Origin: an uncultured Gammaproteobacteria bacterium
Lineage (GTDB): Bacteria; Pseudomonadota; Gammaproteobacteria; UBA9214
Assembly (NCBI GenBank): GCA_963763115.1
Contig: CAVXNM010000026.1
Location: 7,055-71,054, forward strand
Length of the DNA: 64,000 bases
Direction of reading: 5' to 3'
Position numbers and translations under genes: made by a program. Positions 1 to 64,000 of this stretch are shown piece after piece (position 1 is the first letter of the stretch; each line of letters begins with the position of its first letter). The notes below the pieces were generated by a model that saw only the letters and a program-made list of their open reading frames with translations, was not told the origin of the DNA and did no database searches.

Positions 1-141
1 CCTTTACCAGTTATTCCGTGCATCAGGCCGGCCGTAGTCTAAACTTTTAGCAGCAGGTGTTGTTCCTTTCCTGTCACTCAATATTCACTCCGTGTGTATG
101 ACCCTTCTGCCAGATCTTTATATCGAACAGGGTAAGAGAAA

Positions 142-873
142 ATGATTGTTACGAATAGCCAGTCGGGGACAAATGTGCATGAGGTTTCAGAAGGAATTTA
201 TCGCATCAACACACCCGTTGTGTTTGAAAATGGAAACACCTTCTCGTTTAACCAGTATCTTGTTTCTGATGATGAACCGCTGTTGTTCCACACCGGACCA
301 AGAAATATGTTTCCACTGGTGAGTGAAGCCGTCGCGAGCATCCTGCCAGTCGAACGTCTTCGTTACCTGGCCTTTTCCCATGTGGAAGCGGACGAATGCG
401 GGGCGCTCAATGAATGGCTGGCCGTTGCACCAAAATCCATACCTCTGTGTGGCAGAATTGCAGCGATGGTGTCAATTGCAGATCTCGCAGACCGGAGTCC
501 CCGCGCCCTCACGGACGGTGAGGCGTTGTCTCTGGGCAAACACCGCATGCGCTGGTTTGATGCTCCGCATCTGCCTCATGGATGGGACTGTGGATTTTTA
601 ATGGAGGAACAAACCCGTACCTTTCTCTGTGGAGATCTATTCACGCAAGGCGGCGCTGGTCTTCCGCCCGTTACAGAGTCGGACATTCTCGGTCCCAGTG
701 AGGCTTTTCGGCAAAACATGGATTATTACTCATACACGAAAAATGCTCGTGGGATGCTCGAGCGATTAGCCACCACTGAACCAACAACACTTGCCTGTAT
801 GCACGGGAGCGCATGGAGTGGTGATGCAGCAAAACTACTGAGAGCACTCGCCGATTCGCTGACTAGCGGATGA
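142..873 (+). CDS. MBL-fold metallo-hydrolase (ODP-like beta-lactamase-fold protein)
   Basis: 243-aa ORF. Variant metal motif FSHVEADECGALNEW and downstream DAPHLPHGW are typical of MBL-fold proteins. Confidence 0.6.
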   Translation: MIVTNSQSGTNVHEVSEGIYRINTPVVFENGNTFSFNQYLVSDDEPLLFHTGPRNMFPLVSEAVASILPVERLRYLAFSHVEADECGALNEWLAVAPKSIPLCGRIAAMVSIADLADRSPRALTDGEALSLGKHRMRWFDAPHLPHGWDCGFLMEEQTRTFLCGDLFTQGGAGLPPVTESDILGPSEAFRQNMDYYSYTKNARGMLERLATTEPTTLACMHGSAWSGDAAKLLRALADSLTSG

Positions 874-1053
874 ACGCTTAACATGGCGAATTAATTCCAA
901 CCAGTGATGCGGCTGCTCACATCGATTTCCCGGCTGAAAAGGAAGCCGTCTGGTCGGCTTTGTACGGATTCCGTCCGTCGGAATTTCTGCGCGCGTGTGC
1001 CCGTGGTCGGACACGGGCATCCAGAAACATCGCCGTCACAGCGGCACCCATCA

Positions 1054-1130
1054 GCGCCCGTAGTTCAGTTGGATAGCGTACTGCCCCCATAATGCTGGGG
1101 TCGGTGGTTCAAGTCCACCCGTAGCCACCA
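1054..1130 (+). pseudogene. chimeric/degenerate tRNA-like gene: Arg-like 5' half joined in the anticodon loop to a tRNA-Met(CAU) 3' half
   Basis: 77 nt with exact tRNA geometry. The 3' part TGCTG-GGGTC-GGTGG-TTCAAGT-CCACC-CGTAGCC-A-CCA has the elongator tRNA-Met layout. The 5' part GCGCCCG-TA-GTTCAGTTGGATA resembles tRNA-Arg. Acceptor strands pair at only 3 of 7 positions, and the anticodon stem CTGCC/TGCTG does not pair. Confidence 0.55.
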
Positions 1131-1222
1131 TTCAAATTCAAGGTCCTGTGGAACCGGCTCCGCACCCGTCTTTGCACTGGAAATGCGCGGTAAGTGCGGA
1201 GGGTGGTAGAAAGGGGGTATAG
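1088..1222 (+). repeat. tRNA-Met 3'-half module, copy 1 (tRNA half + decayed terminator + GCGCGGTAAGTGCGGAGGGTGG box)
   Basis: CATAATGCTGGGGTCGGTGGTTCAAGTCCACCCGTAGCCACCA followed by conserved downstream sequence. The same module recurs at 6824, 25221 and 51446, with a partial copy at 40332. Confidence 0.8.
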
Positions 1223-1378
1223 AGGATGTAATAGGTGAAGCAGGAGGAATGTATACATCTTGTTGTTCATGTCATTCGCAGCATAAATCAGCCATTTACC
1301 TACTCAGCAGGAAAACCGGGCCAGAGAACGTATATCTCGCCTGTTGGCGCAAATTGTTCCCTGACCCGGGATTTTTCA

Positions 1379-1687
1379 TTACCAAAAGTGCCACCAAGAG
1401 TTATTGTTGTTGTGATGGTGCTGTTTTTTCTGAGTGCATGTTCCGCATGGTTGCTGTTGGGGATAATAATGTGGGTAATAACCTGTGTGATAACCCCGGT
1501 TATAATGCCGGTGATCCGGTGCATGATTACCGTGATATCCCTCATAGTGACCATTCCATCCATGGCTGCCCTGGTGTCCGTCATTATCATAGCGTCCCTC
1601 ATCAGCCCAGGCGTCGCTGCATGGCACCCAGAGGATCATGGCCATGACCGAAGCCAGTATGTGTGAGGATTTGATATGCCTGTACAT
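1379..1687 (-). CDS. secreted His/Tyr/Gly-rich small protein (hypothetical)
   Basis: Signal-peptide-like N-terminus MYRHIKSSHILASVMAMILWVPCSDAWA. GGAGAG Shine-Dalgarno about 6 nt before the ATG. The mature part has roughly 13 His and 9 Tyr in 74 aa. Confidence 0.5.
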   Translation of the reverse strand: MYRHIKSSHILASVMAMILWVPCSDAWADEGRYDNDGHQGSHGWNGHYEGYHGNHAPDHRHYNRGYHTGYYPHYYPQQQPCGTCTQKKQHHHNNNNSWWHFW

Positions 1688-2004
1688 AAATTTCTCTCCT
1701 TCATTATCGGGTTACATGGATTATTAACGTGATAGCCCCGAAAAGGGTGACAGGCTGCGTGCACATGACGATATATAGGCCGGGCTCTGCTGGGGATGTA
1801 AGCCGGTAGTGCATGCACAGGCCTGGCCTGCAGGCTGCTGATAGTGGCTATAATGACAATGCGGATGGGGTACCCTGTCAGCAGGATAAACGCAATTTCT
1901 TCGACGACCGGCATACGCGCAGTGCCAGCACTGCCGTTGGAGTGCTGGAACCAAGCCATTATCCGGCGCACAGGCCAGCCGCTTAACCAACGGGACTGAT
2001 ATGC

Positions 2005-2646
2005 ATGGCCGGTTTTAGTTCGCACTACTCACTGCTACCGCCGGTGGTCAAGGCATTGCTGATCGCCAATGGCCTGATGTTTGTTCTCGAACTGTCCTAT
2101 GGCGAGTCATTGATTGCCAGTCTGGCGCTATGGCCGCTCAATCAGCCGGGCAGTCTCCCGGGTGAATCCATAGCGGCGCATTTCCAGCTGCAGCAGCTGG
2201 TGACCTACAGTTTCCTGCACGGTAGTGTGATGCACCTGTTCCTGAACATGTATGCCTTGTGGCTGTTCGGGGCGCGCATGGAGAATGTGTGGGGCTCCAC
2301 CACGTTTGCCGTTTATTATTTCGTGTGTGTGCTCGGTGCCGGACTGGTGCAGCTGCTGGTGTCCACGCTCAGTGGCGGCTATTACCCGACCGTCGGTGCC
2401 TCCGGTGGTGTCTTCGGTCTGCTGCTCGCGTTTGGCATGCGGTTTCCGAATGAAATACTGCTGCTGATTTTTCCGCCGGTGGCATTGCCCGCCAAGTGGT
2501 TCGTAACGATTTATGCCGCCATCGAGTTGTTGGCTGGCGTGACCGGTACTGCGGCGGGGGTGGCGCATTTTGCCCATCTGGGCGGTATGTTGTTCGGTTA
2601 TCTGCTGATCCGCTACTGGCACAGGTATCCGCCACGATTCCGCTGA
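2005..2646 (+). CDS. rhomboid family intramembrane serine protease
   Basis: 213 aa, multi-TM. Motifs FLHGSVMHLFLNM, GASGGVFG (catalytic Ser) and FAHLGGMLFG (catalytic His). Confidence 0.85.
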   Translation: MAGFSSHYSLLPPVVKALLIANGLMFVLELSYGESLIASLALWPLNQPGSLPGESIAAHFQLQQLVTYSFLHGSVMHLFLNMYALWLFGARMENVWGSTTFAVYYFVCVLGAGLVQLLVSTLSGGYYPTVGASGGVFGLLLAFGMRFPNEILLLIFPPVALPAKWFVTIYAAIELLAGVTGTAAGVAHFAHLGGMLFGYLLIRYWHRYPPRFR

Positions 2647-2741
2647 CAGGGTTTGTGTATCGCCTGCAATACCGGATCATATCGGAGGTATTCCGGTAGA
2701 CGAGCGGGGCGTAAATTTACCGGCCGCTCTGCTGTCCTGAT

Positions 2742-3148
2742 AACTGTGCAGAACGCCATCGTCATCAGGAGTGGCTAACGTTTCTGAAGATGATCAACAA
2801 GCAAACTCCTGCGGACAAAGAGATACGTATTATTTGTGACAACTACGCAACACACAAACACCCGAAAGTGCGTAGCTGGCTGAGATATCACAATCGCTTT
2901 CATAATCACTTCACTCCGACCAGCGCTTCGTGGTTAAACATGGTCGGACGATTTTTTCGAGAACTCACAGATAAACAGCTGCACCGCGGTGTTTCAAGTG
3001 TGTTCCGGAGTTGGAACACGCTGTCCTGCAGTTCATCGACGTTCACAACAAGGCGCCTGCTCCTCTTATCTGGACCAAATCAGCCAGCGACATTCTCGAG
3101 AAAGTTAAGCGCGGCAGGGAAAAAGTCAATAAGTTACAGTCTGTATGA
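2742..3148 (+). pseudogene. IS630-family transposase, C-terminal fragment with frameshift
   Basis: RHRHQEWLTFL...IRIICDNYATHKHPKVRSWL...HFTPTSASWLNMV.RFFRELT. The tail ...FIDVHNKAPAPLIWTKSASDILEKVKRGR continues in another frame (shift near 2990). The N-terminal two thirds are absent. Confidence 0.7.
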
Positions 3149-3548
3149 CGGGGTACCCTAGTTCAGATTGCGTATACAATGTAATAGAAGCTTTTGATTG
3201 CTTTTCATCTGGACCATAGATATTTTTTGTGGCTGTGCTAATCACTTACACGAGATTCATACTTAACAGACTGAATTGTAGAGGCCATTGTTGGGTCGAT
3301 TGTTGTAGATCTATAATCCATCCCCAAATGGCTAATTTCAGTACATTTGAGACCAGCATTGGATTGTGTAGGATGTCTCGTATAGGGCCGGTTCCGGACC
3401 TTAAGCATTGTCTTACACAGCTATCAGACCTGCCCTACAGACTCCCATCACCCACCGCGCCGAACTCACGGCATGGGCATGTCCCGAATGTCAGTCTCCG
3501 CTTTTGTTTTGCATGACCCATGGAATACCAGCTTAAGATATTAGTGCG

Positions 3549-3989
3549 TTACCATTTTTTATAGGGTAAAAACTTCCCGGACATGGTGATTCGTACCCGA
3601 TCACCTTTGGGATCCGGCTCTTTATCTACATCCATGGTGAAATCGATCGCGCTCATAATGCCATCACCAAATTTTTCATGGATTACGGCCTTCAAAGGTA
3701 TTCCATAAACCTGCATGATTTCATAGAAGCGATAAATGAGCGGGTCTGTAGGTACTACGGGACCCAGCCCTTTAGTGGGGCATTCGGTCAGCGCCTCAAT
3801 GACATCAGCGCCAAGGTTCAGAACAGCCGCCAGTTTCTCAGCTTCTTCTTTGGATGCACTTGCTTGACGGTAAAAAAGCGCCGCAATCCAGACTTCATCA
3901 CGGCCGACGGTCTTTTCAAGGTCTGTGAAGCTAAGACCTTTGAGTTTCTTGGCGGCCAAAAGCCTTTCGGTCACTTCCGTACTTTTCAT
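3549..3989 (-). CDS. cynS: cyanate hydratase (cyanase)
   Basis: 146 aa with full-length resemblance to CynS, e.g. [24 protein letters not shown] and the C-terminal DFTMDV...[18 protein letters not shown]. Confidence 0.9.
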
Positions 3990-4088
3990 GTCATCTCTCC
4001 TCTACATTCTGTCGCACCGGCAAGAAATTTGCCCCTTCCGCGAACAGAAATTGCCACAGGAATTATCAGCCTCTCTCATTCCCATTTA

Positions 4089-4301
4089 TCAACCATCCTT
4101 CTCGAGGCACAAGCCAAATTCAAACCTGTCAATTCTGATTCCTTCAGGAAATGCATCCTTCAGGCGTCGCTCAAACTCCTCGTATACTTCCGATTTATGT
4201 TGTTGTACGTCATAGTCGCGAGTTCCAGCACTGACACCTTCCAACTCCATGTCCATCTTGAACTCTACATCAGGAGCAATTTGAAAACGTATAGTGGCCA
4301 T
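4089..4301 (-). CDS. hypothetical small acidic protein
   Basis: 70-aa ORF with a GGAGG Shine-Dalgarno about 8 nt upstream of the ATG. No recognisable motif. Confidence 0.45.
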   Translation of the reverse strand: MATIRFQIAPDVEFKMDMELEGVSAGTRDYDVQQHKSEVYEEFERRLKDAFPEGIRIDRFEFGLCLEKDG

Positions 4302-4468
4302 AAAGAATTCCTCCTTCTCGTTCGAATAGCAGAAGAATTAGTGCGGATCATCAAAATCCTACTCAAAAATATAACTATAGCTCAACTGGATAGCAGCCCC
4401 ACCCAGATGTTTCCAAAGGCTTTTATGCAATTAATTGCATCAAGGGTAAGTTGACCTTGTTCGTCCCA

Positions 4469-4711
4469 GGTTTGGGTCCTGGCGGCCAGAATATCCTATA
4501 TTAATCATTACCTAATGGCATTGAGACCAGGGGATCGCAGTCCCTTGGTGTTAGCCATAGGAGGGCATCGGCAGATACCATGCGTTTCCCTGTATGGGCT
4601 CAGTTGGTCGTCAGATTTCATTGAGTCCACGTTAGGCTTTGCTCATGGTTGTGGTTGATTACTCGAACAGAGGGGCCGTATCAAGGTTCGAGTCCTAGTG
4701 GGTCCATCACC
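4469..4711 (+). repeat. tRNA T-arm-like module A: degenerate T-arm fragment (4469-4490), conserved hairpin (4515-4558), TAGGCTTTGC box, second T-arm/acceptor-like fragment (4682-4711)
   Basis: GGTTTGGGTCCTGGCGGCCAGA and CAAGGTTCGAGTCCTAGTGGGTCCATCACC bracket a unit homologous to 5726-5948 and 6596-6691. Confidence 0.7.
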
Positions 4712-5076
4712 TCAAAAAGGCCTGAGCTGTGTGGCCTCTCACCGCCACCTGAAAGTGGACTAGTCAAGGATGATACAGCTGTATCACTCCTAAACCGCCA
4801 GGAATCTGTCGCCAATTGCGAATAAATTAAGTTTTTTATTTCAGTAGGTTAACAAGTACAACAACTTTTGCGTTGTCAATCAGCGACACAATGCGCACAT
4901 TAATCTGACTTTTTGATGATATCGATGCAACCAGATCGACCTATGCCTATGTTTTATAACAGCTTTGAGACTATTGGCATACTTTTGCATATATAGCACA
5001 GCAACACAGGTAATTGCTTTTTTACAAAAGATAGTTCTTCGCACATCAAACGAAATCAATTGCTAGGAGAGATTAG

Positions 5077-5628
5077 ATGGATAAGTCAATGGTTACAGGT
5101 ATCGTGGTTGGTCTGGTTGCTGCCACTGCCGGTGGCTCGATTGCCGGCTATAAGATGCTCGCTAACAATGAACCTGCATATGCCGAGGTTCTCGATATCG
5201 AGGAAATCACAACCACTGTCCAGACACCGCGTGAAATCTGTGAGGATGTGCCTGTTACTCTGGAAAAACCGACCCAAGACCCAAATAGGGTCGTTGGTAC
5301 CGTTGCTGGTGCAGTATTAGGCGGGGTACTGGGTAACCAGATTGGTAGTGGCACCGGCAAGAAGATAGCCACTGTCGCTGGGGCTGCAGCCGGAGGTTAT
5401 GCTGGCAATAAGGTGCAGGAGAAAATGCAGTCCAACAACACCTACACCACAACAGAACGTCACTGCCACACTGTCAACGAAAACCAAGAAGAAGTGATCG
5501 GTTACAACGTCAGCTACCGCCTGGGAAATGAGAAGGGCAAAGTACGCATGGATGAAAAACCAAGTGATCGAATTCCGGTTGAAAACGGTCAGCTTGTGCT
5601 AAGCACCTTTGATGAGACCACACCATAA
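5077..5628 (+). CDS. glycine-zipper 2TM / 17-kDa-antigen-type outer membrane lipoprotein-like protein
   Basis: 183 aa. N-terminal TM segment and glycine-zipper segment GAVLGGVLGNQIGSGTGKKIATVAGAAAGGYAGNKV. AGGAGA Shine-Dalgarno before the ATG. Confidence 0.7.
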   Translation: MDKSMVTGIVVGLVAATAGGSIAGYKMLANNEPAYAEVLDIEEITTTVQTPREICEDVPVTLEKPTQDPNRVVGTVAGAVLGGVLGNQIGSGTGKKIATVAGAAAGGYAGNKVQEKMQSNNTYTTTERHCHTVNENQEEVIGYNVSYRLGNEKGKVRMDEKPSDRIPVENGQLVLSTFDETTP

Positions 5629-5725
5629 ACAGTAGTAACGGAAATTTGATCTGACAGTCACCAATTTTACAGGGGTTGCATTCAGGTCGAGTTCAATTCA
5701 CGAACTTTTCCACCTATGCAACACT

Positions 5726-5948
5726 GGGCGGTACGATTCAGTTGTCCGATCTGGTATCCCACTATTTGAGTTCGAGTCCTGGCGGGCCCACCACTTCCCA
5801 TAGAAATCATTAGCTTATGGCGCCGAGACCAAGGGATCGGAGTCCCCTGGTGTGATCCATAAAGGGATGTCCAGCGCCGAGCTCGGGCAGTCGATCTGCC
5901 ATCAGACACACAATTCCATCCATGCTAGGCTTTGCCCATGATTGTGGG
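5726..5948 (+). repeat. tRNA T-arm-like module B: decayed tRNA-like stretch ending GAGTTCGAGTCCTGGCGGGCCCACCA (5768-5793), conserved hairpin (5815-5862), TAGGCTTTGC box
   Basis: Alignable by eye to modules A and C. Only this copy keeps a CCA end. The upstream GGGCGGT...GATTCAGTTG looks like a decayed acceptor/D-arm. Confidence 0.7.
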
Positions 5949-6300
5949 CAGTTACACAAGCCGCGACTATTGGAAAGACATTATTCTCTAGCAGAAGCGG
6001 ACATTCACGTTGACCACGTATTACCTAGGCAAGTCATATATATCACGATGAGATATGGAATCTTGTGCTGTCACACTCCTTTTGTAACACGCAAAAGTCA
6101 GACCACTTGGTTGGGCCAGAATACATAGAGAAATTGATCGCACGAAACGAAAACATCATGGGCAGCAAACTGTGATGCACTTTCGTTGCCATCTGATCCC
6201 CAGATACATCGGCGACATGGATGATCCAAAAGGCGGTGTGAGAGGAGTCATACCTTCCAAGCAAGCGTATTGATAGTCTTCAATATTAGAGGTTATAACG

Positions 6301-6579
6301 ATGCACAGAATGCTATTGCTGTTCTTCCTCAGCATTGCGCTGGGCGGCTGTTCGGAAGAACAGCAGAACCGTCTGAGCCGTCTTGGGGTAACCTGGATGG
6401 AGGGCAATTATCGGGTAACCTACGCCGATGGAGCACATGTCAAAAGTTGGGAAGTGCACGACGGCAAGGTTACGTCCGAACCTGACAAAGGGTATTATTT
6501 CTTCTGGGCTAATGAAGGCAAAAAACGTTACTACGTGCAAACGCCGATTGCCAGGACATATATAGAGGAAATTCCATAA
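6301..6579 (+). CDS. hypothetical lipoprotein
   Basis: 92 aa. Signal peptide with lipobox MHRMLLLFFLSIALGGC. Confidence 0.6.
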   Translation: MHRMLLLFFLSIALGGCSEEQQNRLSRLGVTWMEGNYRVTYADGAHVKSWEVHDGKVTSEPDKGYYFFWANEGKKRYYVQTPIARTYIEEIP

Positions 6580-6595
6580 TTCAGAAACAGAACTC

Positions 6596-6691
6596 GGTAG
6601 TTCGAGTCTTGGCGGGCCTACTATCTATCATGCAAATCATAGCGTTATGGCATTGAGGACAGGGGATCGGAGTCCCTTGGTGCAATCCATA
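6596..6691 (+). repeat. tRNA T-arm-like module C: GGTAGTTCGAGTCTTGGCGGGCCTACTA + conserved hairpin (6645-6691)
   Basis: Starts 17 nt after the stop of the lipoprotein gene. Homologous to modules A and B. Confidence 0.7.
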
Positions 6692-6823
6692 GCGGGCTGG
6701 CCGGCTCGGGGCTTCGGGTGAGGGGCGCGGGGGGCACTCTCCTAGTAATCATTGGCCTTTCACCATCGTGTAATTTTTCACCGTTGAGCTTCCGATAGAC
6801 GAACGTGGATATGTAATTTTGCC

Positions 6824-6950
6824 CTCATAATGCTGGGGTCGGTGGTTCAAGTCCACCCGTAGCCACCATTTATTATCAGTTACTTATCAAGCCGGCCCTG
6901 TGCCGTTTTTTTGTTGAAAGTGCGGGGTAAGTGCGGAGGGTGGAGGAGGT
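6824..6950 (+). repeat. tRNA-Met 3'-half module, copy 2
   Basis: Identity starts in the anticodon loop (CTCATAA) and runs through CCA (6868), a short terminator hairpin + T7, and GTGCGGGGTAAGTGCGGAGGGTGG. Confidence 0.85.
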
Positions 6951-7007
6951 ATTAAAGCAAGAGTGCCACAAGATTAGCTATTAGGGTATGTACCCGAGCT
7001 GACACCC

Positions 7008-7765
7008 ATGCTCAAACAGCTTCGCCTGTCAGGGCTACTCGATAGCCTCGACGCACGTAATCGGGAGGCGATCGAGAAACACCTCACCTACCCAGAGTTT
7101 CTCGCTCTGGTCATTCAAGACGAAGCCGGGCGCCGTGAACAGAAGAAGTACGGTATGCGTCTGCGTCGTTCCGGTTTCCGCGGCGACAAGCTACTGGAAG
7201 GCTTCGACTTCGACTTTAATCCGGGCATCAACCAGCAACTCATCAACGAGCTCGCTCAGTGCCGGTTCATCGAAGAGAAAGTCTCCGTTCTGATCGCGCT
7301 GGCCCCTGTGGTACTGGCAAGAGCCATATCGCACAAGCCATTGGCCACTGCGCGGTTCGACTGGGCTACGATGTGATGTTCACCTCGCAGTCCAGCCTGC
7401 TCTCGCAGATCAATGCCGCTCGTGCTACTGGGGCCATCGAGCGCAAAATGCAGACACTGATCCGCATCCCGCTGATCATTATCGACGACTTCGGTCTCAA
7501 GCCGCTCAAGCCCGGTCAAGACGAAGACTTCCACGATCTCGTCGCCGAACGCTACGAGCGCACCGCGACCGTCATCACCAGCAATCTCGACTTCACTGAA
7601 TGGGGTGAGGCGTTCCCGAACAAACTACTCGGCGCCTCGACGCTCGATCGGCTTCGTCATGCGGCTTACCGACTGGTACTCGACGGAAAAAGCTATCGCA
7701 CGCCGCGTGGTGAAGCTGAAGCTGATAAATCAGTGGTTGCAAAGGCACCCAAAACCGCGAAATAA
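7008..7765 (+). pseudogene. istB: IS21-family helper ATPase IstB, frameshifted; no IstA present
   Basis: MLKQLRLSGLLDSL... continues after a frameshift near 7305-7312 with Walker A GPCGTGKSHIAQAIG and LIIIDDFG. Confidence 0.8.
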
Positions 7766-8353
7766 TTACCCCGTCTGAAGCGTCGAAATCGCGCTCCACC
7801 GTGGCGCCTTTAGGGCGAACATCGGTGGCTCCATTAGCTGATCAGTGACATGTTTCGCAGTCTCCTCATCCATGGTGTTTCCCGACGCTGCAGGCGGCTC
7901 GCCCTCTTCGCCCTCGCTTGTTCTCTTGGTTCTCCGCTTCGGCTTGGCGCTTTCCACCGCATCGATGACCGCTCCTTGAAATACATCAAGCACCGACTGA
8001 TCCATGCGCTTGCGGATCTCCACAAATAACGACGGCGCAAACGGTGCCTCCATCTGATACCCCGGCAGTCCCACGAAGTATTGCAGATACGGATTCTCTC
8101 GGATCTGCTCCACCGCCTCCTCATCTGACAGGCAGAGCTAGTGTTTAATGATGACCGCACCAATGACCAGCCGCGCATCTTTGGCGGGACGTCCTTCTCG
8201 CTCGGTGAGGCTTTGATAATAGCCTTCTGCCAGCTCATCCCAGGGAATGCACTGACTCATTTTTACCCAACGGTTGTTTTCATCCAGGGCGACCTGAAAC
8301 GGCCAGTCGAATTCGGCAAGGGAGAGTTGTTTCTGGCTGCGATATCGAATCAT
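7766..8353 (-). pseudogene. IS5/IS1182-type (DUF772 N-terminal domain) transposase fragment with an internal stop
   Basis: SLAEFDWPF...NRWVKMSQCIPWDELAEGYY then ENPYLQYFVGLPGYQ. An in-frame stop lies between the two ORFs. The C-terminal catalytic part is missing and abuts the IstB end. Confidence 0.6.
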
Positions 8354-8406
8354 AGGTGCACGCTTTCCAAATAGATTCCTTTATTTTCCGTGCACTATGC
8401 GGCCGT

Positions 8407-9478
8407 GAATTCAATTTGTAAGTGCAACTCTACATGACGGTAAGAGGGCAAGCTGCGTTAGCATTGTGGCTTATCTCACCGCCAAGCAAGAGGAGCACAC
8501 ATGAGAGGCTATACGCAGCTTACCCAAGAGGAACGATACCAAATTTACATCCTGAAGAAAGCAGAATACAGCCAGGCAGAGATTGCCGAGCTGCTGGATC
8601 GGGATAAATCGACCATCAGCCGGGAGCTGCGCCGAAATCGGGGCCTGAAGGGCTACCGGCCCCGGCAGGCCCATCATCTGGCGCTGCGGCGGCGTCACGA
8701 CAAGGCTCAGCCCCGGATAGGTGACAAGGTCTGGCAACTTGTCGAGACACTGATCCGAGAGGAGTGGAGTCCGGAGCAGGTTGTCGGCCGGGTCGAGATG
8801 GAACACGGGGTATCTATCAGCCATGAATGGATCTACCAGTACGTTTACGCAGACCAGCGCTCAGGAGGTGAGCTGTACCGTTTCCTGCGCTGTCAGAAGG
8901 TCCGGCGCAAACGCTATGGTGCCTATAGCCGACGCGGCTGCATTCCCAACCAGATCTCGATCGATGAACGCCCGGCCATTGTCGATAGCCGGCAGCGCTT
9001 CGGCGACTGGGAGGGTGATACCGTGATCGGTAAGGGTCATCGGGGCGCCCTGGTCACGTTGGTTGAGCGCAAGTCGCTGTATACGGTCATCCGGGCCGTC
9101 CTCAATAAGACGGCAGAGGCTGTCCGAGACGCTGTTGTGGACGGGCTTACCCCGTACATCGACTGGGTGCATACCATCACCTATGACAATGGCCGGGAAT
9201 TCACCGACCACGAAGGCATGGCCAGCGACCTTGATGCACGCATCTATTTCGCTCATCCTTATGCCTCCTGGGAGCGTGGACTGAACGAGAACACCAACGG
9301 ACTCATCCGACAGTACTTCCCGAAACACCGGGATCTGACGACTGTTACCAAGCATGAGATTGAAAAGGCCATGGATAAACTCAACCACCGTCCCAGAAAA
9401 TCGCTGGGCTTCCGGACACCTTTTGAAGTCTTCTTCAATACCAGGACTTCGCTAACCGTTGCACTTCAAAGTTGAATC
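8407..9478 (+). mobile_element. IS30-family insertion sequence, apparently intact
   Basis: Imperfect terminal inverted repeats GAATTCAATTTGTAAGTGCAAC (8407-8428) and GTTGCACTTCAAAGTTGAATC (9458-9478) flank a single 324-aa transposase ORF. Confidence 0.85.
8501..9475 (+). CDS. IS30-family transposase
   Basis: N-terminal HTH LTQEERYQIYILKK...STISRELRRN. DDE-type core with DWEGDTV and ITYDNGREF. Confidence 0.9.
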   Translation: MRGYTQLTQEERYQIYILKKAEYSQAEIAELLDRDKSTISRELRRNRGLKGYRPRQAHHLALRRRHDKAQPRIGDKVWQLVETLIREEWSPEQVVGRVEMEHGVSISHEWIYQYVYADQRSGGELYRFLRCQKVRRKRYGAYSRRGCIPNQISIDERPAIVDSRQRFGDWEGDTVIGKGHRGALVTLVERKSLYTVIRAVLNKTAEAVRDAVVDGLTPYIDWVHTITYDNGREFTDHEGMASDLDARIYFAHPYASWERGLNENTNGLIRQYFPKHRDLTTVTKHEIEKAMDKLNHRPRKSLGFRTPFEVFFNTRTSLTVALQS

Positions 9479-9566
9479 CGCGGCTTCTATTCGCTTTATA
9501 CGGCCTTATTATCAATTGGTTATAGTTTCTGAGCAGACTCTAATTAGGCAACAATAGTTAATCTAT

Positions 9567-10064
9567 ATGGTGTCACAGTCAAAGCAGAAACAAATCCTGG
9601 GACTTATCGGTTGGCTCGTTATGAGCTTTGTCGCTTCTGCTGTTGGGGCGGTAGCGTCAATCCAGGCCAAATCTTTCTACAGCCAGCTAGCCCAGCCCAC
9701 ATGGGCGCCGCCGTCTTCGCTTTTCGGGCCAGTTTGGACCGTGCTGTACGCCTTGATGGCTATCGCCGCATGGCTAGTCTGGCGATCGGGGGGATTCCAC
9801 GCCAATCGCATCGCGCTCTCGTTCTTTTTAGGGCAACTCGCATTGAACGCCTTATGGAGCTGGCTCTTCTTTGCCTGGCACCTCGGCGCGTTGTCATTTG
9901 CGGACATTGTGTTGCTTTGGGTCCTTATTGTTGCCACTCTCGTCTCTTTCTGGCGCGTGCGTCCTCTCGCTGGCGCTCTCCTCATTCCGTACTTGCTATG
10001 GGTCGGTTTCGCATCCGTACTCAACTACTCTGTATGGCAGCTCAATCCCCAGGTTCTAGGTTAG
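9567..10064 (+). CDS. tspO: TspO/MBR family tryptophan-rich sensory protein
   Basis: 165 aa, five TM segments. Motifs WAPPSSLFGPVWTVLYALMAIAAWLVW and NALWSWLFF. Confidence 0.85.
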   Translation: MVSQSKQKQILGLIGWLVMSFVASAVGAVASIQAKSFYSQLAQPTWAPPSSLFGPVWTVLYALMAIAAWLVWRSGGFHANRIALSFFLGQLALNALWSWLFFAWHLGALSFADIVLLWVLIVATLVSFWRVRPLAGALLIPYLLWVGFASVLNYSVWQLNPQVLG

Positions 10065-10120
10065 TGGCGTGCTGCCTAACAAACACATGCAGTCGGACGC
10101 GGCGATATGCCTATTAAGAA

Positions 10121-10713
10121 ATGAGCGATATAGCCAAAAAGAATCGATTCGATAGTCAAGGAAGGGCTGGCCCCTTTGCTGAAAAAGAAAGGCTTTAAAA
10201 AGAAAGCCAGAAATTTCTATCGAGGATATGACAATCGCATTGAACTTATAAATGTACAGGCGAGCAAATGGAACGAAGGAAATGAAGGCCAATTTACTGC
10301 GAACGTAGGAATTTACTATCCAGAAATTGCTGAAATAACAGATGCACTTCCTGTCAAGGGAATGCCAAAAGAATATGATTGTACTACTTAGAGAGCGAAT
10401 TGGTTTTCTTGCACCAAAAAAAGATGAGTGGTGGAAAATAGACAGTTCAACTAATGATTTTGAGGTTTCGGTGCATGTTGTAAAACAAGTCGAGGAGATG
10501 TGCCTTCCCTGGTTGGAGCACATGTCTAGCATGAATAATGTAAAAAGCTCTGTTGCTAAAAATAACAGAGCCTTTGTCGTTGCTGGCATGGCTTTATTTC
10601 AAAGCAATCGCGAAGAAGCGTCTATTTGCTTAGAGCAGGCACTTAAACAGCAACCTCTAGCTAAGGCTGGCATTATTGCCTGGGGTAAGAAACATGGTCT
10701 GGTTCAGGCATAA
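10121..10713 (+). pseudogene. DUF4304-like protein, multiply frameshifted (AT-richer insert)
   Basis: The segments ...LAPLLKKKGFKKKARNFYR..., ...GIYYPEIAEI... and ...WWKIDSS...LPWLEHMSS... lie in different frames. Confidence 0.4.
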
Positions 10714-10869
10714 CAACTCGCTCGTTGGGACGCTTCTCTTCCAGGCATGACTGGAAGTAGCTGCAATGCTACATTGCAGCGGTTTAACTGGAAAATACAC
10801 TCTCACCACATTCTGGTTAGCCGCCCCCGTGGTCGACTCCATGTAACCAATTCCGTAGTGGATTTTGCG

Positions 10870-11319
10870 ATGACGATACCAGAGCAACTGCAACAGAAGG
10901 TTCGGACCCTGCTGGATTCCCAGATTCAAGGGGTTCTGGCGACCCAGCATGACCAGCAACCCTACACCAGCCTGATGGCTTTTGCCGTCACACCCGACTT
11001 GCACTGGATTGTGTTCGCGACCTACCGGGCAACCCGGAAACACGCAAATTTGTTGGCGAATCCCCGTGTCTCCTTGCTGATCGACAATCGCACCAACGAG
11101 TCGATCGATTATCACGATGCCGTGGCCATCTCCGCACAGGGCACAGTCAGTGAGGTCGATGGGGTGCGGCGCGTCGAACTCTTGCAGCTCTATCTTCGCA
11201 AACATCCTGAACTGAGGGATTTCGTTACCGCCGCTGACTGTGTTCTGCTGAAACTCAAAGTCGAGTCCTACTACGTAGTCAGCCAATTCCAGAACGTCGT
11301 CGAGTTGCGGATGACATGA
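10870..11319 (+). CDS. pyridoxamine 5'-phosphate oxidase-like FMN-binding split-barrel protein
   Basis: LDSQIQGVLATQHDQQPYTSLMAFAV...NLLANPRVSLLID pattern. Start set at ATG 10870 rather than the upstream ORF start. Confidence 0.55.
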   Translation: MTIPEQLQQKVRTLLDSQIQGVLATQHDQQPYTSLMAFAVTPDLHWIVFATYRATRKHANLLANPRVSLLIDNRTNESIDYHDAVAISAQGTVSEVDGVRRVELLQLYLRKHPELRDFVTAADCVLLKLKVESYYVVSQFQNVVELRMT

Positions 11320-11499
11320 AGCCCGTCAGATTTTCGATCCGAATAGGCCGACGGGACGTTCGGCTACTGTGATGGCTGCTGAACTTGCACACGGTCTACC
11401 ACCACCGTCCGATCAGCCCCCGGTGACCAGTCGCTGTCGCACATGGATATCAGCGCGGCGCTTTCGTATGCACGGCGGCAGGCTGATGACTCATGGCGA

Positions 11500-11661
11500 T
11501 CATTTGCCTTTTCCCTTCAGGTACAGGACGCGAGCTACAATGAAGCACCCGAGTACCAGCAGGCCATACGGGTAGGGAATGTAGCCCAGAGAAAACCCCG
11601 TGACGCTTGCGGCGAGCAGAAGGGACAGCGTAATCAGGAGAGGGTCTGTTGTCTTGTTCAT
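11500..11661 (-). CDS. hypothetical small membrane protein (53 aa)
   Basis: MNKTTDPLLITLSLLLAASVTGFSLGYIPYPYGLLVLGCFIVARVLYLKGKGK: two hydrophobic segments. No other support. Confidence 0.3.
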   Translation of the reverse strand: MNKTTDPLLITLSLLLAASVTGFSLGYIPYPYGLLVLGCFIVARVLYLKGKGK

Positions 11662-12346
11662 GACGCGATCGTCAGGCACGGTCTGTGCCGTGAGATCTCC
11701 CGCCTCCCTTGAGGTGATTGCCGGTGCACCTCCCCGGCAGTGCGATGCCAAGGGATTTGACTTTTACGCGGCCATGTGGGGTCACAGAGGCAGCCAGTCA
11801 CCTCAGCGAACAGTCGCAGAGTTGAGGGTTTGACCGTCACCGCCAGAAAAAAACTCTGGGCATACGTGGAACCAAAAGCCGGCAGACTGCATCATGCGCC
11901 GCCGGTATTATCCCAGACGTCGGAGAGCACCGCGCGCAACCGCATACTATCCCCCAACGCCTCCAGTTTGCGCCGTGCCACTGCATTGCGCCTGCTTTGC
12001 GTCGCTCGCGAGGAACGGGGGTACCAAGATTGTACTGCCTTAAATGTGTCGACCTGACTCTCCAGGATGAGTTCACCTCCTGAGAATCCTGCCTTGCCGA
12101 TCAGCCGGCGCGTAATGGGTGTATCGTGATGAAGACGCCACACAGTGATTGGATTTAACCGTGTTTACAGGCCTCATCCCCAGGCAACAGGAAGTGGAGC
12201 CTAAACGCACAAACTCAACGAGTAGTCAACCCGGTCGAACCAGATGTGGTCGATCCTTATTGCACTGTTCGTGGTTGTTACCCGGGCGGACGGAAACCCC
12301 GTAATCCCGTCCGCCCGCATTGTCCACAAAGTGTCTAATTATTCGG

Positions 12347-12469
12347 TTAGAGTGCGATCACCGCTGCCGCACTCATCAGCAACAGCAAGGGGGTTGTCAA
12401 AAACCCTAATACTATCTTTGTGATAAGGAGATCTTCCCGGTTCATCGAATGCGTTGCAACGTGTCTCAT
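12347..12469 (-). CDS. candidate 40-aa hydrophobic micro-ORF divergent from the MerR gene
   Basis: MRHVATHSMNREDLLITKIVLGFLTTPLLLLMSAAAVIAL with a GAGGA-like Shine-Dalgarno. Below the ORF-track length cutoff. Confidence 0.25.
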   Translation of the reverse strand: MRHVATHSMNREDLLITKIVLGFLTTPLLLLMSAAAVIAL

Positions 12470-12534
12470 GGCGAAGTCCTCAGTGTTGGTGGAGCACCAG
12501 GATATCTGGTGTTGTCTAGGACAATAGTGGTCAA

Positions 12535-12566
12535 TTGAGAAGTTGTCAAGGTTTTGTATAATACAA
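12535..12566 (+). promoter_or_regulatory. putative sigma70 promoter with an overlapping 13-bp palindrome upstream of the MerR gene
   Basis: TTGAGA, 16 nt, TATAAT. The perfect palindrome TTGTATAATACAA (12554-12566) spans the -10 element. Confidence 0.35.
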
Positions 12567-12636
12567 TTGTTAATTTCATCGTCTCCGCTATGAAATTATT
12601 CCCGACTGCCCTCGGCCATACTGACTGGAAACCGCC

Positions 12637-13611
12637 ATGAATGAACCAATCGAGAATAGTTCAATCCGTTACCGCATAGGTGCCGTGGCAAGACTCACCG
12701 GGATTTCTCCGGATGCGCTGCGTATCTGGGAGCGACGCTATGCGGCCGTTTCGCCGCAGCGGTCACCCCAGGGCGGGCGGCTCTACAGCGCCGGAGACAT
12801 GGAACGACTGCGCCTGATGAAGCAGTTGGTGGATGCCGGTGACGCCATCGGCGAGGTCGCGGGCCTCGACACCGAGACGTTAGAGGACCGGCTGAAAGCG
12901 GCGCGCCGCCTACCGCTCCGGAATGCACCCACGCAGAGGTCCCCCTGTCGGGTGGCTGTCGTGGGCGAAGCACTGGCCGACACGCTGCGAGTGGCTGGCG
13001 ATACCCCGGCCGGCATCACACTGGTGGCCAGTTACCGGGATGTCACCGACTACGAGGCCCGCGGCAGCGACGCCGAAGCCGACGTGCTGGTGATCGAACA
13101 GGCGACGCTGCACGGGGATATCGCCGCCCGCATGGTCGACTGGCTGATCCGTGCAAAGGCAGCGCATGCAGTGGTGGTGTACCGCTACGCCTCCCGGGAG
13201 ACACTCGCGCAACTGCCCGCTTCGACGTGTTCGGCCCTGTGCGCTCCAGTGGATCCGTGCACACTGCAGACGCATTGCCTGGCGATGTGGCACGCAGGTC
13301 AGCCAGCCCCCGAAGCGGCAAGCCCAGGGAGCGCAGGGTTCACCCTGCCCGCGCCATCGCGGCGCTACGACGATGAGGCGCTGGCGACACTGTCCTCGCT
13401 GTCATCTACCGTCAAGTGCGCATGTCCGCGCCACCTTGCTGAACTGATTACCAGCCTTTCCGCGTTCGAGCGCTACAGTATGGAGTGTGAAAGCCGCAGT
13501 CCCCGAGACGCTGCGCTGCATGCCTATTTGCATACCACCACGTCGCATGCGCGGCACATGATCGAAGAGGCGCTAGGTCATGTGATCGAGATGGAGAACA
13601 TTAAAATCTGA
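12637..13611 (+). CDS. MerR-family transcriptional regulator with a long C-terminal extension
   Basis: N-terminal MerR HTH YRIGAVARLTGISPDALRIWERRY. Central Rossmann/receiver-like segment. C-terminal Cys/His-containing segment KCACPRHLAELITSLSAFERYSMEC. Confidence 0.75.
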   Translation: MNEPIENSSIRYRIGAVARLTGISPDALRIWERRYAAVSPQRSPQGGRLYSAGDMERLRLMKQLVDAGDAIGEVAGLDTETLEDRLKAARRLPLRNAPTQRSPCRVAVVGEALADTLRVAGDTPAGITLVASYRDVTDYEARGSDAEADVLVIEQATLHGDIAARMVDWLIRAKAAHAVVVYRYASRETLAQLPASTCSALCAPVDPCTLQTHCLAMWHAGQPAPEAASPGSAGFTLPAPSRRYDDEALATLSSLSSTVKCACPRHLAELITSLSAFERYSMECESRSPRDAALHAYLHTTTSHARHMIEEALGHVIEMENIKI

Positions 13612-13724
13612 CGCCTGAATAGCCAGGAGAGAACGAAATGAGGTCTCGACCGGCCCGCCGGGCCAGGAGGTGAAGTCCGCAGGCTTCCGCAGAAACCCCC
13701 GCAGCTACGCGGGACTCTGCAATG

Positions 13725-13755
13725 AAAAAGGCCAACCGAGAGTGGTTGGCCTTTA
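13725..13755. terminator. bidirectional intrinsic terminator
   Basis: AAAAA-GGCCAACC-gagagt-GGTTGGCC-TTTAT: an 8-bp GC-rich stem flanked by an A-run and a T-run. Confidence 0.6.
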
Positions 13756-14201
13756 TGAATTGGTGGTGGGGCGGCAGCGGACACCAAACAGACCTATATC
13801 AACGCGTTAGGAGCAGTGCAAACTGCTGCGGAAAGTTGTGGAATCGAGTCGTAGCCGTTCGAATTCGTTGCAGATTTACCCTCCGACAGTGTCTGTGAAC
13901 AATTTACGGATCTAGCTCGGGTCTGATTTCGGAGGGTGGAATCGAACCGGCGTCCGCTTAAGCGTGCTGGCGGCCGAAGCGTGCCGGCATCCATGGCACT
14001 GTCTGGATGCCCAAAAGTCGTATTTGACCATCGGTTTGGATTTGGTAGGGGAAAGGCATCTGCCTGACGCTTAGTGGATCTGTTGTTACCAAGCTCTATA
14101 GGCAGCGCATCTGTCCGCCAGGCATACTTGACTTTATTCTTCTTGTTAACGCGTTCAAGTACGAGGTCGCCCGTCTGCACTACCTTAACAAGTTCGCCGG
14201 G

Positions 14202-14486
14202 TTGGGTGAGTTGAAAGAGGTTGTGTTCCGCGCGGGGTCCGTAGGGGAGATTGCGCAGGAACATGAACAGCGCATTGATGCGCAACTCCGGGATATCTAT
14301 ACGGATCTGGTCGATGAAGTGGGGCGCTCGGCCTCATTGATCAGACAGATTGCCGACAGCCTGGTGGAGGAGCAGATACTCGATGCGCACGATATCGAAA
14401 GGCTCGTGCAGTGTCTGACTTTCTGTCGCAGCATGAACTGGATGAACCGATCGTTATTAATCTACAAGCTATGCCGCATGCCGTGA
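14202..14486 (+). CDS. hypothetical acidic helical protein (TTG start); overlaps the next ORF by 76 nt and may be one frameshifted gene with it
   Basis: ...IAQEHEQRIDAQLRDIYTDLVDEVGRSASLIRQIADSLVEEQILDAHDIERLVQ: protein-like composition. No ATG start. Confidence 0.3.
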   Translation: MGELKEVVFRAGSVGEIAQEHEQRIDAQLRDIYTDLVDEVGRSASLIRQIADSLVEEQILDAHDIERLVQCLTFCRSMNWMNRSLLIYKLCRMP

Positions 14487-14635
14487 TGAATCCTCACGAA
14501 CTCTTTCATACAATGCACAGGGTAAATCGCCAGGTACTGCATGTCGACGAGCTTGCAAATGATGACCTGAAGGCCATAAGCAACAACAAATCGCCTGCCG
14601 ACCATGCGCAATACAATGACGAACTCGATGATTGA
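14411..14635 (+). CDS. hypothetical acidic small protein (GTG start); stop overlaps the start of the ART gene
   Basis: 74 aa. C-terminus ...HAQYNDELDD. The stop TGA overlaps the TTG start of the downstream ORF (TTGA). Confidence 0.35.
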   Translation: MSDFLSQHELDEPIVINLQAMPHAVMNPHELFHTMHRVNRQVLHVDELANDDLKAISNNKSPADHAQYNDELDD

Positions 14636-15312
14636 ACGCGCAGCCATTCCACGACATCATGCGTCGCAAACCGAAACATAAGCAACCTGCGCCAGGAGTA
14701 CCTGCATTGCGGCCGGCCAGGTTGGCGGCCTGTTACTACCACGGCACTGATGAGCAATATGCCTGGTCGATCATGACGCACGGCTTCACCCTGGCGAACG
14801 AGCGCTGGGGGCGAGGCTGGGGTAATGGCGTCTACCTGAGTGGTACCGATGACTTCGCTTCGACCTGGGGGCGGATCATTATCCGCTGTCAACTCCAGGC
14901 AGGCACCCGCTTGCTATGGCACGAGGACTATGATTACAAGGTCATCGATTCCCTGCGCAGGGAGTTCGGCAAAGACATCGTATCGCCGACGTTCTGGATG
15001 GTCATGCCGCATAACAAGCAGTTCACCCGCATTGAGGTAACCCAGCTCTGGCACTATCTCGTCGCCCGTTTCTACGAAAGCCCGCGCCGCTTTCGGGCCG
15101 GCAGATTCGAATGCCTGCAGAAAAACTATTCACGCATCTACGAGCAGTTAAGGCGGCATGGCTACGACGCTGTCGGATTCCGTGACACTGACTGGCCCGA
15201 ATTGCTGGTATTCAATCCCGCGCGAGTACAACCGCTATCCGCCCATCGCTGGAGCCAGATAACCCACCGCCTGGGCGCGCCGATTCCCGTATGGCGTTTG
15301 AAGTCGATGTAA
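14632..15312 (+). CDS. PARP-like (H-Y-E type) ADP-ribosyltransferase-fold protein
   Basis: YYHGTDEQYAWSIMTHGF (His strand), GNGVYLSGTDDFASTWG (Tyr strand), IIIRCQLQAG, and DAVGFRDTDWPELLVFNPARVQP (Glu strand). Start is TTG 14632 or ATG 14659. Confidence 0.6.
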   Translation: MNAQPFHDIMRRKPKHKQPAPGVPALRPARLAACYYHGTDEQYAWSIMTHGFTLANERWGRGWGNGVYLSGTDDFASTWGRIIIRCQLQAGTRLLWHEDYDYKVIDSLRREFGKDIVSPTFWMVMPHNKQFTRIEVTQLWHYLVARFYESPRRFRAGRFECLQKNYSRIYEQLRRHGYDAVGFRDTDWPELLVFNPARVQPLSAHRWSQITHRLGAPIPVWRLKSM

Positions 15313-15325
15313 AAGGGTGTTGTGT

Positions 15326-15386
15326 AAAAGGGTTCGGAGCACATTTACTGCTAATATCAGGGATAAATGTGCTCCGACACCCTTTT
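15326..15386. terminator. long bidirectional terminator hairpin between the convergent ART and P450 genes
   Basis: AAAAGGGT-TCGGAGCACATTTA-(16-nt loop)-TAAATGTGCTCCGA-c-ACCCTTTT: about 22 bp of pairing with an A-run and T-run on the flanks. Confidence 0.7.
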
Positions 15387-16627
15387 CACACGTGCAGGCG
15401 TACCGGCAGGCTCCGCAGTCCGCGCATCACCAGCCCGGGTGTCCATCGCAGCCGTTCGACCGGCTGGTCGAGGCGCAGCTCTGGAAACCGCCTTGACAGC
15501 TCGACGAGGGCAATCTCGCCCTCGGCCCGCGCCAGCGCGGCTCCCACGCAAAAGTGTATCCCGTAGCCAAATGCCAGGTGATTTGCTGATCTGCCGCGCG
15601 TGATGTCGAATATGTGCGCGTCTTCGAAGTAACGCGGATCGCGGTTGGCAGCCGCCAGCCCGACGAAGACCATGTCGCCCTCGTGGATACAATTGTCATC
15701 GAACGTGATATCCGCCGTTGCGTAGCGTGCCGTGGACACCTCGAGCGGACTCTCGAATCGCAGTATTTCCTCGACCGCCGCCGCCGCACGTCCTGCATCG
15801 GCACAGAGTGCCTGCCATTGCGCAGGGTTTCTGAGCAATGCCAGCAGCCCGTTGCCAATGAGATTTGCAGTCGTTTCATGTCCGGCCATGATCAGCAGGA
15901 ACGCCATGGAAACCAGCTCTTCTTCAGAGAGTTCCTTGCGACCGTGCGCGGCCACTAATGCACTGAACAGCGAATCGTCGGGGCTTGAGCGTTTCATGTC
16001 GGCGACCCCCAGCAGGTATTCGTGCAGTTCCCCGGCGATCAGCGGTACACGCTCCGCGGCGCCGAGGTCGGCAGATGCCAGTCGTGCCGACCAGTGCTGT
16101 ACACGTGGTACGTCCGCCGCGGTAATGCCCATCAGCTCGCAAATTACCATGAGGGGAAGCGGGAGGGCGAAGGTCTGCACGAGGTCCGTTGTGCCGCTGG
16201 AGGCGAAAGCATCGATCAGTTGCACGGTAGTCTCCCGGATTCGAGGGCGCATGCGGTTGATGCGGGTCGAGGTGAGTTCCCTTGCAATGATTGCGCGCAG
16301 ACGGGTGTGTTCCGGAGGGTCTATCGTGAGCAGGTGGTGAAACAGCGGGTGCACGGTTCCCTGTTGACTGCAGGCATCCGGATCCTGCCTGCTGGCATGG
16401 CTCTTCGCGCGGTCCTTGGACAGGCGCGGGTCATTCAGCAATGCACGTGCCGGGGAGCAATCTGTTACCAGCCAGGTTTGCACACCGGTCGGCAAGCGCA
16501 CCGGAATGATCGAGCGGCCCTGTTTGCGCAAACTGTCGTAGAGCGGGTAAGGGTTTGCCTTGAACGCCTGGTCCATGATCGGAAGATCGATGTGTTCCGG
16601 ACAATTTGTCAGGTCAGAGGGTTCCAT
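15386..16627 (-). CDS. cytochrome P450
   Basis: 413 aa. Heme-binding loop FGYGIHFCVGAALARAE, EILRFESP (ExxR) and the I-helix LLIMAGHETTANLI. Confidence 0.9.
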   Translation of the reverse strand: MEPSDLTNCPEHIDLPIMDQAFKANPYPLYDSLRKQGRSIIPVRLPTGVQTWLVTDCSPARALLNDPRLSKDRAKSHASRQDPDACSQQGTVHPLFHHLLTIDPPEHTRLRAIIARELTSTRINRMRPRIRETTVQLIDAFASSGTTDLVQTFALPLPLMVICELMGITAADVPRVQHWSARLASADLGAAERVPLIAGELHEYLLGVADMKRSSPDDSLFSALVAAHGRKELSEEELVSMAFLLIMAGHETTANLIGNGLLALLRNPAQWQALCADAGRAAAAVEEILRFESPLEVSTARYATADITFDDNCIHEGDMVFVGLAAANRDPRYFEDAHIFDITRGRSANHLAFGYGIHFCVGAALARAEGEIALVELSRRFPELRLDQPVERLRWTPGLVMRGLRSLPVRLHV

Positions 16628-16812
16628 GTAGAGTCAATCAGCAATATCAGTCAATCGGTTGTCAAGTAAACCCGGACAGGGCAGGACGGGATGATGAAAA
16701 CAGCATACAGCCAGTGTTGCGGGCATGCCAGCGATTGCCGGCTGCCCTTGACCCTCCGCTTTCACCTGTCGCGCGGCGCGGTCGATACCTTCCAGATTGC
16801 GGGTATCACTGC

Positions 16813-17883
16813 ATGAACCTTTCCCGCAGCGGACCGGAATTTCCCGAGTGCACGGGGCTATGGCAGACGCCGGAATGGTTCCCGATGAACCTCTTGCCCC
16901 GAGAAAACAAAATGGTACTCGTGCCCGTATCGGAACTGCTCTACCGGGAGGTCAATTTCCTGGACGACAGGGAATTACCGGTGGACGGTCTCATCGAGCT
17001 GCCACTGGACCGGGTAATCCGAATGTCGGCACGAATCCGCGCGCCACACACACCGGTACACTGCATCTATCACATTGCGTTCTGTGGATCGACGCTCATC
17101 GCGCGCTGCCTTGATCAGCTTACGGGAACGCTGGTTCTCAAGGAGCCGCTGTCCTTTCACGAGATGGCCTGCCAGAAGCGCCTTGCAGCTTCTTCTGCAC
17201 AGGAATGTGCGCTATGGCGCAGGTCATTCGACCTGCTCATGACGCTGCTGGGTCGTACTTTCCGTACCGACCAGGCCGTGATCGTCAAGCCGACGGATGC
17301 TTCAACCAACCTGATCGGAGACGTGCTGGCGCGTAACGAGGAGTCACGGGCCATTTTCCTTTATGTCGGACTCGAAGAGTTCCTCATCGCGATGCTGCCT
17401 GATGAAACCAGGATGGGGTTCGTGATAGACCGGCTTGCGGAGCTGGGTGTACATTTCCCCGGCAAGCCGCTGTTCAGCGAGCAGGGTTGGCGCAAGCTGA
17501 CGTCGCCGGAGCAGGCTGCATGTCTGTGGTTTCTGCACATGTCGCTGTATGCCAGCATCATGGCAATGAACCCCGAAGCCGGGTGTCGGGCCCTCGACCT
17601 CAACCGGTTTCTTCAGGAGCCTGAACATACCCTCGTCTCGTTGGCCAGGTTCTTTGAGATCCCCGTAACGTTGCAACAGGCCAGGCATGCCATCACTGCA
17701 AGCCTGGGTCTGCATTCCAAGGATCAGAAGCTTGCCTACTCGGCCCGACAACGAGCCAGCAGCCAACGCGAGATTGCGCGCAGATATCGCAGCGAGATCC
17801 GCCTGGGTCAGCGCTGGGCCGCACGCCGGCTCGAGCAGGAGGGCCTGCCGGAGACCCCGCCACTGCCACTGGGAGTCATTTGA
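16813..17883 (+). CDS. hypothetical protein, possibly sulfotransferase-like
   Basis: 356 aa from ATG 16813, divergent from the P450 across 185 bp. HIAFCGSTLIARCLDQLTG resembles the PAPS 5'-phosphosulfate loop (xxSGSTLL) of Stf0-type sulfotransferases. The functional call is weak. Confidence 0.5.
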   Translation: MNLSRSGPEFPECTGLWQTPEWFPMNLLPRENKMVLVPVSELLYREVNFLDDRELPVDGLIELPLDRVIRMSARIRAPHTPVHCIYHIAFCGSTLIARCLDQLTGTLVLKEPLSFHEMACQKRLAASSAQECALWRRSFDLLMTLLGRTFRTDQAVIVKPTDASTNLIGDVLARNEESRAIFLYVGLEEFLIAMLPDETRMGFVIDRLAELGVHFPGKPLFSEQGWRKLTSPEQAACLWFLHMSLYASIMAMNPEAGCRALDLNRFLQEPEHTLVSLARFFEIPVTLQQARHAITASLGLHSKDQKLAYSARQRASSQREIARRYRSEIRLGQRWAARRLEQEGLPETPPLPLGVI

Positions 17884-18256
17884 CAAGCATCTGGTTTCAC
17901 GCTAAATAACTGCAGAATTATCAGTATGTTGGCTAATTAATCGAGGCGGTGCGCTGTTTTCGTGTAGTCCTGACTCTGCCGGGTGGGCTACCGGGGCCGT
18001 ACGTCGGCATTGACTATGTCTGGAAGCATTCCGTTAACCGTACGCACCGTGCATCGATACGCGGTTGATCTCGTCCTGGCGGCTGTGATAAATAACTATT
18101 GCATGGCGTGATAATACGGCTAGCTTCTTATCGGGATACCGGATTATTACTACAAGGCAAGTATCGGGGGGCTCGTACACGTCCGGTAACATGCTTCCGC
18201 CATGTACGGCAGTGTTACGCAGGTTTGTTACACAGATCAAAGAGGAGATTTGAAAA

Positions 18257-18481
18257 ATGCAAACAGCACATGATCTGGTACGTTTAAAGGTTGATGCATT
18301 GCGTTCGGCGATGGCTGCAAGGGAAGTCAACCAGGGGCAGGCAATCAAGGCGCTGGCTGATATCGCCGCATGCGAATCACCTGTGGATCGTTCAATCAGT
18401 AATCCTGACATGCATCGCGGTGACGCGTTGCATATGTGCCCATGGCATACCTGTCAAGCAACTCGTCACATCAATTCCTGA
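18257..18481 (+). CDS. candidate lanthipeptide precursor peptide (LanA)
   Basis: 74 aa. GAGGAG Shine-Dalgarno 8-9 nt before the ATG. Lies directly upstream of the synthetase. The C-terminal part AACESPVDRSISNPDMHRGDALHMCPWHTCQATRHINS has 3 Cys and 6 Ser/Thr. Confidence 0.6.
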   Translation: MQTAHDLVRLKVDALRSAMAAREVNQGQAIKALADIAACESPVDRSISNPDMHRGDALHMCPWHTCQATRHINS

Positions 18482-18522
18482 TAGTTCCCATACCCGCGAA
18501 TTGTGTGTAACGGCGTTTTGAA

Positions 18523-18550
18523 CGCGGCAGAGGCTTACTCTGCCGCGTTT
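18523..18550 (+). promoter_or_regulatory. intercistronic attenuator/terminator hairpin between precursor and synthetase
   Basis: CGCGGCAGAG-gctta-CTCTGCCGCG: a perfect 10-bp stem with a 5-nt loop, followed by TTT. Confidence 0.6.
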
Positions 18551-18556
18551 ACATGT

Positions 18557-21115
18557 ATGTGTGCACGGCTTGCGGACGACTGGGAAATTACTGACTGGTC
18601 AGATGGCTCCCTGCAATGGCGTTTCTTCCGGTGCTGCGGCGAGGACTTGCCGGCGCAGGGCTGGAAAATCCACGTCACGGCCAGTGCTACCGAAGCTCCC
18701 GAACTGCTCACTGCACTCACCACACTGCTGGGCGAGCTGGTATTTTCATTCAAGATTCCGCGAAGGATTGAAGACATCGTCTTCCTGAATTCCGGGGATG
18801 CAGGGCTGCAGCAGCTCGGCAAGATCGTCACGATCTATCCCGGGAATGACGAACATGCGCGCGAGATCATCATGCGCATTGACCGGCTCTGGCCTTCAAG
18901 CCGGGGTCCGGAGGTGCAGTCTGATCTGCATGCCAGGCCCGGTTCAGCGGTGTCGCTCCGCTACGGTGTGTTCGGATCCGGGGCCACGACGGTCAGCAGC
19001 ACGGGTGTGCACGATTTTGCCTTGGTTTTTCCGGATGGATCACGCGCGCCGGACAAGCGCCTGCCAGATGGTGAGCAGCACAGGCAGGCACCGGCACCGC
19101 CGGTGGAATGCTGTCTGCCGAGTCCATTTCCGGTCCGACTGAACGAGACATTCCGGGCAGGCAACAGCAGCTACATCGCGCTCGCCCTGCTCGGCGACAG
19201 CCCGCGTATGCGCATCTTCCTTGGCGCGGATCTCGAGAGTTTGCAAACAGTGGTGCTGAAAATCGGGCGCCCGGGCGTGGCAGGTGACCAGGCGGGCGTG
19301 GATATCGGTGTGCTGATGAGGAAGGAATACCATATTCTGGCTGCTCTTGCCGGCCAGGATGGCCTGGTGCCCCGCGTGCTCGAATGGGTGGGCGGGGACT
19401 GGCCGATACTAGTCATGGAGGATTTTCGTGGCGAACTGTTGTCAGAGTCGCCCCGTTCCGTGCGTATCAAGTGCATGCCGATGCTTGCGGATGCCGTCAG
19501 TCGCGTGCATGCCGCAGGAATCGTGCACGGTGACATCAAGCTCGAAAACGCCGTGCGCAGGGGTTCGCAGGTGGGCCTTATTGATTTCGAGCTGGCGGAT
19601 CCGGAAGGCGCGGTCGCGCGCAAGGGCGGCACCCGGGGCCACATGGGGCCAGAGACGGATACCGGGGCGCATGCCGCACCATCGCGCGACGTGTTCGCGC
19701 TGGGTGGTTGCATGGTGCAGGCGCTACTCGACATTCCACCGGGCCTGTTACCGGCGGGTACGGGTCGCTACCGCGCGCTGTTCCACAATGAAGATTGCAC
19801 GGCTGCAGCGAGCCTGGTGGCGGCATTCACTCACCCTGATCCCGGGTCGCGTCCGGATGCCGCAATGGCCGCGACCATGCTCGCCGCGAGCGTCGACACG
19901 CTGGTAAATATCGCGCCGGCCCGTGGACAACCGGCCAGCTGCAGGGAACACAACTGGTGCCGACGCGCCGCCATGGACGCTGCGCAGTTGGCAGGTACCT
20001 ATGCCAGGTCCGGTCCGGATGGCATGCGCTGGCGCAATGCGCATTTCATGAAATCGTTTAATTGCGAGTCGATCAATATCGGCGCGGCGGGGATCATGCT
20101 CGGGCTGCAGACAATCGATTGTGCGCTGGGTCGGAACGATTTCGGCAGCCAGCTCGATCAGGGTGCACGCTGGTTGTCGGGCCGTCCCGCGGAGGCCAAC
20201 TCGGCCGGCCTCTTCACGGGCAATGCCGGTGTTGCCTTGGCGCTGGCGGTAGCAGGTTGCCGGCTAAAGAAGCAGGCCTACCTCGATGCTGCAAAACAAC
20301 GCTTTGCAGCGGCGGTGGCCGACCGGCGCGAGATCGACCTGTTCTCCGGCTGCGCCGGTGTTGTCTGGGCTGCCTGCCTTCTGAATGAAATCCTCCAGCA
20401 GCCCTGGCCCATGGAAATGGCCACGCCAGCGTACCGCCATTTGTACGCCCAGGCTGGTGCGATAGATGGCATACCGGTGTGGGGCGCCGGGGACAATCCG
20501 GAAGCGGCCTACCTGGGTTGCGCGCACGGTTCGGCGGGCGTTGCGATGGCGCTGGCGTGCTGGGGACGGCTGGCGGCCGACCCTGACTGTATCGATGTGG
20601 CCAGGAATGCCTTCAGACGGATCGCCGCCGATGGCCGCACGCAGGACGGCAAGGCCCTCAAGATCACTTTGCGCGAACATCGGCATCACGCAGTCGGGAA
20701 CTGGTGTCATGGCGTGGCCGGCTATCTCTGGTCGATACTCCAGGGCATCGGAGACGATCCCGCGCTGCGGGACGAAATCGACTGGGCGGCAGGATGTCTG
20801 ATGGATGTGATGGCCGTGGGCACGCCCACCTATTGTCACGGGCTGGCCGGTCAGCTGGAACTGTGGCGCATGCTGGGCAGCATTCCCCGTTACCGGTCAG
20901 TGGCGGACGCACGGGCCGGGAAGGTCGCGCGCGCATTGAGAATTGTGCATCATAAAGTCGATGGTCGATGTGCATGGATTGCTGATGATCCGGATATTAC
21001 CACGCCCGACTTGTGGGTCGGTTTTCTGGGGCCGGCGACGGCACTGGCAATGCATGCTGCGGGAATCCGTTCGGCACTACTCTCGGGCGAGTGGTTGTCC
21101 ACATGTGCGGACTAG
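18557..21115 (+). CDS. lanL: class IV lanthipeptide synthetase (LanL-type: lyase + Ser/Thr kinase + Zn-ligand-containing LanC-like cyclase)
   Basis: QGWKIHVTAS (class III/IV lyase-domain motif). Kinase HGDIKLENAV and IDFELA. Cyclase repeats GAAGIMLGL and GNAGVALAL, with CAHGSAGVA, NWCHGVAGYLW and YCHGLAGQLE. The ORF-track GTG 18503 lies upstream of the hairpin, so ATG 18557 is preferred. Confidence 0.85.
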   Translation: MCARLADDWEITDWSDGSLQWRFFRCCGEDLPAQGWKIHVTASATEAPELLTALTTLLGELVFSFKIPRRIEDIVFLNSGDAGLQQLGKIVTIYPGNDEHAREIIMRIDRLWPSSRGPEVQSDLHARPGSAVSLRYGVFGSGATTVSSTGVHDFALVFPDGSRAPDKRLPDGEQHRQAPAPPVECCLPSPFPVRLNETFRAGNSSYIALALLGDSPRMRIFLGADLESLQTVVLKIGRPGVAGDQAGVDIGVLMRKEYHILAALAGQDGLVPRVLEWVGGDWPILVMEDFRGELLSESPRSVRIKCMPMLADAVSRVHAAGIVHGDIKLENAVRRGSQVGLIDFELADPEGAVARKGGTRGHMGPETDTGAHAAPSRDVFALGGCMVQALLDIPPGLLPAGTGRYRALFHNEDCTAAASLVAAFTHPDPGSRPDAAMAATMLAASVDTLVNIAPARGQPASCREHNWCRRAAMDAAQLAGTYARSGPDGMRWRNAHFMKSFNCESINIGAAGIMLGLQTIDCALGRNDFGSQLDQGARWLSGRPAEANSAGLFTGNAGVALALAVAGCRLKKQAYLDAAKQRFAAAVADRREIDLFSGCAGVVWAACLLNEILQQPWPMEMATPAYRHLYAQAGAIDGIPVWGAGDNPEAAYLGCAHGSAGVAMALACWGRLAADPDCIDVARNAFRRIAADGRTQDGKALKITLREHRHHAVGNWCHGVAGYLWSILQGIGDDPALRDEIDWAAGCLMDVMAVGTPTYCHGLAGQLELWRMLGSIPRYRSVADARAGKVARALRIVHHKVDGRCAWIADDPDITTPDLWVGFLGPATALAMHAAGIRSALLSGEWLSTCAD

Positions 21116-21196
21116 GGTTACGGCTATCCATCTGCAACAATGACGGGTCGGGCAACGGGCAGTCAGCGCTGGCATAACGAGGCAACCAGCTGAAGG

Positions 21197-22099
21197 ATGC
21201 GAGACCATGCAGTGGTGGCCGGTGTGGAACAGTTGACACTCAAGTTTCGTGAGCTGGGCGTGGTTTGCGCGCGCGGCGCGTTGGATCGCAAGGCACAGGA
21301 GCTAGCCAGTCATGCCTATGGTTGGACGCTCGAGCATCCTGGCCCCGGCGCAAGGGATGTGCTGGCCGGGATGGCGGGCGCGTTCTTCCAGGATCATGCC
21401 AACCCGCAGGCCTTCCCGATCTACCGGCCCCTGCTGTGCGATACTGGACTTGGGGAGCTTGTCGCCGCGATCATGGGCAGCGCAAATCTCTGGTTCCTGT
21501 ACGAACAGATCTGGTTAAAGGAGGGTGGCGAGACCTTGCCAACACCATGGCACCAGGATCTGCCCTACATGCCCATGACAGGGGACCATTTGGCCACGAT
21601 ATGGATCAACCTGGATCCGGTGCCCAGCGAGCGTGCGCTGGAGTTCGTAGTCGGCTCACACTTGGGCCCGTTGTACAATCCCACGTCGTTCAATCCACGG
21701 GATCCACGCGACACGATGTTTTCCGACAACGCATGGCCACCCTTGCCGGATATCGAGGCCACACGTAATGCCTGGCCGATCCGGTCCTGGGATACCTGTC
21801 CTGCCGATGTGCTGGTCTTTCACCCGGCTATTCTGCACGGGGGCGCGCCGACGCGTGCCGGCACCAGGCGCAGATCGATTTCGTTGCGCGTATTTGGGGA
21901 CGAGGCATACTGTGCCGAGCGTCCGGAGGAAGGGCTTGCACGGATCGACCGGCTTAAATGTGACAGCAGGATGCGCGATCCAATCGAAGAGATGGCCCAC
22001 AGGGAGCCGGGCACGCTGTTTCGTCACCCGGGTTTTCCACAGCTTGTCCTGGGCAAGGCCGGCGCAACGGCCATGTCACAGCGGCAGCCCGGAGAGTGA
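21197..22099 (+). CDS. phytanoyl-CoA dioxygenase (PhyH) family Fe(II)/2-oxoglutarate oxygenase
   Basis: 300 aa. WHQDLPY (HxD), VLVFHPAILHGG (distal His) and RRSISLRVFG. Confidence 0.75.
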   Translation: MRDHAVVAGVEQLTLKFRELGVVCARGALDRKAQELASHAYGWTLEHPGPGARDVLAGMAGAFFQDHANPQAFPIYRPLLCDTGLGELVAAIMGSANLWFLYEQIWLKEGGETLPTPWHQDLPYMPMTGDHLATIWINLDPVPSERALEFVVGSHLGPLYNPTSFNPRDPRDTMFSDNAWPPLPDIEATRNAWPIRSWDTCPADVLVFHPAILHGGAPTRAGTRRRSISLRVFGDEAYCAERPEEGLARIDRLKCDSRMRDPIEEMAHREPGTLFRHPGFPQLVLGKAGATAMSQRQPGE

Positions 22100-22117
22100 G
22101 GTCGCGTCAGTCAATCC

Positions 22118-23008
22118 ATGGCATTGCGTACAATCAGACTGGCACCTGTGCTGGGTGCGGAGATTTCCGGTATCGATCTTGCTGAAGAACTCGACAGCGG
22201 GACTGTCGTGGCCATCAAAGCGGCCCTCGCTGAGCATGGTGTGCTGGTGTTTCCGGGTCAGTGCCTCGATGACGTCGCCCATATCCGGTTTGCGCGCCAT
22301 TTCGGGACGCTTGGTGTATTTCGCAACGGCAACAGTCGGGATGGCTTGTTGCCAGAGATCTTTCGCCTGTCGAACACCGATTCGGCCGGCAGCTTGCTGC
22401 CGGCGGGTAGTGAACGGCTTGAGCTGCTCAGGCTCAATATGTCCTGGCACATTGACAGCAGTTATCGCGCAATACCGACCCAGGGGGCTATCCTGCACGG
22501 GATTGAGGTTTGCGTTGACGGCGGCGACACGGTATTCGCAAACATGGTGGCAGCCTACCAGGCCATGCCGGCTGCAATGAAGTTGCGTATCGACAATCTC
22601 GTATCAATTCACAATTTCGAGTTTCAGGTCAGGAACCGGGGGTTACCGCCAATGAGCGAGGAAGAACTCGACCGGTTACCCCCTGTGGTACACCCGCTGG
22701 TGCGCGAACATGCGGACCGCCGGTGCTCGCTTTACCTCAGCCCGCCCTACATGGAGACGATTCTCGGGTGGAGCCGGGAAAGCAGTAAGGCGCTCGTCCT
22801 GGAACTCACGGAGTGGGCCACGCAGGACAGGTTCATATACCGGCACCGCTGGCGACCACACGATCTGCTCATGTGGGATAACGGCTGGACGATGCACAGG
22901 GTGACTCCATTCAATCTCACGCAGCACAAGCGCCTGTTGCATGGTGTCCTGATCATGGGCGACGAGGCAGTGCTACCGGTAGTCGCTGGAAATGACGGGC
23001 AGGCATGA
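22118..23008 (+). CDS. TauD/TfdA family Fe(II)/2-oxoglutarate dioxygenase
   Basis: 296 aa. WHIDSSY (HxD), GGDTVFANMVAAYQAMP, HPLVREH and DLLMWDNGWTMHRV. Confidence 0.8.
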   Translation: MALRTIRLAPVLGAEISGIDLAEELDSGTVVAIKAALAEHGVLVFPGQCLDDVAHIRFARHFGTLGVFRNGNSRDGLLPEIFRLSNTDSAGSLLPAGSERLELLRLNMSWHIDSSYRAIPTQGAILHGIEVCVDGGDTVFANMVAAYQAMPAAMKLRIDNLVSIHNFEFQVRNRGLPPMSEEELDRLPPVVHPLVREHADRRCSLYLSPPYMETILGWSRESSKALVLELTEWATQDRFIYRHRWRPHDLLMWDNGWTMHRVTPFNLTQHKRLLHGVLIMGDEAVLPVVAGNDGQA

Positions 23009-24744
23009 GGCGCCGTCCGTGGACACGCCACAAGGCAGCTCCGAAATTGGCGCGAAACGCGACACTCTACAGCTACCGCGCAACGGCAGAAAGCTTTGGG
23101 CAGCTGGCCGGGCTGTACCTTGGCAGTGTCAATGTGGAAGATGACTTTGTCGGACCCGAACTGTCAGAGATCCTGACGTTGATAGCGCGGCAGGAAGAAC
23201 TGCGGTTCTTTGTCGATGGCACGCGCAATCTCGGTCACCAAGCCTCCACAATATCCCTGATGAAACGCCTGATTGACCGTGTCGGGTACGCGGGAAAAAT
23301 CCGGGTGGTTTACGCTGACTACGACAACAAGTTGCTCGGCAGGACAGGAGAGAAACTGGCGTTGATGCTGCCCGGCCTGGATCCGTCACGCATGGACGAT
23401 TGCGTATTGGATTACGGATCCTGCAAGCATATCAGCTTTGTCGGTTATCAAGACAGGAGCGTCCTGCAACAGGAGATCGACTTTGCCTTTACCGGCGGTG
23501 CGGATGACATGTCGGTTAATTACGCCAGGGAGCTGAAGGTCAGGTACTTCACGCGTATCCAGCCCTACCTGTGGGATGATGAGGCATCGCGCAAGAAGGA
23601 CCCCTATTACGAAAGTTCGAGCGTGGAGCGGCCGGATGGATACTGTTTTTATCCGGCAGATGCCTGCTCCGGCTTCCGCCTGCTTACCTACAAATACCCG
23701 GCGGGCCGCCATGACGTCGTGCACGAGGATGTCTGGAAGTGGTATGGCGAGACCGAGCAATATGATAACGGGTTGAAGACCAGGACAAGAAATATCAGGA
23801 AGCTATGGGAGTTGAGCGCGTCATCCGGTCACACACTGCTCTGGCCTGTCTACGGACTGCAGCATTTCCACGCGCATGTTTCACACGTGGTCCTGAATAT
23901 CGTGTTCAGCGCGATGCTGGCGCAGCCCGCGCTCGGCAAGAACATCGTTGTCCTGTCGCTCAGTCCCCCTGAACGGATCACCGGCTGGGAGAGTTTCGTC
24001 GGGCCACTGGCGGATGATCTCGGCCGGAGCGATGCCGGATTCCCGTCATTCCGTGAAGCGCTTGCGAAATGTCCCCGGGATGGGACGTTCCACGAGCGCA
24101 TGCCGACCGTTCTGAGTGTGGATAGCATGATTGGGGCAATTCCCAGGGGCGTGCACAGGTGGATCGGGTCGGGCGGGCACTTGAGAGTGCTATCCGGTCA
24201 TGATGAAAGCGGGAGCACCAGCCTGGATATCACGGATCAGCTTGATGCTGCGGTGAGGCGTGCAAGGTCGCATGATATCGTATTCGTTTCCATGGGTACG
24301 GTGCCCATGGATGTGTTCAATGCCGTGTACGCCGCTCCGGGTATACCGGGCATCATAGAGGGCCAGACCATGTCGAGCCTGGCAATCAGTCACGGCAAGC
24401 CGTTCCTGCAAATACCCCGGCCGGACCATGTCATCCGGAACAGCTACCCGTCCTCTCTCCCGGGGGCAGATTTTTCACGCATCTCCGCGGAGATGAACGA
24501 CATCGCAACGCAGCTCGGAACGACGAGCCTGGCGGACTGCCTCGATGCCCGCGGTGCTGCGCCTGCTTCCGGCTGTTTCGCAGGCACTGAAAGGGTATCC
24601 CGGTTTATCCTGGATGCGGCAGATGGTAACCGGGCAATCAGTGCTTACTTCGGATCGGTGGCGGAATACTGTCAAAAGGATATTCACGACAAGCTCATGA
24701 TCGGTCTGCTGGCGTTGCGGGAAGTCATGCGGGCGTCGGTGTGA
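23005..24744 (+). CDS. uncharacterised 579-aa protein, translationally coupled to the TauD-like gene
   Basis: ATGA start/stop overlap with the upstream gene. No motif I can name with certainty. The C-terminal IVFVSMGTVP...GIPGIIEGQTMSSLAISHGKPFLQIP is faintly reminiscent of GT-B glycosyltransferase C-domains. Confidence 0.6.
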   Translation: MRRRPWTRHKAAPKLARNATLYSYRATAESFGQLAGLYLGSVNVEDDFVGPELSEILTLIARQEELRFFVDGTRNLGHQASTISLMKRLIDRVGYAGKIRVVYADYDNKLLGRTGEKLALMLPGLDPSRMDDCVLDYGSCKHISFVGYQDRSVLQQEIDFAFTGGADDMSVNYARELKVRYFTRIQPYLWDDEASRKKDPYYESSSVERPDGYCFYPADACSGFRLLTYKYPAGRHDVVHEDVWKWYGETEQYDNGLKTRTRNIRKLWELSASSGHTLLWPVYGLQHFHAHVSHVVLNIVFSAMLAQPALGKNIVVLSLSPPERITGWESFVGPLADDLGRSDAGFPSFREALAKCPRDGTFHERMPTVLSVDSMIGAIPRGVHRWIGSGGHLRVLSGHDESGSTSLDITDQLDAAVRRARSHDIVFVSMGTVPMDVFNAVYAAPGIPGIIEGQTMSSLAISHGKPFLQIPRPDHVIRNSYPSSLPGADFSRISAEMNDIATQLGTTSLADCLDARGAAPASGCFAGTERVSRFILDAADGNRAISAYFGSVAEYCQKDIHDKLMIGLLALREVMRASV

Positions 24745-24841
24745 TCACGCTACGTGCTGTGGATTTCAGGTGAAATTGCTGATTTGCCATACACACGGTC
24801 GTGGTCTGATTGTCCTCAACTGCCTAAAGCCAGTATGAATC

Positions 24842-25069
24842 ATGCGCGAGTTCGATGCGCTGTGCCTGCCGCCGGTGAAGACCTACACGCCTACGCAGAT
24901 CAAGCGTCTGCGCACACGCTATAAGGCCAGCCAGGCCGTGTTTGCGGCCTATCTGAACACCAGCCCCTCGACTGTGCAGAAGTGGGAGCAGTGTCAGAAG
25001 AAACGAAATGGGCCTTCCCTGAGGTTGTTGAAACTGGTGGATGCGCACGGGCTGGAAGCGCTTGCCTGA
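24842..25069 (+). CDS. XRE-family HTH protein, COG2944/YiaG-type antitoxin-like; no partner toxin gene
   Basis: 75 aa. TPTQIKRLRTRYKASQAVFAAYLNTSPSTVQKWEQ...PSLRLLKLV matches the pattern of these antitoxin-type regulators. Confidence 0.6.
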   Translation: MREFDALCLPPVKTYTPTQIKRLRTRYKASQAVFAAYLNTSPSTVQKWEQCQKKRNGPSLRLLKLVDAHGLEALA

Positions 25070-25220
25070 GCAGTTGGAAGAAGGCGTTAATCCGCAAGTA
25101 ATCGCTTCGGGACTTTTACGGGATACGGATGTGCACGGTTATGCACTGTTGTGCAGTCGAGGCAACGGATGCCCCATTTAATCGCATTTAAAAACAACAA
25201 GATACAAGCCAACAATGCCA

Positions 25221-25265
25221 CTCATAATGCTGGGGTCGGTGGTTCAAGTCCACCCGTAGCCACCA
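25221..25265 (+). repeat. tRNA-Met 3'-half module, copy 3 (downstream part only weakly conserved)
   Basis: CTCATAATGCTGGGGTCGGTGGTTCAAGTCCACCCGTAGCCACCA, identical to the other copies from the anticodon loop to CCA. Confidence 0.85.
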
Positions 25266-26286
25266 TTAAAATAAATGCTTACAGAATTTCCCGCTCTTTG
25301 ATTTTTCTCCTGTAGTGCAAAAGTAGTGCGCAGTGCGTGAAATGGGTGCTTTCATTCGCCTGCTTTAAGTCTTTCCTACAGCACCCACCAGCGGTGTCCT
25401 ACTGCCGTGCCAGATGCGGCCGGTTAGGCTATGCCGTGCCGTAGTAATGCGTAGGTTGAGTTGGTTAGGTATTGCGGTCCTATAGCACAAATCGGCAGCT
25501 GCGGCCTTCGTGCCGCCGTTTTATTTTACAGATATAAATGCAACTACCACTGGGGCGAGTCTGGCATGGCGGGTGATGGGTGTCTGTCAGGCGGGTCTGA
25601 TAGTGCTACCAATGAAAACCTCAGGCACATGGCCGTAACCAGGTTGTCTTCTGCAAGCAATCTTTGCGGAAATACTATTCAAACGTCGTTCCGACTGGTA
25701 ACGGCGGTCAAAGAGTACTAATTGACCGTTAGACTCCTTCAAAGGGACATGTGCAGGCGTACCGCTCCTGCGATCAGTGATCTGTCGGCTGTCGTGTCCC
25801 ATGAAGTACAGAAACATTACATGCCCCCATTCGTTAGCCATTGTGCCACGAGCATTACGATAAGCCATTAACCACACGCGGTGAATTGTCCTGATGTACA
25901 ACCGTTGCTGATTCGGCAATAAATGACACACCAAGGTGGGCGGGGTCTGGTGTTGGGCGTCTGTCAGACAAGTCTGATTTCGATATCAGAATGGCTAAAG
26001 GAAAAGAATCGACCATTTCTGCCTTCGCATCCCGCGCCTGGATGCCTACGACGTTAGCCGTCTTGTTGGTTTGTATCACCCAACAACAACGCCAGTTGTG
26101 TTGGACCTCGCCCATCATTAAGCAGATATAACCCGACTGCGATACTCGGAGTAGCTAAGCGTAGAAAAGAAAGGCGCCGGAAATTCTGATAGTTAAGTAA
26201 CATGCCACGTTATTGGCACGGCGGTTGCTGTATGTGCAGCACGGTCCGCAAGGGCCAAAGGTCCAATTCATTTCAGGAGACGAACC

Positions 26287-26475
26287 ATGTGTAAGATTCC
26301 AGACAGGCTCTATGAGCTGCTGCCATACCTGTATGCCATTGCTGGTGTAGTGACGATTAATTATTTTGAAACATCCCTTGGATACGCTTCGGGAATTCTC
26401 CTTATTTTTACCGCTGGCATAATTTGGTTGATGAGAAGTGACTACCGCCAAGGTAGTGTTAACAAGAAAAACTAG
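26287..26475 (+). CDS. hypothetical small two-TM membrane protein
   Basis: 62 aa. AGGAGA Shine-Dalgarno. Followed by a terminator-like hairpin + T-run at about 26505-26545. Confidence 0.45.
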   Translation: MCKIPDRLYELLPYLYAIAGVVTINYFETSLGYASGILLIFTAGIIWLMRSDYRQGSVNKKN

Positions 26476-26590
26476 TACAACAGTCAGAACACCTTCACTA
26501 ACATTTTCCGGCGGCCTTCATTTCGCCGTTTCATTTTTGGGTAACTGCATAATCCACCCACGCCGCTGCTCCAGCATATCGGGCGGTGGA

Positions 26591-27206
26591 TGTCTGTCAG
26601 ACAGTTCTGAATAACCGTGTGCAATCCAAATGCAACATGGCTGTCATTCTTTCTTTACCTTTTTCAGGGGCGACGTCAATCTGGTGTCCTCGGTCATTGT
26701 TGCTGCAGAAGAGGATCAAGAACAATGGGGCCCATTGTCTGCGCGCTGTTACTGCTTGTGTCTACCGTGATTCGGCCACGGTTCTCCCTGCAGCTCGAGA
26801 TTGTGGCACTGCGACATCAACTTGCTGTGTATCAGAGAACAGCCACACGCCCGCATATTAGCTCCGGAGACCGTATTCTCTGGTCGTGGCTATCGCACCG
26901 TTGGTCGGGGTGGCGGGATGCTCTTGTGTTTGTCCAGACGGGGACCGTGATTACCTGGCAACGTAAACGTTTTCGCGATCATTGGGCCGCATTGAGCAAG
27001 CAGGGCAGAACCGGAGACCACCGGTCGCGAATGAAATCAGGGCATTGACCCGCAGGATGTCGGAAGTCAACCTTGGCTGGGGTTCGCCATGGATTCTCGG
27101 GGAGTTACGAAAACTCGGCATTGATGTCGCGAAATCAACCGTGGAGAAGTACCGGGTGCGGACGAGGAAACCACCGTCTCCGAATTACGAACGGTTGGCA
27201 GCATGA
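26591..27206 (+). pseudogene. IS481-like (rve/integrase-core family) transposase, N-terminal fragment with frameshift; probable left end TGTCTGTCAGACAG
   Basis: LQLEIVALRHQLAVYQR...DRILWSWLSHRWSGWRDALVFVQTGTVITWQRKRF, then in another frame EIRALTRRMSEVNLGWGSPWILGELRKLGIDVAKSTVEKY. The catalytic core is absent. Confidence 0.65.
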
Positions 27207-27421
27207 TAGGTGTGATATGAGTTTTCGGGAATCACAGGACGCCGATGTCGCGGCCGGCTTGGCGGCGAGCCTCCGATATAATTCTAGTGAATTCAGATAG
27301 ATGATAGTAATTATCATCAAAATTATTAATCCATATAAAAAATATATTGGAAATTATATTGATTAATATATTATTATTTTATAATATGATTATATGTTAA
27401 ATAACCTTAGGAGTGGCAAAC

Positions 27422-27622
27422 ATGAAAGAAATTGTCAGCAACATGACTTACCTGCTGCGTGTCGGCTTGTTTGTTATCGTGGCTACGGTGGAAGGTGTAT
27501 CAAGAACGCTTGCCGGAGCAGGCTTGAAGGTAAAAAATATAATCTGTCCTACTCACCGAGGTACCTCCAATGGGCCGGTTGAGTTCAGCCATGATTCAAC
27601 GCACTTTGAGAACAAAGCCTGA
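27422..27622 (+). CDS. hypothetical small protein downstream of an extremely AT-rich tract
   Basis: AGGAG Shine-Dalgarno 8 nt before ATG 27422. 66 aa with one hydrophobic segment. Confidence 0.3.
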   Translation: MKEIVSNMTYLLRVGLFVIVATVEGVSRTLAGAGLKVKNIICPTHRGTSNGPVEFSHDSTHFENKA

Positions 27623-28080
27623 AAACGCGTTCTATCTGCTTCTGTGAACAGTCACGCGCCGATGTACAGCCATCGGCGCAGACTGCTCGAATTCCCCTTG
27701 TTAAGCTCGAAGCAGAGGAACCTCCCGGGGGAGTCTGTCTATCTTCCGGATCAGTCGCAGGGTAACGTGACATCCTGCGCGATTCAATGCTTGACCTATG
27801 CAGGGAAGGTGAAAGTTCGTTGAATTATTGATCGTGCGATCATCCCGCCCCACCTTGAACCTGCCGCTCCGCAGACAAATCGCGCAGATGTATCTCTTAT
27901 CCCATCTGCATGCACATCACCTGCAAAGAGATGCTTTTGCATGGGGCTTTTTTATGCTATAGATGAGCGACTCGGTTTGCTGCGATAAACAAGAAATAAT
28001 GATAGGTAATTATGGGCGTAAGAGGAGTGCTTCCATCTAGATATTAACCTCACATTGTTCAGAGCAGACCGGCGCTCCGA

Positions 28081-28120
28081 AAGATTCAAGTAACAAATAA
28101 AAGATTCAAGTAACAAATAT
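28081..28120 (+). repeat. tandem 20-bp direct repeat upstream of sqr
   Basis: AAGATTCAAGTAACAAATAA / AAGATTCAAGTAACAAATAT (19 of 20 identical), 56 nt before the ATG. Confidence 0.9.
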
Positions 28121-28175
28121 CAGTAAAGCCAATTTTTATATAAGCAGCCAATCGCATTTGGTATTCGGAGGAAAT

Positions 28176-29597
28176 ATGGCTAAAACCGTCATTATCGGGG
28201 CTGGGTTTTCCGGCCATTATGCTGCGTTGATATTACAGGATGCCCTTAAAGGCCAACGTGACCACGAAATCACCGTGGTTAACCTCTATCCTAAATTTAC
28301 CTACATTCCCTCCCTCATATGGGTAGGCATCGGACAGATAAAAGCCGACGTAGCTCAGTTCGAGCTGCAACCCGTTTACGACAAACTCGGAATCAATTTC
28401 ATTGAAGGGCGAGCCGAATCGATCCACCCGGATGAGAATTACCTTGTCGTCGATGATGGTCAAAAACCACAACGCGTGGATTACGATTACCTTATTATCG
28501 CAACGGGTCCAAAGCTCGATTTCGAGGCCACTCCCGGCCTCGGCCCGGAGACAGGGTATACCAACTCAATATGCACTCCGCCGCATGCCACCAACACCGC
28601 GAAAAATTATCTGGACCTTGTCAAACGACTGGAACGAGGCGGGAAAGCCACCGTTGTGGTCGGTATGGGACATGGAATGTGTACCTGTCAAGGTGCAGCC
28701 TTTGAATATATATCCCTGGTACACAACAACCTCAAAGACCGGGGCTTGCGGGATCAGGTCGAACTCGTTTGGCTTTCGAATGAACCCAATGCGGGAGATT
28801 TTGGCATCGACGGATTTGAGATGAAGATGGGGCCGGTTCTCTTTACCTCGGAAGACATGGCGACGGCACTGTTTGAGGACTTCGGAATCAAATGGTACCT
28901 GAATAGCCACGTGCACAGGATTGAGGAGAAAACGATCTATTTCGAAACAAAGGAAGGCGAAAACAGGGAAATCAATTATGACTTCGCCATGTTAATTCCA
29001 CGATTTCTGGGACAACCCATCGCCTTCCTCGACCAAGAAGGCACGAACATAAGGGACAGAATGTGCAATCCCGCAGGTTTTATAAAAGTCGATGCCAAGT
29101 ATGGAAAAGCTTATAATGAGATTGGTGCTGATGACTGGCCAAAGACTTATCAAAGCCCGGAATACGGTAATATTTTTGCATGCGGGATTGCCTTCGCGCC
29201 TCCGGGGACAATGTCCAAACCGAGCACAACGGCCAGTGGAGCGCAGTTATTTCCGGCCATCCCGAGAACAGGCTATACGTCGGAGTTAACCGGTAAAGCC
29301 GCAGCGCTGAACATAGCCGATTTGATCGCAGGCCGGGAGCCCTCGCATACGGCGTCACTGGCCGAGACCCCGGGAATGTGTGTTGCTTCCCTAAAGAATT
29401 CCTGGATCTCCGGCTCAGCGGCCACAATCGGTCTACAGCCCATCGTACGCAATAAAGGAGCATTTCCCGAGTATGGTCGGGCAATCGATATGAGTGCTAT
29501 AGAAGTGGGACTGGCAGGGGCCTGGATGAAGAAGGGTTTGCACTATGCTTTCTTATACAAGCTGCAAGCCAAACCGTTCTGGAAAGCCGTACCTTGA
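28176..29597 (+). CDS. sqr: sulfide:quinone oxidoreductase-type FAD-dependent pyridine nucleotide-disulfide oxidoreductase
   Basis: N-terminal dinucleotide fold VIIGAGFSGHYAA. Length and layout are typical of SQR/FCSD-like flavoproteins, with conserved-looking Cys in SICTPPH, GMCTCQGAAFEY and FACGIAFAPPG. GGAGG Shine-Dalgarno before ATG 28176. Confidence 0.65.
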   Translation: MAKTVIIGAGFSGHYAALILQDALKGQRDHEITVVNLYPKFTYIPSLIWVGIGQIKADVAQFELQPVYDKLGINFIEGRAESIHPDENYLVVDDGQKPQRVDYDYLIIATGPKLDFEATPGLGPETGYTNSICTPPHATNTAKNYLDLVKRLERGGKATVVVGMGHGMCTCQGAAFEYISLVHNNLKDRGLRDQVELVWLSNEPNAGDFGIDGFEMKMGPVLFTSEDMATALFEDFGIKWYLNSHVHRIEEKTIYFETKEGENREINYDFAMLIPRFLGQPIAFLDQEGTNIRDRMCNPAGFIKVDAKYGKAYNEIGADDWPKTYQSPEYGNIFACGIAFAPPGTMSKPSTTASGAQLFPAIPRTGYTSELTGKAAALNIADLIAGREPSHTASLAETPGMCVASLKNSWISGSAATIGLQPIVRNKGAFPEYGRAIDMSAIEVGLAGAWMKKGLHYAFLYKLQAKPFWKAVP

Positions 29598-29926
29598 TTC
29601 AGGTGATGATTTCTCGGTGAGCAAACCCCGCGGACAACCTGGCAGATAGTTACCAATAAACAAGTACCACAATGTCATCCGAGTCTGGCAGAACAAATCA
29701 TGTCAAGAGGAAGCTGCAGTCATGAAATATATCATAACCAAGGTTGAGAAGAGGCGGCAGCAAAATCTGTTTCTGCAAATGTGGCGTTTCGTTGTTTTGT
29801 CGATCAAATTCATGAAATTAACCCGAATAAACTATTCTAGACCTCATTCAGTTAAAAATCCTTCAGACCCAAAATCAGCATGAATGCGTGAACGGGGACA
29901 GACCATGATTTTACTCCCACCGACCC

Positions 29927-31126
29927 TGTGTATGGCGAATTCATAATCAGGCAGCAACAGGTAGCTGATATAACCCACGACAATGAGATTTCCAGTGGTA
30001 ATTGCTGAGAGATGCACAGTCGATGGTGGTTTCACAGGAGAATTCTGACAGTGTATCGCCGTCAAGTGCAGTATATACACGGTGCGAATTGTAATACTGG
30101 CGGAAATCTGCCAGCTTTCGCTCCAGGTGGCTGGCATTCCAAAAGAGCATCTGGTCAAGAAATTCTCGACGAATGGTTCCAATCAGCCGTTCGACGAAGG
30201 AGTGCGATAATGGTGTATACGGGAGCGTCTTGACTTCCTCTAAGCCAAGTATCCTTAGGTTCGCTTGCCATTGGTGATACAGGAAGAGCGGATCGTTATC
30301 AGCGCTGAGGTATTTCGGGGCGCCTCTGGAAGAGATGGCCCTGTTGAACATGTGGCAGAGAGCGATGCCATCGACATCGCCGGCATGGATACCAAAACCG
30401 ATGATGCGGCGCGTAAACTGATCCATGACGACAAGTGTCCAGTGGCACTGTCATAAGATGGTTCGCAACGAAACAGGTCAATGCTCCGGAGGCTGTCCTT
30501 GGTGTGTCCGGGAAAGGACAGCCACGACGGGCCACCACCACCACCGGGATCTGGCCGGTAATGGGTGGTAAGGATGCGCCGGACTACATCTTTATTGATG
30601 TTGATTCCAAACGCCTTATTGATCTGCTGTGCGATCCGTGGACAGCCGAAGCGAGGGTTGCGCCGTTTCAGTTCGACAATGGCCTGGATGAGTTCGGGTG
30701 ACGGGCCTTTTGGGCCAGGCGTGCCTTTTCGGTCAGCAGAATACAGCCATCGGTACTTCCGTTGCTTGAGCAGGTTGTGGAATTTCAGCAGCGTTGAAGG
30801 CCGGATAATCACGGCAGCCCGCTGGATATGACGTGGGCTGAGAAAGAGTGACCAGAAACCGAGCAGGAATCGGTCCAGTGCCGAGAGATTGGGTGCACGC
30901 CGTCGGGCTCGATTCATTATCAGGAGCTGCTGCTTCATGAGCAGGCTGTCGGCAACGATGGGCTTCGCGCCGCCGGGTCCCAGGAGCTTGGCAATCGTGG
31001 TTAGAAAATGGGTGAGGAGTTATAGCAGATCCTTCATGGCGGAGCAGGGTAGAGAAGCTAGTCATCGGAGGCAAGTCTGTCCAAGTTGTAGATTTCAGGT
31101 GAGAATTACTAATTCACCATAGGCAC
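29927..31126 (-). mobile_element. IS481-like insertion sequence, full length but degenerate (premature stop near the 5' end plus a frameshift)
   Basis: Ends TGTGTATGGCGAATTC... (29927) and ...AATTCACCATAGGCAC (31126) form imperfect inverted repeats. Transposase pieces: KQQLLIMNRARRRAP...PELIQAIVELKRRNPRFGCPRIAQQIN and YLSADNDPLF...YTPLSHSFVERLIGTIRREF. Confidence 0.75.
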
Positions 31127-31222
31127 GTATGCCCCGAACCGGTCGTGCTTTCAGGGAGTGCAGGGAGATTCATTGCAGCCAGGCGCCGCACCTGTCAGCC
31201 GTGTTTATGATCAGGTGCACAA

Positions 31223-31654
31223 TCAGGAAGTTCCGGGGCGGCCCTCCGGCAGCGAGCGCATCAGTTCTCCCAGTTCGTGCTCCCCGACCAGACCGTGGGC
31301 AAGATCATCAACTGACAGCACGCCGGTGATCTCCTGCTCCAGATTGAGCACCACCAGCCGGCGCACGCCATTTGCGGCCATGACGGCGACAGCCTTCTCG
31401 ATGCTGTCGCCGTCATGGCAGGTTATGACTTTTGGCGTCATGAATTCGGTGACCCTGACCTGATTCGGGTCGCGACCTTCGGCGACGCTGCGCACCACGA
31501 TGTCACGATCGGTCAGGATGCCGGCCAGTTTACCTGATGCTGTTATCGGCAGCACACCAATATCGAATTTGCGCATCATTTCGGCGGCCTCGTGGATGCT
31601 GGCCTGGTCGGAAATGACTGCAAATCGTTCGCTCATAATCTCGGCAACCTTCAT
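31223..31654 (-). CDS. CBS-domain pair protein
   Basis: 143 aa. Two CBS repeats, e.g. IGVLPITASGKLAGILTDRDIV and VRRLVVLNLEQEITGVLSVDDL. Confidence 0.85.
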   Translation of the reverse strand: MKVAEIMSERFAVISDQASIHEAAEMMRKFDIGVLPITASGKLAGILTDRDIVVRSVAEGRDPNQVRVTEFMTPKVITCHDGDSIEKAVAVMAANGVRRLVVLNLEQEITGVLSVDDLAHGLVGEHELGELMRSLPEGRPGTS

Positions 31655-31924
31655 ACGGCAATCTCCAGCGCTGATTCTATCGGCCTTGCCGACCGGTGAC
31701 CGGGCAGCGGTTGCTGCCGGACCGAAGCATACCTGCCTGCTATGTTAAATTACCGGATTCGGGTGGATGACACATTGAAATACCGCAATCGGCGCGCCCC
31801 GGGCGTCGGCTCCTTGCTCCCGTGCCGGGGCTTACTGAAGCTGCATCGCCGGCGAATCCATTGAGAATATTCAATGACCCATCAACTTGATTAGGGTCTG
31901 CTGTGCCTGAAAGGGAGAAACCTG

Positions 31925-32307
31925 ATGCCAAATATACTGATCACCGGCGCAAACCGCGGTATTGGCCTGGAACTGACCCGCCGTATATGGAAGCCGGGTG
32001 GCGTGTTTTCGCCACCTGCCGCCACCGGCGGAAGCAGCCGAGCTGCAGGATCTGGCGCACAGCGACAAGGTCAGCATACATCGCCTGGACGTCACCCGCG
32101 TGGAGGACATCTACGACATCGACTGGGAAATGCGCGATACCCCCTGATGCCCTGCTGAATAACGCCGGGATCTATCTCGAATGGCACTACCTGGGTCCAG
32201 AGCTGGGCGCCATACGCAATGCCGACTGGCTGTGCACCATCGAGGTGAATACCTTCGATGCTGTGAGAGTAAAGGAAAAACTCTTTCTCAATGTCAAGAA
32301 CAGTTAA
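31925..32307 (+). pseudogene. short-chain dehydrogenase/reductase, multiply frameshifted and 3'-truncated
   Basis: MPNILITGANRGIGLELTRR (TGxxxGIG), then YMEAGWRVFATCR and LLNNAGIY in other frames. Ends against the SpoVR gene. Confidence 0.55.
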
Positions 32308-32380
32308 CGGCGGCTGGTGGTCGCCATTACCAGCCATATGGGCGACATCGCCGATATCGACCACGAACGTGCGGAATCGT

Positions 32381-33751
32381 TCAATGTGTGACTTCGAGGC
32401 GCTGTTCTTCGCCGGTGGGGTTGACGGTGTAGAGGCGCACCGGGCGGCGCCAGACCTTGTAGAGGTAGTCCAGTACATGCTGGGCGCGGCGGGTGTCGAG
32501 ACCGCGGCCGTCATTCCCGTGGTCATGACGCAGCACCAGAGTACCATCGTGACGCAGCTCTTCGACGGTGACGCGGGGGGCACCGAAGTTGTACTTCGGT
32601 CGCAGGATGGCCTCCCGCAGTTCGTCGAGTTCGAATTCGGTGACGCGGATGCGGCCCTTGCGGCTTCGCTGGTAGGTAAACAGATTCAGCTCGCGGGCGA
32701 GTTCCAGGCTCAGGTGGTTGCGGATGAAGCCGAAGTCGTCCTCCTCGTTCATGATGCGTCGCGCCGCCTCCATGCCGTGCTCCTCGGTCAGCAGCCGCCA
32801 CATCTCGAAGCCGAGGTGGTAGGGATTGATCGACAGAGAAACCTGGCGCTCGCCGGCGTAGGGACTGACGACATCGGAGTGGGTTTTCATCGCGTCGATA
32901 TAAAGCTCGTCCGGGATGAAGTCCAGCTCGCGCAGCAGCTGCGCATGCCAGAACGAGGCCCAGCCTTCATTTATGATCTGGCAGTTGTACACCGGCAGGA
33001 AATAGAACGCCTCCTCACGCACGGCGAGGAAAATGTCGCGTTCCCAGTCCTCCAGTGCCGGACCGTAGGTGGCAATAAACCAGAGCAGATCGGCCTCGGA
33101 CTGTGGTGGCAGCCGTCGTTCTTCGGGTGCCTCCGGAATATCCGGCAAGGCGTGCGCCTCGCCCGGCAGGTGTCCGAAACGTTGCTGAAAGGATCCGCCC
33201 TGCGCCACCCCCTTGTGCCCGTCGTCGCGCCGGTACCTGACGCGCGCGATCGGCTGGCGGGTATCGATGTGCTGCTCCAGTGCCAGCGCGGCGTCCAGCA
33301 CCGCCTCCACCCGCTGACGGCCGTGGGCGGAGATGGCCTCGTCGATGCGATGGGCATGCGCCGCGGCCTGCTCGACGATATGGTAGCCGGCCTCGCGCTG
33401 ACTGCGGATGAACAGCAGGTTGTTGTGCGAGAAATCGGCGTGACCCAGCACGTGCGCCACCACCAGCGTATTCTCCGAGACCGAGTTCGTGTCGACCAGA
33501 TAGGCGCGGTTCGGCTTGCCCGGGAAGACGACCTCGAAGATCCGCGAGTTACCCATGCGATGCTGAATCATCTGGTAGATCCAGCGCACGCCGAAAGACC
33601 AGTGCGGCATGCGCACCGGCAGGCCATAGACCGCCACCTCCATCATGAAACCGGGAGGCACCAGTTCGAAGTCCACCGGATAGTAATCGAGACCCAGGTC
33701 ACGGGCCGCCGTTTCGATCCGGGGGATGTAATCGCGCAGCATCACCTCCAT
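32381..33751 (-). CDS. SpoVR family protein (YcgB-like)
   Basis: 456 aa. DYYPVDFELV...MPHWSFG...VVAHVLGHADFSHNN, characteristic of the SpoVR family. Last gene of the prkA-yeaH-spoVR-type operon. Confidence 0.9.
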   Translation of the reverse strand: MEVMLRDYIPRIETAARDLGLDYYPVDFELVPPGFMMEVAVYGLPVRMPHWSFGVRWIYQMIQHRMGNSRIFEVVFPGKPNRAYLVDTNSVSENTLVVAHVLGHADFSHNNLLFIRSQREAGYHIVEQAAAHAHRIDEAISAHGRQRVEAVLDAALALEQHIDTRQPIARVRYRRDDGHKGVAQGGSFQQRFGHLPGEAHALPDIPEAPEERRLPPQSEADLLWFIATYGPALEDWERDIFLAVREEAFYFLPVYNCQIINEGWASFWHAQLLRELDFIPDELYIDAMKTHSDVVSPYAGERQVSLSINPYHLGFEMWRLLTEEHGMEAARRIMNEEDDFGFIRNHLSLELARELNLFTYQRSRKGRIRVTEFELDELREAILRPKYNFGAPRVTVEELRHDGTLVLRHDHGNDGRGLDTRRAQHVLDYLYKVWRRPVRLYTVNPTGEEQRLEVTH

Positions 33752-33752
33752 G

Positions 33753-34922
33753 TCAGGCAGCCGAGGTCGTCGTCTGCGACCGGAAGAATGCCTTGATCGC
33801 GGGCCAGATGTCCGCTTCGTCGGTCACGACGAAACTGCCGGTCGGCAGCTCCCGCCCCTCCATGGTGCGGAACAGGTTGCCCATCTCGGTGATCAGACGC
33901 TGGTTGTAACCGTTCGACACCTCGAGGTAGCCCAGAAAATTCATCTGCGGGGCGAGCGCTTCCAGCGCCGTGCCGACAGCCTCGCGGTCATCCGGAAAAT
34001 TATCGCCATCGCTGGCGTAGAACAGATAGCCGTTATAGCGGTCCAGGTCGTAACGGCTGGCGACGATTTCGCGGACCAGCCGGATTGCCGAGGAGGCCTT
34101 GGTGCCGCCCTCGCCGCGCACCTCGAAGAACTGCCCCTCTTCGAACTCCCAGGCATCGACGGTGTGGGCGATGAACACGGTGTCGATGTGGCGGAAGCGG
34201 CGGCGGATGCCGTGAAGGACCCAGAAGAAGAAGGTCTTGGCGAGCTTGCGGCATTCGGCGTCCATGCTGGCCGAGGCGTCCAGCACGAAGAACACGACCG
34301 CATCCACGGTCGGATGCCGGCGCTTTACCAACTGGCGGAAACGCAGGTCCTCGTTGCTGAAGGGGCTGGCCGATTCGCCCTGCACGGTGCGCCGCTTCAC
34401 GGCCTCCTTGAGGGTGCGCCTCCGGTCAAGCCGCGCTCGCGGACCGCGCCGGTCCCAGCCCTCTCGCTGCAGCTCGTCCTGTTCCAGGTTGCTGCCGCGC
34501 CGCGGCTGCAGATTGGGCAGTTCGAGCTCTTCCCAGAGCCAGTCGAGGATGTCATCGACATTGAATTCCAGAACGAAGCTGGGTCCGCCCTGTTCGTCGC
34601 CGCCCTGGCCGGCGGCGCGGCGATCGGCGTCGCTCTGAGACTCCAGCACATCGCCCGGTTTGGCGCTGCCCTGCCCGGCCCCCGCCTCCCGGGACTGTTC
34701 CAGCAGGCGGAAACGGTGATGTTCCAGAAAGCGGACCGGCACCTGCACGGTGCGGTTGTCGGGCCGTGACAGCACATCGGAGCGGGCCACTAGTTCGGGC
34801 AGGGCATTGCGGACGGCATCGCGGATCTTCTGGTTGTGACGCAGCCAGTCACGATTGCCGCGTGAGAAAAGATCGTACCAGCGGCGTTCCAGATCGCCCG
34901 AAGTGCCTTCGGAATGCGGCAT
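33753..34922 (-). CDS. yeaH: YeaH/YhbH family protein (DUF444, vWA-like)
   Basis: Start set at MPHSEGTS...RWYDLFSRG. Motifs NLEQDELQREGWDRRGP...VVFFVLDASASM...FIAHTVDAWEF. Its stop lies 1 nt from the SpoVR start. Confidence 0.9.
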   Translation of the reverse strand: MPHSEGTSGDLERRWYDLFSRGNRDWLRHNQKIRDAVRNALPELVARSDVLSRPDNRTVQVPVRFLEHHRFRLLEQSREAGAGQGSAKPGDVLESQSDADRRAAGQGGDEQGGPSFVLEFNVDDILDWLWEELELPNLQPRRGSNLEQDELQREGWDRRGPRARLDRRRTLKEAVKRRTVQGESASPFSNEDLRFRQLVKRRHPTVDAVVFFVLDASASMDAECRKLAKTFFFWVLHGIRRRFRHIDTVFIAHTVDAWEFEEGQFFEVRGEGGTKASSAIRLVREIVASRYDLDRYNGYLFYASDGDNFPDDREAVGTALEALAPQMNFLGYLEVSNGYNQRLITEMGNLFRTMEGRELPTGSFVVTDEADIWPAIKAFFRSQTTTSAA

Positions 34923-34938
34923 CGCGACCTCCCTGCAC

Positions 34939-36879
34939 CTACTCCTGCGACAGCAGGGTGGTGACGTAATTGAGCGCCTCGCGCGCGCTGTGGCTGTCGT
35001 AACCATAGTCCTCGACCAGGCGCTCCTCGACTGCCGCGATCTTCTCACGGGTCTCGTCGTCGGGCCGCGCCCTGGAGGTCACCAGACGCAGCACATCGCG
35101 GCGCTCCTCGAACAGATAATGATCCACCGCCTCCTTGAGCCGGCTGTGGCGGTCGAGCGTGAACTTTTCGCCTTTCTTGTAGGCGACCATGGCCTTGCGC
35201 ACGACCTCCTGACGGAAGCTGGACTTGCCGGCATCGGAAATATGGATCTTCTCCTCCACCGAGCGCAGGAAACGCTCGTCGGGGGGGCGTGCCTCGCCGG
35301 TAATGGGATCGGTGATCTCGCGCTGATCCAGCGCCGCCTCCACTTCGTCCAGGTATTTGTCCAGCAGCTCCTGCGCTTCCTCCGCGAACGAGGCGAACAA
35401 CGCCTTGTGTACGTCCTCCTTGACCCAGTGGTTGTAGAAGTCCTTGCGCACGCCGACCAGCAGATCCACCCACTCGCGCTTCTGCCTGGATTCGATGCGA
35501 GCGTCGCTCTCGAGCGCGTCCTTGAGCGTGATCAGCACTTCCATACTGGTCAGGCTCTGGACCTCGCTGCGCGAGATGGCGTTTGACAGAGCGTTAATGA
35601 CGAAGCGCGGACTGATGCCCGCCAGTCCCTCATCGGGCGCGGATGCGCGGATGCGCCCGACATCGGCCTCGGTGAAGCCCTCCACGTCCAGACCGGCGTA
35701 GAGTCGCACCTTCTTGCCCAGATCCAGGCCTTCCCGCTCTGACTGCTGCAGCCGGCTCAGCACGGCAAATACCGCTGCGACAGCCAGGGTGTGCGGGTCG
35801 AGGTGCACCTCGCGGAAGGCCGGCGCGGAGGCGATCAGCTTACGGTAGATGCGCGCCTCGTCCATATAGGACAGGGTGTAGGGCACCTTGACGATGACCA
35901 TGCGGTCGAGAAGCGCCTCGTTTTCCTTTTCCTGCATGAACTTGCGGAACTCGGCCAGGTTGGTGTGAGCGATGATCATCTCGTCGAGGTAGATCAGCGG
36001 GAAGCGCGAGACCTTGACGTTCTTCTCCTGCGTCAGTGTCAGCAGCAGGTAGAGGAACTCGCGCTTGACCTTCAGGATCTCGATCATCTCCAGCACACCG
36101 CGACTGGCCGCATAGACCGCGCCCGACCAGGACCAGGCGCGCGGATCGCCCTCATCACCGTACTCGGAGACCTTCGACAGGTCCACCGAGCCGATCAGGT
36201 CGGCCAGATCCGCGGTGGTGGGATCGTGCGGCGCGTAGGTGCCGACGCCGACGCGCGATGCTTCGGAGATGAAAATGCGCTCCACCGGCATGCGCATGAA
36301 GTTGTGCTCGAACTGATTATCGAGCCGCGACTGGCACAGCGGACAGAGTTCACCGGTGACTTCGAACCCGTAGGTCTCGCGGAAGTCGGCGCGCAGGGTG
36401 TGCGGGATCAGATGCAGGGGATTTTCGTGCAGCGAACATCCCTGGATACCGTAGAGCTCTCCCTCATCGGTATGGCTGTACTCGGCCAGACCCTGCTTGA
36501 GCAAGATAACCAGGGTGGACTTGCCGCCGGATGGCGGCCCCAGCAACAGCAGCAGGCGACGACCGACCTCGGAGCCGGCACTGGCGGCCTTGAAGTAGTC
36601 GACCACGCGACGCAACGGCTCGTCCATTCCGTAGAGTTCGTGGGAAAACAGGCGGAACTCGCCACTCTTGCCATCATCCTCGTGCAGGTCTTCCTGGCGC
36701 CAGCGCAGCATGTCCCAAAGATACTGATGGCTGCTGCGCGTCACGCGTGCGGTATCGCGCGTAACGATCTCGCGGAGAAAGGTTTCAAAGTCGCCCTCCC
36801 ACTGGCGGGCCCGGTGTTCCTTCGTGAACGCCGTCAGCGAATCGAGAAAACTCTGGCGTACATTTTCATGCTCAGACAT
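34939..36879 (-). CDS. prkA: PrkA family serine protein kinase (AAA+ type)
   Basis: Start at MSEHENVRQSFLD. Walker A LLLLGPPSGGKST. Full-length resemblance to YeaG/PrkA. Confidence 0.9.
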   Translation of the reverse strand: MSEHENVRQSFLDSLTAFTKEHRARQWEGDFETFLREIVTRDTARVTRSSHQYLWDMLRWRQEDLHEDDGKSGEFRLFSHELYGMDEPLRRVVDYFKAASAGSEVGRRLLLLLGPPSGGKSTLVILLKQGLAEYSHTDEGELYGIQGCSLHENPLHLIPHTLRADFRETYGFEVTGELCPLCQSRLDNQFEHNFMRMPVERIFISEASRVGVGTYAPHDPTTADLADLIGSVDLSKVSEYGDEGDPRAWSWSGAVYAASRGVLEMIEILKVKREFLYLLLTLTQEKNVKVSRFPLIYLDEMIIAHTNLAEFRKFMQEKENEALLDRMVIVKVPYTLSYMDEARIYRKLIASAPAFREVHLDPHTLAVAAVFAVLSRLQQSEREGLDLGKKVRLYAGLDVEGFTEADVGRIRASAPDEGLAGISPRFVINALSNAISRSEVQSLTSMEVLITLKDALESDARIESRQKREWVDLLVGVRKDFYNHWVKEDVHKALFASFAEEAQELLDKYLDEVEAALDQREITDPITGEARPPDERFLRSVEEKIHISDAGKSSFRQEVVRKAMVAYKKGEKFTLDRHSRLKEAVDHYLFEERRDVLRLVTSRARPDDETREKIAAVEERLVEDYGYDSHSAREALNYVTTLLSQE

Positions 36880-37375
36880 ATAACACCCCCTGTTACATTG
36901 TGTATCGGGAACAGGGACGTGATCATTAAGGGTTCGACTGGCAAAAACCACTCGATACATTAAGCATAGATCACGACACGCAGAAATGGTTCATCTGGAC
37001 CGGCCAAATACCAATCTGCAAACCACATAGTTGCAGTCTGGCCGAACGGTGTTCCAAGATCAACACTTGCCAGACGTGCGGGCATTGCGATTGCAGAGAG
37101 TCGAAAACGGAGTGATCACAAGGCATTGCATGCGGCTGCCGGTATTGCACCGAGCGCACCGGCCGGCCCTCAGGCGCTGTCACTTCACTAATTCAACATA
37201 AGCGGAATTTCTGCAACAGAACTGCAGTCAGTTGAAGCGTCGCATTGCACGCCGCAGGCAACCTTACCACTACGGGCTGAAGCCTATAGGACGTCCCCGA
37301 GCTGGTATGTAGGAGAACTCCTCTGCGAAGGGTAATCAACAGGACCATCTCGGGCGCTTACAGGGCGTTTCCCGT

Positions 37376-38359
37376 TCAATCGCGCTCACGATCTGCAGGG
37401 GCGTCGGCCCCGTGGTCGGTTCGTGTAGTAGCAGCAGGATTATGCCCGCCGGGTCCTCGTGGCAGCCCGTGTGAGCGACGTTGCCGATAACGGCGTTCCC
37501 CGCGGCGCGCGGCGGGAACACCCCGCAGCCCCCAGGGAGTCAGTCGCACGAGCAGACGTGTGCCCCACACCATGGCGAGGAACAACCCCCGCACCCCTGC
37601 GCTGCGTCTCATTCCGTACATGCCGGCCAGGCGTTGCGGCAGAAGCATGGCGGCCATCGCATAATTGAACGGCGAGAGCAGGCGTGTAAACCCGGTGCCG
37701 GCCAGAAGGCTCCGGAAGATCCGTTGTGCGGTCGGCGTCACGGTCAGCGTGCCACTATTTAGCTTTTGCGCCATCCATGCCTCAAACGCCGACCAGTTGT
37801 CAGGATACAATGAACCGGGGATACCGAATAACGCTCCTAGCGGCTTTGCCGCCCTGAGGAATTCGTCCTTTTCATCGCTGTCGAGCGGCGCGACGAAGTG
37901 CTCGTAGGCGATGACGGCCGAGTCAAGCAGCGTCGCGGTCACCCAGAACAGCAGTTCCGGATCGGTCGCATCATAGTCAGACGTCATGCCGACGGGCAGC
38001 GGATCAGCGACGCGACCATGCACCCGGTTGTGAATCATGCGCACCCGCAGGGCCAAGGTCATCGCCTCGTCCCTCTCACCGAAGATGATGCGGTACATGG
38101 CGGTAAATGTGCGTATACCCCGGCCCAGTGGCGCTTCGCGGTAGCGGCTGTGGTCGGCTACGCCTTGTGCGACCTTGGGATGTGCGATCTGCATGAGTAG
38201 TGCCCGCATACCGACCAGCAGCAAGGCGGGTTCACGATTCACACGCCAGAAGACGAAGTCGGGTGAACAAAAGCCCGCACCGGGATCGATTTCACTCCCA
38301 AGCTGCTGCAGATGCCGCTGAAAATCACGGTCTACAGCTTCATCAGACGTCTCATTCAT
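37376..38359 (-). CDS. oxygenase MpaB family protein (DUF2236)
   Basis: REPALLLVGMRALLMQIAHPKVAQGVADHSRY...RVRMIHNRVHG, typical of the DUF2236/MpaB family. Confidence 0.7.
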   Translation of the reverse strand: MNETSDEAVDRDFQRHLQQLGSEIDPGAGFCSPDFVFWRVNREPALLLVGMRALLMQIAHPKVAQGVADHSRYREAPLGRGIRTFTAMYRIIFGERDEAMTLALRVRMIHNRVHGRVADPLPVGMTSDYDATDPELLFWVTATLLDSAVIAYEHFVAPLDSDEKDEFLRAAKPLGALFGIPGSLYPDNWSAFEAWMAQKLNSGTLTVTPTAQRIFRSLLAGTGFTRLLSPFNYAMAAMLLPQRLAGMYGMRRSAGVRGLFLAMVWGTRLLVRLTPWGLRGVPAARRGERRYRQRRSHGLPRGPGGHNPAATTRTDHGADAPADRERD

Positions 38360-38829
38360 GGATATGGAACAATCGGCACGTCCCAGGGAGGACACAAAAC
38401 CCCGTAGGGACTGTCCCTAAAGAGTGTAGCTGGACGGAAGTCAATTCGTTGGGGGCGGCGATACCTCATCTGACCTACCCACGATCCGGGGCATTGGATG
38501 AGTATCAGCCGTGAGACAACATGATGGCAGGGGCGTAATGCCCCCATACGGTAAACCCCTTGACTTTTTGCTCCTTCAAACCGCGTATAAACATCCACTT
38601 ACAAATGGCGTGAATACTATACTGTATACACCCGTATGCATATATGCCACGGCGGATGCGCATCGACCGCGAAAAGATCCTGGACGAGCCGGAATGCTCC
38701 ATTCGTTGTGGTGTACCGCTGTGGTCCGCAAATATTCATGCCGCCTTCGGCAGCATGCTGTATTCATGATGTAATCCACCCAGGACAGGGTGAGTTATAA
38801 CCTTATGATGGTACGGGATTCGATGTCGA

Positions 38830-39053
38830 TGTACTTGTGGCGAGACAGGGAGGTCGGATGGTGTACCCGGTATGCCTGGGCCGATACTGGAGTGTCAGGC
38901 CGGTGATGCTTGACCTTGCGTTCCTGGAACATAGCCAAATTGTTTGCGCAGGAAGAGATTCTCGGCAGCGAGTATGCCCTGTGGGCGTAGGACAAGCCAG
39001 AGGAACGTGGCCAAATCGCCAAGCAGCGTGATTATCATTTTGAAGCCTTCCAT
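38830..39053 (-). pseudogene. rve-family transposase, N-terminal fragment, frameshifted
   Basis: MEGFKMIITLLGDLATFLWLVLRPQGILAAENLFLRKQ then LAMFQERKVKHHRP in another frame. The putative outer end at about 39113-39146 is repeated at 54291-54325. Confidence 0.5.
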
Positions 39054-39162
39054 GACGGGCAGTATCTTGCCATATCATGAAGGGCAGTGCGATTCAAAGG
39101 TAACTGCATCCTTAAGAATCAACGGGATTCGATTATTGAGGAACACAGGGTGGATCTACTGA

Positions 39163-39588
39163 TTACCTAATCCTGTACTGCATCTGCACCTGCCGATCCT
39201 GCCAGATGTCGTCCGGACTTACGTATTCATCAGGTAGATGGAAGGGTATCCCGATGCTGCTGAAGCACTCGTAAACCAGTTCCGAGCAGATGTACTTGCG
39301 GTCACGCGTGCAACGGCTGATGTGGAACATTATACGAAAGCCGATGCGCATGATCTCGAAATTGTCGTAGGGTTTGGTGAGCTCGTCCATGCCGAAGCTG
39401 ATGGCTTGGTTTAGCTTGGCTTCGTCTACCACTGGATGAACCCGTGCGATGACTATATTGCCTTTATAGGGTCGGTTCTTGCCGTGATAATCGCGCGTGT
39501 ATTTGGATAACGGGGTCAGGCGCACGCCAATAAAAGTTTCGCTTTCAAGAATGAATACTCGCTCCAGAGTGGGGTCCTTGTAGATCAT
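39163..39588 (-). CDS. YiiX/C92-type permuted papain-like hydrolase (possibly N-terminally truncated)
   Basis: KPYDNFEI...RKYICSELVYECF pattern of the permuted NlpC/P60-like C92 family. AT-richer segment. Confidence 0.5.
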   Translation of the reverse strand: MIYKDPTLERVFILESETFIGVRLTPLSKYTRDYHGKNRPYKGNIVIARVHPVVDEAKLNQAISFGMDELTKPYDNFEIMRIGFRIMFHISRCTRDRKYICSELVYECFSSIGIPFHLPDEYVSPDDIWQDRQVQMQYRIR

Positions 39589-39599
39589 GCCGACATGAC

Positions 39600-40262
39600 T
39601 CAGTCCAATTCGACTACTTTGGCTTCAGTGGCAAACACGACCTGTTCAGCAATATTGGTTAAATGGTCTCCGTAGCGTTCGAGAAGATGCGATATCCAAA
39701 GCATTCGAGAAGCATCAGGGACAAGATCCGGTCTGGACTGCATTTTTGAAAAAAGCATTTGAATCAGCTTCGCCTGTTCAGCATCGATATCATCATCCAT
39801 CTTTGCAGCCATTTTCGCTCTCTCTGTATCTTTATCTCGGTATGCAACCAGAGTGGCCTGCATCATTTTGTTGCACAAGGAAGACATCTTTAACAAATCT
39901 GTGATTCCCACTTCTGACAGGTCAATATCAGTCATCTGTAAAGAGATGGAAGCAATGTCAGATGCGTAGTCACCAATTCGTTCCAGATCACCGGCAATCC
40001 GTGTGGCGGCGACTACATCCTGTAGATCATCGGCAACCAACTGATGAAGTGCAATTGCTGTCAGGCATTCCCTTTCAACAAGGTACCTGCCGCGGTTAAT
40101 CTCTGCATCATGTTCAATGATGGGCTGACATAATGCTTTATTCTCACCAGTGAGGCAGGACATTGCCTGACCCATCGCATCTGCTACCGCAGTAAACAGA
40201 TCAAGAAGGTTTTTTTTGATTTGCTTTTTTTTAACTACCAGAGCATGGCGGGACTCAGGCAT
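39600..40262 (-). CDS. PhoU-family protein
   Basis: Two PhoU repeats with the signatures DLERIGDYASDIA and LLERYGDHLTNIAEQVVF. No pst genes are adjacent. Confidence 0.85.
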   Translation of the reverse strand: MPESRHALVVKKKQIKKNLLDLFTAVADAMGQAMSCLTGENKALCQPIIEHDAEINRGRYLVERECLTAIALHQLVADDLQDVVAATRIAGDLERIGDYASDIASISLQMTDIDLSEVGITDLLKMSSLCNKMMQATLVAYRDKDTERAKMAAKMDDDIDAEQAKLIQMLFSKMQSRPDLVPDASRMLWISHLLERYGDHLTNIAEQVVFATEAKVVELD

Positions 40263-40331
40263 ATAATGTGTCTCCTGTGAATCGATGTTGGTAGAAAGCA
40301 CATTTTACTCGATTCATGGAAAAATAAATCT

Positions 40332-40400
40332 ATTCAGTGACTTATGCAACTGGCCCTGTGCCGGTTTTTTGTTGTAATTGCTGTGTAAATACGGAAGGTA
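40332..40400 (+). repeat. partial copy of the tRNA-Met module (terminator and downstream box only, no tRNA part)
   Basis: ATTCAGTGACTTATGCAACTGGCCCTGTGCCGGTTTTTTGTTG closely matches the segment after CCA in copy 4 (51487-51535). Confidence 0.6.
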
Positions 40401-40655
40401 TCAATAAAAACCCTGACCAGTTCGGTATAGTTGATGTCATCAAGATAACTGTTCCTTGGTCATCAAATTCAACATCTTTATTGTCATTTTGACATATGTT
40501 GCTAGAACAACACTACGCCATACCCGGTATAAACTGCATCAAATTTATCGCCCTTGGTAATCTCCGATAGGGCAGCGGATTCTAACAGTCAATTCTGGAG
40601 ACCAGTGATGAGATAAACGCCCGTTTGCCGTCAGATTCGTTAGCTTCCAACAAAA

Positions 40656-41285
40656 TCAGAATGGGGCAAAATTATTTAATGTCGCAAACGGCTTGCCAAA
40701 ATTGATCCGACCACCTGAGACGATACCGGAAGTGTCACCCGTCACGAATCCTGCCGCGCTGAGACCCACTAATCTTGAAACACAGTAGGTTTCGTCTTCC
40801 GGAGCGGCGTCGGCAGGGATTAGCTTGTCCTTGATCTTTCTGATTTTCAATCGCGCCGTAATATAACCTGAACCGAACAGTGCTCCGGTATCAAGTAGTG
40901 CGATTATGTTATCGCTGTTCTTTCTCTTGTCGACCACAGTATCCACGGCAATCAAGCTAATCATGGAACTTCCCGCCACGATAGCGCCGCTTTTCTTGTC
41001 CCAAACAACAAGAAAAATGGAACCCGGATTGTTGCAATCGGAGATCGCTGCAACGATGTCATTCGTGCCGGGTCTGCCATCACTTAGCTCCGCGAGGATA
41101 TCCTCCTTCTTGATGGTTTCCGTGCTAATGTCATTTAAGCCGCTCTGGAAATGGATATACAGATTTATGTTACTGACCCGATGGACTGTAAAGAAAGAAA
41201 AAGACGGCACACTCCACAGTAGGCTCAATAACAGAACCGAGATTTTGCACAAACAGATCGTGTTTACGCTACCGAAGTTGTACAT
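40656..41285 (-). CDS. hypothetical secreted protein
   Basis: GAGGA Shine-Dalgarno before MYNFGSVNTICLCKISVLLLSLLWSVPSFSF (signal-like). AT-richer segment. No recognisable domain. Confidence 0.5.
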   Translation of the reverse strand: MYNFGSVNTICLCKISVLLLSLLWSVPSFSFFTVHRVSNINLYIHFQSGLNDISTETIKKEDILAELSDGRPGTNDIVAAISDCNNPGSIFLVVWDKKSGAIVAGSSMISLIAVDTVVDKRKNSDNIIALLDTGALFGSGYITARLKIRKIKDKLIPADAAPEDETYCVSRLVGLSAAGFVTGDTSGIVSGGRINFGKPFATLNNFAPF

Positions 41286-41544
41286 GATTTTGTCCTCAAC
41301 GAATGTCACGCCCAGTCAATATTTATCACCTGTTCACCCACTAAGCTCGGTTGATGAGCAATTACGTGTGAAACTGTGTAACCATAGGAAAAGAGTGAAC
41401 TTGCTATCACGGAAAGGAATCCTCCCCTTGCAACATAGTAAGTCTTACACATTACTGCTCAATGTAAAGCATGTCATATGTTGCATGGCTATGTTGCGAA
41501 TCAGCTTATCCACCGTTTTGATCTATTGGCGATGGCTTGGTGGC

Positions 41545-41845
41545 TGTGTATGGCGAATTGATATTCAGGCAGCAACAGGTAGCAGATATAACCCACGACA
41601 ATGAGAATTCCAGTGGAAATTGTTGAGAGTCAGGAAGTCGGTGTGAGATTCACCTGTTATTTCGGACGGAGTGCCGTCATCAATCGCTGTATGTGTGCGG
41701 TGCGAATTGTGCTACTGGCGGAAATCAGCCAGCTTTCGCTCCAGGTCACTGACATTCCAGAACAACACCTGGTCAAGAAATTCTCGACGAATGGTTCCAA
41801 TCAGCCGTTCGACGAAGGGATGCGATAGTGGCGTATACTTTCGGT
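41545..41845 (-). pseudogene. IS481-like transposase, 3' fragment (same family as 29927-31126)
   Basis: End sequence TGTGTATGGCGAATTGATATTCAGGCAGCAAC and YTPLSHPFVERLIGTIRREFLDQVLFWNVSDLERKLADFRQ. Confidence 0.7.
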
Positions 41846-42340
41846 TGAACTGTGGCGAGTGTTCAGCGTACATTTGACTCACCTGACGTGGCGACACTAT
41901 GTTGTGGACGCGCTCGCTTATTGGCTGCTGTTTACTACGCGGCAAGGCGAAATTCGACAGCCGCAAATGGCTTGGTCATAGTAGCCAGTGTTGTAGTCTC
42001 AGTCACCGTTGTCGTGCTTCGGCTGCACCCGATTTATGGTGTCTTGTCTGACCTGTGCTGCGTTTCGCCTGCGATGGATACGTATTTCTACGTATTGAAC
42101 CCTCATTCTTGTCAGCTCACACACAGAGGTACAGCCTGCAATCATCAAGCGGCTTGCCGGCTTGGGGACGTGAAAATGAGAGGATCAGTCAGGAGAAACG
42201 CGCGAAGTAGCGGCTTATTGTGTGATTGTACGGAGGTGGCATTGCATTCGCGAACTGATTGGATCCAATTATTATGGACCACAGACGTAGTCGGCCACGA
42301 AGTCGGCAAGGGGGATTGCCCCTAATCAGATCGTCGGTGG

Positions 42341-42646
42341 TCAGGCAACCCGTGTATGAATGCGCTTCTCGATCTCGGGCCAGGTGGTACGCTGCACGAC
42401 CCGCAGGTCGTAGTCGGCTTGCAGGCCGATCCAGGTTTCCGGCGAAACACCGAAGTACTTGCCAAGGCGCAGCGCTGTATCAGCCGAAATGGCGCGTCTA
42501 CCGTTGACGATGCCGCTGATGCGTCCGGGCGGTACGACGAGATCGCATGCCAGTTGATTGATGCTGATCCCCATCGGTTTCATGAAATCCTCCAGCAGGA
42601 TCTCGCCGGGATGGATAGGGTCGAGCAACTCCTGTCTTGCGGTCAT
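42341..42646 (-). CDS. higA: HigA-family antitoxin (XRE HTH)
   Basis: 101 aa. IHPGEILLEDFMKPMGISINQLACDLVVPPGRISGIVNGRRAISADTALRLGKYFG. Confidence 0.85.
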   Translation of the reverse strand: MTARQELLDPIHPGEILLEDFMKPMGISINQLACDLVVPPGRISGIVNGRRAISADTALRLGKYFGVSPETWIGLQADYDLRVVQRTTWPEIEKRIHTRVA

Positions 42647-42654
42647 GGTTCACC

Positions 42655-42915
42655 TCAGTGGTAATCGACGATTTCTGCATCACAGGCATTTCCTTCCTTC
42701 CAGGTAAAGCAGATTCGATACTGGTCATTAACGCGGATGCTGTATTGGCCTTTGCGGTCGCCCTTCAGAGCGTCCAGCCGGTTCCCCGGCGGCACTCGCA
42801 GATCTTCAAGGCGCCTGGCGCCTCTGCGGAACCGGTCGCGAGATATCTCGGTGTCCTGATCGAGTCCGCACAACTTGAAAGTACGTCGACGCCGCCATCT
42901 TTCATTTCTGCCCAC
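42655..42915 (-). CDS. higB: HigB-type (RelE superfamily) toxin, N-terminus atypical or truncated
   Basis: C-terminal PPGNRLDALKGDRKGQYSIRVNDQYRICFTWKEGNACDAEIVDYH is canonical. The N-terminal part is about 12 aa shorter than usual, lacks its own ATG, and overlaps the SDR reading frame. Confidence 0.6.
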   Translation of the reverse strand: MGRNERWRRRRTFKLCGLDQDTEISRDRFRRGARRLEDLRVPPGNRLDALKGDRKGQYSIRVNDQYRICFTWKEGNACDAEIVDYH

Positions 42916-43424
42916 AGACCCTCGGCGAGTATGGTATTGAATGCTTTCAATGCCGCAATGGTTGCGATGCGTGGACTGCCCTGGGCGCCGGGAAGTGATG
43001 ACATCAGGACGATGCCCCCCGCACAGCGTGCCAGCATCTTCTCGGAGATTGACCGGACCAGCAGTAAAGGGGCGGTCACGCTGATGTCGACGACACGCTG
43101 TAAATCCTCGCGCTCGACATGGACAAGCTTCGCGATCGGCGCGAACGCCGCGTTGTAAACGAGCAGTCCGACATCGACGGAGAGTATATCCAGGAACACA
43201 TGGGTATCGGCATGGTCAGCCAGATCGAGCGGCACGGACATCGTTTCGATGTGCCAGGTCTCTGCCAGTCTTGTGGCGAGTGCGTCCAGCAGGTCGCGAC
43301 GCTGGGCAACCAGGATCACATTCAGCCCGCGCTTCACCAACGCTTCTGCACAGGCTGCACCCAATTCTTCCGAGGCGCCAGCGACGATTGTCCACGGTCC
43401 ATACTTGTTCCTGAAATCCGTCAT
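42765..43424 (-). CDS. SDR-family oxidoreductase; 3' end runs into the higBA cassette
   Basis: TIVAGASEELGAACA (TGxxxGxG variant), NAAF and SSLPGAQGSPRIATIAALKAF. The last ~40 codons are read out of frame through higB. Confidence 0.65.
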   Translation of the reverse strand: MTDFRNKYGPWTIVAGASEELGAACAEALVKRGLNVILVAQRRDLLDALATRLAETWHIETMSVPLDLADHADTHVFLDILSVDVGLLVYNAAFAPIAKLVHVEREDLQRVVDISVTAPLLLVRSISEKMLARCAGGIVLMSSLPGAQGSPRIATIAALKAFNTILAEGLWAEMKDGGVDVLSSCADSIRTPRYLATGSAEAPGALKICECRRGTGWTL

Positions 43425-43484
43425 GAACGAGTCTTATTGCAGATCGAATCGCCACGACCGTGGTGATTGGCCATAATGCGAATC

Positions 43485-44786
43485 ATGAGTACCTACAGAC
43501 CCGTTACCGCCTCGGCGGTTGTTATTGCGAACATGATCGGCACCGGCGTGTTTACCAGCCTTGGCTTTCAACTGATGGATATCCAGTCCGGATTTCCACT
43601 GATGATGTTGTGGGCCGTCGGCGGCCTGACGGCGCTGTGTGGCGCGCTGACCTATGCCGAACTCGGTGCCACATTGCCCCGATCTGGTGGGGAGTATAAT
43701 TTCCTCGCTGAAATCTATCATCCCGCCGCGGGGTTCGTTTCGGGCTGGATATCCGCGACGATCGGGTTTGCCGCGCCGATCGCGCTTGCGGCCATCACCT
43801 TCGCCACCTACCTGGGGTCGGTTTTTCCTTCGATGAACCCGACCCTTGCCGCCAGCGCATTGGTGATTCTCCTGACCTTTGTACACAGCACCTCGCACAA
43901 GAACAGCGGTGAAGTGCAGATGGTTTTTACTGCACTCAAGATCACCGCGATCCTGGTTTTCTGTGGGCTCGCAATGGCCCTTGTTAAAGAGCCGCAGCCC
44001 ATCGATTTCCTGCCGGAGCCCGGCGATGGGGCGCTTTTGACGGGTAGCACGTTCGCGGTTTCGCTCATTTTCGTCAACTATGCGTATACTGGATGGAACG
44101 CAGCGACCTACCTGACTAACGAGATTTCAGAGCCGCAGCGCTACATCCCGAGAATATTGATTGTTGGCACCGCGATCGTGCTGGTGTTGTATTTGCTTCT
44201 GAATTTCACGTTCCTCTACGTTGCGCCGGTTGACGCCATGCGGGGCAAGGTTGAGATCGGCTACATTGCTGCGAACTACGCGTTCGGCGAATCCGGGGGC
44301 AGCATCATGGCGGTTGTGTTGGCGGCGCTCCTCATTTCGACCGTCAGCGCAATGATCATGGCGGGACCCAGAGTTCTGCAGGTGATTGGTCAGGACGTTC
44401 GGCCGTTTCGAGTGTTGTCACGCACCAATGCCGACGGCATCCCCGTGGTGGCAATCGTGGTGCAGTCGACCCTGACGCTTGCGTTTATCCTGACGTCCAC
44501 ATTCGAGTCGATTCTCGTTTTTTCCGGTTTCACCCTTGCGATCAACACGCTGTTCGCAGTGGCGGGCATCTACGTGTTGCGATGGCGTGATCCTTCGCGT
44601 CTGCGTCCCTATCGTACCTTTGGATATCCGGTGACGCCCGCTATCTATTTGCTACTCAACGCCTGGACGCTTGTCTATATCGCGATGGAACGACCGGAAG
44701 AAGCCTTCATGGGCCTCGCGCTGATCCTTGTGGGTGGTATCTTCTATGCGCTGACCGCAATCAGCGGATCCCGGAAAACAGAATAA
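43485..44786 (+). CDS. APC-superfamily amino acid permease
   Basis: About 12 TM segments. N-terminal VIANMIGTGVFTSLGF and YAELGATLPRSGGEYNFL motifs. Confidence 0.85.
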   Translation: MSTYRPVTASAVVIANMIGTGVFTSLGFQLMDIQSGFPLMMLWAVGGLTALCGALTYAELGATLPRSGGEYNFLAEIYHPAAGFVSGWISATIGFAAPIALAAITFATYLGSVFPSMNPTLAASALVILLTFVHSTSHKNSGEVQMVFTALKITAILVFCGLAMALVKEPQPIDFLPEPGDGALLTGSTFAVSLIFVNYAYTGWNAATYLTNEISEPQRYIPRILIVGTAIVLVLYLLLNFTFLYVAPVDAMRGKVEIGYIAANYAFGESGGSIMAVVLAALLISTVSAMIMAGPRVLQVIGQDVRPFRVLSRTNADGIPVVAIVVQSTLTLAFILTSTFESILVFSGFTLAINTLFAVAGIYVLRWRDPSRLRPYRTFGYPVTPAIYLLLNAWTLVYIAMERPEEAFMGLALILVGGIFYALTAISGSRKTE

Positions 44787-45291
44787 GCGCAAACGTTGAC
44801 GCTTTATAGTGAATATAGCCGGGTTTGTCCGAGATCAACTTCCGCTCGATCATCGGGATATTGATAACGGTAAAGAGCAGCAGCTCTCTGATGGGACCGA
44901 GTGCCATTGTTGTCGTTGCGTCTCCGAGCGACGCGCAGCCGAACAGAAATATCGATATCCAGGACCCGATCTCGCCGAGGTAGTTTGGATGTCGGCACCA
45001 GCGTCACACGCCGGACGCCAGCACTTCAGCCGGCGAGGCACGGGTCGCACGGAAGCGGTGTAACTCGATATCGGTCTGCGTCTCCAGCCACACAGCGAGG
45101 ATACCAATGGCGCCCGCTACCAGATCAAGGGCGCCGAAAGGGTGTGAGCCATCATTGCTAGGGCCGGTTATCGCTTCGTTAAGGTCCAGTAGCTGTTCGC
45201 CAAACTGAGACTGCGAGAATGGAATTCCCATGAATTGGGATAACGGTGACCGAAATGTGCTTTGTCCTGCTATCACGTGGCCTCCGCACAA
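44761..45291 (-). pseudogene. ICMT/DUF1295-like membrane methyltransferase-fold protein: N-terminus replaced, frameshifted
   Basis: ...AGAIGILAVWLETQTDIELHRF... then, in another frame, RHPNYLGEIGSWISIFLF. The upstream part is a 105-nt repeat also found at 48669. Confidence 0.55.
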
Positions 45292-45539
45292 CCTGAGCGC
45301 ATTGAATGATAACTATTGGTCGATAGTCTAAGTATGATAACAAGGTGTAAATGTCCCTTAATTGCCGTATTCGAGACTTCTACCGGGTAAAGTGTTTTGT
45401 CTTGTTATGGCTGACAGTTGCCGTTTAGTGATGGCTTATATAGACGACCACTAAACAAGCGCCTTTGATCACAAGCCGATGTTGCGGTGATACGATTCGA
45501 CGATGCATCGTCTATCAAAGTGGGCGTAGCCTAAACATT

Positions 45540-46058
45540 ATGGGGTCACCAATACTCTACATCTTTACGGGCTTGCCGGGCTCAGGCAAGACAAAGCTCT
45601 CGCAGTGCTTAGCCGGCCGTGTTGGCGCCGTTTACCTGCGCATCGATACCATCGAACAGGCGCTGCGTGATCTTTGTGAAATCAACGTCAAGGGAGAGGG
45701 TTATCGGCTCGCGTATCGACTCGCTGCTGACAATCTAAGGCTCGGGTTGAGTGTGGTTGCCGACTCATGCAATCCAATCGCACTGACGCGTCGTGAGTGG
45801 GAGAAGGTGGCTGAGTTTGAAGGCGCGAAGTCTATTAATATCGAGGTTACTTGCTCTGACTTGGCTGAGCACCGTCGCCGGGTGGAAACCAGGGAGCCCA
45901 CGATTCCAATGCTCGAGCACCCGACATGGGAGCAAGTGGTGCAAAGGGAGTATGAACCATGGAATCAGCAACGGATTATCATCGATACCGCGGGACGTAC
46001 AGTGGAGGCGTCCTGCTCCGAGCTGTATGCTCTGATTGCCGACGTGGCCCGTGATTGA
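45540..46058 (+). CDS. AAA_33/zeta-toxin-like P-loop kinase family protein
   Basis: Walker A ILYIFTGLPGSGKTKLS. 172 aa from ATG 45540. Confidence 0.6.
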   Translation: MGSPILYIFTGLPGSGKTKLSQCLAGRVGAVYLRIDTIEQALRDLCEINVKGEGYRLAYRLAADNLRLGLSVVADSCNPIALTRREWEKVAEFEGAKSINIEVTCSDLAEHRRRVETREPTIPMLEHPTWEQVVQREYEPWNQQRIIIDTAGRTVEASCSELYALIADVARD

Positions 46059-46145
46059 AACAGATTGAACGAGACTCACGGCGGAGTCTCGCACTGACTG
46101 GTTGTGGCAGAAATGCGACCTACAGGCTGAACTTAAAGGATCAAT

Positions 46146-46571
46146 TCATATCCGTGGTCTGGCGAATACCTGGGTCCAGTAAATCGAGTAATCTGAGCCA
46201 CTGACTGTGTAACTAGCAGCCCCGAATTCTGTGTACGATGAGTACATGATATTTGCACAATGACCAGGGCTATCCAGCCATGCCGTCATGACTGTGTCAA
46301 TGGACTGTTGGCCGGCGGCGATATTCTCACCTACAGCAGACCAGTCATAGCCAGCATTTGTGACTCGATCCCCCGGAGCTAAACCATTAGAGCCGGTGTG
46401 ACTGAAAAAGTTTTGATCACCCATATCGCGACTGTGATCATAGGCAACATTTTCCAGTGTGCAATGCCAGCTCAAGGCAGTAGTGGCCGGATAATTCACA
46501 CTACCGCAATTACGGGCTTGCGATCTGGCATCATTCACCTGTGTCAGTATCTCCTTATCACTATCTGACAT
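46146..46571 (-). CDS. CAP/SCP (YkwD-like) domain protein, apparently lacking its N-terminal signal/linker
   Basis: HSRDMGDQNFFSHTGSNG...GENIAAGQ...MTAWLDSPGHCANIM...YWTQVFA. The upstream Pro-rich linker sequence lies in another frame. Confidence 0.65.
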   Translation of the reverse strand: MSDSDKEILTQVNDARSQARNCGSVNYPATTALSWHCTLENVAYDHSRDMGDQNFFSHTGSNGLAPGDRVTNAGYDWSAVGENIAAGQQSIDTVMTAWLDSPGHCANIMYSSYTEFGAASYTVSGSDYSIYWTQVFARPRI

Positions 46572-46799
46572 GCATTGGTCGATGACAGCCTGCGGTGTAC
46601 TGCCCAGGTTATATGCTTCATTGCCTCCAGTTCCTGGTGCTGGGGTTTACGGCGGGGGAGGTGCTGGAGGGGCTTGTGTGGGGTTACCGTCAACTTACTT
46701 CGAGCTAACTCTCAGTACCAAGCCTGGAGATCGAGGATTCAGGGCAGGGTGCGAATGTCTGGAAGGCCAAGCTGGACATGCAGTTACGGGTGGCTATCG

Positions 46800-47010
46800 G
46801 CAGCCATTGTTAAGGGTTGTAAGATGCCTGCCCCCGGCCGCCGACGTTGTCGGGGCACGCAACGCTCAACGGGCAGGCAATCACAATCCCTGTCTGGACA
46901 AACACCAGAGCATACCGCCACTTCGACGTGTGACGTGCAATCCAGAACCAGAGCACACGGTCTCCGGGATTAATTCTTGGGTGCTGGGCAGTTCGCTGAT
47001 ACACACTGAG
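46800..47010 (-). pseudogene. IS481-like transposase fragment (family of 26591-27206)
   Basis: YQRTAQHPRINPGDRVLWFWIARHTSKWRYALVFVQTGIVI parallels the 26.8-kb copy. Confidence 0.5.
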
Positions 47011-47102
47011 CTGGTGTCTCTATGCCACGATCTCGAGTTTCAACGAGAGCCGCACTCGAAACAGGGTGGACACAAATGCGAACTGCGCACAGGCAATGGG
47101 CT

Positions 47103-47460
47103 TTATAGTACTGGATCCACTTCGGCAGCAACAATAACAGAGAATTTTAAGCTGACGCTGCTTTTGAATAAGATCAAGGATATCAGGCAGCACGAATTAT
47201 CGGGAAGGACAACCGAAATCTTGGGTGCGCGTCGCCGTGAACGATGAAGAATCAGGAGTTGCTGCTTCATGAGCAGGCTGTCAGCGACAACGGCCCGCGC
47301 ACCGCCAGGCTCCAGGAGTTTGGCAACCGTAGTAAATGGATGCGCGAGGATTACCAGCAGATCCTTCATGGCAGAGCAGGGCAGGGAAGGTTGCGTGCTA
47401 GAACAAGACTGTCTAACCTACTGTTTTCAGGTAATAATTAACCATTCGCCTGGTACAGTG
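47103..47460 (-). pseudogene. IS481-like transposase, 5' fragment (family of 29927-31126)
   Basis: MKDLLVILAHPFTTVAKLLEPGGARAVVADSLLMKQQLLILHRSRRRAP, with an outer end ...ATTCGCCTGGTACAGTG. Confidence 0.65.
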
Positions 47461-47503
47461 TGAGGTTTATATTGCGCTTACCGAAAGCAGAGGGCAGCAT
47501 GGC

Positions 47504-47782
47504 TCATACTTTTCCCACAACAGTGCTGGCTAAACGGCGGTCTGGCTGGGTGCGGCGGTCGTACTGTATCCAGTTCCCGTGGTCGTCGTAGAAGGGGATG
47601 TGCCTAGTTGTTGCCCGCTGGCGGCGGTCCGGCTGGACTCGGCGGTCCGGCTGAGCGTAGCGGTCTTGGGAGTGGACGTGGCGTTCTTGGATCTGGGTAA
47701 TCTTCGAGACTACGATACAGAGCATAAATCCAAAGGCACCACCCACTACTATCCCTACAATCCCTACTAGGGAATACAGCAT
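47504..47782 (-). CDS. small membrane-anchored protein with QPDRR repeats
   Basis: GGAGG Shine-Dalgarno before MLYSLVGIVGIVVGGAFGFMLCIVV (TM). The tail contains AQPDRRVQPDRRQ and TQPDRR. Confidence 0.45.
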   Translation of the reverse strand: MLYSLVGIVGIVVGGAFGFMLCIVVSKITQIQERHVHSQDRYAQPDRRVQPDRRQRATTRHIPFYDDHGNWIQYDRRTQPDRRLASTVVGKV

Positions 47783-48032
47783 TATCGGTTCCTCCAATGC
47801 CGCTAATGCAGCCATAGGTTCAACCCGTTCGGAGGGAAATGAAAGAGGTTTCTGAGGACTTTCTTACAATTCCCGCAGAATGTTAGCCCGCATTTCTCAC
47901 CGATAGAATTGAATAAGGCCGAGTTCCATGGCATAACATTGTGCGACCAAGTAGTTGCAGCCAAAGGAGTCAGCGGCCTTATGAAGGCAGAGTGTACTGC
48001 AAGTCAACTGGAATATCACGGCCTGGGATGGC

Positions 48033-48470
48033 GTGCGGTCGTGGGTCAGTTTTATGGTGACACGATTACGATTGGCTGTGAAAGCCAAGATTCCTGGTCG
48101 CCAGTTATTGAGTCAGATCGAAACGCTTGTGACTCCCGACATACTGCTTGCCTGGCATTGTATGCAGATTGCTAAGAAGTGGACCTATGCCAGGAAAGGG
48201 CCAGGTCGTCCCTGTGTCAGATAAGAGATCACCGATCTGGTGCTGCGCATGGCAAGGGAAAACGCCACTTGGGTGTGTGATCGAATACAGGGCGCACTGG
48301 CCAATATTGGCTACAATGTTGCACCGGACACGATCAAGAATATCTTGAAACGGCATGGCACAGAGCCGGCACCGGCGCGAGAGAAACGCACTTCGTGGAA
48401 GATGTTCTTGAAGGCGCATTGGGAGGTGATGGCTGCCACAGACTTTTTCACAGTTGGGGTCGTAGTGCTG
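48033..48470 (+). pseudogene. rve-family (IS481/IS3-like) transposase, N-terminal fragment with an in-frame stop
   Basis: TPDILLAWHCMQIAKKWTY..GPGRP, TAA at 48222, then EITDLVLRMARENATW..RIQGALANIGYNV...TSWKMFLKAHWEVMAATDFFTV. The catalytic core is missing. Confidence 0.6.
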
Positions 48471-48867
48471 CTGCTGATTATCAATCTCCTGCTGGGCTAT
48501 CGAAAACTCCTGAAAAAGGCGGACATCGAATGTCCCCCGCCCGATGAAAACCAGCGTAAGGGGAAACGGGGAACTTCAACGTCACGTAAGGTCCCGTTTG
48601 GCCCTCATCAGGCACTATCGCCCTTCTGCACTCCGAGGGGCGTTTTTTTTACACATCACGATAGGGATGGTTATCGCGTCATTTAGGTCCAGTAGTTGTT
48701 CGCCATACAATGACCACGAGATTTGGATTTCCATGGATTGAGATATCGACGACCGAAATGTCCTGACTTGCTGCAACTGAGACACGCTCAGTGATTCAGG
48801 GAACGGCAGGTTTGCACCCGTTGACAACCGACGGCCGTGACTGGAGCAGTATTAAAAGGAGGACGGG

Positions 48868-49220
48868 ATGGAAGAGCTCAGCCTAGTTGTCCGGATTAGC
48901 ATCCATAGTGGCCAGCTCGACGCATACAAAGAGTTAGCCAGGAAGTGCCTTATCAGCGTACACGAAAAAGACAAGGGTACTCTGCAATATGACTTGTACT
49001 TCAACAAGGACTACACCGATGCGTGGTGCTAGAGCGATTCAATGACTCAGATGCTGTACTGAAACACACGGCAAATCTCGGTGACGCCTTAGCAGAGCTT
49101 TCGTCGGTGAGCGACTTTTCGATAGAGGTTTATGGTACTCCTTTAACAGAGCTTCTCAAGACGGCGGAAGCAATTGATGCTCCAGTCTATAGCTACTTTC
49201 TTGGGACATCGAGCCCATGA
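48868..49220 (+). pseudogene. ABM/Dabb-type (antibiotic biosynthesis monooxygenase-like) protein, frameshifted
   Basis: GGAGGA Shine-Dalgarno. MEELSLVVRISIHSGQLDAYKELARK...GTLQYDLYF, then VVLERFNDSDAVLKHTANLG in another frame. Confidence 0.5.
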
Positions 49221-49693
49221 ACGAAGGGCTGCCTGACTCCGGCTTGGAGCGGACGGCGCGGGTTTCATTTACGAGGCGCCGCCGCTCAAGCCGCTGTTAC
49301 GAAGGACCGGAGTTGCTGCATTCGAGGTGGCGCGATCAGTCTTCGATCTGGGTGCTCCGGCCGTCGAACGCGGGACGTTCTTCCAGGGACGCGGGATTAG
49401 CGCGGACAGCTATCGAACCACAGGCGGGCCGCCGTTGGCCTGAGGTCTGGGTGCGTCGGATTTGGTTTGTAGCACTCAGGGCCAGTGGCCGGTGGAGGCA
49501 CTCCAGAGAGGGAGGATGTAGACCGTAGTCCTCGGTCCTCAGTGCCAGGACGCAGGATAACCGTGTGCGAATGGAAACCAGCCTCACCACCCTGGAGCGC
49601 TTTGTACCTGGCTAGAGGGCGATCCACTTATGCCGCCAAACCATTGATACGCTGGGCCAGCAACCCTTGCATTCCTACAGCGCGCGATGCGGG

Positions 49694-50962
49694 TTAGTCA
49701 GACCGCAAATCTTGCAGCCTGTTGCGGAGCATCCCGATGTGCAGCCGCAGGTTGTAGAGCTCGTCGCTGTAGGACAGGGGGACCCTGACTTTCCGGACAT
49801 CCTCTTCGATAGTATCCAGCCGCTGCAGCAGTTCCGCTAGCTGCGCAGCAGTGGCCTCTTCCGGATGCCGGATGTCGATTGCGTGGAGTTGGTGGTACCA
49901 GCGGTAGATCTTCCTGCGCACCTGCCAGCGATAGGTGGGCGGCATGATCTTGATCAGCGGCACCAGAATGGTCAGCAGCGGCACCAGCATGATCTTCATT
50001 CGATCGACCAGGTTGGCCGTCCAGAAGGGCAGGTAGCGCTGCAACAGGGGTGGCCCGTGCCGGTAGAAGCGGCGCGCGTCCTCGTCCAGCGGGAAATCCA
50101 CATGCTTTGCGTTCGGAAACTCGCCCGGTTTCTCGAACAGGCCGCCACCGCCGTGCACCCTGGTGGCGGCCTGCAACAGCAGGCTGACCAGTGCCGGATG
50201 AAAGTCATCGCGGGCTATCAAATTGGCCGCGGATGCCAGCAGGGTGACATCCTGTGGTGGTATGTTTGCCTGCAGGTCGATGACGCCTTCGGGCAGGGTA
50301 ATGGCGGCGAGTGCATGATTTCGGTCGGTATATGCCGCGGCGCGGGTAAATGACATCAGGCGGATCGTTTTATCGTGCAGCAGTTCCTGAATCAGCGGCG
50401 AACGGGGCGAGGCGACGAAAAAGGCGGCATCCGCAGCGTCCTGTCGTAGTGCCTGGGCGGCCGCTTTGTCGCCCAGTACCTGGAGGTTGCCTGCAGGGCT
50501 ATCGATGCGGTTATCTGCCAGCAGGGCAAGTGCCAGGGCGCGGGTTCCGCTGCCCGTCGCGCCCGTTGCCAGGCGCCTGCCCTGAAAATCTGTCAGTCTG
50601 CGCGCCTGTTCCGGGTGACGGTAGAACACCCATAGCGGCTCGTAGTACAGGCTTCCCAGGGCGGTGATATCGCCGTCAGCGGCACTGATGCCCGAGCCTC
50701 CCTGGAAAAAGGCAAGGTCGACTTCACCGGCCTCCAGCAACTGGAGGTTTTCCAGGCTACCGGCTGTCCTGCGGATCTCCAGGGTTATCGCATCTTCCGC
50801 CAGTATCTCCCGGTAGCGTTCGGCAAACAGGTAATAGGCACCGTCTGCCTGACCGCTCGCAATGGTGATCGTGTGTGATGGCGCCGGATTGACGAACTGC
50901 CAGGCGACGAGGAAACCGATGAGGGTGATGGCAATGGCCGGGCCGAATGTTTTCAGGCGCAT
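49694..50962 (-). CDS. TAXI-family TRAP-type solute-binding protein with a C-terminal TM helix and coiled-coil tail; no permease gene adjacent
   Basis: GGAGG Shine-Dalgarno before MRLKTFGPAIAITLIGF. ITIASGQADGAYYLFAERY...LENLQLLEAGEVDLAFFQGG is typical TAXI. The C-terminus has MKIMLVPLLTILVPLIKIM plus a charged helical tail. Confidence 0.7.
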   Translation of the reverse strand: MRLKTFGPAIAITLIGFLVAWQFVNPAPSHTITIASGQADGAYYLFAERYREILAEDAITLEIRRTAGSLENLQLLEAGEVDLAFFQGGSGISAADGDITALGSLYYEPLWVFYRHPEQARRLTDFQGRRLATGATGSGTRALALALLADNRIDSPAGNLQVLGDKAAAQALRQDAADAAFFVASPRSPLIQELLHDKTIRLMSFTRAAAYTDRNHALAAITLPEGVIDLQANIPPQDVTLLASAANLIARDDFHPALVSLLLQAATRVHGGGGLFEKPGEFPNAKHVDFPLDEDARRFYRHGPPLLQRYLPFWTANLVDRMKIMLVPLLTILVPLIKIMPPTYRWQVRRKIYRWYHQLHAIDIRHPEEATAAQLAELLQRLDTIEEDVRKVRVPLSYSDELYNLRLHIGMLRNRLQDLRSD

Positions 50963-51159
50963 ATCGTTAGTATCCTCCGTTTGTCCGCTTCCGGCAGGGG
51001 ACGCGCTGCCACGTTGTGTCCTGTGCTTCGAGCGCAGGTCGCTGCTCGTTTTTGCCGATATGTCGAGTGACTGTGATCGAGTGCAGGAATATCCTGATTG
51101 TAGCGGGGAAAAGAACCAGTGGCCCGGCAGTCTCGGTAAAACGGCTTTCACTCACGCCG

Positions 51160-51330
51160 AACGACAACATCCGCTACGACGTGAACCCCCGCAGGACGGG
51201 ATCATCTCGCCTGTGCTCGCAAACCTCTATCTGCATCACTGCAGGACCTGTGGTTCGAACGCGTGGTCAGGCCGCAGTGCCGGGGCGAGGAGTGTGATTC
51301 TGCGATCTGATGGTGAAGTGAAGGGGTTGC
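51160..51330 (+). pseudogene. reverse transcriptase remnant (group II intron/retron-type, motifs 4-5 only), frameshifted
   Basis: PQDGIISPVLANLYLHH, then in another frame LQDLWFERVVRPQCRGE, then a decayed YADDF-like LRSDGEV. Confidence 0.6.
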
Positions 51331-51445
51331 GTGAATTTGTCGGGAATTAGCTGTGCACCGTAGTGCACAGGTATACAAAGTCCCGCAACGGACGTCCTGG
51401 ATAGGATAATTATAACAATAACTTACGATATTATGGCGGACTCCC

Positions 51446-51562
51446 TAATGCTGGGGTCGGTGGTTCAAGTCCACCCGTAGCCACCATTCATATTCAGCGA
51501 CTTATGTAACCGGTCCTGTGCCGGTTTTTTCGTTGGAAGTGTGGGGTAAGTATGAAGGGTCT
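51446..51562 (+). repeat. tRNA-Met 3'-half module, copy 4
   Basis: TAATGCTGGGG...CGTAGCCACCA, terminator AACCGGTCCTGTGCCGGTTTTTT, then GTGTGGGGTAAGTATGAAGGGT. Confidence 0.85.
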
Positions 51563-51584
51563 GTTGGGATAATCCCTCTACCTT

Positions 51585-53357
51585 TCAAGGCTCGAAGGAC
51601 ATTAAAACTTGTTCGTTTGCATCATCGCCATGATATACAGTGAAGCCATGATTCAGTAGGTTGGCCTTCAAGGTTGCGGTGGCTTTTGGGTGCCGCCAAC
51701 ATATTTCTAATAGGTGGGGATCGGTCTCGGAGACTTCCATCTCACCAGTGAATGCCGGTGAGACGTTACGCAGGCGGATCAGGTCGATCTGGTCACGTAC
51801 GACAGGGCGTTCCAGTCCGGACTCTATGTCTATTATCTTCAGGGTGGTGCGGTTGATTTCCTTGTGTCCTGCAGTACGTCCCCTATGTGCCGCCGCATAA
51901 TCATTGATGCCGGCAAACAGATCAAGATACCACACCTGCGGGAGACCTGGCATGAACATCTGGATTGCCCGGGCCAGGCGCAGCTTGTTCTCATCCTCCC
52001 CCAGGGCGCTGAAGAAAGTCGCATTGACTTGGTAGTAGTCGATCTTCTTGCCATCAGCATTGTACAGGTTCTTGGTCATGCCACCCCTTTGTATAAGGCG
52101 CGCAATGGTGGCATCGATCAACTCGTCGCTCAACAGGCCTGGCCGGTAGGTACCATTGACGTTCTTGCCACGCAAATCGGGCACCGGGATCCCGTCATGA
52201 CAGCCGAGCATATTGATAGTCTGCAATCCTTTGGACTGAATATCGGCAATCCATCGCAGCAGTGCCTCATTGCTGCCCCTGTCCAGGGCGTCTATGACGA
52301 GCCCGGGAAAGAAGAAATCGTATACGGGATAGCCCTCCTGCGCGATTTCTTCGTGGATACCGGCACCGTACTCAGCATGGATCTCGGGAAATACGGTCAG
52401 GTCATATTTTTTTGCAATGTCCCGCAGACGCTTCAGGTAATCCCAGGTTCCGGGCCGGTTAAAGAAATTGGACTGGCCTGGCTCTTTGTGCAGGTATGCA
52501 AATGCGTCCAGGCGAATAATTTTTGCACCATACTCGCTGAGTTTGCGAAGTGTTTGATCGTAGAACTGCCATACGAGATCCGAACGGGCATTGAGGTCCA
52601 TCTGACCCAGAAATTCACGCTTGTGGCAGAGGGCCGCGATCAAGTCTTCCTTGCTCAATCCGCCATTGCACTGAGCTAATACCTGCATGTCTACGGATTC
52701 CAGTATTCCTTTATTCTCAATGATCACCTTGATGCGCTGGGCGATGTTCATGGCCGCGTGCGGGTCCAGATCCTTTATGTCTTTAAAATCCTCGGCTGTT
52801 ATCTCTTCGAAGTCCACCTTTTGATAAAAGGTATTCCAGTACGAATGAAGGGAGCCATCCGGGAATCGAATTTTCAGGATCGGAAGTTCCGGCTTTCTCA
52901 TGAACAACTTGTCCAGATGCTCTTTGTGGGGAACGACATGATCATGCACACCCATAGTGCCATGCTCTTTCCAGAACTCGTTCCAGTCGATGAAAAAATC
53001 CCGGTAGATTGACTCGTTTCCGTTTTTCAGCAGGTCCACGAATTGTGGCGAGCGCACCGACAGATGATTGAGCACCATGTCGAGCTTGACCTGGATACCA
53101 AGCTTGTCGAGATCATCCAGATCATCCGGACTCACAAGCTCTTCGTTGATGTCGTAATCGATGATGGAGAAGCCGCGGTCCAGGTCGCTATGGAAAAAGG
53201 TGGGAAGAATGTAAAACTGTGAAAAGGCATCCTTGAGTTCGGGCCTCTTAAGGAAATCCACGGTGTCTGACAGTCTTTTACCAATGCTGTCAGGATAGGC
53301 GTTAAACATCACCCCTCTGGGAAGAGTTTGTGCCTTGCATTCTGAATCATTGTTCAT
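51585..53357 (-). CDS. GH13_18-type sugar phosphorylase (sucrose phosphorylase-like)
   Basis: 590 aa. ILPTFFHSDLDRGFSIIDY, DMVLNHLS, IIRLDAFAYL (nucleophile Asp region), FPEIH (acid/base Glu) and GCHDGIP. AT-richer than its surroundings. Confidence 0.8.
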   Translation of the reverse strand: MNNDSECKAQTLPRGVMFNAYPDSIGKRLSDTVDFLKRPELKDAFSQFYILPTFFHSDLDRGFSIIDYDINEELVSPDDLDDLDKLGIQVKLDMVLNHLSVRSPQFVDLLKNGNESIYRDFFIDWNEFWKEHGTMGVHDHVVPHKEHLDKLFMRKPELPILKIRFPDGSLHSYWNTFYQKVDFEEITAEDFKDIKDLDPHAAMNIAQRIKVIIENKGILESVDMQVLAQCNGGLSKEDLIAALCHKREFLGQMDLNARSDLVWQFYDQTLRKLSEYGAKIIRLDAFAYLHKEPGQSNFFNRPGTWDYLKRLRDIAKKYDLTVFPEIHAEYGAGIHEEIAQEGYPVYDFFFPGLVIDALDRGSNEALLRWIADIQSKGLQTINMLGCHDGIPVPDLRGKNVNGTYRPGLLSDELIDATIARLIQRGGMTKNLYNADGKKIDYYQVNATFFSALGEDENKLRLARAIQMFMPGLPQVWYLDLFAGINDYAAAHRGRTAGHKEINRTTLKIIDIESGLERPVVRDQIDLIRLRNVSPAFTGEMEVSETDPHLLEICWRHPKATATLKANLLNHGFTVYHGDDANEQVLMSFEP

Positions 53358-54241
53358 AACATACCCTTCACATTTGTATCACTATTCAGATATGTTCACA
53401 GCCTTCATAACAAGTGGATGTCTCAGTGGAAATATTTTAATAGATAAAGCATAAGTAATTGATAGCAAAGCCTAAAATAGATTTCAAGTGGAACAGGCTG
53501 ATAACGCTTGTCATTTTTTGAGAAATGTTCAGTGCTAGTTTGTAATCCCAGTCTTCCCATACAGGGGAAATCGGGCGTATTTCAGGCGATCTTTAATTCA
53601 TTCACATAATATTCTGAAGGAATGTCGTAACCTGTTACGCGTATAAGTCCTCCAAATGATCACATCCTAATATGCTGTTTGGTTGCGAGTAATAATTGCT
53701 TACAGTTCAATGACATTATGGAGTCACATCGAGATGTAAAGAGGTGATTCGGGTGGTTCAGGACATGGGTTGGTATTTTCTAGCCCAGCGATTACAAATA
53801 GATAAAGCTTGGAAGTGCGCTTTGATCGTCGTGGAATCGACGAAGATACCCATGGGGATGTATTGGTGGCCCGACTGGCGATCTAACTTCTCGAGTTCAG
53901 TCTCGCCCTTTTAAGGAATCAAAGAACCCCTGAGTTTGCTGCATACAGGGACGAACAGCGGGACTCTGTTTTGTGTTGGTAATTGTACTGGTCCTCTTCA
54001 AAATCATTTGATTGAGAGTTCCCATGAAGACATTCATTTTTCACATCATTGATAGCATATGGAACCGCAAGATTCTCACGCATTCTAACTGCATATTCCA
54101 ATGTAATTTAAGGAAAAACACACATGCAGTCTCACTTGTTGTAAGCGATGATTATTGGTCAATGAAAGCCGACAACCATTGTAATCAGAAGGTCCTCCTC
54201 CATTCAGTCCTTCCCAGAGATAAACATTAGCACATCTCACG

Positions 54242-54286
54242 TCCACATCACGTACTACCCCCTATGCGGGTAGTGCGTGATGTGGA
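54242..54286. repeat. 19-bp inverted repeat hairpin downstream of hupE
   Basis: TCCACATCACGTACTACCC-cctatgc-GGGTAGTGCGTGATGTGGA (one G-T pair). No T-run follows. Confidence 0.6.
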
Positions 54287-54364
54287 TCCGTAAGAATCAT
54301 CGGGATTCAATTATTGCGGACGACAGCCCTGACCCGATTGCTCCCGGAGACGATGCGCCGCCAC

Positions 54365-54967
54365 TCATGCAATGCAAAGGAAGATGCCCAATGTCGTAAT
54401 TGCCCCTCCAGCGTAGCGAATAACGCGAGGTCGGGCCAGTTTTTGCGCCAACAAGCCAACTCCGATGCCGCTGCAGTGCAACAACCCCGTGGCCAGTACA
54501 AAACCTATACCATAGGCTGCTCCGGCCACCGTCTCAGGCATCTCGGCCCCATGAGCATGGCCGTGAAAGAGGGCGAAAAGTCCCACGAGAAGACTGCTCG
54601 CCGTGAGAGGCAACCGTATTGCAGCGGCGATCAGCACTCCGAGCACGAGCACTGACGCCAGAATGCCGGGTTCGACGAATGGCAGGGGAAAACCTACAGC
54701 ACCAAGTAGACCGCCGACTGTCATGACCGTGACGAATGTGACCGGAACGACCCAAACAGCGCGGCCGCCGCGTTGTGCGGCCCAGAGGCCGACCGCCACC
54801 ATCGCCGCGACGTGATCCAGACCGGTAAGCGGATGAATTAGGCCATGCACCAGGCCACTCGTCTCTCCCACCCCAACGTGTGCCTGCACCAATGAAGGTG
54901 CCAGGCACATTGCGAGCATCCAGACTATCCACCGAATTGCTGATGCCGTTCTCATGAAATGGTTCAT
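54365..54967 (-). CDS. hupE: HupE/UreJ family Ni/Co transporter-like membrane protein
   Basis: HVGVGETSGLVHGLIHPLTGLDHVAAMVAVGLW and FHGHAHGAEMP signatures. AGGAGG Shine-Dalgarno upstream. Confidence 0.85.
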   Translation of the reverse strand: MNHFMRTASAIRWIVWMLAMCLAPSLVQAHVGVGETSGLVHGLIHPLTGLDHVAAMVAVGLWAAQRGGRAVWVVPVTFVTVMTVGGLLGAVGFPLPFVEPGILASVLVLGVLIAAAIRLPLTASSLLVGLFALFHGHAHGAEMPETVAGAAYGIGFVLATGLLHCSGIGVGLLAQKLARPRVIRYAGGAITTLGIFLCIA

Positions 54968-55567
54968 TACTCCTCCTAATACTGTATTCACTGATGAGAT
55001 GTAATTGATACATGTAATACCGCCAATGATTGGTACTACCGTATTATAGTTGGTAGCTCCAGAAATAGTGCTGTCATATCGTCAGGTCATTAGGTCTTGG
55101 TACAGGGATTCTACGCTCACCATGCTGTTTCCGCCAACCTCACCTCTCTGCTTTAACTGCTTATCGGCACCGCCTCACACGCTATTAGCTGCGTGCGCTT
55201 CAGCATCGTAGCCAATGCGATCGCATGTCGCGGGAATGGACTATGCAGTTGGCGGATAGGTGCCCCCCAAATCCAAATATTCTGCGCCCGTGGCCAGAAC
55301 ATCACCCACCCGAGATAGAAGACTTGTGCACGAAAGGTGCTTGTGGGGATCTGTGCGGGGGGCGAGGAGCAATACCCTCTGCACAGATCCAAACTGTTCC
55401 TAGGCAATCACAATTAAGAATTTCAGAAACGTGTACGCCACTGTATCGTTGCCGGTGTGCTACTGCTCGTTGTGGTGTTCTTTCTGGCGAAGTAGTGTCA
55501 CTTCGGTCGCAAATAATTTGTATTAGGTTCCAGATATTGGAACAATCATGTTCAACCATCAACCTTG

Positions 55568-57100
55568 ATGGAGAGTCTTTATAAGAAGGATACTCGCATT
55601 ATTATCCATCTTGCTGTTCATCCCACTGATGGGCTACTCGCCGCCAAGCGTCTTCATTCCGAGATGGCGGGTCATAATGCTGCCGGCGTGAGCTGACAGA
55701 TTCCTCTCGAGGATTTCTTCAGGAATCCCGAGCAATGCCGCTTCGGTTTGTCTCTGGACGTGAAGCATCTGTCGATGATGAGGCCTTGGAAGGATCAGAT
55801 GAATGTGTTCATCCAGGATCTGTCCGGAGATCGCCTGCAAGCGGGAGAGTCCAAACAGCTGACCTTCGTGAAGGATCGTGACATCTCGGGTTACGCGTGG
55901 AAAGGAAATCACACGATTCCTTATGCAAGGGATTTCAACGGGGACGAGAATTTCCATGTCTTGCGGTCGACATTCTTACGGGAGAAGAGCGGGATCTCAT
56001 CCCCTTTGAAAAGGTGCGTGCAGAGGTAATCGATGATCTCGAAGACGTGAGCGACACGGACGTGCTTATCCAGATGAATCGAAGCAATCCCGAGCTTTTC
56101 GACGTGTATCGGCTCAATGTCCAAAGCGGCGAGTTGAAGATGGTGGCCAAGAACCCCGGCAAAGTCGAAAGCTGGGGCACGAACCATACCTGAGAAGTCC
56201 GGATTTCCACCCGGAACACCGAAAGCGATCCGTTCAAGGAAGCGCTGGTATTCGATTACAAGAGCAACTTCGATCCGCTCTTCTTCAGTTTTGATAACGA
56301 GCTGTTCTATGGTTCCTCCGATTTGGCCGTGATAAGAGCGCCATCGTGGCGATCGACCCCGACACCGGAAAGGAGTTGCAGACTCTCTACCGGCGTGATG
56401 TCGTAGACGTGTAGGGTTTGAGCTACTCAAGGAAAAGAAAGGTGATCACAGCCGCTTCTTTCTTGACTTCGAAGCCCGAGTTCAAGTTCTTCTATCCTGT
56501 TTCGAAGAAACGCTACCAGCGGATCAAGAAGGAACTCGGGAATTACCAGATCTTCTACTCGGGATACGACAAGAACGAAGATCTATTCACGGTGTTCGCC
56601 ACTAGCGACAAATCGAGGAGTCATTACTATCTTTACGATGCGATCAAGGATCGCCTGACATTTCTTGTCGACGTATCCCCCTGGCTGAAGTCCGATCAGC
56701 TCGCTTCGATGAAACCGTGGAGTATCAGTCCCGGGATGGTCTAACGATTCACGGCTATTTGACTTTGCCTCGCGGCTCCAACGGTCAGAATGTTACGGTC
56801 CAGACAGTGAACCACAGATTCGATGGGCCAGGACACCCGTACTGCAACGAGCAACACAAGATTCTCCTCTACCGGTCGCATTGGTAGTGCGATAATTCAT
56901 GGCGAGTGCAATCATGTGCGGATTATCAATGCCTGCCGGGGGGGCGGATCGCGGGGATTCAGCGATGGGAGGCGTGTGTGATGGCCGATACCCGGCCCGA
57001 ATGGATTCTCCCGGGCTGCGTGGGTTATTCTTCCTGTACGACAGGAGTGAAGACGGGTTAATTTCCCCCGGTTTGACTAAAACTCCGACCCGGTTCACCC
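55568..57100 (+). pseudogene. S9-family (prolyl oligopeptidase/dipeptidyl peptidase-like) serine peptidase, many frameshifts
   Basis: IPLEDFFRNPE, NVFIQDLSG, RDISGYAWKGNHTI.YARDFNGDENFH and NRSNPELFDVYRLNVQSGELKMVAKNPG are spread over all three frames. The catalytic alpha/beta domain is largely unrecognisable. Confidence 0.6.
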
Positions 57101-57148
57101 TTTAACGAGAGTGTAACCAAGCCCATTTTTTCCGGGGGGAACCGAAGC

Positions 57149-57901
57149 ATGAGACTATTCAGGGGAATACTGTTCGCCTTTGTCATGACGCTCACAGCGT
57201 GCGGTGACAATACAACATCAAGCGCCAAGTTGCCGGCAACGGAAAATGCTCAAGCGAGCACAAGGGTGGCAAAGTCAGAAACTGCGGATGCTGCCTGTGG
57301 CCAGGGTGGGTCATCCTGTCCCGCAGGACTCGAATGTGAGGCATACCGGGATGGCCAGGCATTGTGTGTACCCACTGCGGTACCGGCCGTGGTGCTGTTA
57401 AAAGACGCAACACGGGGTGGCAGCTGCCTGATGGCTTCCGCTGCGGACCGTTTCCCGGGTATATCGATCGCATCCGTAGAGGTTCTTGCCATGGATCGTT
57501 CTTTTAGGGGGCGGGGGAGGCTGGTCTGGGATAAAGCAGGCTATGAGGTTGCCGCCAACCGCGGCGTGGCCCCCGATGGCGTCCAGTTCATTGGCGATAT
57601 TTGTACAGATGCGTACAACCTGGGCTGTGATGGAATGGCTGTATTCGAGATCGTCGATGAAACCGGAACTGTACTGAAACTTCGCGAAGGCGAACACCTG
57701 GTCGTTCAGACGCGCGGCAAGGAAACCTGTGGCGAAGAATTCGCAGACGGCGTCGAGGGTAAGATCTGCCTGGATCCAGCAGCGGCGGCAACAGGCGACC
57801 TGACCAGTTGCACCTGGCCTTTACCTCTGGGTCCGCTCAATAAGTCCCAGTATGGTCCGGACCGTTTCGGTGGAACCCTGGGTACTGTGCTGATGCAATA
57901 A
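57149..57901 (+). CDS. hypothetical lipoprotein
   Basis: MRLFRGILFAFVMTLTAC lipobox. 250 aa, Cys-rich. No recognisable domain. Confidence 0.55.
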   Translation: MRLFRGILFAFVMTLTACGDNTTSSAKLPATENAQASTRVAKSETADAACGQGGSSCPAGLECEAYRDGQALCVPTAVPAVVLLKDATRGGSCLMASAADRFPGISIASVEVLAMDRSFRGRGRLVWDKAGYEVAANRGVAPDGVQFIGDICTDAYNLGCDGMAVFEIVDETGTVLKLREGEHLVVQTRGKETCGEEFADGVEGKICLDPAAAATGDLTSCTWPLPLGPLNKSQYGPDRFGGTLGTVLMQ

Positions 57902-58207
57902 CACTTGAAGGTGCTGGTTTTCATGACCGTGCGACTCAACCAACAATCATTCTTCGAGCCCTTGCCCGTCCAGACAATGGCCTCTCACGTTCATCGAAGT
58001 TCACCGATTCGGGGCGAACCATGATGAACGACCGTCGAAATGAAGAGAAGCCCTGACTGCACTGAGACGGGTCCACGCGTGATATGCTTGAGCCGCTGGA
58101 TATCATGGACTTTAATTGTATTTTTGTAATTGTACCTGGTCCCTTGTCTTGATAAGAATACTCTTGCCGGATGCAGTCCGGTCGTTCACGGTAATGGAGA
58201 CAATAGT

Positions 58208-58600
58208 ATGAAAATATCTGCAGGCATCCTTTCTCTGTTAATACCTCTCTCGGCCATCGGCCAGAACTACCCCGGGATGAGTGGAGGTGATATGCAAAAC
58301 ATGATGCTGCAGATGCAGAAAATGCAGGTCTGCATGCAGAGTGTTGACCAGTCCCGACTCAAGGCATATGAACAGCAGGCAAACAAGGTTGAGGCCGAGG
58401 TAAAGTCATTGTGTGCAAGCGGCAAGCGTGATGAAGCCCAACAGAGGGCCATTGACCTTAGTCAGGAGTTCGCAAGCGATCCGGACGTCAGGAAAATGAT
58501 GGAATGCACGAAAATGATGAGCAGCGCCATGCCAAAGATGCCGTTTATGGATCAGGCCAATGAGTCTGGCAATTCAGTCAAGCATGTCTGCGATCAATAA
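58208..58600 (+). CDS. Met-rich secreted small protein
   Basis: Signal peptide MKISAGILSLLIPLSAIG. About 15 Met and 4 Cys in about 110 mature residues (MQNMMLQMQKMQVCMQ, KMMECTKMMSSAMPKMPFM). Confidence 0.55.
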   Translation: MKISAGILSLLIPLSAIGQNYPGMSGGDMQNMMLQMQKMQVCMQSVDQSRLKAYEQQANKVEAEVKSLCASGKRDEAQQRAIDLSQEFASDPDVRKMMECTKMMSSAMPKMPFMDQANESGNSVKHVCDQ

Positions 58601-58733
58601 TGGATTGCATACTCCGGGTGGATTTCTGCTATAGAAGATCCCGCTTCAACGATGGACCGGATTACGGGGGTCCGGTCAACCTGCAGCCATTGCGTCATCG
58701 AGCGCCGGAAACAACAACAGTGGCAAGCTGAAA

Positions 58734-61700
58734 TCAGCCGGCGTTGGTATCGTGGGCTGGTCCGGAAAGTGTCTCCGCATTTTTTAGCGCCGCGGCGTGA
58801 TCTCGCGCAATCAGCAGGTACATGGCCGGCACCACAAACAGTGTAAACAGCGTACCGATACCGAGGCCGGTGGCTATGACCAGCCCGATGGCAAAGCGAC
58901 TGGCCGCACCCGGACCGCCGGCGATCAGCAGCGGTACCATGGCCACGATCATGGACACCGTAGTCATCAGTATCGGGCGCAGGCGTATGGCAGCGGCCTG
59001 TTCCACCGCCTCACGCTTCGAAAGCCCCTGCTTTTGCTGCAACTGGTTGGCGAACTCGACAATCAGGATTCCGTTCTTCGCGATCAGGCCAATCAGCGTG
59101 ATCAGCCCGACCTGAGTGTAGATGTTCACCGTGGCCAGACCGAGTGTCATGAAAATCAGTGCGCCGGCAATCGACATCGGCACCGAGACCATGACGATCA
59201 GCGGATCACGCCAGCTTTCGAACTGGGCAGCCAGCACCAGATAGATAACCAGAATCGACAGGAAAAAAGTGACAATCAGCGCGCTGCCCTGCTGGGTATA
59301 CTGGCGCGACTCGCCCGAGTAGTCCCAGGTGAATCCGGGCGGAAATAGTTCACGGGCCTTGTCTTCGAGGAACTTCAGGCCATCGCCCAGCGACACGCCT
59401 GACACCGTGATGCCCTGAATCATGTTCGAATTGAGCTGCTGGAACTGGGTGCGCTGACTGGGTTCGACCGTCGATTCAAAGCGCACCAGCGTCGACATGG
59501 GAACCAGTTCACCGCTGCGAGTGGACAGATAATAGCTATTCAGCATGTCGGCATTCGCGCGGAATTCGCGCGCCACCTGGGGGATCACCTTGTAGCTTCG
59601 GCCCTCGAGACTGAATCGGTTGACAAAGTTTCCACCCAGCATGGTCGACAGGTTGCGGCCTATGTCCTGCATCGATATGCCAAGATCCGCGGCCAGATTG
59701 CGGTCAATCAGGATGTCGGTCTTGGGCCGGGTGAAATCGACGGTTTTCTGCAGGAACATGAACCGGCCGCTTGCCATGCCGGCGCCGATCAGTTCATCGG
59801 CCACCTGATCGAGACGGCCGAAATCCGCATCGGAGGTGATCACGAACTACAATGGCAGGCCGCCGCCGGAGCCCGGCAGACTGGGAAAGGGAAACACGGC
59901 GGTCTCGAAACCGGCGATGGCGCCCAGTTTCTGTTGCAGCTCCGGCTGCACTTCCATCTGTGAGCGCGAGCGCTGCGAGGGCTGCTCCATCTTGAAGCCG
60001 CCGAAGATGGTGCTGGTGTCACGGCCGAAACCTAGCAGAAAGAAACTTTCGTAATACTCGGGCACGCTTTCAAAGGCCTTCTGGATTTCGCGCGTGTAGG
60101 CCTCGTTGTATTCGAGTGCGGCGCTCTCGCCTGAAAAAACAGGATGCTCTGGTCCTCGGTCGGCGCCAGCTCGTTGGGAGTGGTAGTGAACATGAAATAG
60201 ATGCTTACCAGTACCATCAGCGCGAATACCAGCGTGACACCCACGTTCTCCAGCACACCGTGCAGGCGGCGCCGATAGGCATTGGCCAGCGAGGTAAAAA
60301 AGCGTTCGACCCTGACCTCGAAGCGGCCGGTCTGGCCGTGCGGCTTGAGTACTTTCGCCGACAGCATCGGTGACAGCGTAAGTGCCACCACGCCGGATAT
60401 CAGCACGGCGCCGGCCAGTGCAAAGGCGAACTCGGTGAACAGGGTACCGACCAGCCCGCCCATGAATCCGATCGGCGCATAGACCGCAACCAGTGTTGTG
60501 GTCATGGCAATGATCGGCATGGCCAGTTCGCGCGCGCCGAGCAAGGCGGCATCCATGCGCGACTGTCCTTCCTCGATGTGCCGGTGCACGTTTTCGACCA
60601 CAATGATGGCATCATCGACCACCAGGCCTATGGCCAGAACCAGCGCCAGCAGGGTCAGCAGGTTGATCGAAAACCCGAGGACCAGCATGATGAACGCCCC
60701 GCCGATCAGGGACAGGGGCACGGCCACGGCCGGTACCAGTGCGGCGCGCGCCGAGCCGAGGGAAAGATAGATGACCGCCAGCACGATCAGCACTGCTTCA
60801 GCGAGCGTCTTGAACACCTCGTTGATCGAATCCTCGATGTAGGCGCTGGCGTCATAGGGGATGTGTCCGTCAAGCCCTTGCGGTAACTGGCTCTTGATAT
60901 CCGGCATCAGGTCCTGGACCCGTTTGGCCACCGTCAGTGGATTGACCCCGGGCGCCGGCTCGATACCGATGAAAATCGCGGTCTGGTTCTTGTACTTGTT
61001 GGTCGAGTCATAATCTTCCGATCCCAGTTCCGGATCGGCGATATCCTCCAGCCGCACCAGCGTGCCGTCTTCGGCTCTGACCACCAGTCTGCGGAAATCC
61101 GCTTCACGACTGATATCGGTGTCAGCCGTCAGATCGATGGCGACATATTCACCCTTGGTCTGCCCAACCGCCGCCAGATAATTATTCTCTTCCAGTACAT
61201 CGGCCACCGCCTGGGCTGACACGTTCAATGCCGCCATGCGCTGCGGATCGAGCCATACCCGCAAGGCAAAGGTCTTGTTGCCGATCAATTCCGCCTTGGC
61301 GACGCCTGGCAAGGATTGCAGCTTGGGCTGCACGACCCGCAACAGGTAATCCGTGATCTGCGAAGGCGACATGATGTCGCTGTAGAACGCCATGTACATC
61401 AGCGCGGTGGTATCACCGGTTGTCGAATCGATGACCGGGTCGTCGGCTTCCGCGGGCAGGACATTGCGCTGGCTCGCGACCTTCGCCTGAATCTCGGCCA
61501 CTGCCGCGTTGGGATCGTGATTCAGCTCCATGTGCGCTTCGATGACGGAAATACCCTGGGTACTGCGCGCGAAGAGGTAGTCGATGCCATCCGCCTGCGC
61601 GATCGCCTGCTGCAAGGGCGTGGTTATGAAGCCTTTGATCAGTTCACTGCTGGCACCGGGATAGGTGGTTGTAACCGTAATAACGGTGTTTTTCAGCTCC

Positions 61701-61813
61701 GGGTACTGGCGCACGTCAAGCGCAGCAATCGAGCGTAACCCCACGACCAGTATCAGCAGGCTGACGACGCTGGCGAGTACCGGGCGGTGAATAAACAGAT
61801 CGGTGAATTTCAT
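58734..61813 (-). pseudogene. RND (HAE1/AcrB-type) efflux permease, inactivated by one homopolymer frameshift and one in-frame TAG
   Basis: The N-terminal 593-aa ORF, a 72-aa middle ORF and a 369-aa C-terminal ORF are collinear with AcrB-family proteins. Frameshift at the A6/T6 run 60134-60139 (T7 expected). TAG at 59847-59849 sits where LPLQFVITS is expected. Confidence 0.85.
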
Positions 61814-62906
61814 GGCGTGGCAGGCGAGGCGTACAGCCGGATCGAATTGTCGATTTTAACCGCCTGGCCGTTACGCAGCTTGTTCAGCCCGTCGCTGACT
61901 ACCTGGTCGTCTTCCTCGAGCCCCTCGATGATTTCGATACGGCCATCGCGCACCTCGCCGGTTTTAATCTGACGACTTTGCACCACCAGACCGCCGTCCT
62001 TTTCCTCGATGAAAAAGACCGCGTTACCGTAAGGATTGTAGGCAATGGCGCGTTCCGGCAACGTCATCACGTTATCGACCACCGGTAATACTGTGTCTAC
62101 CTCGGCGTACATTCCGGGTTTAAGAGCCAGGTCCGGATTGTCGAGGGTGGCACGCACCCGCGCACTGCGCGTTGCTGATTCGATACGTGGACTCACCGCG
62201 CTGATTGTTCCGCTGAATACGCGTTCAGGATAAGCCTGTACCCTGACCTCGACCGTCTGGTCAACGCTTAACTTGCCCAGGTAACGCTCGGGCAAACTGT
62301 AATCTGCATAAACGGGATTCAGTGCCTGCAATGACACGATGGACGAACCCGGTGCCAGGTACTGGCCGAGATCGACGGTACGAATACCCAGTACGCCTGT
62401 GAAGGGCGCACGCACGGCCTTCTTGGCGATATTCGCCTGGCTTGCCGCGACCATGGCTACGGCGCCGTCCAGGGTTGCCTTGGCCTCGTCATAGGAGGAC
62501 TGCGAGATGGTCTTTTCCGGGAGGAGTTTTTCCAGTCGCCGGAAATTCAGTTCCGCCAGAGTCCGGGCGGCAACCAGCGCAGCCAGATCAGCACGGTCGG
62601 CTTCGTCGTCGAGCTGCACCAGCAAGGTACCGGCCTCTACCTGTTGTCCGGAATCAAAGTGAATGGATTGCACGATGCCCGCGACTTCATTAGCAACCAG
62701 AACGCCCTCACTTGCGACCAGGCTGCCAACCGCCGACAGGCGCGGCTGCCAGCGCTCGCGTTGAACCCTGGCGCTGGCGATAACGGCCGGGGGCGGCGGC
62801 GCAGACATGGCGGCAGCCATTTTTTTCCCATGTAAAATTTCCACCCGAACAGACCGCCGAACAGGACCAGCAGAACAAGCAATACGAGCAATAGACGTTT
62901 TAGCAC
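61810..62906 (-). pseudogene. RND periplasmic adaptor (membrane fusion protein), frameshifted in a homopolymer
   Basis: The signal-anchor ORF MLKRLLLVLLVLLVLFGGLFGWKFYMGKK and the main body (AAAMSAPPPPAVIASARVQRERWQPRLSAVGSL...) lie in different frames. They join at the 7-nt run 62820-62826 (8 needed). ATGA overlap with the RND gene. Confidence 0.8.
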
Positions 62907-63635
62907 GATGTCTCTCAGGGGTGTGCGGGATATGTAAAGGGACTATGGACCAGCATTCTGCCCCGGTACGCAGCTCCGGTCCACTTGCCAACCCCCGTCT
63001 AAATCCTGACTTCGATTGTTGAATTTAATCATCCCGTCAGGGAGTCGTGACGCATCCTGCAATGCCGGGCAGGCCGGGCGAAATACACAGCAAACAGCGG
63101 GAGAAGGACATAACCGTTCACCTTTATCACTATAGGCATCGTTCTCGGGAAAAAGTATATTCAACTGAGAAACACCTATATGCTTGCTGTAGCGGGCGTT
63201 ATCTTGCTTGCAATATATACGGTTGTTTCTTGTTGATCGGATAGTCATTTTCTGCACCCTGAATTTGCCGAGCCTTATGTTACCAACGGCTGCATCTGGC
63301 CGACATCCGGAATGCTGCAGCAGGAGGGGAACGCCCGGTATTGCAATCCAGGACAAAGAAAATTCGTTTCAGTTCGAGCTGAGCCCTTCCCCTGCATACT
63401 ACATGCAAAGTCACCGTTCCCGGTACTTGGGACGAAGTATCAGGGATGACAGGCAGCCCCTGGTCCTGCGTTCCGGGCTCCCTGTTTGGAGAGATCACAC
63501 GTCCGTGATCCCGTGCGACACTGCCAGTGGGAAGGGCTCGTTGCATCAGGACAGGTATGATTTGCGGATGTTCAATGGTCGTGGACTTCACGGGAAACGG
63601 CTTCTATTCTCCTTCTGCTGCAACGGAGGTGACCC

Positions 63636-64000
63636 ATGAAATTGAATCTAACCGGCTTGCTGCTGGCCTGCCTGGCCGCTGCCGGGGCTGCCTGGTTGGT
63701 CGGTGGCCCATCCACACCCCCCTATGAAAACCAGCTGATCGGGGTAGCGATCCACCAGTCCTTCGGTGACGCGGCGTCACAGGTCACAGCGGAGCCGCTG
63801 GAGGTTCAGGCACTGCTGCTTGACTATGCCGACAACGAGCCGCTGGTGCTCAAGGCCCGATTGGCTCTGATGAAATACCCGGAACTGGCCCGTCGCATCC
63901 TGCCGATCTACGGGGGTGAGCCCGAGTTTCAGGTGGTCCTGATGACCTACGGGGAGGCGGTTCTGCCGCCCATCGCCTACTTTATGGATCACGACCTGAC
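63636..64000 (+). CDS. hypothetical exported/membrane protein, 3'-partial (runs off the window)
   Basis: GGAGG Shine-Dalgarno. MKLNLTGLLLACLAAAGAAWLVGG signal-like start. The frame is open to the window end. Confidence 0.5.
   Translation, partial: MKLNLTGLLLACLAAAGAAWLVGGPSTPPYENQLIGVAIHQSFGDAASQVTAEPLEVQALLLDYADNEPLVLKARLALMKYPELARRILPIYGGEPEFQVVLMTYGEAVLPPIAYFMDHDL

Follow-up and report, generated by a model that had tools for sequence, protein, structure and literature searches.

The 64-kb window analyzed here, meaning the whole stretch of 64,000 nucleotides from an uncultured gammaproteobacterium, raises the question of how several truncated copies of one tRNA gene came to lie in the same orientation along a single piece of DNA. 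A preliminary description of the sequence had proposed that the copies mark the borders of serially integrated elements whose integrases have since been lost. We find that the window is best read as the decayed remains of integrative elements inserted in tandem at tRNA-Met-type attachment sites, with a probability of roughly 0.7.

Four identical tRNA-Met 3' halves in one orientation

The 38-mer TGCTGGGGTCGGTGGTTCAAGTCCACCCGTAGCCACCA matches the 64-kb window exactly four times (1093-1130, 6831-6868, 25228-25265 and 51449-51486), always on the + strand, and is not found in shuffled sequences. The four + strand copies of a tRNA-Met 3' half that had been described are therefore real, and their reading as 3' halves of an elongator-type tRNA-Met is supported. 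The starts originally given for them (1088, 6824, 25221 and 51446) are the points where identity begins. A 45-nucleotide string had been assigned to all four copies; 38 nucleotides are in fact identical throughout, while the complete string is exact only in copies 2 (6824-6868, +) and 3 (25221-25265, +), both with the full anticodon loop CTCATAA. This is because copy 1 (tRNA-Met(CAU), 1088-1130, +) diverges within the loop, which reads CCCATAA so that identity starts from CATAA at 1088, and the common part of copy 4 (51446-51486, +) begins only at TAA. The tRNA parts of the four copies are 100% identical to each other in pairwise comparison within the window. In copies 2-4, the boundaries are sharp at the anticodon loop and the upstream sequence shows no similarity to a Met 5' half.

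Intact tRNA-Met genes with an identical 3' half are present in about 60 genomes of uncultured Gammaproteobacteria, as a rule following three clustered, conserved genes whose size and sequence suggest rplY-pth-ychF. Neither ARAGORN nor Rfam at the gathering score called any tRNA gene in the 64-kb window, and thus no intact tRNA-Met. The defining pair of tDNA and displaced fragment is therefore incomplete, which counts against the array reading.

A chimeric pseudo-tRNA at copy 1

The preliminary description was right that a matching 5' half is missing from every copy, yet copy 1 is joined to the tRNA-like 5' half of another tRNA. This half (1054-1087, +) is identical to annotated E. coli tRNA-Arg at 28 of 33 positions and to an Arg-like gene in L033 at 28 of 32, compared with 22/33 (21/32) for tRNA-Met. 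Judged by its sequence, copy 1 is a chimeric pseudo-tRNA consisting of an Arg(CCG)-like 5' half and a Met 3' half. Its score with the Rfam tRNA model is 17.9 bits, short of the 29-bit cut-off, and its minimum free energy fold contains no cloverleaf; together with the empty ARAGORN result, this agrees with the earlier view that none of the copies is a functional tRNA. The loops of the two tRNAs, CTCCGAA for Arg and CTCATAA for Met, agree at 5 of 7 positions, and the Arg-like half, taken as the chromosomal side of the junction, suggests recombination at a secondary site. Copy 2 is preceded by TTTGCC, of which TGCC also occurs in copy 1, in its Arg-type anticodon-stem strand. It should be noted that simple accretion cannot give rise to two chimeric junctions of attL type, as copies 1 and 2 would be, a point that counts against the array reading.

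A module follows three of the tRNA halves

Copies 1, 2 and 4 are followed on the + strand by a module of about 70 nucleotides (1135-1205, 6875-6941 and 51492-51561, respectively). The fifth partial copy reported earlier, comprising terminator and box, was confirmed as a solitary + strand module without a tRNA part at 40332-40400, starting about 30 nucleotides upstream of a PhoU-like gene (39600-40301, - strand). A module HMM detected nothing beyond 25272 after copy 3, where a diverged downstream arm (25266-25340, +) was read directly by eye: it contains AAATAAATGCTTAC, lacks a hairpin and carries the box-like sequence TAGTGCAAAAGTAGTGCGCAGTGCG at about 25313-25337. The identity said to continue for about 85 nucleotides past copies 1, 2 and 4 thus reflects a genuine module, but one that is far less conserved than was implied, with pairwise identities of 61-77% within the window where the tRNA parts reach 100%. 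Similarly, only copies 4 and 5 retain an intact terminator, the hairpin of copy 4 having a 7-bp stem (-15.8 kcal/mol, z -2.7), while 4 bp are left in copy 2 and the hairpin is lost in copy 1. Across 22 units, conservation of the box is 90% or higher; it is perfect in copy 2 and reads AAATGCGCGGTAAGTGCGG in copy 1 (1181-1199).

The copy 2 module contains TATCAGTTACTTA, an exact match to the IHF consensus WATCARNNNNTTR, a pattern that yields 8 matches in the window, a number reached by 2 of 100 shuffles, versus 2.6 expected. The module further holds two GTGCGG repeats 11 bp apart, and GTGCR repeats with a 10-11 nucleotide period are found on both arms. Based on the IHF-like site, the terminator and the phased GTGCR repeats, the module is most likely a P' arm, or a fixed remnant of one, with putative arm-type sites. 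For the downstream tail, which the preliminary description had left unexplained, an explanation can therefore be offered: it resembles a P' arm with an embedded tRNA terminator or, alternatively, may be the gene's own 3' flank.

The latter alternative arises because the module is also found 3' of intact tRNA-Met genes. It would consist of the terminator and a lineage-typical post-terminator box of this lineage's tRNA-Met gene, and the window units would descend from several ancestral gene copies, each split by an island, with the regenerated gene and the integrase deleted later. We consider this origin possible, though doubtful. An intact tRNA-Met with module adjoins ychF in L122, the same pair occurs in L118, L112, L063 and L051, and decayed, near full-length tRNA-Met genes with module are found in L096, L101 and L122. 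The window units have orthologous flanks in L096 or L033, and terminator and box also occur after tRNA-Val and a few protein genes. No integrase was found 3' of the module in about 20 loci examined, which likewise counts against the array reading. A native flank is, however, difficult to reconcile with the phased-repeat design (GTGCR / CGGGR) that the box has in common with the element-side arms, as attB flanks normally lack arm-type sites, or with the recurrence of the module architecture after a different tRNA(CAU) fragment. Three fragments of this second tRNA(CAU), referred to as tRNA-X and missing from the preliminary description, are located in segment 1 at 4.7-6.6 kb: a decayed T-arm/acceptor fragment (4686-4709, +), a 3' end fragment with its own module (5769-5883, +; AAATCAT..CTTATGG, then a hairpin; homologous to L096 7464-7586) and a second fragment with module-X just upstream of copy 2 (6599-6713, +). 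Because it still needs integrase-made fragments, the native-flank origin is a variant of the main explanation and not its opposite.

A dispersed, non-autonomous MITE- or REP-like repeat that includes a tRNA-like piece and spreads by transposition would account for modules lacking a tRNA part, which occur at window position 40332, at L020:6939, L045:4596 and L033:334 and in L118/L099. Such dispersal, named in the preliminary description as the pattern that would speak against islands, was not observed: in a box-anchored scan, 26 of 32 module matches lie directly after a tRNA-Met-type 3' end, with 5 of the other 6 following no tRNA. In the window, every copy lies on the same strand at a single locus, the module HMM finds no further copies even at E=10, terminal inverted repeats and target duplications were not seen, and copy 5 is accounted for by core loss relative to L096. 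A transposed repeat is therefore largely refuted and very improbable.

Recent local segmental duplication of a tRNA-Met fragment with its flank, for example mediated by insertion sequences (IS) and without serial integration, would fit the abundant IS remnants and the Arg-like stem strand preceding the loop in copies 1 and 2. We regard it as quite improbable, given the contrast between modules and tRNA parts noted above. Copy 2 with its module is about 90% identical to L096 and L125, and copy 4 with its module is 94% identical to L109 and 92.5% identical to L118, the latter an intact tRNA with module. That window modules resemble foreign copies at 90-94% and each other at only 61-77% argues for separate acquisitions and not for local duplication. 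The upstream flanks are also of different classes, namely an Arg-like 5' half and a P arm.

Upstream arms shared with other genomes

The sequences directly upstream of copies 3 and 4 bear phased repeats (CGGGAC twice, TRTGCAS three times). The element-side P arm of copy 3 (25097-25220, +) consists of CGGGACTTTTACGGGA, followed by TGTGCAC, TATGCAC and TGTGCAG at a 10-nucleotide period and then by AACAACAAGATAC. Copy 4 has a diverged P arm (51330-51445, +), aligned with and read against the copy 3 arm, containing TCGGGAAT.., TGTGCAC, TAGTGCAC, GCAACGGACG and AACAATAACTTAC. In no fewer than 10 other genomes and contigs, the same tRNA-Met fragment is preceded by a conserved arm of about 125 nucleotides; the copy 3 arm is 81-89% identical to those of L023, L052, L038, L071, L020, L007, L065, L029 and L056 and 80-90% identical to those of L109, L120, L080 and L116. 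Element-specific arms were not seen for copies 1 and 2.

Integrases, insertion sequences and relatives

The earlier claim of lost integrases holds across the window: no scanned ORF matches PF00589, and tblastn with the L013 and L023 integrases returned nothing below E=0.9. The lack of any recognizable integrase remnant in the window counts against the array reading. In other genomes, a PF00589 tyrosine integrase is convergent with the tRNA end and lies within about 25 nucleotides of it (L013, L023), and truncated integrase remnants of 60-99 amino acids abut the tRNA end in L064, L054, L057 and L038. None of the viral contigs searched carries this att sequence, which also counts against the array reading. 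The window contains several IS remnants, including a frameshifted IS21 IstB gene without IstA (7008-7765, +) that starts about 70 nucleotides after module 2, and is a mosaic of GC contents from 0.44 to 0.66. The array is flanked by an alpha-amylase-family gene (51585-53357, - strand), a homologue of which lies near a tRNA-Met fragment with module in L033.

Tn7-like and CRISPR-associated transposons can home to tRNA genes. This general tendency is the sole point in favor of the repeats being the homing site or guide of such a transposon, a proposal that is not supported and hardly conceivable: Tns and Cas domains are absent from all ORFs scanned across the window, transposon-end repeats are lacking, and the boundary of the repeats falls in the anticodon loop.

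Several tRNA-Met fragments are also found on single contigs in other genomes (L029/L052/L065, L015/L020, L028/L038 and L023/L045) and in metagenome contigs (L087/L089, L101, L115, L118 and L122). Some metagenome "islands" are only 0.4-2 kb long, and one in L122 includes what can be read as a core-like, LptF/G-like gene; both observations count against the array reading. The search among relatives for insertions or deletions between copies, suggested earlier, gave a partial answer. In L096, a single metagenome contig only about 78-90% identical to the window, the left flank of copy 2 runs straight into the right flank of copy 5 without the intervening 6.9-40.3 kb, and the downstream flank of copy 5 (40400-40793) has its homologue in the stretch that follows the L096 unit. 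This empty-site comparator covers only the composite 6.9-40.3 kb.

A probable decayed tandem array

The many IS remnants in a window lacking any integrase make a decayed tandem array the best reading. The serial-integration proposal is partly supported, by the arms, the integrases of relatives and L096 among other findings, but its division into four discrete elements is not, as the comparator spans only the composite. We hypothesize that tyrosine integrases crossed over in the anticodon loop; as the attP of each element would carry the tRNA-Met 3' half, every integration would add one direct copy. Copies 3 and 4 would be internal attP-like junctions comprising P arm, core (the tRNA half) and downstream arm. 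The attL-type junctions, with a tRNA-Arg(CCG)-like 5' half as the chromosomal side, would be copy 1 and, probably, copy 2, and copy 5 would be a junction minus its core. The module would restore termination of the regenerated tRNA and bear the putative arm-type integrase sites. All integrase genes would since have been lost, with IS elements and deletions eroding the elements to a remainder that resembles cis-mobilizable elements, one of which carries a lanthipeptide cluster. We infer this order of integration and loss events.

Perfect tRNA halves beside modules that have diverged by 23-39%, the box conservation described above and the many short-spaced metagenome arrays leave room for another, unlikely idea: that the 3' half, IHF-like site, terminator and paired GTGCGG repeats form a selectively maintained att cassette without an integrase, serving as a reusable landing pad. 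If so, integrases encoded at other loci and acting in trans could let it capture arbitrary DNA and shuffle this into arrays, the lanthipeptide cluster and even core-like genes included. Recombination of the cassette with a second tRNA (Arg-CCG) would be possible as well, and the whole would amount to an integron-like gene-capture platform based on a tRNA half.

Comparison with known systems

Serial integration at tRNA genes, accretion and att-derived tRNA fragments are established phenomena (PMC4383910, PMC5704250, PMC9897764). tRNA gene fragments at attR sites are known to be mis-annotated as tRNAs (PMC9897764). The chimeric, partial tRNA of copy 1 could similarly pass for a gene; it differs in that the 5' half belongs to a different isoacceptor family (Arg) and in that ARAGORN and Rfam call nothing. 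Much as in lambda-type attP sites (core, H' IHF site, P'1-P'3 arm-type sites), an IHF-consensus-like site by the core is followed by direct repeats at a 10-11 bp period, with a related motif on the opposite arm, a putative correspondence based on sequence pattern only. In contrast to lambda, the core is a 45-nucleotide tRNA half and an intrinsic terminator lies between the IHF-like site and the repeats.

The signature used by Islander is a tDNA with displaced 3' tDNA fragments, one crossover class (A) being centered on the anticodon loop (PMC4383910). As in such arrays, the direct fragments in the window span anticodon loop to CCA, all point the same way and enclose mosaic cargo; an attP arm is conserved, and relatives have integrases at the equivalent position. 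Unlike in those arrays, the segments have no integrase, the window has no intact tDNA and the left end of the array is fused to the 5' half of another tRNA; Islander would therefore reject all candidates here.

CIMEs keep their att sites without integration and transfer genes and become stacked as newcomers integrate into a resident att site (PMC5704250). Two segments are CIME-like: one, at 6.9-25.2 kb, is bounded by copies 2 and 3, and the other, at 40.4-51.4 kb, by module 5 and copy 4. Both have att sites on either side and no conjugation or integrase domains were found in them, as in the ICESt1/ICESt3 family and in IME-CIME tandems, with mobility in cis being putative. They differ from these systems in their host, an uncultured gammaproteobacterium, in their target, tRNA-Met, and in more advanced erosion by IS elements and deletions (copy 5 being coreless). 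The kind of feature is already known: serial island insertion at a tRNA site, most likely seen here in a decayed form without a recombinase gene.

tRNA-Met 3' halves and their downstream module

The 38-nt string TGCTGGGGTCGGTGGTTCAAGTCCACCCGTAGCCACCA has four exact matches in the window, all on the + strand (1093, 6831, 25228 and 51449), and none in shuffled sequence, confirming the repeated tRNA-Met(CAU) 3' halves of the preliminary description (copies 1 to 4, starting at 1088, 6824, 25221 and 51446). Leftward identity into the anticodon loop differs by copy: the 45-nt shared string reported earlier, beginning with a complete CTCATAA loop, holds for copies 2 and 3, but not for copy 1, which reads CCCATAA, or copy 4, which retains TAA only. 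ARAGORN and Rfam call no tRNA in the window, in line with the copies being non-functional, and no similarity to a tRNA-Met 5' half is seen in the 32 nt that precede each of copies 2, 3 and 4.

A module of about 70 nt lies 3' of copies 1, 2 and 4 and recurs free-standing at 40332-40400 (copy 5), where a lone terminator and box had indeed been placed. Copy 3 carries a diverged form lacking the hairpin, and the terminator hairpin is complete only in the modules of copies 4 and 5. Relaxing the threshold to E=10 revealed no further module copies in the window. The downstream continuation of identity described for copies 1, 2 and 4 is present as this module, at lower conservation than had been implied, as pairwise identity within the window is 61-77% for the module versus 100% for the tRNA part.

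Occurrence in other genomes and origin of the copies

When one genome per species was scanned, the 38-mer turned up in 79 stretches, nearly all from uncultured or marine Gammaproteobacteria. In about 60 of these it belongs, as the 3' half, to an intact 77-nt tRNA-Met(CAU), a gene usually preceded by a conserved cluster of three genes (about 210-230, 192-196 and 363 aa), which we take to be rplY-pth-ychF from the sizes and a YchF-like sequence in locus L122 rather than from Pfam. Fourteen stretches have the 3' half only as a fragment, preceded by unrelated sequence as in the window, and several fragments can share one contig (L029/L052/L065, L015/L020, L028/L038 and L023/L045).

Behavior as a dispersed repeat had been named as an observation that would speak against integration. 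A metagenome scan anchored on the T-run and box alone, and therefore blind to the tRNA, returned 32 module matches, 26 of which directly follow a tRNA-Met-type 3' end: intact genes in L112, L118 and L122, a fragment with its upstream P arm in L109, L120, L089/L123, L125, L080, L116 and L102, and decayed fragments. Of the other six, five are not preceded by a tRNA and L092 is preceded by tRNA-Val; a terminator-plus-box after tRNA-Val in L088 and L105 went undetected by the module model. The unit is not a dispersed repeat. Arrays with short spacing (0.4-2 kb) are frequent among the metagenome loci (L087/L089, L101, L115, L118).

Copy plus module is 94% identical between copy 4 and L109 and 90% between copy 2 and both L096 and L125; the window modules are nearer to foreign copies than to each other, which speaks for separate origins rather than recent local duplication. 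Function in a donor attP or gene would have kept the tRNA part constant.

The metagenome contig L096 holds a single tRNA-Met unit. Upstream of the unit lie a fragment of a different tRNA and about 100 nt, homologous to window positions 5769-5883 and 6599-6713; the downstream flank is homologous to 40400-40793 (about 78%). Compared with L096, the window holds about 33 kb extra between two module copies (6.9-40.3 kb), a stretch that contains copy 3 and the lanthipeptide genes, and the tRNA core is gone from copy 5. Of the segments proposed earlier, a possible indel bounded by copies is seen for the composite 6.9-40.3 kb only, in this one distant contig.

P arms and integrases

The P arm of copy 3 (25097-25220, about 125 nt) recurs at 81-89% identity upstream of the fragment in nine loci of other genomes (L023, L052, L038, L071, L020, L007, L065, L029 and L056) and at 80-90% in the metagenome contigs L109, L120, L080 and L116; a diverged form precedes copy 4. 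It contains phased direct repeats, CGGGACTTTTACGGGA with an 11-nt period and TGTGCAC / TATGCAC / TGTGCAG with a 10-nt period, a pattern typical for arm-type protein-binding sites. In six of these loci (L023, L038, L007, L065, L056, L071) a conserved small minus-strand ORF (MHSIKISSKVDEATWNELKELAAE...), which looks like a ribbon-helix-helix antitoxin, lies upstream of the P arm at the element end. The window has an HTH_3 ORF in its place (24842-25069).

Two loci, L013 and L023, encode a PF00589 tyrosine recombinase convergent with the tRNA and ending about 25 nt after CCA. At the same position, L064, L054, L057 and L038 keep only 60-99-aa C-terminal remnants, indicating that integrase decay is common in this group. 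CGGGAC repeats reappear in the downstream flank of the integrase and integrase-remnant loci, and translation of L023 places them within the last codons of the integrase. Other large ORFs adjoining tRNA copies in relatives were considered as integrases; their translations read mostly as transposases or housekeeping genes, leaving integrases only in L013 and L023. A tblastn search with these two proteins found nothing in the window or the metagenome loci, and no domain of an integrase or of conjugation, phage, Tns or Cas proteins was detected in the window, as expected from the earlier description of segments now without integrases. Viral contigs scanned for the 38-mer, a 25-mer of T-arm and acceptor and the arm motif gave 0 matches, and there is therefore no evidence for a phage nature of the elements. 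Megablast of window positions 1-25000 against a plasmid collection gave no match.

Nature of the module

Conservation among 22 tRNA-linked units is highest, at 90% or more, in the hairpin stems, the T-run and GGAAGTGCGGGGTAAGTGC. The unit runs from CCA through 5-7 nt to an IHF-consensus-like site, the terminator and two GTGCGG repeats 11 nt apart, with the box reading GTGCGGGGTAAGTGCGG. The copy 2 site TATCAGTTACTTA fits the IHF pattern WATCARNNNNTTR exactly, which is weak evidence because this pattern has 8 matches in the window versus 2.6 expected. GTGCA, related to the GTGCGG repeats, is present in P arms, AGTGC occurs three times in the downstream arm of copy 3, and fragments of another tRNA(CAU), tRNA-X, are likewise followed by this layout. 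The preferred reading of these motifs is that the tRNA terminator lies within a P' arm, which the module represents either as such or as a fixed remnant. Alternatively, the module may be the native 3' flank of the tRNA-Met gene and nothing more: an intact tRNA-Met with module adjoins ychF in L122, the same pair is found in L118, L112, L063 and L051, and no integrase follows any module. A conserved gene downstream of modules was looked for and none was found. If the module is a P' arm, copies 3 and 4 would be attP-like internal junctions, as accretion predicts.

Two other identities for the box were rejected. Similarity to a group II intron 5' end (GUGYG) ends after about 22 nt and Pfam scans revealed no RT ORF, while as a sigma-70 promoter its -10/-35 spacing is unacceptable and scan matches are no more numerous than in shuffles. 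The box GTGCSGGGTAAGTGC is also found 3' of the tRNA-Val terminators in L088, L092 and L105.

A tRNA-Arg/tRNA-Met chimera

Positions 1054-1086 are identical to an E. coli annotated tRNA-Arg, presumably the CCG isoacceptor, at 28/33 positions, covering the acceptor strand in full as well as the anticodon-stem strand, versus 22/33 for tRNA-Met. By its sequence, copy 1 is a chimera of a tRNA-Arg-like 5' half and a tRNA-Met 3' half. L033, the closest relative, has a tRNA-Arg(CCG)-like gene adjoining an amylase homologue; ARAGORN misses this gene because its 5' acceptor strand is disrupted. The anticodon loops CTCCGAA (Arg) and CTCATAA (Met) share 5/7 positions, so copy 1 could plausibly have arisen through an integrase acting at a secondary site. 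Copy 2 has TGCC before the loop in common with copy 1 and is weakly Arg-like (score reached by 19/2000 shuffles). Simple accretion does not account for two Arg-type junctions. L033 also carries a terminator and box remnant (191-334, minus strand) about 35 nt upstream of the tRNA-Arg(CCG)-like gene. No simple inversion or deletion around the amylase gene and tRNA-Arg links L033 to the window.

Other content of the window

Insertion sequence remnants are frequent and include a DDE_3 fragment (2790-3161), an IS30-like ORF (8501-9475), IS3-like pieces (29844-30938, partial copies at 41544-41838 and 47213-47389) and a frameshifted IS21 IstB gene in two frames (7008-7765, profile positions 3-97 and 99-232). 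IstB starts about 70 nt after module 2 with no IstA upstream, so the IS21 element is truncated close to the edge of the module. Repeat pairs that have diverged to 70-83% identity overlap IS3-like transposase fragments (29926-30220 / 41544-41838 and 30881-31057 / 47213-47389) or, for an inverted pair (26653-26957 / 46874-47178), lie within ORFs without Pfam match. GC content ranges from 0.44 to 0.66 across 1-kb windows.

Fragments of tRNA-X (CAU anticodon; T-arm and acceptor GTTCGAGTCCTGGCGGGCCCACCA) lie on the + strand at 4686-4709, 5769-5883 and 6599-6713. The latter two, not the decayed first, have their own conserved module AAATCAT..CTTATGG followed by the hairpin CAAGGGA..TCCCTTG; fragment and module also precede tRNA-Met units in L096, L101 and L122. 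A class III/IV-type lanthipeptide synthetase (RamC_N, Pkinase and LANC_like; 18503-21115) is flanked by P450, PhyH and TauD dioxygenase genes (15386-24744), and its segment ends in the P arm of copy 3 that is conserved in other loci. Each half of 38718-39142 (about 425 nt) recurs in the metagenome contigs L109 (twice), L116, L080 and L089/L123; the 0.5-0.8 kb separating the halves in L109 suggests a small mobile element with an internal deletion. An AcrB-type RND transporter gene, split into 58734-59843 and 60032-61813 (minus strand; profile positions 2-580 and 685-1020, gap about 190 nt), is probably a pseudogene; an HlyD-type partner lies at 61810-62991.

Relation to known tRNA-associated islands

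The earlier interpretation of the copies as integration scars is supported at its core and corrected in its details. The locus shows a route of accessory-DNA gain in this uncultured gammaproteobacterial lineage: a single locus probably served repeatedly as entry point, and att-type junctions delimit the segment that carries the lanthipeptide cluster. The locus provides a defined att family (core, arms and a candidate arm-type motif), perhaps also an instance of recombination between different tRNAs (Arg/Met), and would be missed entirely by integrase-dependent island finders.

The locus is one more case of an already known phenomenon and adds no new principle. A tDNA-fragment signature is classic for tyrosine-integrase islands as cataloged by Islander (PMC4383910), tRNA fragments are described as attR sites (PMC9897764), and the decayed, accreted state has been described for CIMEs (PMC5704250). 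The window array shares the tDNA-fragment signature with Islander-type islands, but has neither an integrase in each island nor an intact tDNA in the window; like CIMEs, it is decayed and accreted. Since the integrase and intact tDNA that Islander looks for are absent, we class it as an array working like a tRNA-island array, in which the elements survive only as CIME-like remnants.

Follow-up and report, generated by a model that had tools for sequence, protein, structure and literature searches.

In a 64,000-nucleotide stretch of DNA from an uncultured gammaproteobacterium (hereafter the window), three homologous modules, A (4455-4562), B (5770-5864), and C (6600-6692), stand between small genes, and the question is what these modules are and how they came to be placed there. 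A sequence-only reading had left three answers side by side: (a) attachment-site scars of elements that target a tRNA gene, (b) a tRNA-derived repeat of the MITE or SINE kind, and (c) a structured RNA or the recombination site of a cassette system. The evidence set out below favours the first. It is very probable that the modules are junction scars (hybrid attL/attR sites), left when small elements integrated, site-specifically and in succession, into a single tRNA(CAU) gene, probably that of tRNA-Ile2.

Each module is made up of the 3' part of a tRNA(CAU) gene, a spacer of about 35 nt, and a conserved inverted repeat, referred to here as HP. The tRNA part of module A was aligned with 14 genomic copies and the full tRNA. 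In this alignment the tRNA part of well-kept copies begins at the anticodon loop (cTCATAAtcccttggtcccaGGTTCGAG...) and runs to CCA; therefore, the module carries the 3' half of the gene. The fragment starts with cTCATAA in most copies, and with GGTTCGAG in B, C, and one arm family. A start at the T-loop, as first proposed for all repeats, applies to some copies, B and C included, in which the block of identity extends from the T-loop onward, but not to the well-kept ones. Both starting points, in the anticodon loop and in the T region, are known crossover subsites, and from them the fragments run to the 3' end of the gene. Other parts of the first description were recovered, namely a T-arm/acceptor string at the opening of each module, with CCA retained by copy B only, and an imperfect hairpin in every module, about 35 nt after the tRNA string.

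Within the window (plus strand unless stated), the region before module A holds a cargo gene, cynS, on the minus strand (3549-3989), which encodes a cyanate lyase of 146 aa (Pfam PF02560, 5.7e-38). By itself, the gene shares 84-86% identity with copies on array contigs L031, L042, L138, and L156, with homology ending at the gene ends; cynS is a recurrent passenger of the arrays. It is followed by a recurrent cassette block (4083-4454), which comprises a 70-aa acidic ORF (4089-4301, minus strand) and an upstream (P-type) arm leading into module A; this block is 79-88% identical to L118, L123, L154, and L179, where it sits in a unit of about 735 nt between two fragment-plus-HP modules, and its ORF matches no Pfam or PHROG family. 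Module A itself consists of a decayed tRNA(CAU) 3' fragment (CCTTGttcGTCCCAGGTTtGgGTCCTGGCGG..CCAgaa; 4455-4491) and an HP at 4511-4562, in which a repeat search placed the inner inverted repeat, ACCAGGGGA-TCGCAG-TCCCTTGGT, at 4526-4549. Beyond it, the extra box that modules A and B had been said to share was found again at 4626-4654 and 5919-5947. The box lies within a conserved stretch of about 110 nt that follows the HP in one element type, also on L097, L106, L112, and L173; it was considered as the start of an ORF and rejected because the frame is not preserved. Module A terminates, as previously noticed, in a second tRNA(CAU) T-arm/acceptor fragment (4685-4709), which lacks an HP and continues into a different flank. 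Fragments of this kind are what the scar model predicts for a scar that keeps the original, or another type of, downstream flank.

The genes between the modules are indeed single and small. The first (5077-5628) encodes a 183-aa glycine-zipper 2TM domain protein (Pfam PF05433, 2.8e-11) and has a paralogue, 71% identical, on contig C25. The AT-rich promoters once ascribed to such genes were not supported by a consensus scan, which gave 2 sites against 3.7 expected. Next comes the tRNA(CAU) fragment of module B (5770-5793), which runs from the T-loop to CCA and is identical to the gene over 24 nt; its HP (5813-5864) has an inner repeat at 5828-5851 with an A.C mismatch. The start of the following element, at 5865-5990 and including the box at 5919-5947, resembles L106: window 5770-5990 is 82.5% identical to L106 2557-2335, and on L106 this stretch leads into a C-terminal integrase fragment. 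The second gene (6301-6579), for a lipoprotein-like protein of 92 aa without a family, lies in a cargo cassette at 6296-6599, and fragment C begins 20 nt past its stop codon. This cassette is 91% identical in nucleotides and 94.6% in protein to contig C410 of the related genome G003 (L032 2796-3194), and the homology extends from the ribosome-binding site into the module. Module C has a tRNA(CAU) fragment with a decayed acceptor end, CTA instead of CCA (6600-6623), and then the end of the spacer with the HP (6635-6692; inner repeat 6658-6681). The arm after it (6693-6743) is of the same type as the one behind the left repeat of the element with an integrase on metagenome contig L181, and window 6600-6743 is 78.5% identical to L181 8298-8446. 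This part of the window closes, as originally reported, with a tRNA-Met-type module. The scar (6807-6950) belongs to a second family, which has eight copies in the genome with a common downstream arm. An upstream arm comes first, then the 3' half of a tRNA-Met of the elongator type (6824-6868); a terminator-like hairpin with a T run and two AAGTGCGG repeats make up the rest.

The homology of the three modules was borne out well beyond the window. In the draft genome there are 17 tRNA(CAU) fragments, 12 of them with an HP, clustered on four contigs and co-oriented within each contig; at least five scars fall within 11 kb, and module copies within the genome are 70-85% alike. The module is also present in 17 of 41 related genomes, nearly confined to one gammaproteobacterial family, and more than 120 metagenome contigs carry it, which is far beyond chance.

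The relatives reveal the target. In four of them (G022, G023, G001, and G018), an intact tRNA(CAU) gene lies directly after dnaG-rpoD, is followed by an HP, and has co-oriented 3' fragments downstream; in G022, fragment-plus-HP repeats occur 9, 14, and 15.5 kb downstream of the tRNA in the same orientation. Between the anticodon loop and CCA, the full gene is identical to the well-kept fragments. The E. coli gene that it matches best, at 84% identity, is annotated tRNA-Ile. The genome G014 represents the unoccupied site: after rpoD it has the tRNA but no HP, and the flank further downstream is unrelated. Among G014, G022, and G001, synteny is kept up to the tRNA and lost beyond it. ARAGORN detected no tRNA within the window and neither a tRNA-Met/Ile(CAU) nor a tmRNA in the draft genome, and a loose pattern search of the genome for the tRNA 5' half returned noise only. 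Since both the intact tRNA(CAU) and rpoD are absent from the draft assembly, the head of the array is not seen in the source genome. The fragments break MAG assemblies, and this is probably the reason for the missing tRNA and rpoD here.

An integrase was found between two modules on contig L181. There, a 12.9-kb element with a P4-like integrase lies between two 118-bp direct repeats, in the order module, 1.6 kb, a 423-aa integrase (Arm-DNA-bind_3 and Phage_integrase domains), about 10 kb, and second module. The repeats are about 96% identical over the 118 nt, from the anticodon loop to the end of the HP, and divergent beyond. On L156, five modules are followed by an integrase related to that of L181, and at C9:17711-17926 the 3' half of an HP is joined to a piece of an integrase. 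The L181 element and the end of the L156 array are the only places where an integrase accompanies the modules in this way. In 11 genomes, none of the array contigs carried a tyrosine recombinase (PF00589); metagenome array contigs totalling 520 kb held only 5 integrase pieces, and close relatives of the L181 integrase occur in only 2 of the 17 module-bearing genomes, in one case with a stop codon. Because the array contigs are without an integrase, the units in the window are regarded as remnants and not as islands in the Islander sense. Serine recombinases were absent altogether from three of five genomes searched, the source genome included, and are excluded by this absence as the general agent.

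The sequences upstream of the fragments bear on the same question. One family of upstream arms is about 230 nt long, with repeated TTCGG motifs and an IHF-like AACAATnAGTTA box, a layout whose resemblance suggests attP arms. Conserved "proteins" that seemed to lie upstream of some modules proved to come from a single non-coding arm translated in several frames. Overall, there are at least six unrelated families of upstream arms, and the HP is uniform among them, which is not predicted by a single element family. Some cargo genes adjoin a fragment directly, without room for an arm.

The scar model can be described as follows. An incoming circular element would carry an attP composed of an upstream arm, the tRNA 3' half from the anticodon loop to CCA, the spacer of about 35 nt, and then the HP. 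A P4-type tyrosine integrase would cross over within the tRNA part, so that the element's copy restores the tRNA gene and the old 3' half is displaced downstream. Repeated rounds would then produce the order tRNA - HP - cargo - arm - fragment - HP - cargo, and so on, with the HP carried along as the conserved first part of the downstream arm. We infer this order of events from the arrangement of the arrays. The HP would most likely be a DNA-level protein-binding site of the core type, and occasionally a second insertion site. In G024 L025, L079, L161, and L129, the loop of the HP contains a further module. In the source genome, integrase genes may have been lost or not assembled, and deletions may have trimmed the elements to single small cargo genes; therefore, the array would now be mostly fossil, presumably inactive in integration, though still open to reshuffling by homologous recombination between repeats of about 100 bp. 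Reading (a) is favoured by the tRNA at the head of the array, the empty site, the P4-like integrase between repeats, and the attP-like arms. The integrase-free arrays, the few integrase pieces, and the restriction of L181-type integrases to 2 of 17 genomes count against it, as do the absence of the array head from the draft genome, the unrelated upstream arms beside a uniform HP, and the cargo genes that leave no space for an arm.

The HP remains the unusual component of the module. The alignment of CAGGGGA-TCATAGTCCCTTGGT with the tRNA anticodon arm, CAGGGGACTCATAATCCCTTGGT, scores 34, compared with 27 for the best of 3000 shuffles and 19 at most for other tRNAs; the HP of module A scores 27, a value reached by none of 3000 shuffles. 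Variants with a TCATAG loop match the tRNA(CAU) anticodon arm specifically. The HP is a degenerate copy of the anticodon arm of the same tRNA. Candidates that were rejected include a T-arm/acceptor end of another tRNA or a tRNA-Leu-like arm (alignments at chance level among tRNAs), a coding start (MALRPGDRSPLV...; rejected because indels between copies break the frame), and a dif/Xer-type site (no resemblance by eye to the consensus).

The likeness to the anticodon arm allows the HP to be viewed as a working decoy of that arm, that is, a spare recombination site, brought by each element, just after an essential tRNA, at which a recombinase acting in trans would insert, nest, and excise integrase-less single-gene cassettes. 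This is a tentative proposal, with a rather low probability. If the decoy reading were true, there would be a tRNA-anchored cassette platform, analogous to the integron and widespread in uncultured sediment and soil Gammaproteobacteria.

The minority reading left from proposal (c), in which the hairpin is a recombination site, leads to a related and doubtful alternative: a tRNA-anchored, integron-like system of integrase-less cassettes of one or two genes, moved singly by a recombinase encoded elsewhere, with the HP as the true crossover or landing site renewed with each cassette. Such a system would agree with the integrase-free arrays in all 11 genomes searched, with the tiny units (0.73-1.3 kb from fragment to fragment), and with the same cassette block being found beside different neighbours. 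The HP is a 9-6-9 inverted repeat with nearly invariant arms around a 6-nt centre that differs from copy to copy, a pattern known from recombinase core sites, and in several copies a break or an insert falls precisely at that centre. In one orthologous pair, compared by eye, conservation is higher in the HP (84%) than in the tRNA fragment and spacer (62%); however, this is a single pair. Moreover, no recombinase that might act in trans is distributed like the modules (the family of the L181 integrase being in so few module-bearing genomes), the within-genome likeness points to old rather than recent turnover, most junctions consist of an arm and a tRNA fragment and not of half an HP, and homologous recombination between repeats could shuffle cassettes likewise.

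The structured-RNA half of proposal (c) fared worse. It is quite unlikely that the HP is a transcribed RNA element of the tRNA 3' trailer (e.g. a processing or stability signal), needed by every element to keep the restored, probably single-copy tRNA-Ile2 working. The HP always lies at a fixed distance of about 35 nt after the restored tRNA, the second scar family has a clear terminator-like hairpin and T run at the same place, and on the tRNA strand good folds are obtained for copies A and C (-28.9 kcal/mol, z -4.9, and -26.3 kcal/mol, z -3.9). However, copy B folds better on the opposite strand (z -2.3 on the minus and -1.0 on the plus strand), and the co-variation claimed for the stems did not hold: with a hand-set structure, 51 copies were 86% paired and scored 0.175 against a shuffled mean of 0.178, a score equalled or exceeded by 289 of 500 shuffles. 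The position cited as covarying has A-U in 18, G-U in 16, G-C in 7, and a tolerated A.C mismatch in 10 of the 51 copies, as expected from independent change of both arms. The RNAalifold consensus is weak (-1.7 kcal/mol) and mis-registered, no U tract follows the HP, and the Rfam search gave no match at gathering thresholds; when E-values up to 10 were allowed, a sub-threshold hit of 27 bits to tRNA, on the tRNA-Met-type scar, was the only one of relevance. The empty-site genome G014 also manages without an HP. Finally, proposal (b), a tRNA-derived MITE/SINE-like repeat spreading by transposition or retroposition, is hardly credible: the copies are numerous, short, non-coding, and tRNA-like at the beginning, but their alignment with flanks revealed no terminal inverted repeats or target-site duplications, they lie in few tRNA-linked clusters in one direction per cluster with no dispersed copies bearing target duplications found, an intact tRNA heads the array in relatives, and the exact pattern has no match in IMG/VR.

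Under the scar model, a puzzling repeat family is explained: a single tRNA-Ile(CAU) gene, located downstream of rpoD, would have received many integrations, of which the repeats are the record. In a family of uncultured Gammaproteobacteria, this gene would be the starting point of a hypervariable island, in which small secreted or membrane proteins accumulate together with genes such as cyanase. For annotation, the fragments make pseudo-tRNAs that gene finders can miscall. The anticodon-arm look-alike within the 118-bp att repeat also offers a testable handle on site choice and multiplication by P4-type integrases.

The arrays resemble those of integrons in the order gene - repeat - gene - repeat, in their promoter-poor single small genes, and in having at every junction an imperfect hairpin about 50 nt long. 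Unlike integrons, they have no intI beside them; dnaG-rpoD-tRNA heads the array with no integrase nearby, the repeats open with a tRNA fragment, and an intact tRNA takes the place of attI. Integron attC sites have the core pair GTTRRRY / RYYYAAC, and by eye no such pair was seen in the modules.

Among tRNA islands, the principle of the displaced fragment is established: the tRNA gene split by an island is made whole again, and the end of the island can be recognized by the 3' fragment that was displaced (PMC4383910). In the Islander study, crossover sites were centred on the anticodon loop or in the T region, and tandems arose from repeated use of the regenerated site; only 4 tandems of at least three were present among 3919 islands, each member with its own integrase (PMC4383910). 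The L181 integrase, with its Arm-DNA-bind_3 domain and its position between two module repeats, is like that of P4-type tRNA islands. In contrast to Islander islands, the arrays here reach at least five scars in 11 kb and 17 per genome without an integrase, and the repeated block is long (118 nt), extending 40-80 nt past the tRNA end and including a second, degenerate copy of the anticodon arm.

Another parallel is offered by the tycheposon islands of Prochlorococcus. There, tRNA genes are the seeds of the islands, a partial tRNA is all that stands between one element and the next, older elements are displaced inward by newer arrivals, and fragmented integrases and scattered partial tRNAs are remnants of older integrations; the cargo is small and adaptive, and one target tRNA has the anticodon CAT (10.1101/2020.12.28.424599). 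On that account, the tRNA seed, partial-tRNA separators, degenerate remnants, small cargo genes, and CAT anticodon target are all shared with the arrays described here. The hosts differ, being Prochlorococcus there and uncultured sediment and soil Gammaproteobacteria here; the integrase here is P4-like with an arm-binding domain, unlike in tycheposons, and the HP is not part of the tycheposon description in the portion of the account drawn on here (10.1101/2020.12.28.424599). Among the recurrent array ORFs, no genes of the tycheposon recombinase clade or replication/packaging modules were seen. Overall, islands are known to be built by tandem accretion at a tRNA gene, as those of Prochlorococcus are, and what is specific here is a dense, integrase-free array with a look-alike of the tRNA anticodon arm.

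The three homologous modules noticed in the window (C26:7055-71054, from a draft genome of 4.02 Mb in 93 contigs, 88% complete) are real, as confirmed by reading positions 3600-7800 and by a repeat finder. Each consists of a 3' fragment of a tRNA with anticodon CAU, a spacer, and a conserved imperfect hairpin or inverted repeat (HP). The T-arm/acceptor-like strings lie at 4455-4491 in module A, where the string is decayed, at 5770-5793 in module B, and at 6600-6623 in module C. HP starts about 35 nt past the string in each module, its inner part being a 9-6-9 inverted repeat (A, 4526-4549; B, 5828-5851; C, 6658-6681). Also borne out are a further box common to modules A and B (4626-4654 and 5919-5947), a second fragment without hairpin at the end of module A (4685-4709), the small genes between the modules, encoding a 183-aa glycine-zipper 2TM protein and a 92-aa lipoprotein-like protein, and the elongator-type tRNA-Met 3' half (6824-6868) that ends the stretch and is followed by a frameshifted IstB. 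A cyanase gene and a 70-aa acidic ORF lie upstream of the modules. In the module stretch, ARAGORN found no tRNA gene and Rfam no family. The gene of the 183-aa protein (5077-5628) has a 71% identical paralogue at C25:84967-85515 of the draft.

The proposal of the sequence-only reading that the modules are att scars of small elements targeting a tRNA was right in substance, judging by the array anatomy, an empty-site flank, and an integrase-bearing element on a 75-kb contig, L181. When copies were aligned with their flanks, the well-kept ones started at the anticodon loop, cTCATAAtcccttggtcccaGGTTCGAGTCCtggcgggcccACCA. The whole tRNA gene is kept in relatives (anticodon CAT by ARAGORN), and since its best E. 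coli match is an annotated tRNA-Ile, 84% identical over the full length, the target is probably tRNA-Ile2. Downstream of that E. coli gene (NZ_CP027457.1, 3064804-3064879) are island-like genes, among them ypjA and a fragment of a recombinase pseudogene.

In five related genomes (G022, G014, G001, G018, and G023), tRNA(CAU) comes directly after dnaG-rpoD. Both the tRNA and rpoD are absent from the 88%-complete draft, which is likely explained by repeats breaking the assembly. On a 454-kb contig of G022, HP comes after the intact tRNA, and co-oriented fragment-plus-HP units occur 9, 14, and 15.5 kb downstream; in G014 the tRNA has an unrelated downstream flank without HP. Synteny among G014, G022, and G001 is kept up to the tRNA and lost beyond it. 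Together, the G022 array, the G014 flank, and the synteny break are the mark that repeated integration into a regenerated tRNA target leaves behind. This principle has been described (PMC4383910), and 10.1101/2020.12.28.424599 describes it for islands in which partial tRNAs occur along with degenerate remnants.

By BLAST and pattern scans, the draft genome holds 17 tRNA(CAU)-type fragments, 12 with HP, clustered and co-oriented on contigs C26, C9, C7, and C24; C49 and C89 carry single fragments without HP. The module is present in 17 of 41 related genomes and, bar one weak match, its bearers belong to one family, in five of its six genera. Matches to the exact pattern occurred on 13 contigs from MAGs of uncultured Gammaproteobacteria, one of them labelled Ectothiorhodospiraceae, and on over 120 metagenome contigs; IMG/VR had none.

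PF00589 had zero matches on the array contigs of 11 genomes, no serine recombinase was found in the whole genomes of the window's organism, G002, or G023, and 520 kb of metagenome array contigs yielded only five integrase pieces. On one of these contigs, L156, five modules precede a P4-type integrase with Arm-DNA-bind_3, SAM-like, and catalytic domains. Its 85% identical homologue on L181, P0008, lies 1.6 kb past one module and about 10 kb ahead of a second; between the anticodon loop and the HP end, a span of 118 nt, the two repeats share about 96% identity, and past it they are unrelated. The same arm family precedes both, a non-coding stretch of about 230 nt in which TTCGG motifs recur and a AACAATnAGTTA box occurs, a layout which we take to be of the kind found in attP arms. 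Close P0008 homologues were found in just two of the 17 genomes that bear modules, one of these homologues carrying a stop codon, and none in the window's genome. Since integrases are missing from the array contigs and P0008 homologues are rare, the arrays here are orphan scars. The 12.9-kb element between the two 118-nt repeats (L181 8277-21236, ENA contig_15729) carries, besides its P4-type integrase, genes oddly encoding Amidase_3, MreB, and RodZ-like domains.

The suggestion that HP is a hairpin with co-varying stems was not supported. Although 86% of the proposed pairs are formed in 51 copies, their co-variation score is 0.175 versus 0.178 for shuffled alignments (289 of 500 shuffles equal or exceed the observed value), and the pair cited as compensatory is A-U in 18 copies, G-U in 16, G-C in 7, and A.C in 10, so that its sides change independently. 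The RNAalifold consensus reaches just -1.7 kcal/mol, and HP of module B has its better fold on the other strand. Because of these results, HP behaves as a conserved DNA palindrome rather than an RNA selected for pairing. HP variants whose centre is TCATAG correspond nearly base for base to the tRNA(CAU) anticodon arm plus variable loop (score 34; best of 3000 shuffles, 27; other tRNAs, at most 19). Likenesses to a T-arm or tRNA-Leu were looser and non-specific. The arms of HP are nearly invariant and its 6-nt centre varies among copies; in several copies (G024 L025, L079, L161, and L129) a further module is joined within the loop. At C9:17711-17926 (minus strand), a tyrosine integrase catalytic-domain fragment is joined directly to the 3' half of HP, TGGTGTATCCATAGAGGGCTGTCCGGCTCGGGG, with the breakpoint at the HP centre. 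HP is probably a copy of a core-type site within the long att identity block that sometimes serves as a secondary integration target.

Genes of the stretch recur in other contexts. The 92-aa gene and its module have a 91% identical counterpart at a G003 locus, where the match begins at the ribosome-binding site and the upstream DNA differs; cynS (3549-3989, cyanate lyase) is found by itself on four further array contigs; and the 70-aa ORF with its arm block recurs on L118, L154, and L179, within a fragment-to-fragment unit of about 735 nt with partly different neighbours. These recurrences show modular reshuffling, which could have arisen by either site-specific or homologous recombination between repeats. 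In several genomes and metagenome contigs, cynS is a stand-alone cargo of these arrays.

Other scar types were also observed. One comprises the elongator-type tRNA-Met 3' half from the anticodon loop, a conserved hairpin that resembles a terminator and has a T run, and two AAGTGCGG repeats; its eight genomic copies include five on C26 (window 1106-1130, 6844-6868, 25241-25265, and 51462-51486 among them) and others on C24 and C42. At 1054-1130, a chimeric pseudo-tRNA has a tRNA-Arg(CCG)-like 5' half and the tRNA-Met 3' half, which meet at the anticodon loop. Its reciprocal counterpart, in which a tRNA-Met-type arm is combined with the tRNA-Arg 3' half and which ARAGORN reads as tRNA-Arg, lies 3.1 kb upstream, outside the window (C26:4966-5046). 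The order fits insertion of a small circle bearing a tRNA-Arg-like site into a tRNA-Met scar. After the HP-less tRNA(CAU) fragments at C49:57616-57639, C9:9572-9595, and C89:15595-15618 come AACAATAAGTTA and a pair of ATGTAGGCA / ATGTAAGCA repeats, another type of downstream arm for this target; 3 kb away from the C49 fragment there is a partial integrase. The 84-kb C26 varies in GC from 46 to 64%, and as a whole looks like a mosaic island.

Overall, the arrays belong to a known kind, integration at tRNA genes; unusual here are the scar density, the absence of integrases, and an anticodon-arm look-alike inside the att repeat.

Follow-up and report, generated by a model that had tools for sequence, protein, structure and literature searches.

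Gene content and organisation of the locus

The window analysed here (a stretch of 64,000 nucleotides of DNA from an uncultured Gammaproteobacteria bacterium) holds, between nucleotides 15386 and 24744, what is, as judged from its sequence, an intact RiPP cluster that combines a zinc-type (class IV-like) lanthionine synthetase with tailoring genes. ORF calling recovered every reading frame reported, position by position, in the preliminary description of this DNA. That description had counted eight intact ORFs; their intactness stands, and the count becomes seven cluster genes over 9.4 kb plus one further conserved flanking ORF. When the region was compared by blastn with two related loci (L001 and L086), nucleotide identity of 82–90% was found only between positions 14175 and 25072 (~10.9 kb, hereafter the conserved block); outside it the flanks differ in every relative, and the flanking genes vary between contigs.

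The conserved flanking ORF (14773–15312, plus strand) encodes about 179 aa from its ATG, the longest ORF starting at 14632. It has homologues only in L001 and L086 (79–83% amino acid identity), a Pfam search with it gave no match, and its membership of the pathway is uncertain. A repeat search located, between this ORF and the convergent P450 gene, an inverted repeat (15321–15390; 27-nt arms, 16-nt loop, 85% complementary) that resembles a bidirectional terminator. The cytochrome P450 gene (15386–16627, minus strand, 413 aa; Pfam p450, E = 4.7e-29) is followed on the plus strand by genes for a sulfotransferase-fold protein of 356 aa (16813–17883, its start at ATG 16813 being set from homologues), a 74-aa precursor peptide (18257–18481), a tri-domain lanthionine synthetase (18503–21115), a PhyH-family Fe(II)/2-oxoglutarate oxygenase of 300 aa (21197–22099; Pfam PhyH, E = 3.8e-13), a TauD/TfdA-family Fe(II)/2-oxoglutarate oxygenase of 296 aa (22118–23008; Pfam TauD, E = 1.3e-57) and a 579-aa orphan-family protein with a GT-B-like predicted structure (23005–24744). 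The Pfam matches confirm the three oxygenase assignments made earlier, and the metal or haem motifs are intact in all three translations (I-helix AGHETT and haem-Cys FGYGIHFCVG in the P450, the triad WHQD...H in PhyH, and WHID...H in TauD). The ATGA overlap noticed between the TauD and 579-aa genes is also present, and the second gene is predicted to be translationally coupled to the first through it. [quoted passage not shown]

The cluster had been proposed to be under selection amid a pseudogene-rich neighbourhood, and both statements held. Compared with two relatives, dN/dS ranges from 0.14 to 0.58 over all genes, which supports purifying selection on the cluster: 0.19–0.22 for the P450, 0.20–0.24 for the synthetase, 0.14–0.24 for PhyH, 0.23–0.26 for TauD and 0.33–0.40 for the 579-aa protein, with 0.23–0.36 for the flanking ORF. 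Values of 0.4–0.6 for the precursor and sulfotransferase-fold genes indicate fairly relaxed constraint. The surroundings of the conserved block are rearranged and rich in IS elements, and the median greedy ORF measures ~150–166 aa in the flanks vs 413 aa in the cluster. One flanking gene, for an RND permease (58740–61813), is a pseudogene: set against a homologue of 1029 aa with 93% identity, it shows a frameshift as well as an in-frame TAG substitution. The 93% identity of this permease to that of a Gammaproteobacteria MAG, together with homologous clusters in Gram-negative phyla, bears out the Gram-negative context that had been suspected.

The lanthionine synthetase and its precursor peptide

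The synthetase had been described as a protein of ~852 aa starting at ATG 18557. The N-terminal stretch AAEAYSAAF is in frame and occurs in every homologue, and a number of homologues lack any later Met; on this basis GTG 18503 is the most likely start, giving 870 aa. Pfam RamC_N, Pkinase and LANC_like matched the region, and the domain order is an OspF-like lyase, a Ser/Thr kinase and a zinc-type LanC cyclase. The motifs listed previously (QGWKIHVTAS, HGDIKLEN, IDFE, CAHGSAG, NWCHGVAG and YCHGLAG) are each found in the translation. Conserved residues comprise K55, H57, K84 and R153 in the lyase, K253, E275, D344, N349 and D361 in the kinase and, in the alignment of the cyclase, the zinc ligands C735, C778 and H779, plus H675. 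These Cys/Cys/His ligands occupy the same alignment columns as those of named LanL proteins, and LanKC lacks them; this sustains the class IV-type assignment.

When scored with NCBIfam models, the protein reached 339.6 bits with LanL and 229.7 bits with LanKC, both below cut-off. Taking into account that the curated LanL cut-off is 650 bits, the synthetase would belong to a divergent clade and not count as an orthodox LanL. Relatives with ~25–30% identity are the basis on which its activity is predicted. Among solved full-length chains 8car comes closest to it (E = 1e-23), and we take 8car to be a class IV enzyme; solved LanKC structures match the lyase and kinase parts of the synthetase. With the class IV systems of actinobacteria (LanL; VenL for venezuelin, streptocollin, SgbL for globisporin) the locus shares the three-domain order, the lyase and kinase residues, the cyclase zinc triad, the single precursor gene directly upstream and the lack of a dedicated protease or transporter. 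It differs from them in several respects: named LanL proteins are only 24–28% identical to the synthetase, which falls below the NCBIfam equivalog cut-off; the precursor belongs to another family, in which Cys precede Thr; oxygenase, sulfotransferase-like and GT-B-like genes are linked; and the hosts are Gram-negative. Class IV clusters were known only from Actinobacteria and Firmicutes according to a 2025 review (PMC12328550), and by 2020 secondary modifications had yet to be reported in this class (PMC7268733).

The precursor ORF is preceded, as described, by a strong Shine-Dalgarno sequence (GAGGAG, 18242–18247, 9 nt 5′ of the ATG). Its leader carries the motif D-x-[VI]-R-x-[KR]-[VI]-D-x-[LM]-R and its C-terminal core ends in ...ALHMCPWHTCQATRHINS, with nucleotides 18431–18466 encoding H59-x-C61-P62-W63-x-T65-C66-x-x-T69-R70. 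In 22 further loci a homologous small ORF directly precedes the synthetase gene. C61, P62, T65, C66 and T69 are invariant in the precursor alignment, conservation reaches 90% or more at H59, W63 and R70, and H64 and H71 are substituted in some members; the labionin motif S-x-x-S-x-x-x-C does not occur in the aligned core. Among 1.84 billion proteins the family has 39 representatives, all with the identical core pattern. Proteobacteria, Planctomycetes and Acidobacteria share a nearly identical core, a degree of conservation that antimicrobial lanthipeptides seldom show and that may point to another function. The tails vary: the four sulfotransferase-bearing lineages have Ser-containing ones (TRHINS, TKISPDAS, TRISPDATST and TRHSPN), and most other precursors end in TRHG.

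A hairpin had been noted before the synthetase gene. The hairpin is there, and since the gene starts at GTG 18503 it lies inside the ORF, within its first 16 codons. Folding gives a 14-bp stem (arms 18519–18532 and 18538–18551, plus strand) of −26 kcal/mol, closed by a 5-nt loop on the Tyr-12 codon; the surrounding 101 nt fold at −38.1 kcal/mol (z = −3.7). In a codon-registered alignment of 19 loci, 82% of the cells are paired, double changes occur in 12 of the 14 pairs, slid controls give 32–47% and none of 500 shuffles reaches the observed value. The hairpin is, on this comparative evidence, kept by compensatory changes across the 19 loci. It would most likely set the precursor-to-enzyme ratio; partial termination, protection of the 3′ end of the precursor transcript or reduced translation initiation could each have this effect.

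Candidate tailoring proteins and distribution of the gene set

The 356-aa protein has no match in Pfam or NCBIfam. Its AF2 model (pLDDT 90.1) was judged by fold: the best 50 Foldseek matches in the PDB belong to the sulfotransferase family and include CurM ST (5.8e-6), TPST1/2, Teg14 and Stf1, which are PAPS-dependent enzymes. The earlier designation as sulfotransferase-like is supported by this fold. The family conserves an xCGSTLxxR loop, E111 and K159, its profile matches the Stf1 sequence (2zq5) with E = 4.9e-4, and weak Sulfotransfer_3 matches were obtained for 5 of 16 homologues. The Sphingopyxis cluster holds an unrelated Sulfotransfer_2 gene.

No Pfam or NCBIfam match was obtained for the 579-aa protein or for 40 of its homologues. 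Its AF2 model (pLDDT 89.7) contains two Rossmann domains, and the top Foldseek matches are TreT (E = 6.7e-4, probability 0.99), glycogen synthase, OGT and UGTs, at TM values of only 0.3–0.4. The predicted structure thus resembles GT-B glycosyltransferases through weak structural matches, with no sequence signal. All 55 homologues are annotated as hypothetical, two of them being fused, to TauD (P0143) or to a P450 (P0161), and genes of the family lie within the clusters of 13 loci.

In almost every locus of the clade PhyH comes directly 3′ of the synthetase gene, and it is the sole tailoring gene with so regular a linkage; its nearest solved structure is MysH (E = 1.9e-14). TauD, closest to the TfdA-like structure 5j92 (E = 4.8e-41), recurs in L001–L004, L086, L087, L092, L093, L096, L102, L120, L133, L145 and L151, and P450 homologues adjoin the synthetase in L001–L004, L006, L019, L086, L097, L101, L102, L133, L149 and L151.

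The synthetase has ~78 homologues (37–89% identity), with hosts among Gammaproteobacteria, Pseudomonas putida, Azohydromonas, Sphingopyxis, Acidobacteria, Nitrospira and Gimesia. Whether the gene set co-occurs elsewhere had been raised as a question, and the answer is positive: PhyH, the 579-aa family, TauD, the P450 and the 356-aa protein recur beside the synthetase across phyla, in Gammaproteobacteria MAGs, Pseudomonas putida, Sphingopyxis, Acidobacteria, Gimesia and many metagenome contigs. Full-text literature searches returned no description of this Gram-negative lanthipeptide family; lanthipeptides and phytanoyl-CoA dioxygenase were found together in two papers, one of them PMC8120280. 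The proposal of an undescribed family is consistent with the searchable literature; the system is, however, widespread and already present, unnamed, in public genomes, and so not unique to this window.

Proposed pathway and alternative readings

Our reading is that the cluster represents a candidate Gram-negative branch of class IV-type lanthipeptide biosynthesis, divergent and so far uncharacterised, in which both the precursor family and the tailoring are new. It is quite probable that the cluster is functional and directs synthesis of a ribosomally made, post-translationally modified peptide by the following route. The synthetase would bind the precursor through the helical N-terminal leader motif; its kinase domain would phosphorylate T65 and T69, and possibly tail serines, the lyase domain would remove the phosphate to leave dehydrobutyrines, and the zinc-dependent LanC-like domain would add C61 and C66. 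As T65 directly precedes C66 and T69 follows both Cys, at least one ring would need to have its Cys N-terminal of the dehydro residue. The simplest pattern would be two small, non-overlapping methyllanthionine rings, C61–T65 and C66–T69. Characterised class IV products are not known to have Cys N-terminal to Dhb, which counts against the proposed pathway. The PhyH-type oxygenase may hydroxylate a conserved core residue, and TauD and the P450 could add more oxidations in this cluster. An oxygenase-made hydroxyl is the probable acceptor of a group transferred by the GT-B-like protein, whose gene is coupled to TauD in this cluster and, elsewhere, fused to TauD or P450. Sulfation of a hydroxyl is the probable task of the sulfotransferase-fold protein, and the tail Ser limited to sulfotransferase-bearing loci may be its target. 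Leader removal and export would be performed by unlinked functions.

The same enzymes might make another product, the core with H59, C61, H64, C66 and H71 giving a metal-binding or cofactor-like peptide. Near-identical cores across phyla are more typical of cofactor or metallophore precursors than of antibiotics, and the Thr stand in the wrong position relative to Cys for canonical rings. His-Dhb crosslinks, as in noursin, may then occur instead of or besides the two methyllanthionines, a LanKC-type cyclase having been shown to form such a crosslink, required for copper binding (PMC10206099). Yet noursin is made by actinobacterial enzymes of a class III subgroup, LanKC-Hbt (PMC10206099), the thiol-activating zinc ligands are strictly conserved in the present clade, the substitutions at H64 and H71 do not fit, and the conserved block contains no metal transporter or sensor; we consider this product unlikely. 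That the system is simply class III, forming labionin or lanthionine without zinc, is scarcely credible. Several homologues are annotated as class III lanthionine synthetase LanKC N-terminal domain-containing proteins, the lyase-kinase-cyclase layout and RamC_N are shared, and the LanKC model also matches, but the LanL model scores 110 bits higher, the zinc ligands invariant in the clade are absent from LanKC sequences of the same alignment, the core has no labionin motif and the leader motif is unlike the LELQEL type of class III (PMC10206099).

Two further readings, both of which we hold to be very improbable, concern the extent and the activity of the cluster. Some or all of the tailoring genes might be chance neighbours or serve another pathway, leaving precursor, synthetase and perhaps PhyH as the system: the P450, TauD, 356-aa and 579-aa genes are each absent from some clade members, Pfam and NCBIfam recognise no peptide-binding domain in any of these four proteins, and the surroundings are rearranged and IS-rich. 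Against this, the same families stand beside the synthetase in different phyla with varying gene orders and flanks, the 579-aa family, made up only of unnamed proteins, lies within these clusters in 13 of the 13 loci examined and is fused to TauD or P450, the ATGA overlap gives translational coupling, and purifying selection acts on all genes amid a decaying neighbourhood. A cluster that is silent or decaying, left behind while the genome shrinks and yielding no product in this organism, would agree with the fragmented surrounding genes, with dN/dS values (0.2–0.6) high for bacterial genes and with the lack of a linked exporter or protease. It is countered by seven ORFs kept intact over 9.4 kb in three independent contigs differing by 10–15%, by dN/dS clearly below 1 for all seven, by intact catalytic motifs and by retention of the hairpin and Shine-Dalgarno sequence.

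For the tailoring steps of the proposed class IV-type pathway, two other groups of RiPPs offer parallels. Cinnamycin and duramycin (class II) are hydroxylated by an Fe(II)/2-oxoglutarate enzyme, CinX, likened to the Fe/2OG genes of the window by description only, and some of their rings have the Cys N-terminal of the dehydro residue; synthetase class (LanM), precursor and hosts differ. Thioamitide (thioviridamide-type) clusters combine kinase/lyase-type dehydration with a PhyH-family oxygenase, as here, the PhyH proteins being likened by family alone; their YcaO/TfuA, LanD-type decarboxylase and methyltransferase genes are absent from the window's cluster. The thioamitide PhyH-family oxygenase beta-hydroxylates a histidine, which gives a starting point for assigning a function to PhyH at the His-rich core.

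Gene content of the cluster and class of its synthetase

The segment 15386-24744 had been read in the preliminary description as an intact class IV (LanL-type) lanthipeptide cluster. This reading proved essentially right; what required correction were the number of ORFs, the start of the synthetase gene and the position of a hairpin. The ORFs are intact, as had been stated, and the segment contains seven long ones rather than eight. A P450 gene (15386-16627, minus strand; 413 aa; Pfam E = 4.7e-29) is followed on the plus strand by the gene of a 356-aa protein without family match (16813-17883, start codon placed by homologues), the small ORF of a 74-aa precursor (18257-18481, with GAGGAG ahead of its start), the synthetase gene (GTG 18503 to 21115), a PhyH gene (21197-22099; 300 aa), a TauD gene (22118-23008; 296 aa) and the gene of a 579-aa protein without family match (23005-24744), which overlaps TauD by ATGA. 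Against their Pfam models the PhyH and TauD proteins score 50.6 bits (cut-off 22) and 196.2 bits (cut-off 27), and His-x-Asp...His facial triads can be read from both translations (WHQD...FHPAILHG and WHID...MHRV, respectively). The metal or haem motifs are kept in all three oxygenases (WHQD...H, WHID...H and FGYGIHFCVG), and every motif quoted in the preliminary description was found in the translations.

The synthetase is a single polypeptide of 870 aa in which RamC_N (residues 36-188) and the two domains expected from the earlier reading, Pkinase (320-413) and LANC_like (527-789), all match above Pfam gathering scores. We aligned it with 19 relatives, including proteins that NCBI names LanL and LanKC. 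Residues H675, C735-H736 and C778-H779 share columns with the named LanL proteins P0079 and P0082; the named LanKC proteins P0084 and P0085 have other residues at the zinc-ligand and active-site columns. Retention of the Cys/Cys/His zinc ligands by the cyclase, which had been claimed from motifs, is thereby borne out. Within the clade of the window protein, 35 members share H675, C735-H736 and C778-H779 without exception; the lyase and kinase positions K55, H57, K84, K107, Y112, R153, E275, D344 and D361 are likewise invariant, with K253 and N349 present in at least 90% of the sequences. These lyase and kinase positions are, we assume, those matching the catalytic residues mutated in VenL.

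A class III (LanKC) identity was rejected, as the zinc ligands are present and the precursor lacks an S-x-x-S-x-x-x-C labionin-type core. The NCBIfam LanL model (NF038150) gives 339.6 bits, below its equivalog cut-off of 650, which is an operational threshold and gauges divergence rather than mechanism; the LanKC model (NF038151) gives 229.7 bits, below both its own cut-off of 575 and the LanL score. Identity to actinobacterial LanL or LanKC proteins is 24-30%, the nearest solved full-length chain is 8car (E = 1e-23), and public annotation goes no further than 'LanC family protein' or 'LanKC N-terminal domain-containing protein'. Taken together, the class IV features, the scores below cut-off and the low identity argue for an enzyme that is class IV by its defining mechanistic features, as predicted from sequence, and that lies in a divergent clade.

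For the 356-aa and 579-aa proteins, AlphaFold models were built from family alignments (pLDDT 90.1 and 89.7, respectively). The top PDB matches of the 356-aa model in Foldseek are all sulfotransferases (CurM ST, 5.8e-6; human TPST1/2; Teg14; Stf1), with TM values of 0.39-0.60. At the sequence level the window protein has no counterpart among the curated Pfam and NCBIfam models, and the signal is weak: a profile match to Stf1, and Sulfotransfer_3 in 5 of 16 homologues. The earlier designation of this gene as sulfotransferase-like is thus backed by predicted fold and by these two weak matches. Its conserved CGSTL-x-x-R loop resembles what we take to be a 5'-phosphosulfate-binding (PSB) loop.

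Profile searches of PDB, Pfam and NCBIfam gave no sequence match for the 579-aa protein, those of PDB and Pfam returning noise. Its model consists of two Rossmann-like halves, and the best PDB matches are of the GT-B type (TreT, E = 6.7e-4, probability 0.99; glycogen synthase, OGT and UGTs), with low TM values of 0.3-0.4. There are 55 homologues, all unnamed, and two of them also carry a TauD or a P450 domain in the same chain. These fusions and the ATGA coupling to TauD argue that the protein would act alongside the oxygenases. The fusion proteins, carrying TauD or P450, are P0143 (858 aa) and P0161 (854 aa).

Precursor family and distribution of the cluster

The precursor ORF ends 21 nt upstream of the synthetase start, and the last 14 residues of the peptide hold two invariant threonines and two invariant cysteines. 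The peptide is conserved in 22 other loci and in 39 database representatives, and an ORF of 58-82 aa lies directly before the synthetase gene in each locus with enough upstream sequence. In an alignment of 18 sequences C61, P62, T65, C66 and T69 are invariant, and conservation reaches at least 90% at R9, H59, W63 and R70; a D-x-[VI]-R-x-[KR]-[VI]-D-x-[LM]-R motif marks the N-terminus, and the middle is variable. The leader motif is unlike the LELQEL type of class III, the comparison being made with class III only. A full HMMER scan with the window peptide over 1.84 billion representatives returned 42 matches, 39 of them small proteins that terminate in H-x-C-P-[WY]-x-T-C-x-x-T-[RKL], most commonly HMCPWHTCQATRHG. 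The core of the Gimesia precursor is identical to proteobacterial cores. The peptide matches nothing in Pfam or NCBIfam, and the core string CPWHTC retrieved no paper from the searchable open-access literature and bioRxiv. By these comparisons the precursors appear to constitute a new family with an unusually invariant core; this invariance suggests that the target is conserved or that the function is not antibiotic.

As T65 directly precedes C66 and T69 lies C-terminal to both cysteines, canonical rings, with Ser/Thr first and Cys second, cannot form at both cysteines at once. The simplest reading would be two small rings, C61-T65 and C66-T69. Noursin offers a precedent: there, a LanKC-type cyclase joins His to Dhb, giving a copper-binding peptide (PMC10206099), which keeps an alternative topology open for the His-rich core. 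It is conceivable, if rather improbable, that the product would be a conserved, phylum-spanning molecule, a small bicyclic His-rich peptide with a metal-binding or cofactor-like role, instead of a variable antibiotic; on the same reading it would possibly carry hydroxyl, glycosyl or sulfate groups and be crosslinked through His-Dhb or through thioethers of reversed polarity. If true, this would explain both the near-invariance of a 12-residue core in phyla from Proteobacteria to Planctomycetes and the survival of an intact cluster in an otherwise decaying genome. Four sulfotransferase-bearing lineages have Ser-containing tails after the core (TRHINS, TKISPDAS, TRISPDATST and TRHSPN), whereas most other precursors stop at TRHG; in this small sample of four lineages, a correlation between Ser tail and sulfotransferase-like gene is suggestive.

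Among 5.8 billion clustered proteins we found about 78 synthetase homologues with 37-89% identity, from sources including Gammaproteobacteria and Steroidobacteraceae MAGs, Pseudomonas putida, Azohydromonas australica, Sphingopyxis, Bryobacteraceae, Nitrospira and Gimesia. When genome contigs were scanned with a profile whose alignment included actinobacterial LanL and LanKC proteins, the matches listed were mainly actinobacterial loci, with L006 and L019 as the only clade loci among them. Neighbourhoods were obtained directly for ten homologues and, by a clade-specific pattern scan, for 62 metagenome loci, gene content being assigned by tblastn. Exact matching of P0099, the 852-aa form in which the synthetase is stored in the database, and of the Azohydromonas protein yielded no contig. 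Among loci with a synthetase identity of about 45% or more, nearly all have a PhyH gene downstream of the synthetase, 13 have the 579-aa family, and TauD and P450 occur in a dozen or more each. The 356-aa protein is found in four lineages (the window with its two closest relative contigs, L002, L003/L004 and L094). Gene order and flanks vary from locus to locus. The set proposed in the preliminary description does therefore recur elsewhere, PhyH nearly always and the other tailoring genes variably. In the complete genome of Gimesia chilikensis the order is precursor, synthetase, PhyH, DMFA2_C protein, a 553-aa unannotated protein and P450; the Sphingopyxis cluster has P450, precursor, synthetase, PhyH, TauD and a Sulfotransfer_2 gene.

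Class IV is the least explored lanthipeptide class. According to Walker et al. (2020; PMC7268733), LanL enzymes occur chiefly in Actinobacteria and Firmicutes, and secondary modifications had not been reported for class IV; a 2025 review knows the class from these two phyla only (PMC12328550). Clusters labelled 'class IV lanthipeptide' have been counted, though not characterised, in the mining of environmental MAGs (PMC13642348). Our searches of open-access (not subscription) papers and bioRxiv for class IV together with proteobacteria, Gram-negative or hydroxylation/P450 found no such cluster described, and those for lanthipeptide with PhyH found no papers; two papers turned up for lanthipeptide with phytanoyl-CoA dioxygenase. 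The earlier suggestion of an undescribed RiPP family agrees with this literature. The class IV systems described in the reviews are Gram-positive and lack secondary modification, whereas the branch of the window is Gram-negative and carries tailoring genes. The cluster belongs to a Gram-negative branch of class IV-type lanthipeptide biosynthesis that is widely distributed and uncharacterised, and that is marked by a new, unusually invariant precursor core, a near-constant PhyH partner and variable further tailoring enzymes. It is not a new category, and the chemistry of its product is predicted. The branch is coherent, with at least 39 precursor representatives alongside the synthetases, a new precursor family, a putative non-canonical ring arrangement and up to five tailoring enzymes, two of them from families without any annotation. 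As two sequenced genomes carry the cluster, that of Gimesia chilikensis (CP036342.1) and one labelled Pseudomonas putida, the chemistry is directly testable if the strains can be obtained.

Several further observations concern related loci. The Sulfotransfer_2 gene of Sphingopyxis sp. CP051527.1 (L151, 11310-11963, minus strand) is unrelated to the window's 356-aa protein and may reflect an independent recruitment of sulfation. Other clade loci carry genes that the window does not have, namely those of a 766-aa DMFA2_C protein, a 682-aa unknown protein and a BT1-family transporter; loci tied to these extra genes or to the fusions of the 579-aa family are L002 (13475-15775), L149 (10560-12863) and L005 (15113-18718), the last from the genome labelled Pseudomonas putida. 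A sister group of metagenome contigs (L103-L116, L118, L121 and L130) has zinc-type synthetases 35-41% identical to that of the window and, by tblastn, no PhyH, TauD, P450 or GT-B-like gene and no gene of the 356-aa protein. Its precursors differ strongly and are rich in Cys, Ser and Thr (...CVCTSCCKTCWTSACCLT; ...CLCTGCCCTSCCLTCWSTS; e.g., L111 942-1259 and L118 7709-7852), and it appears to be uncharacterised as well. The sole actinobacterial clade member, from Microbispora sp. H13382 (L150, 6712-9610; 40% identity), differs in its precursor (...SVTKRPCTYRRCPD) and in having an acyltransferase in place of PhyH, which hints at where the Gram-negative branch joins actinobacterial systems.

A hairpin inside the synthetase reading frame

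The peptide AAEAYSAAF, encoded in frame upstream of the annotated ATG, is found in all homologues, several of which lack any later start; the synthetase ORF therefore most probably starts at GTG 18503 and encodes 870 aa, in place of the ATG at 18557 and the approximately 852 aa given before. The hairpin at 18519-18551, which had been located ahead of the gene, consequently spans codons 6-16. For the analysis of this hairpin we took 45 codon-registered nt from 19 loci, which align without gaps. The 14-bp stem is maintained, with standard pairs in 82% of cells and changes on both sides in 12 of the 14 pairs; none of 500 shuffles reached the observed stem values, and slid controls pair at 32-47%. 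The peptide encoded by the stem varies (AAEAYSAA, AVEAYSTA, AAQGYCAA, LLHDYEEA) and pairing is retained; selection thus acts on the RNA. In this covarying hairpin, RNA structure clearly constrains the protein sequence.

With respect to its role, an intergenic intrinsic terminator was rejected: the hairpin lies in coding sequence, and the sequence 3' of it is not consistently U-rich, many loci having GCTC instead of a U-run. We favour over a simple terminator that the hairpin would set the ratio of precursor to synthetase, through transcript 3'-end stability, attenuation or translation initiation; as such it would offer a handle on how that ratio is set. A promoter and terminator scan returned sites no more numerous than in shuffled sequence.

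Selection on the cluster and state of its flanks

The window is part of an 84,379-bp contig. Nucleotide homology to the two closest relative contigs, L001 and L086 (82-90%), is limited to 14175-25072, and the flanks are different in each contig. Greedy ORF cover is 0.96 in the cluster versus 0.70-0.77 in the flanks (1-14174 and 25073-64000), and median ORF size is 413 aa versus about 150-166 aa. The flanks include an IS30-like transposase (8501-9475), a transposase fragment (30255-30938) and a MerR gene, and they look like a genome in decay or IS expansion. An RND efflux permease gene (58740-61813, minus strand) is a pseudogene: relative to a 93%-identical full-length protein of 1029 aa from a Gammaproteobacteria MAG, the frame is shifted near 60053-60134 and, near 59850, Gln is substituted by an in-frame TAG. 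As this substitution occurs besides the frameshift, the decay is real and not an indel artefact; an assembly artefact as the source of the flanking pseudogenes was rejected on the same ground and because the cluster is intact in three independent contigs. The adaptor gene upstream of the permease (61810-62991, minus strand), joined to it by ATGA, looks intact.

Pairwise dN/dS values, computed against L001 and L086, were 0.14-0.24 for PhyH, 0.19-0.22 for P450, 0.20-0.24 for the synthetase, 0.23-0.26 for TauD, 0.33-0.40 for the 579-aa protein, 0.37-0.55 for the sulfotransferase-like protein and 0.43-0.58 for the precursor. The cluster genes are under purifying, somewhat relaxed selection; that they are selected amid pseudogenes, as had been proposed, holds with these values and with the demonstrable RND pseudogene.

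Just outside the P450 gene, an ORF at 14632/14773-15312 (plus strand) is common to the window and the two closest contigs only (79-83% amino acid identity; dN/dS 0.23-0.36); it matches no family, and the more distant clusters showed no counterpart. Exactly between the convergent stops of this ORF and of P450 lies an inverted repeat of 27 nt with a loop of 16 nt (15321-15390), probably a bidirectional terminator. The repeat search found no repeats bracketing the conserved block, and therefore no mechanism of mobility was identified for it; megablast of the cluster against a plasmid collection found nothing. The window contains no tRNA genes, and an Rfam search of the window gave nothing in the cluster and a single sub-threshold match outside it, to the HPnc0260 antisense RNA (25228-25372, minus strand; 43.6 bits, gathering score 59; E = 0.031), which is probably due to chance. 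Downstream of the cluster, in a gene-poor stretch, a 32-nt direct repeat occurs three times within 25569-26610 (78-100% identity), with spacings of 377 and 633 nt.
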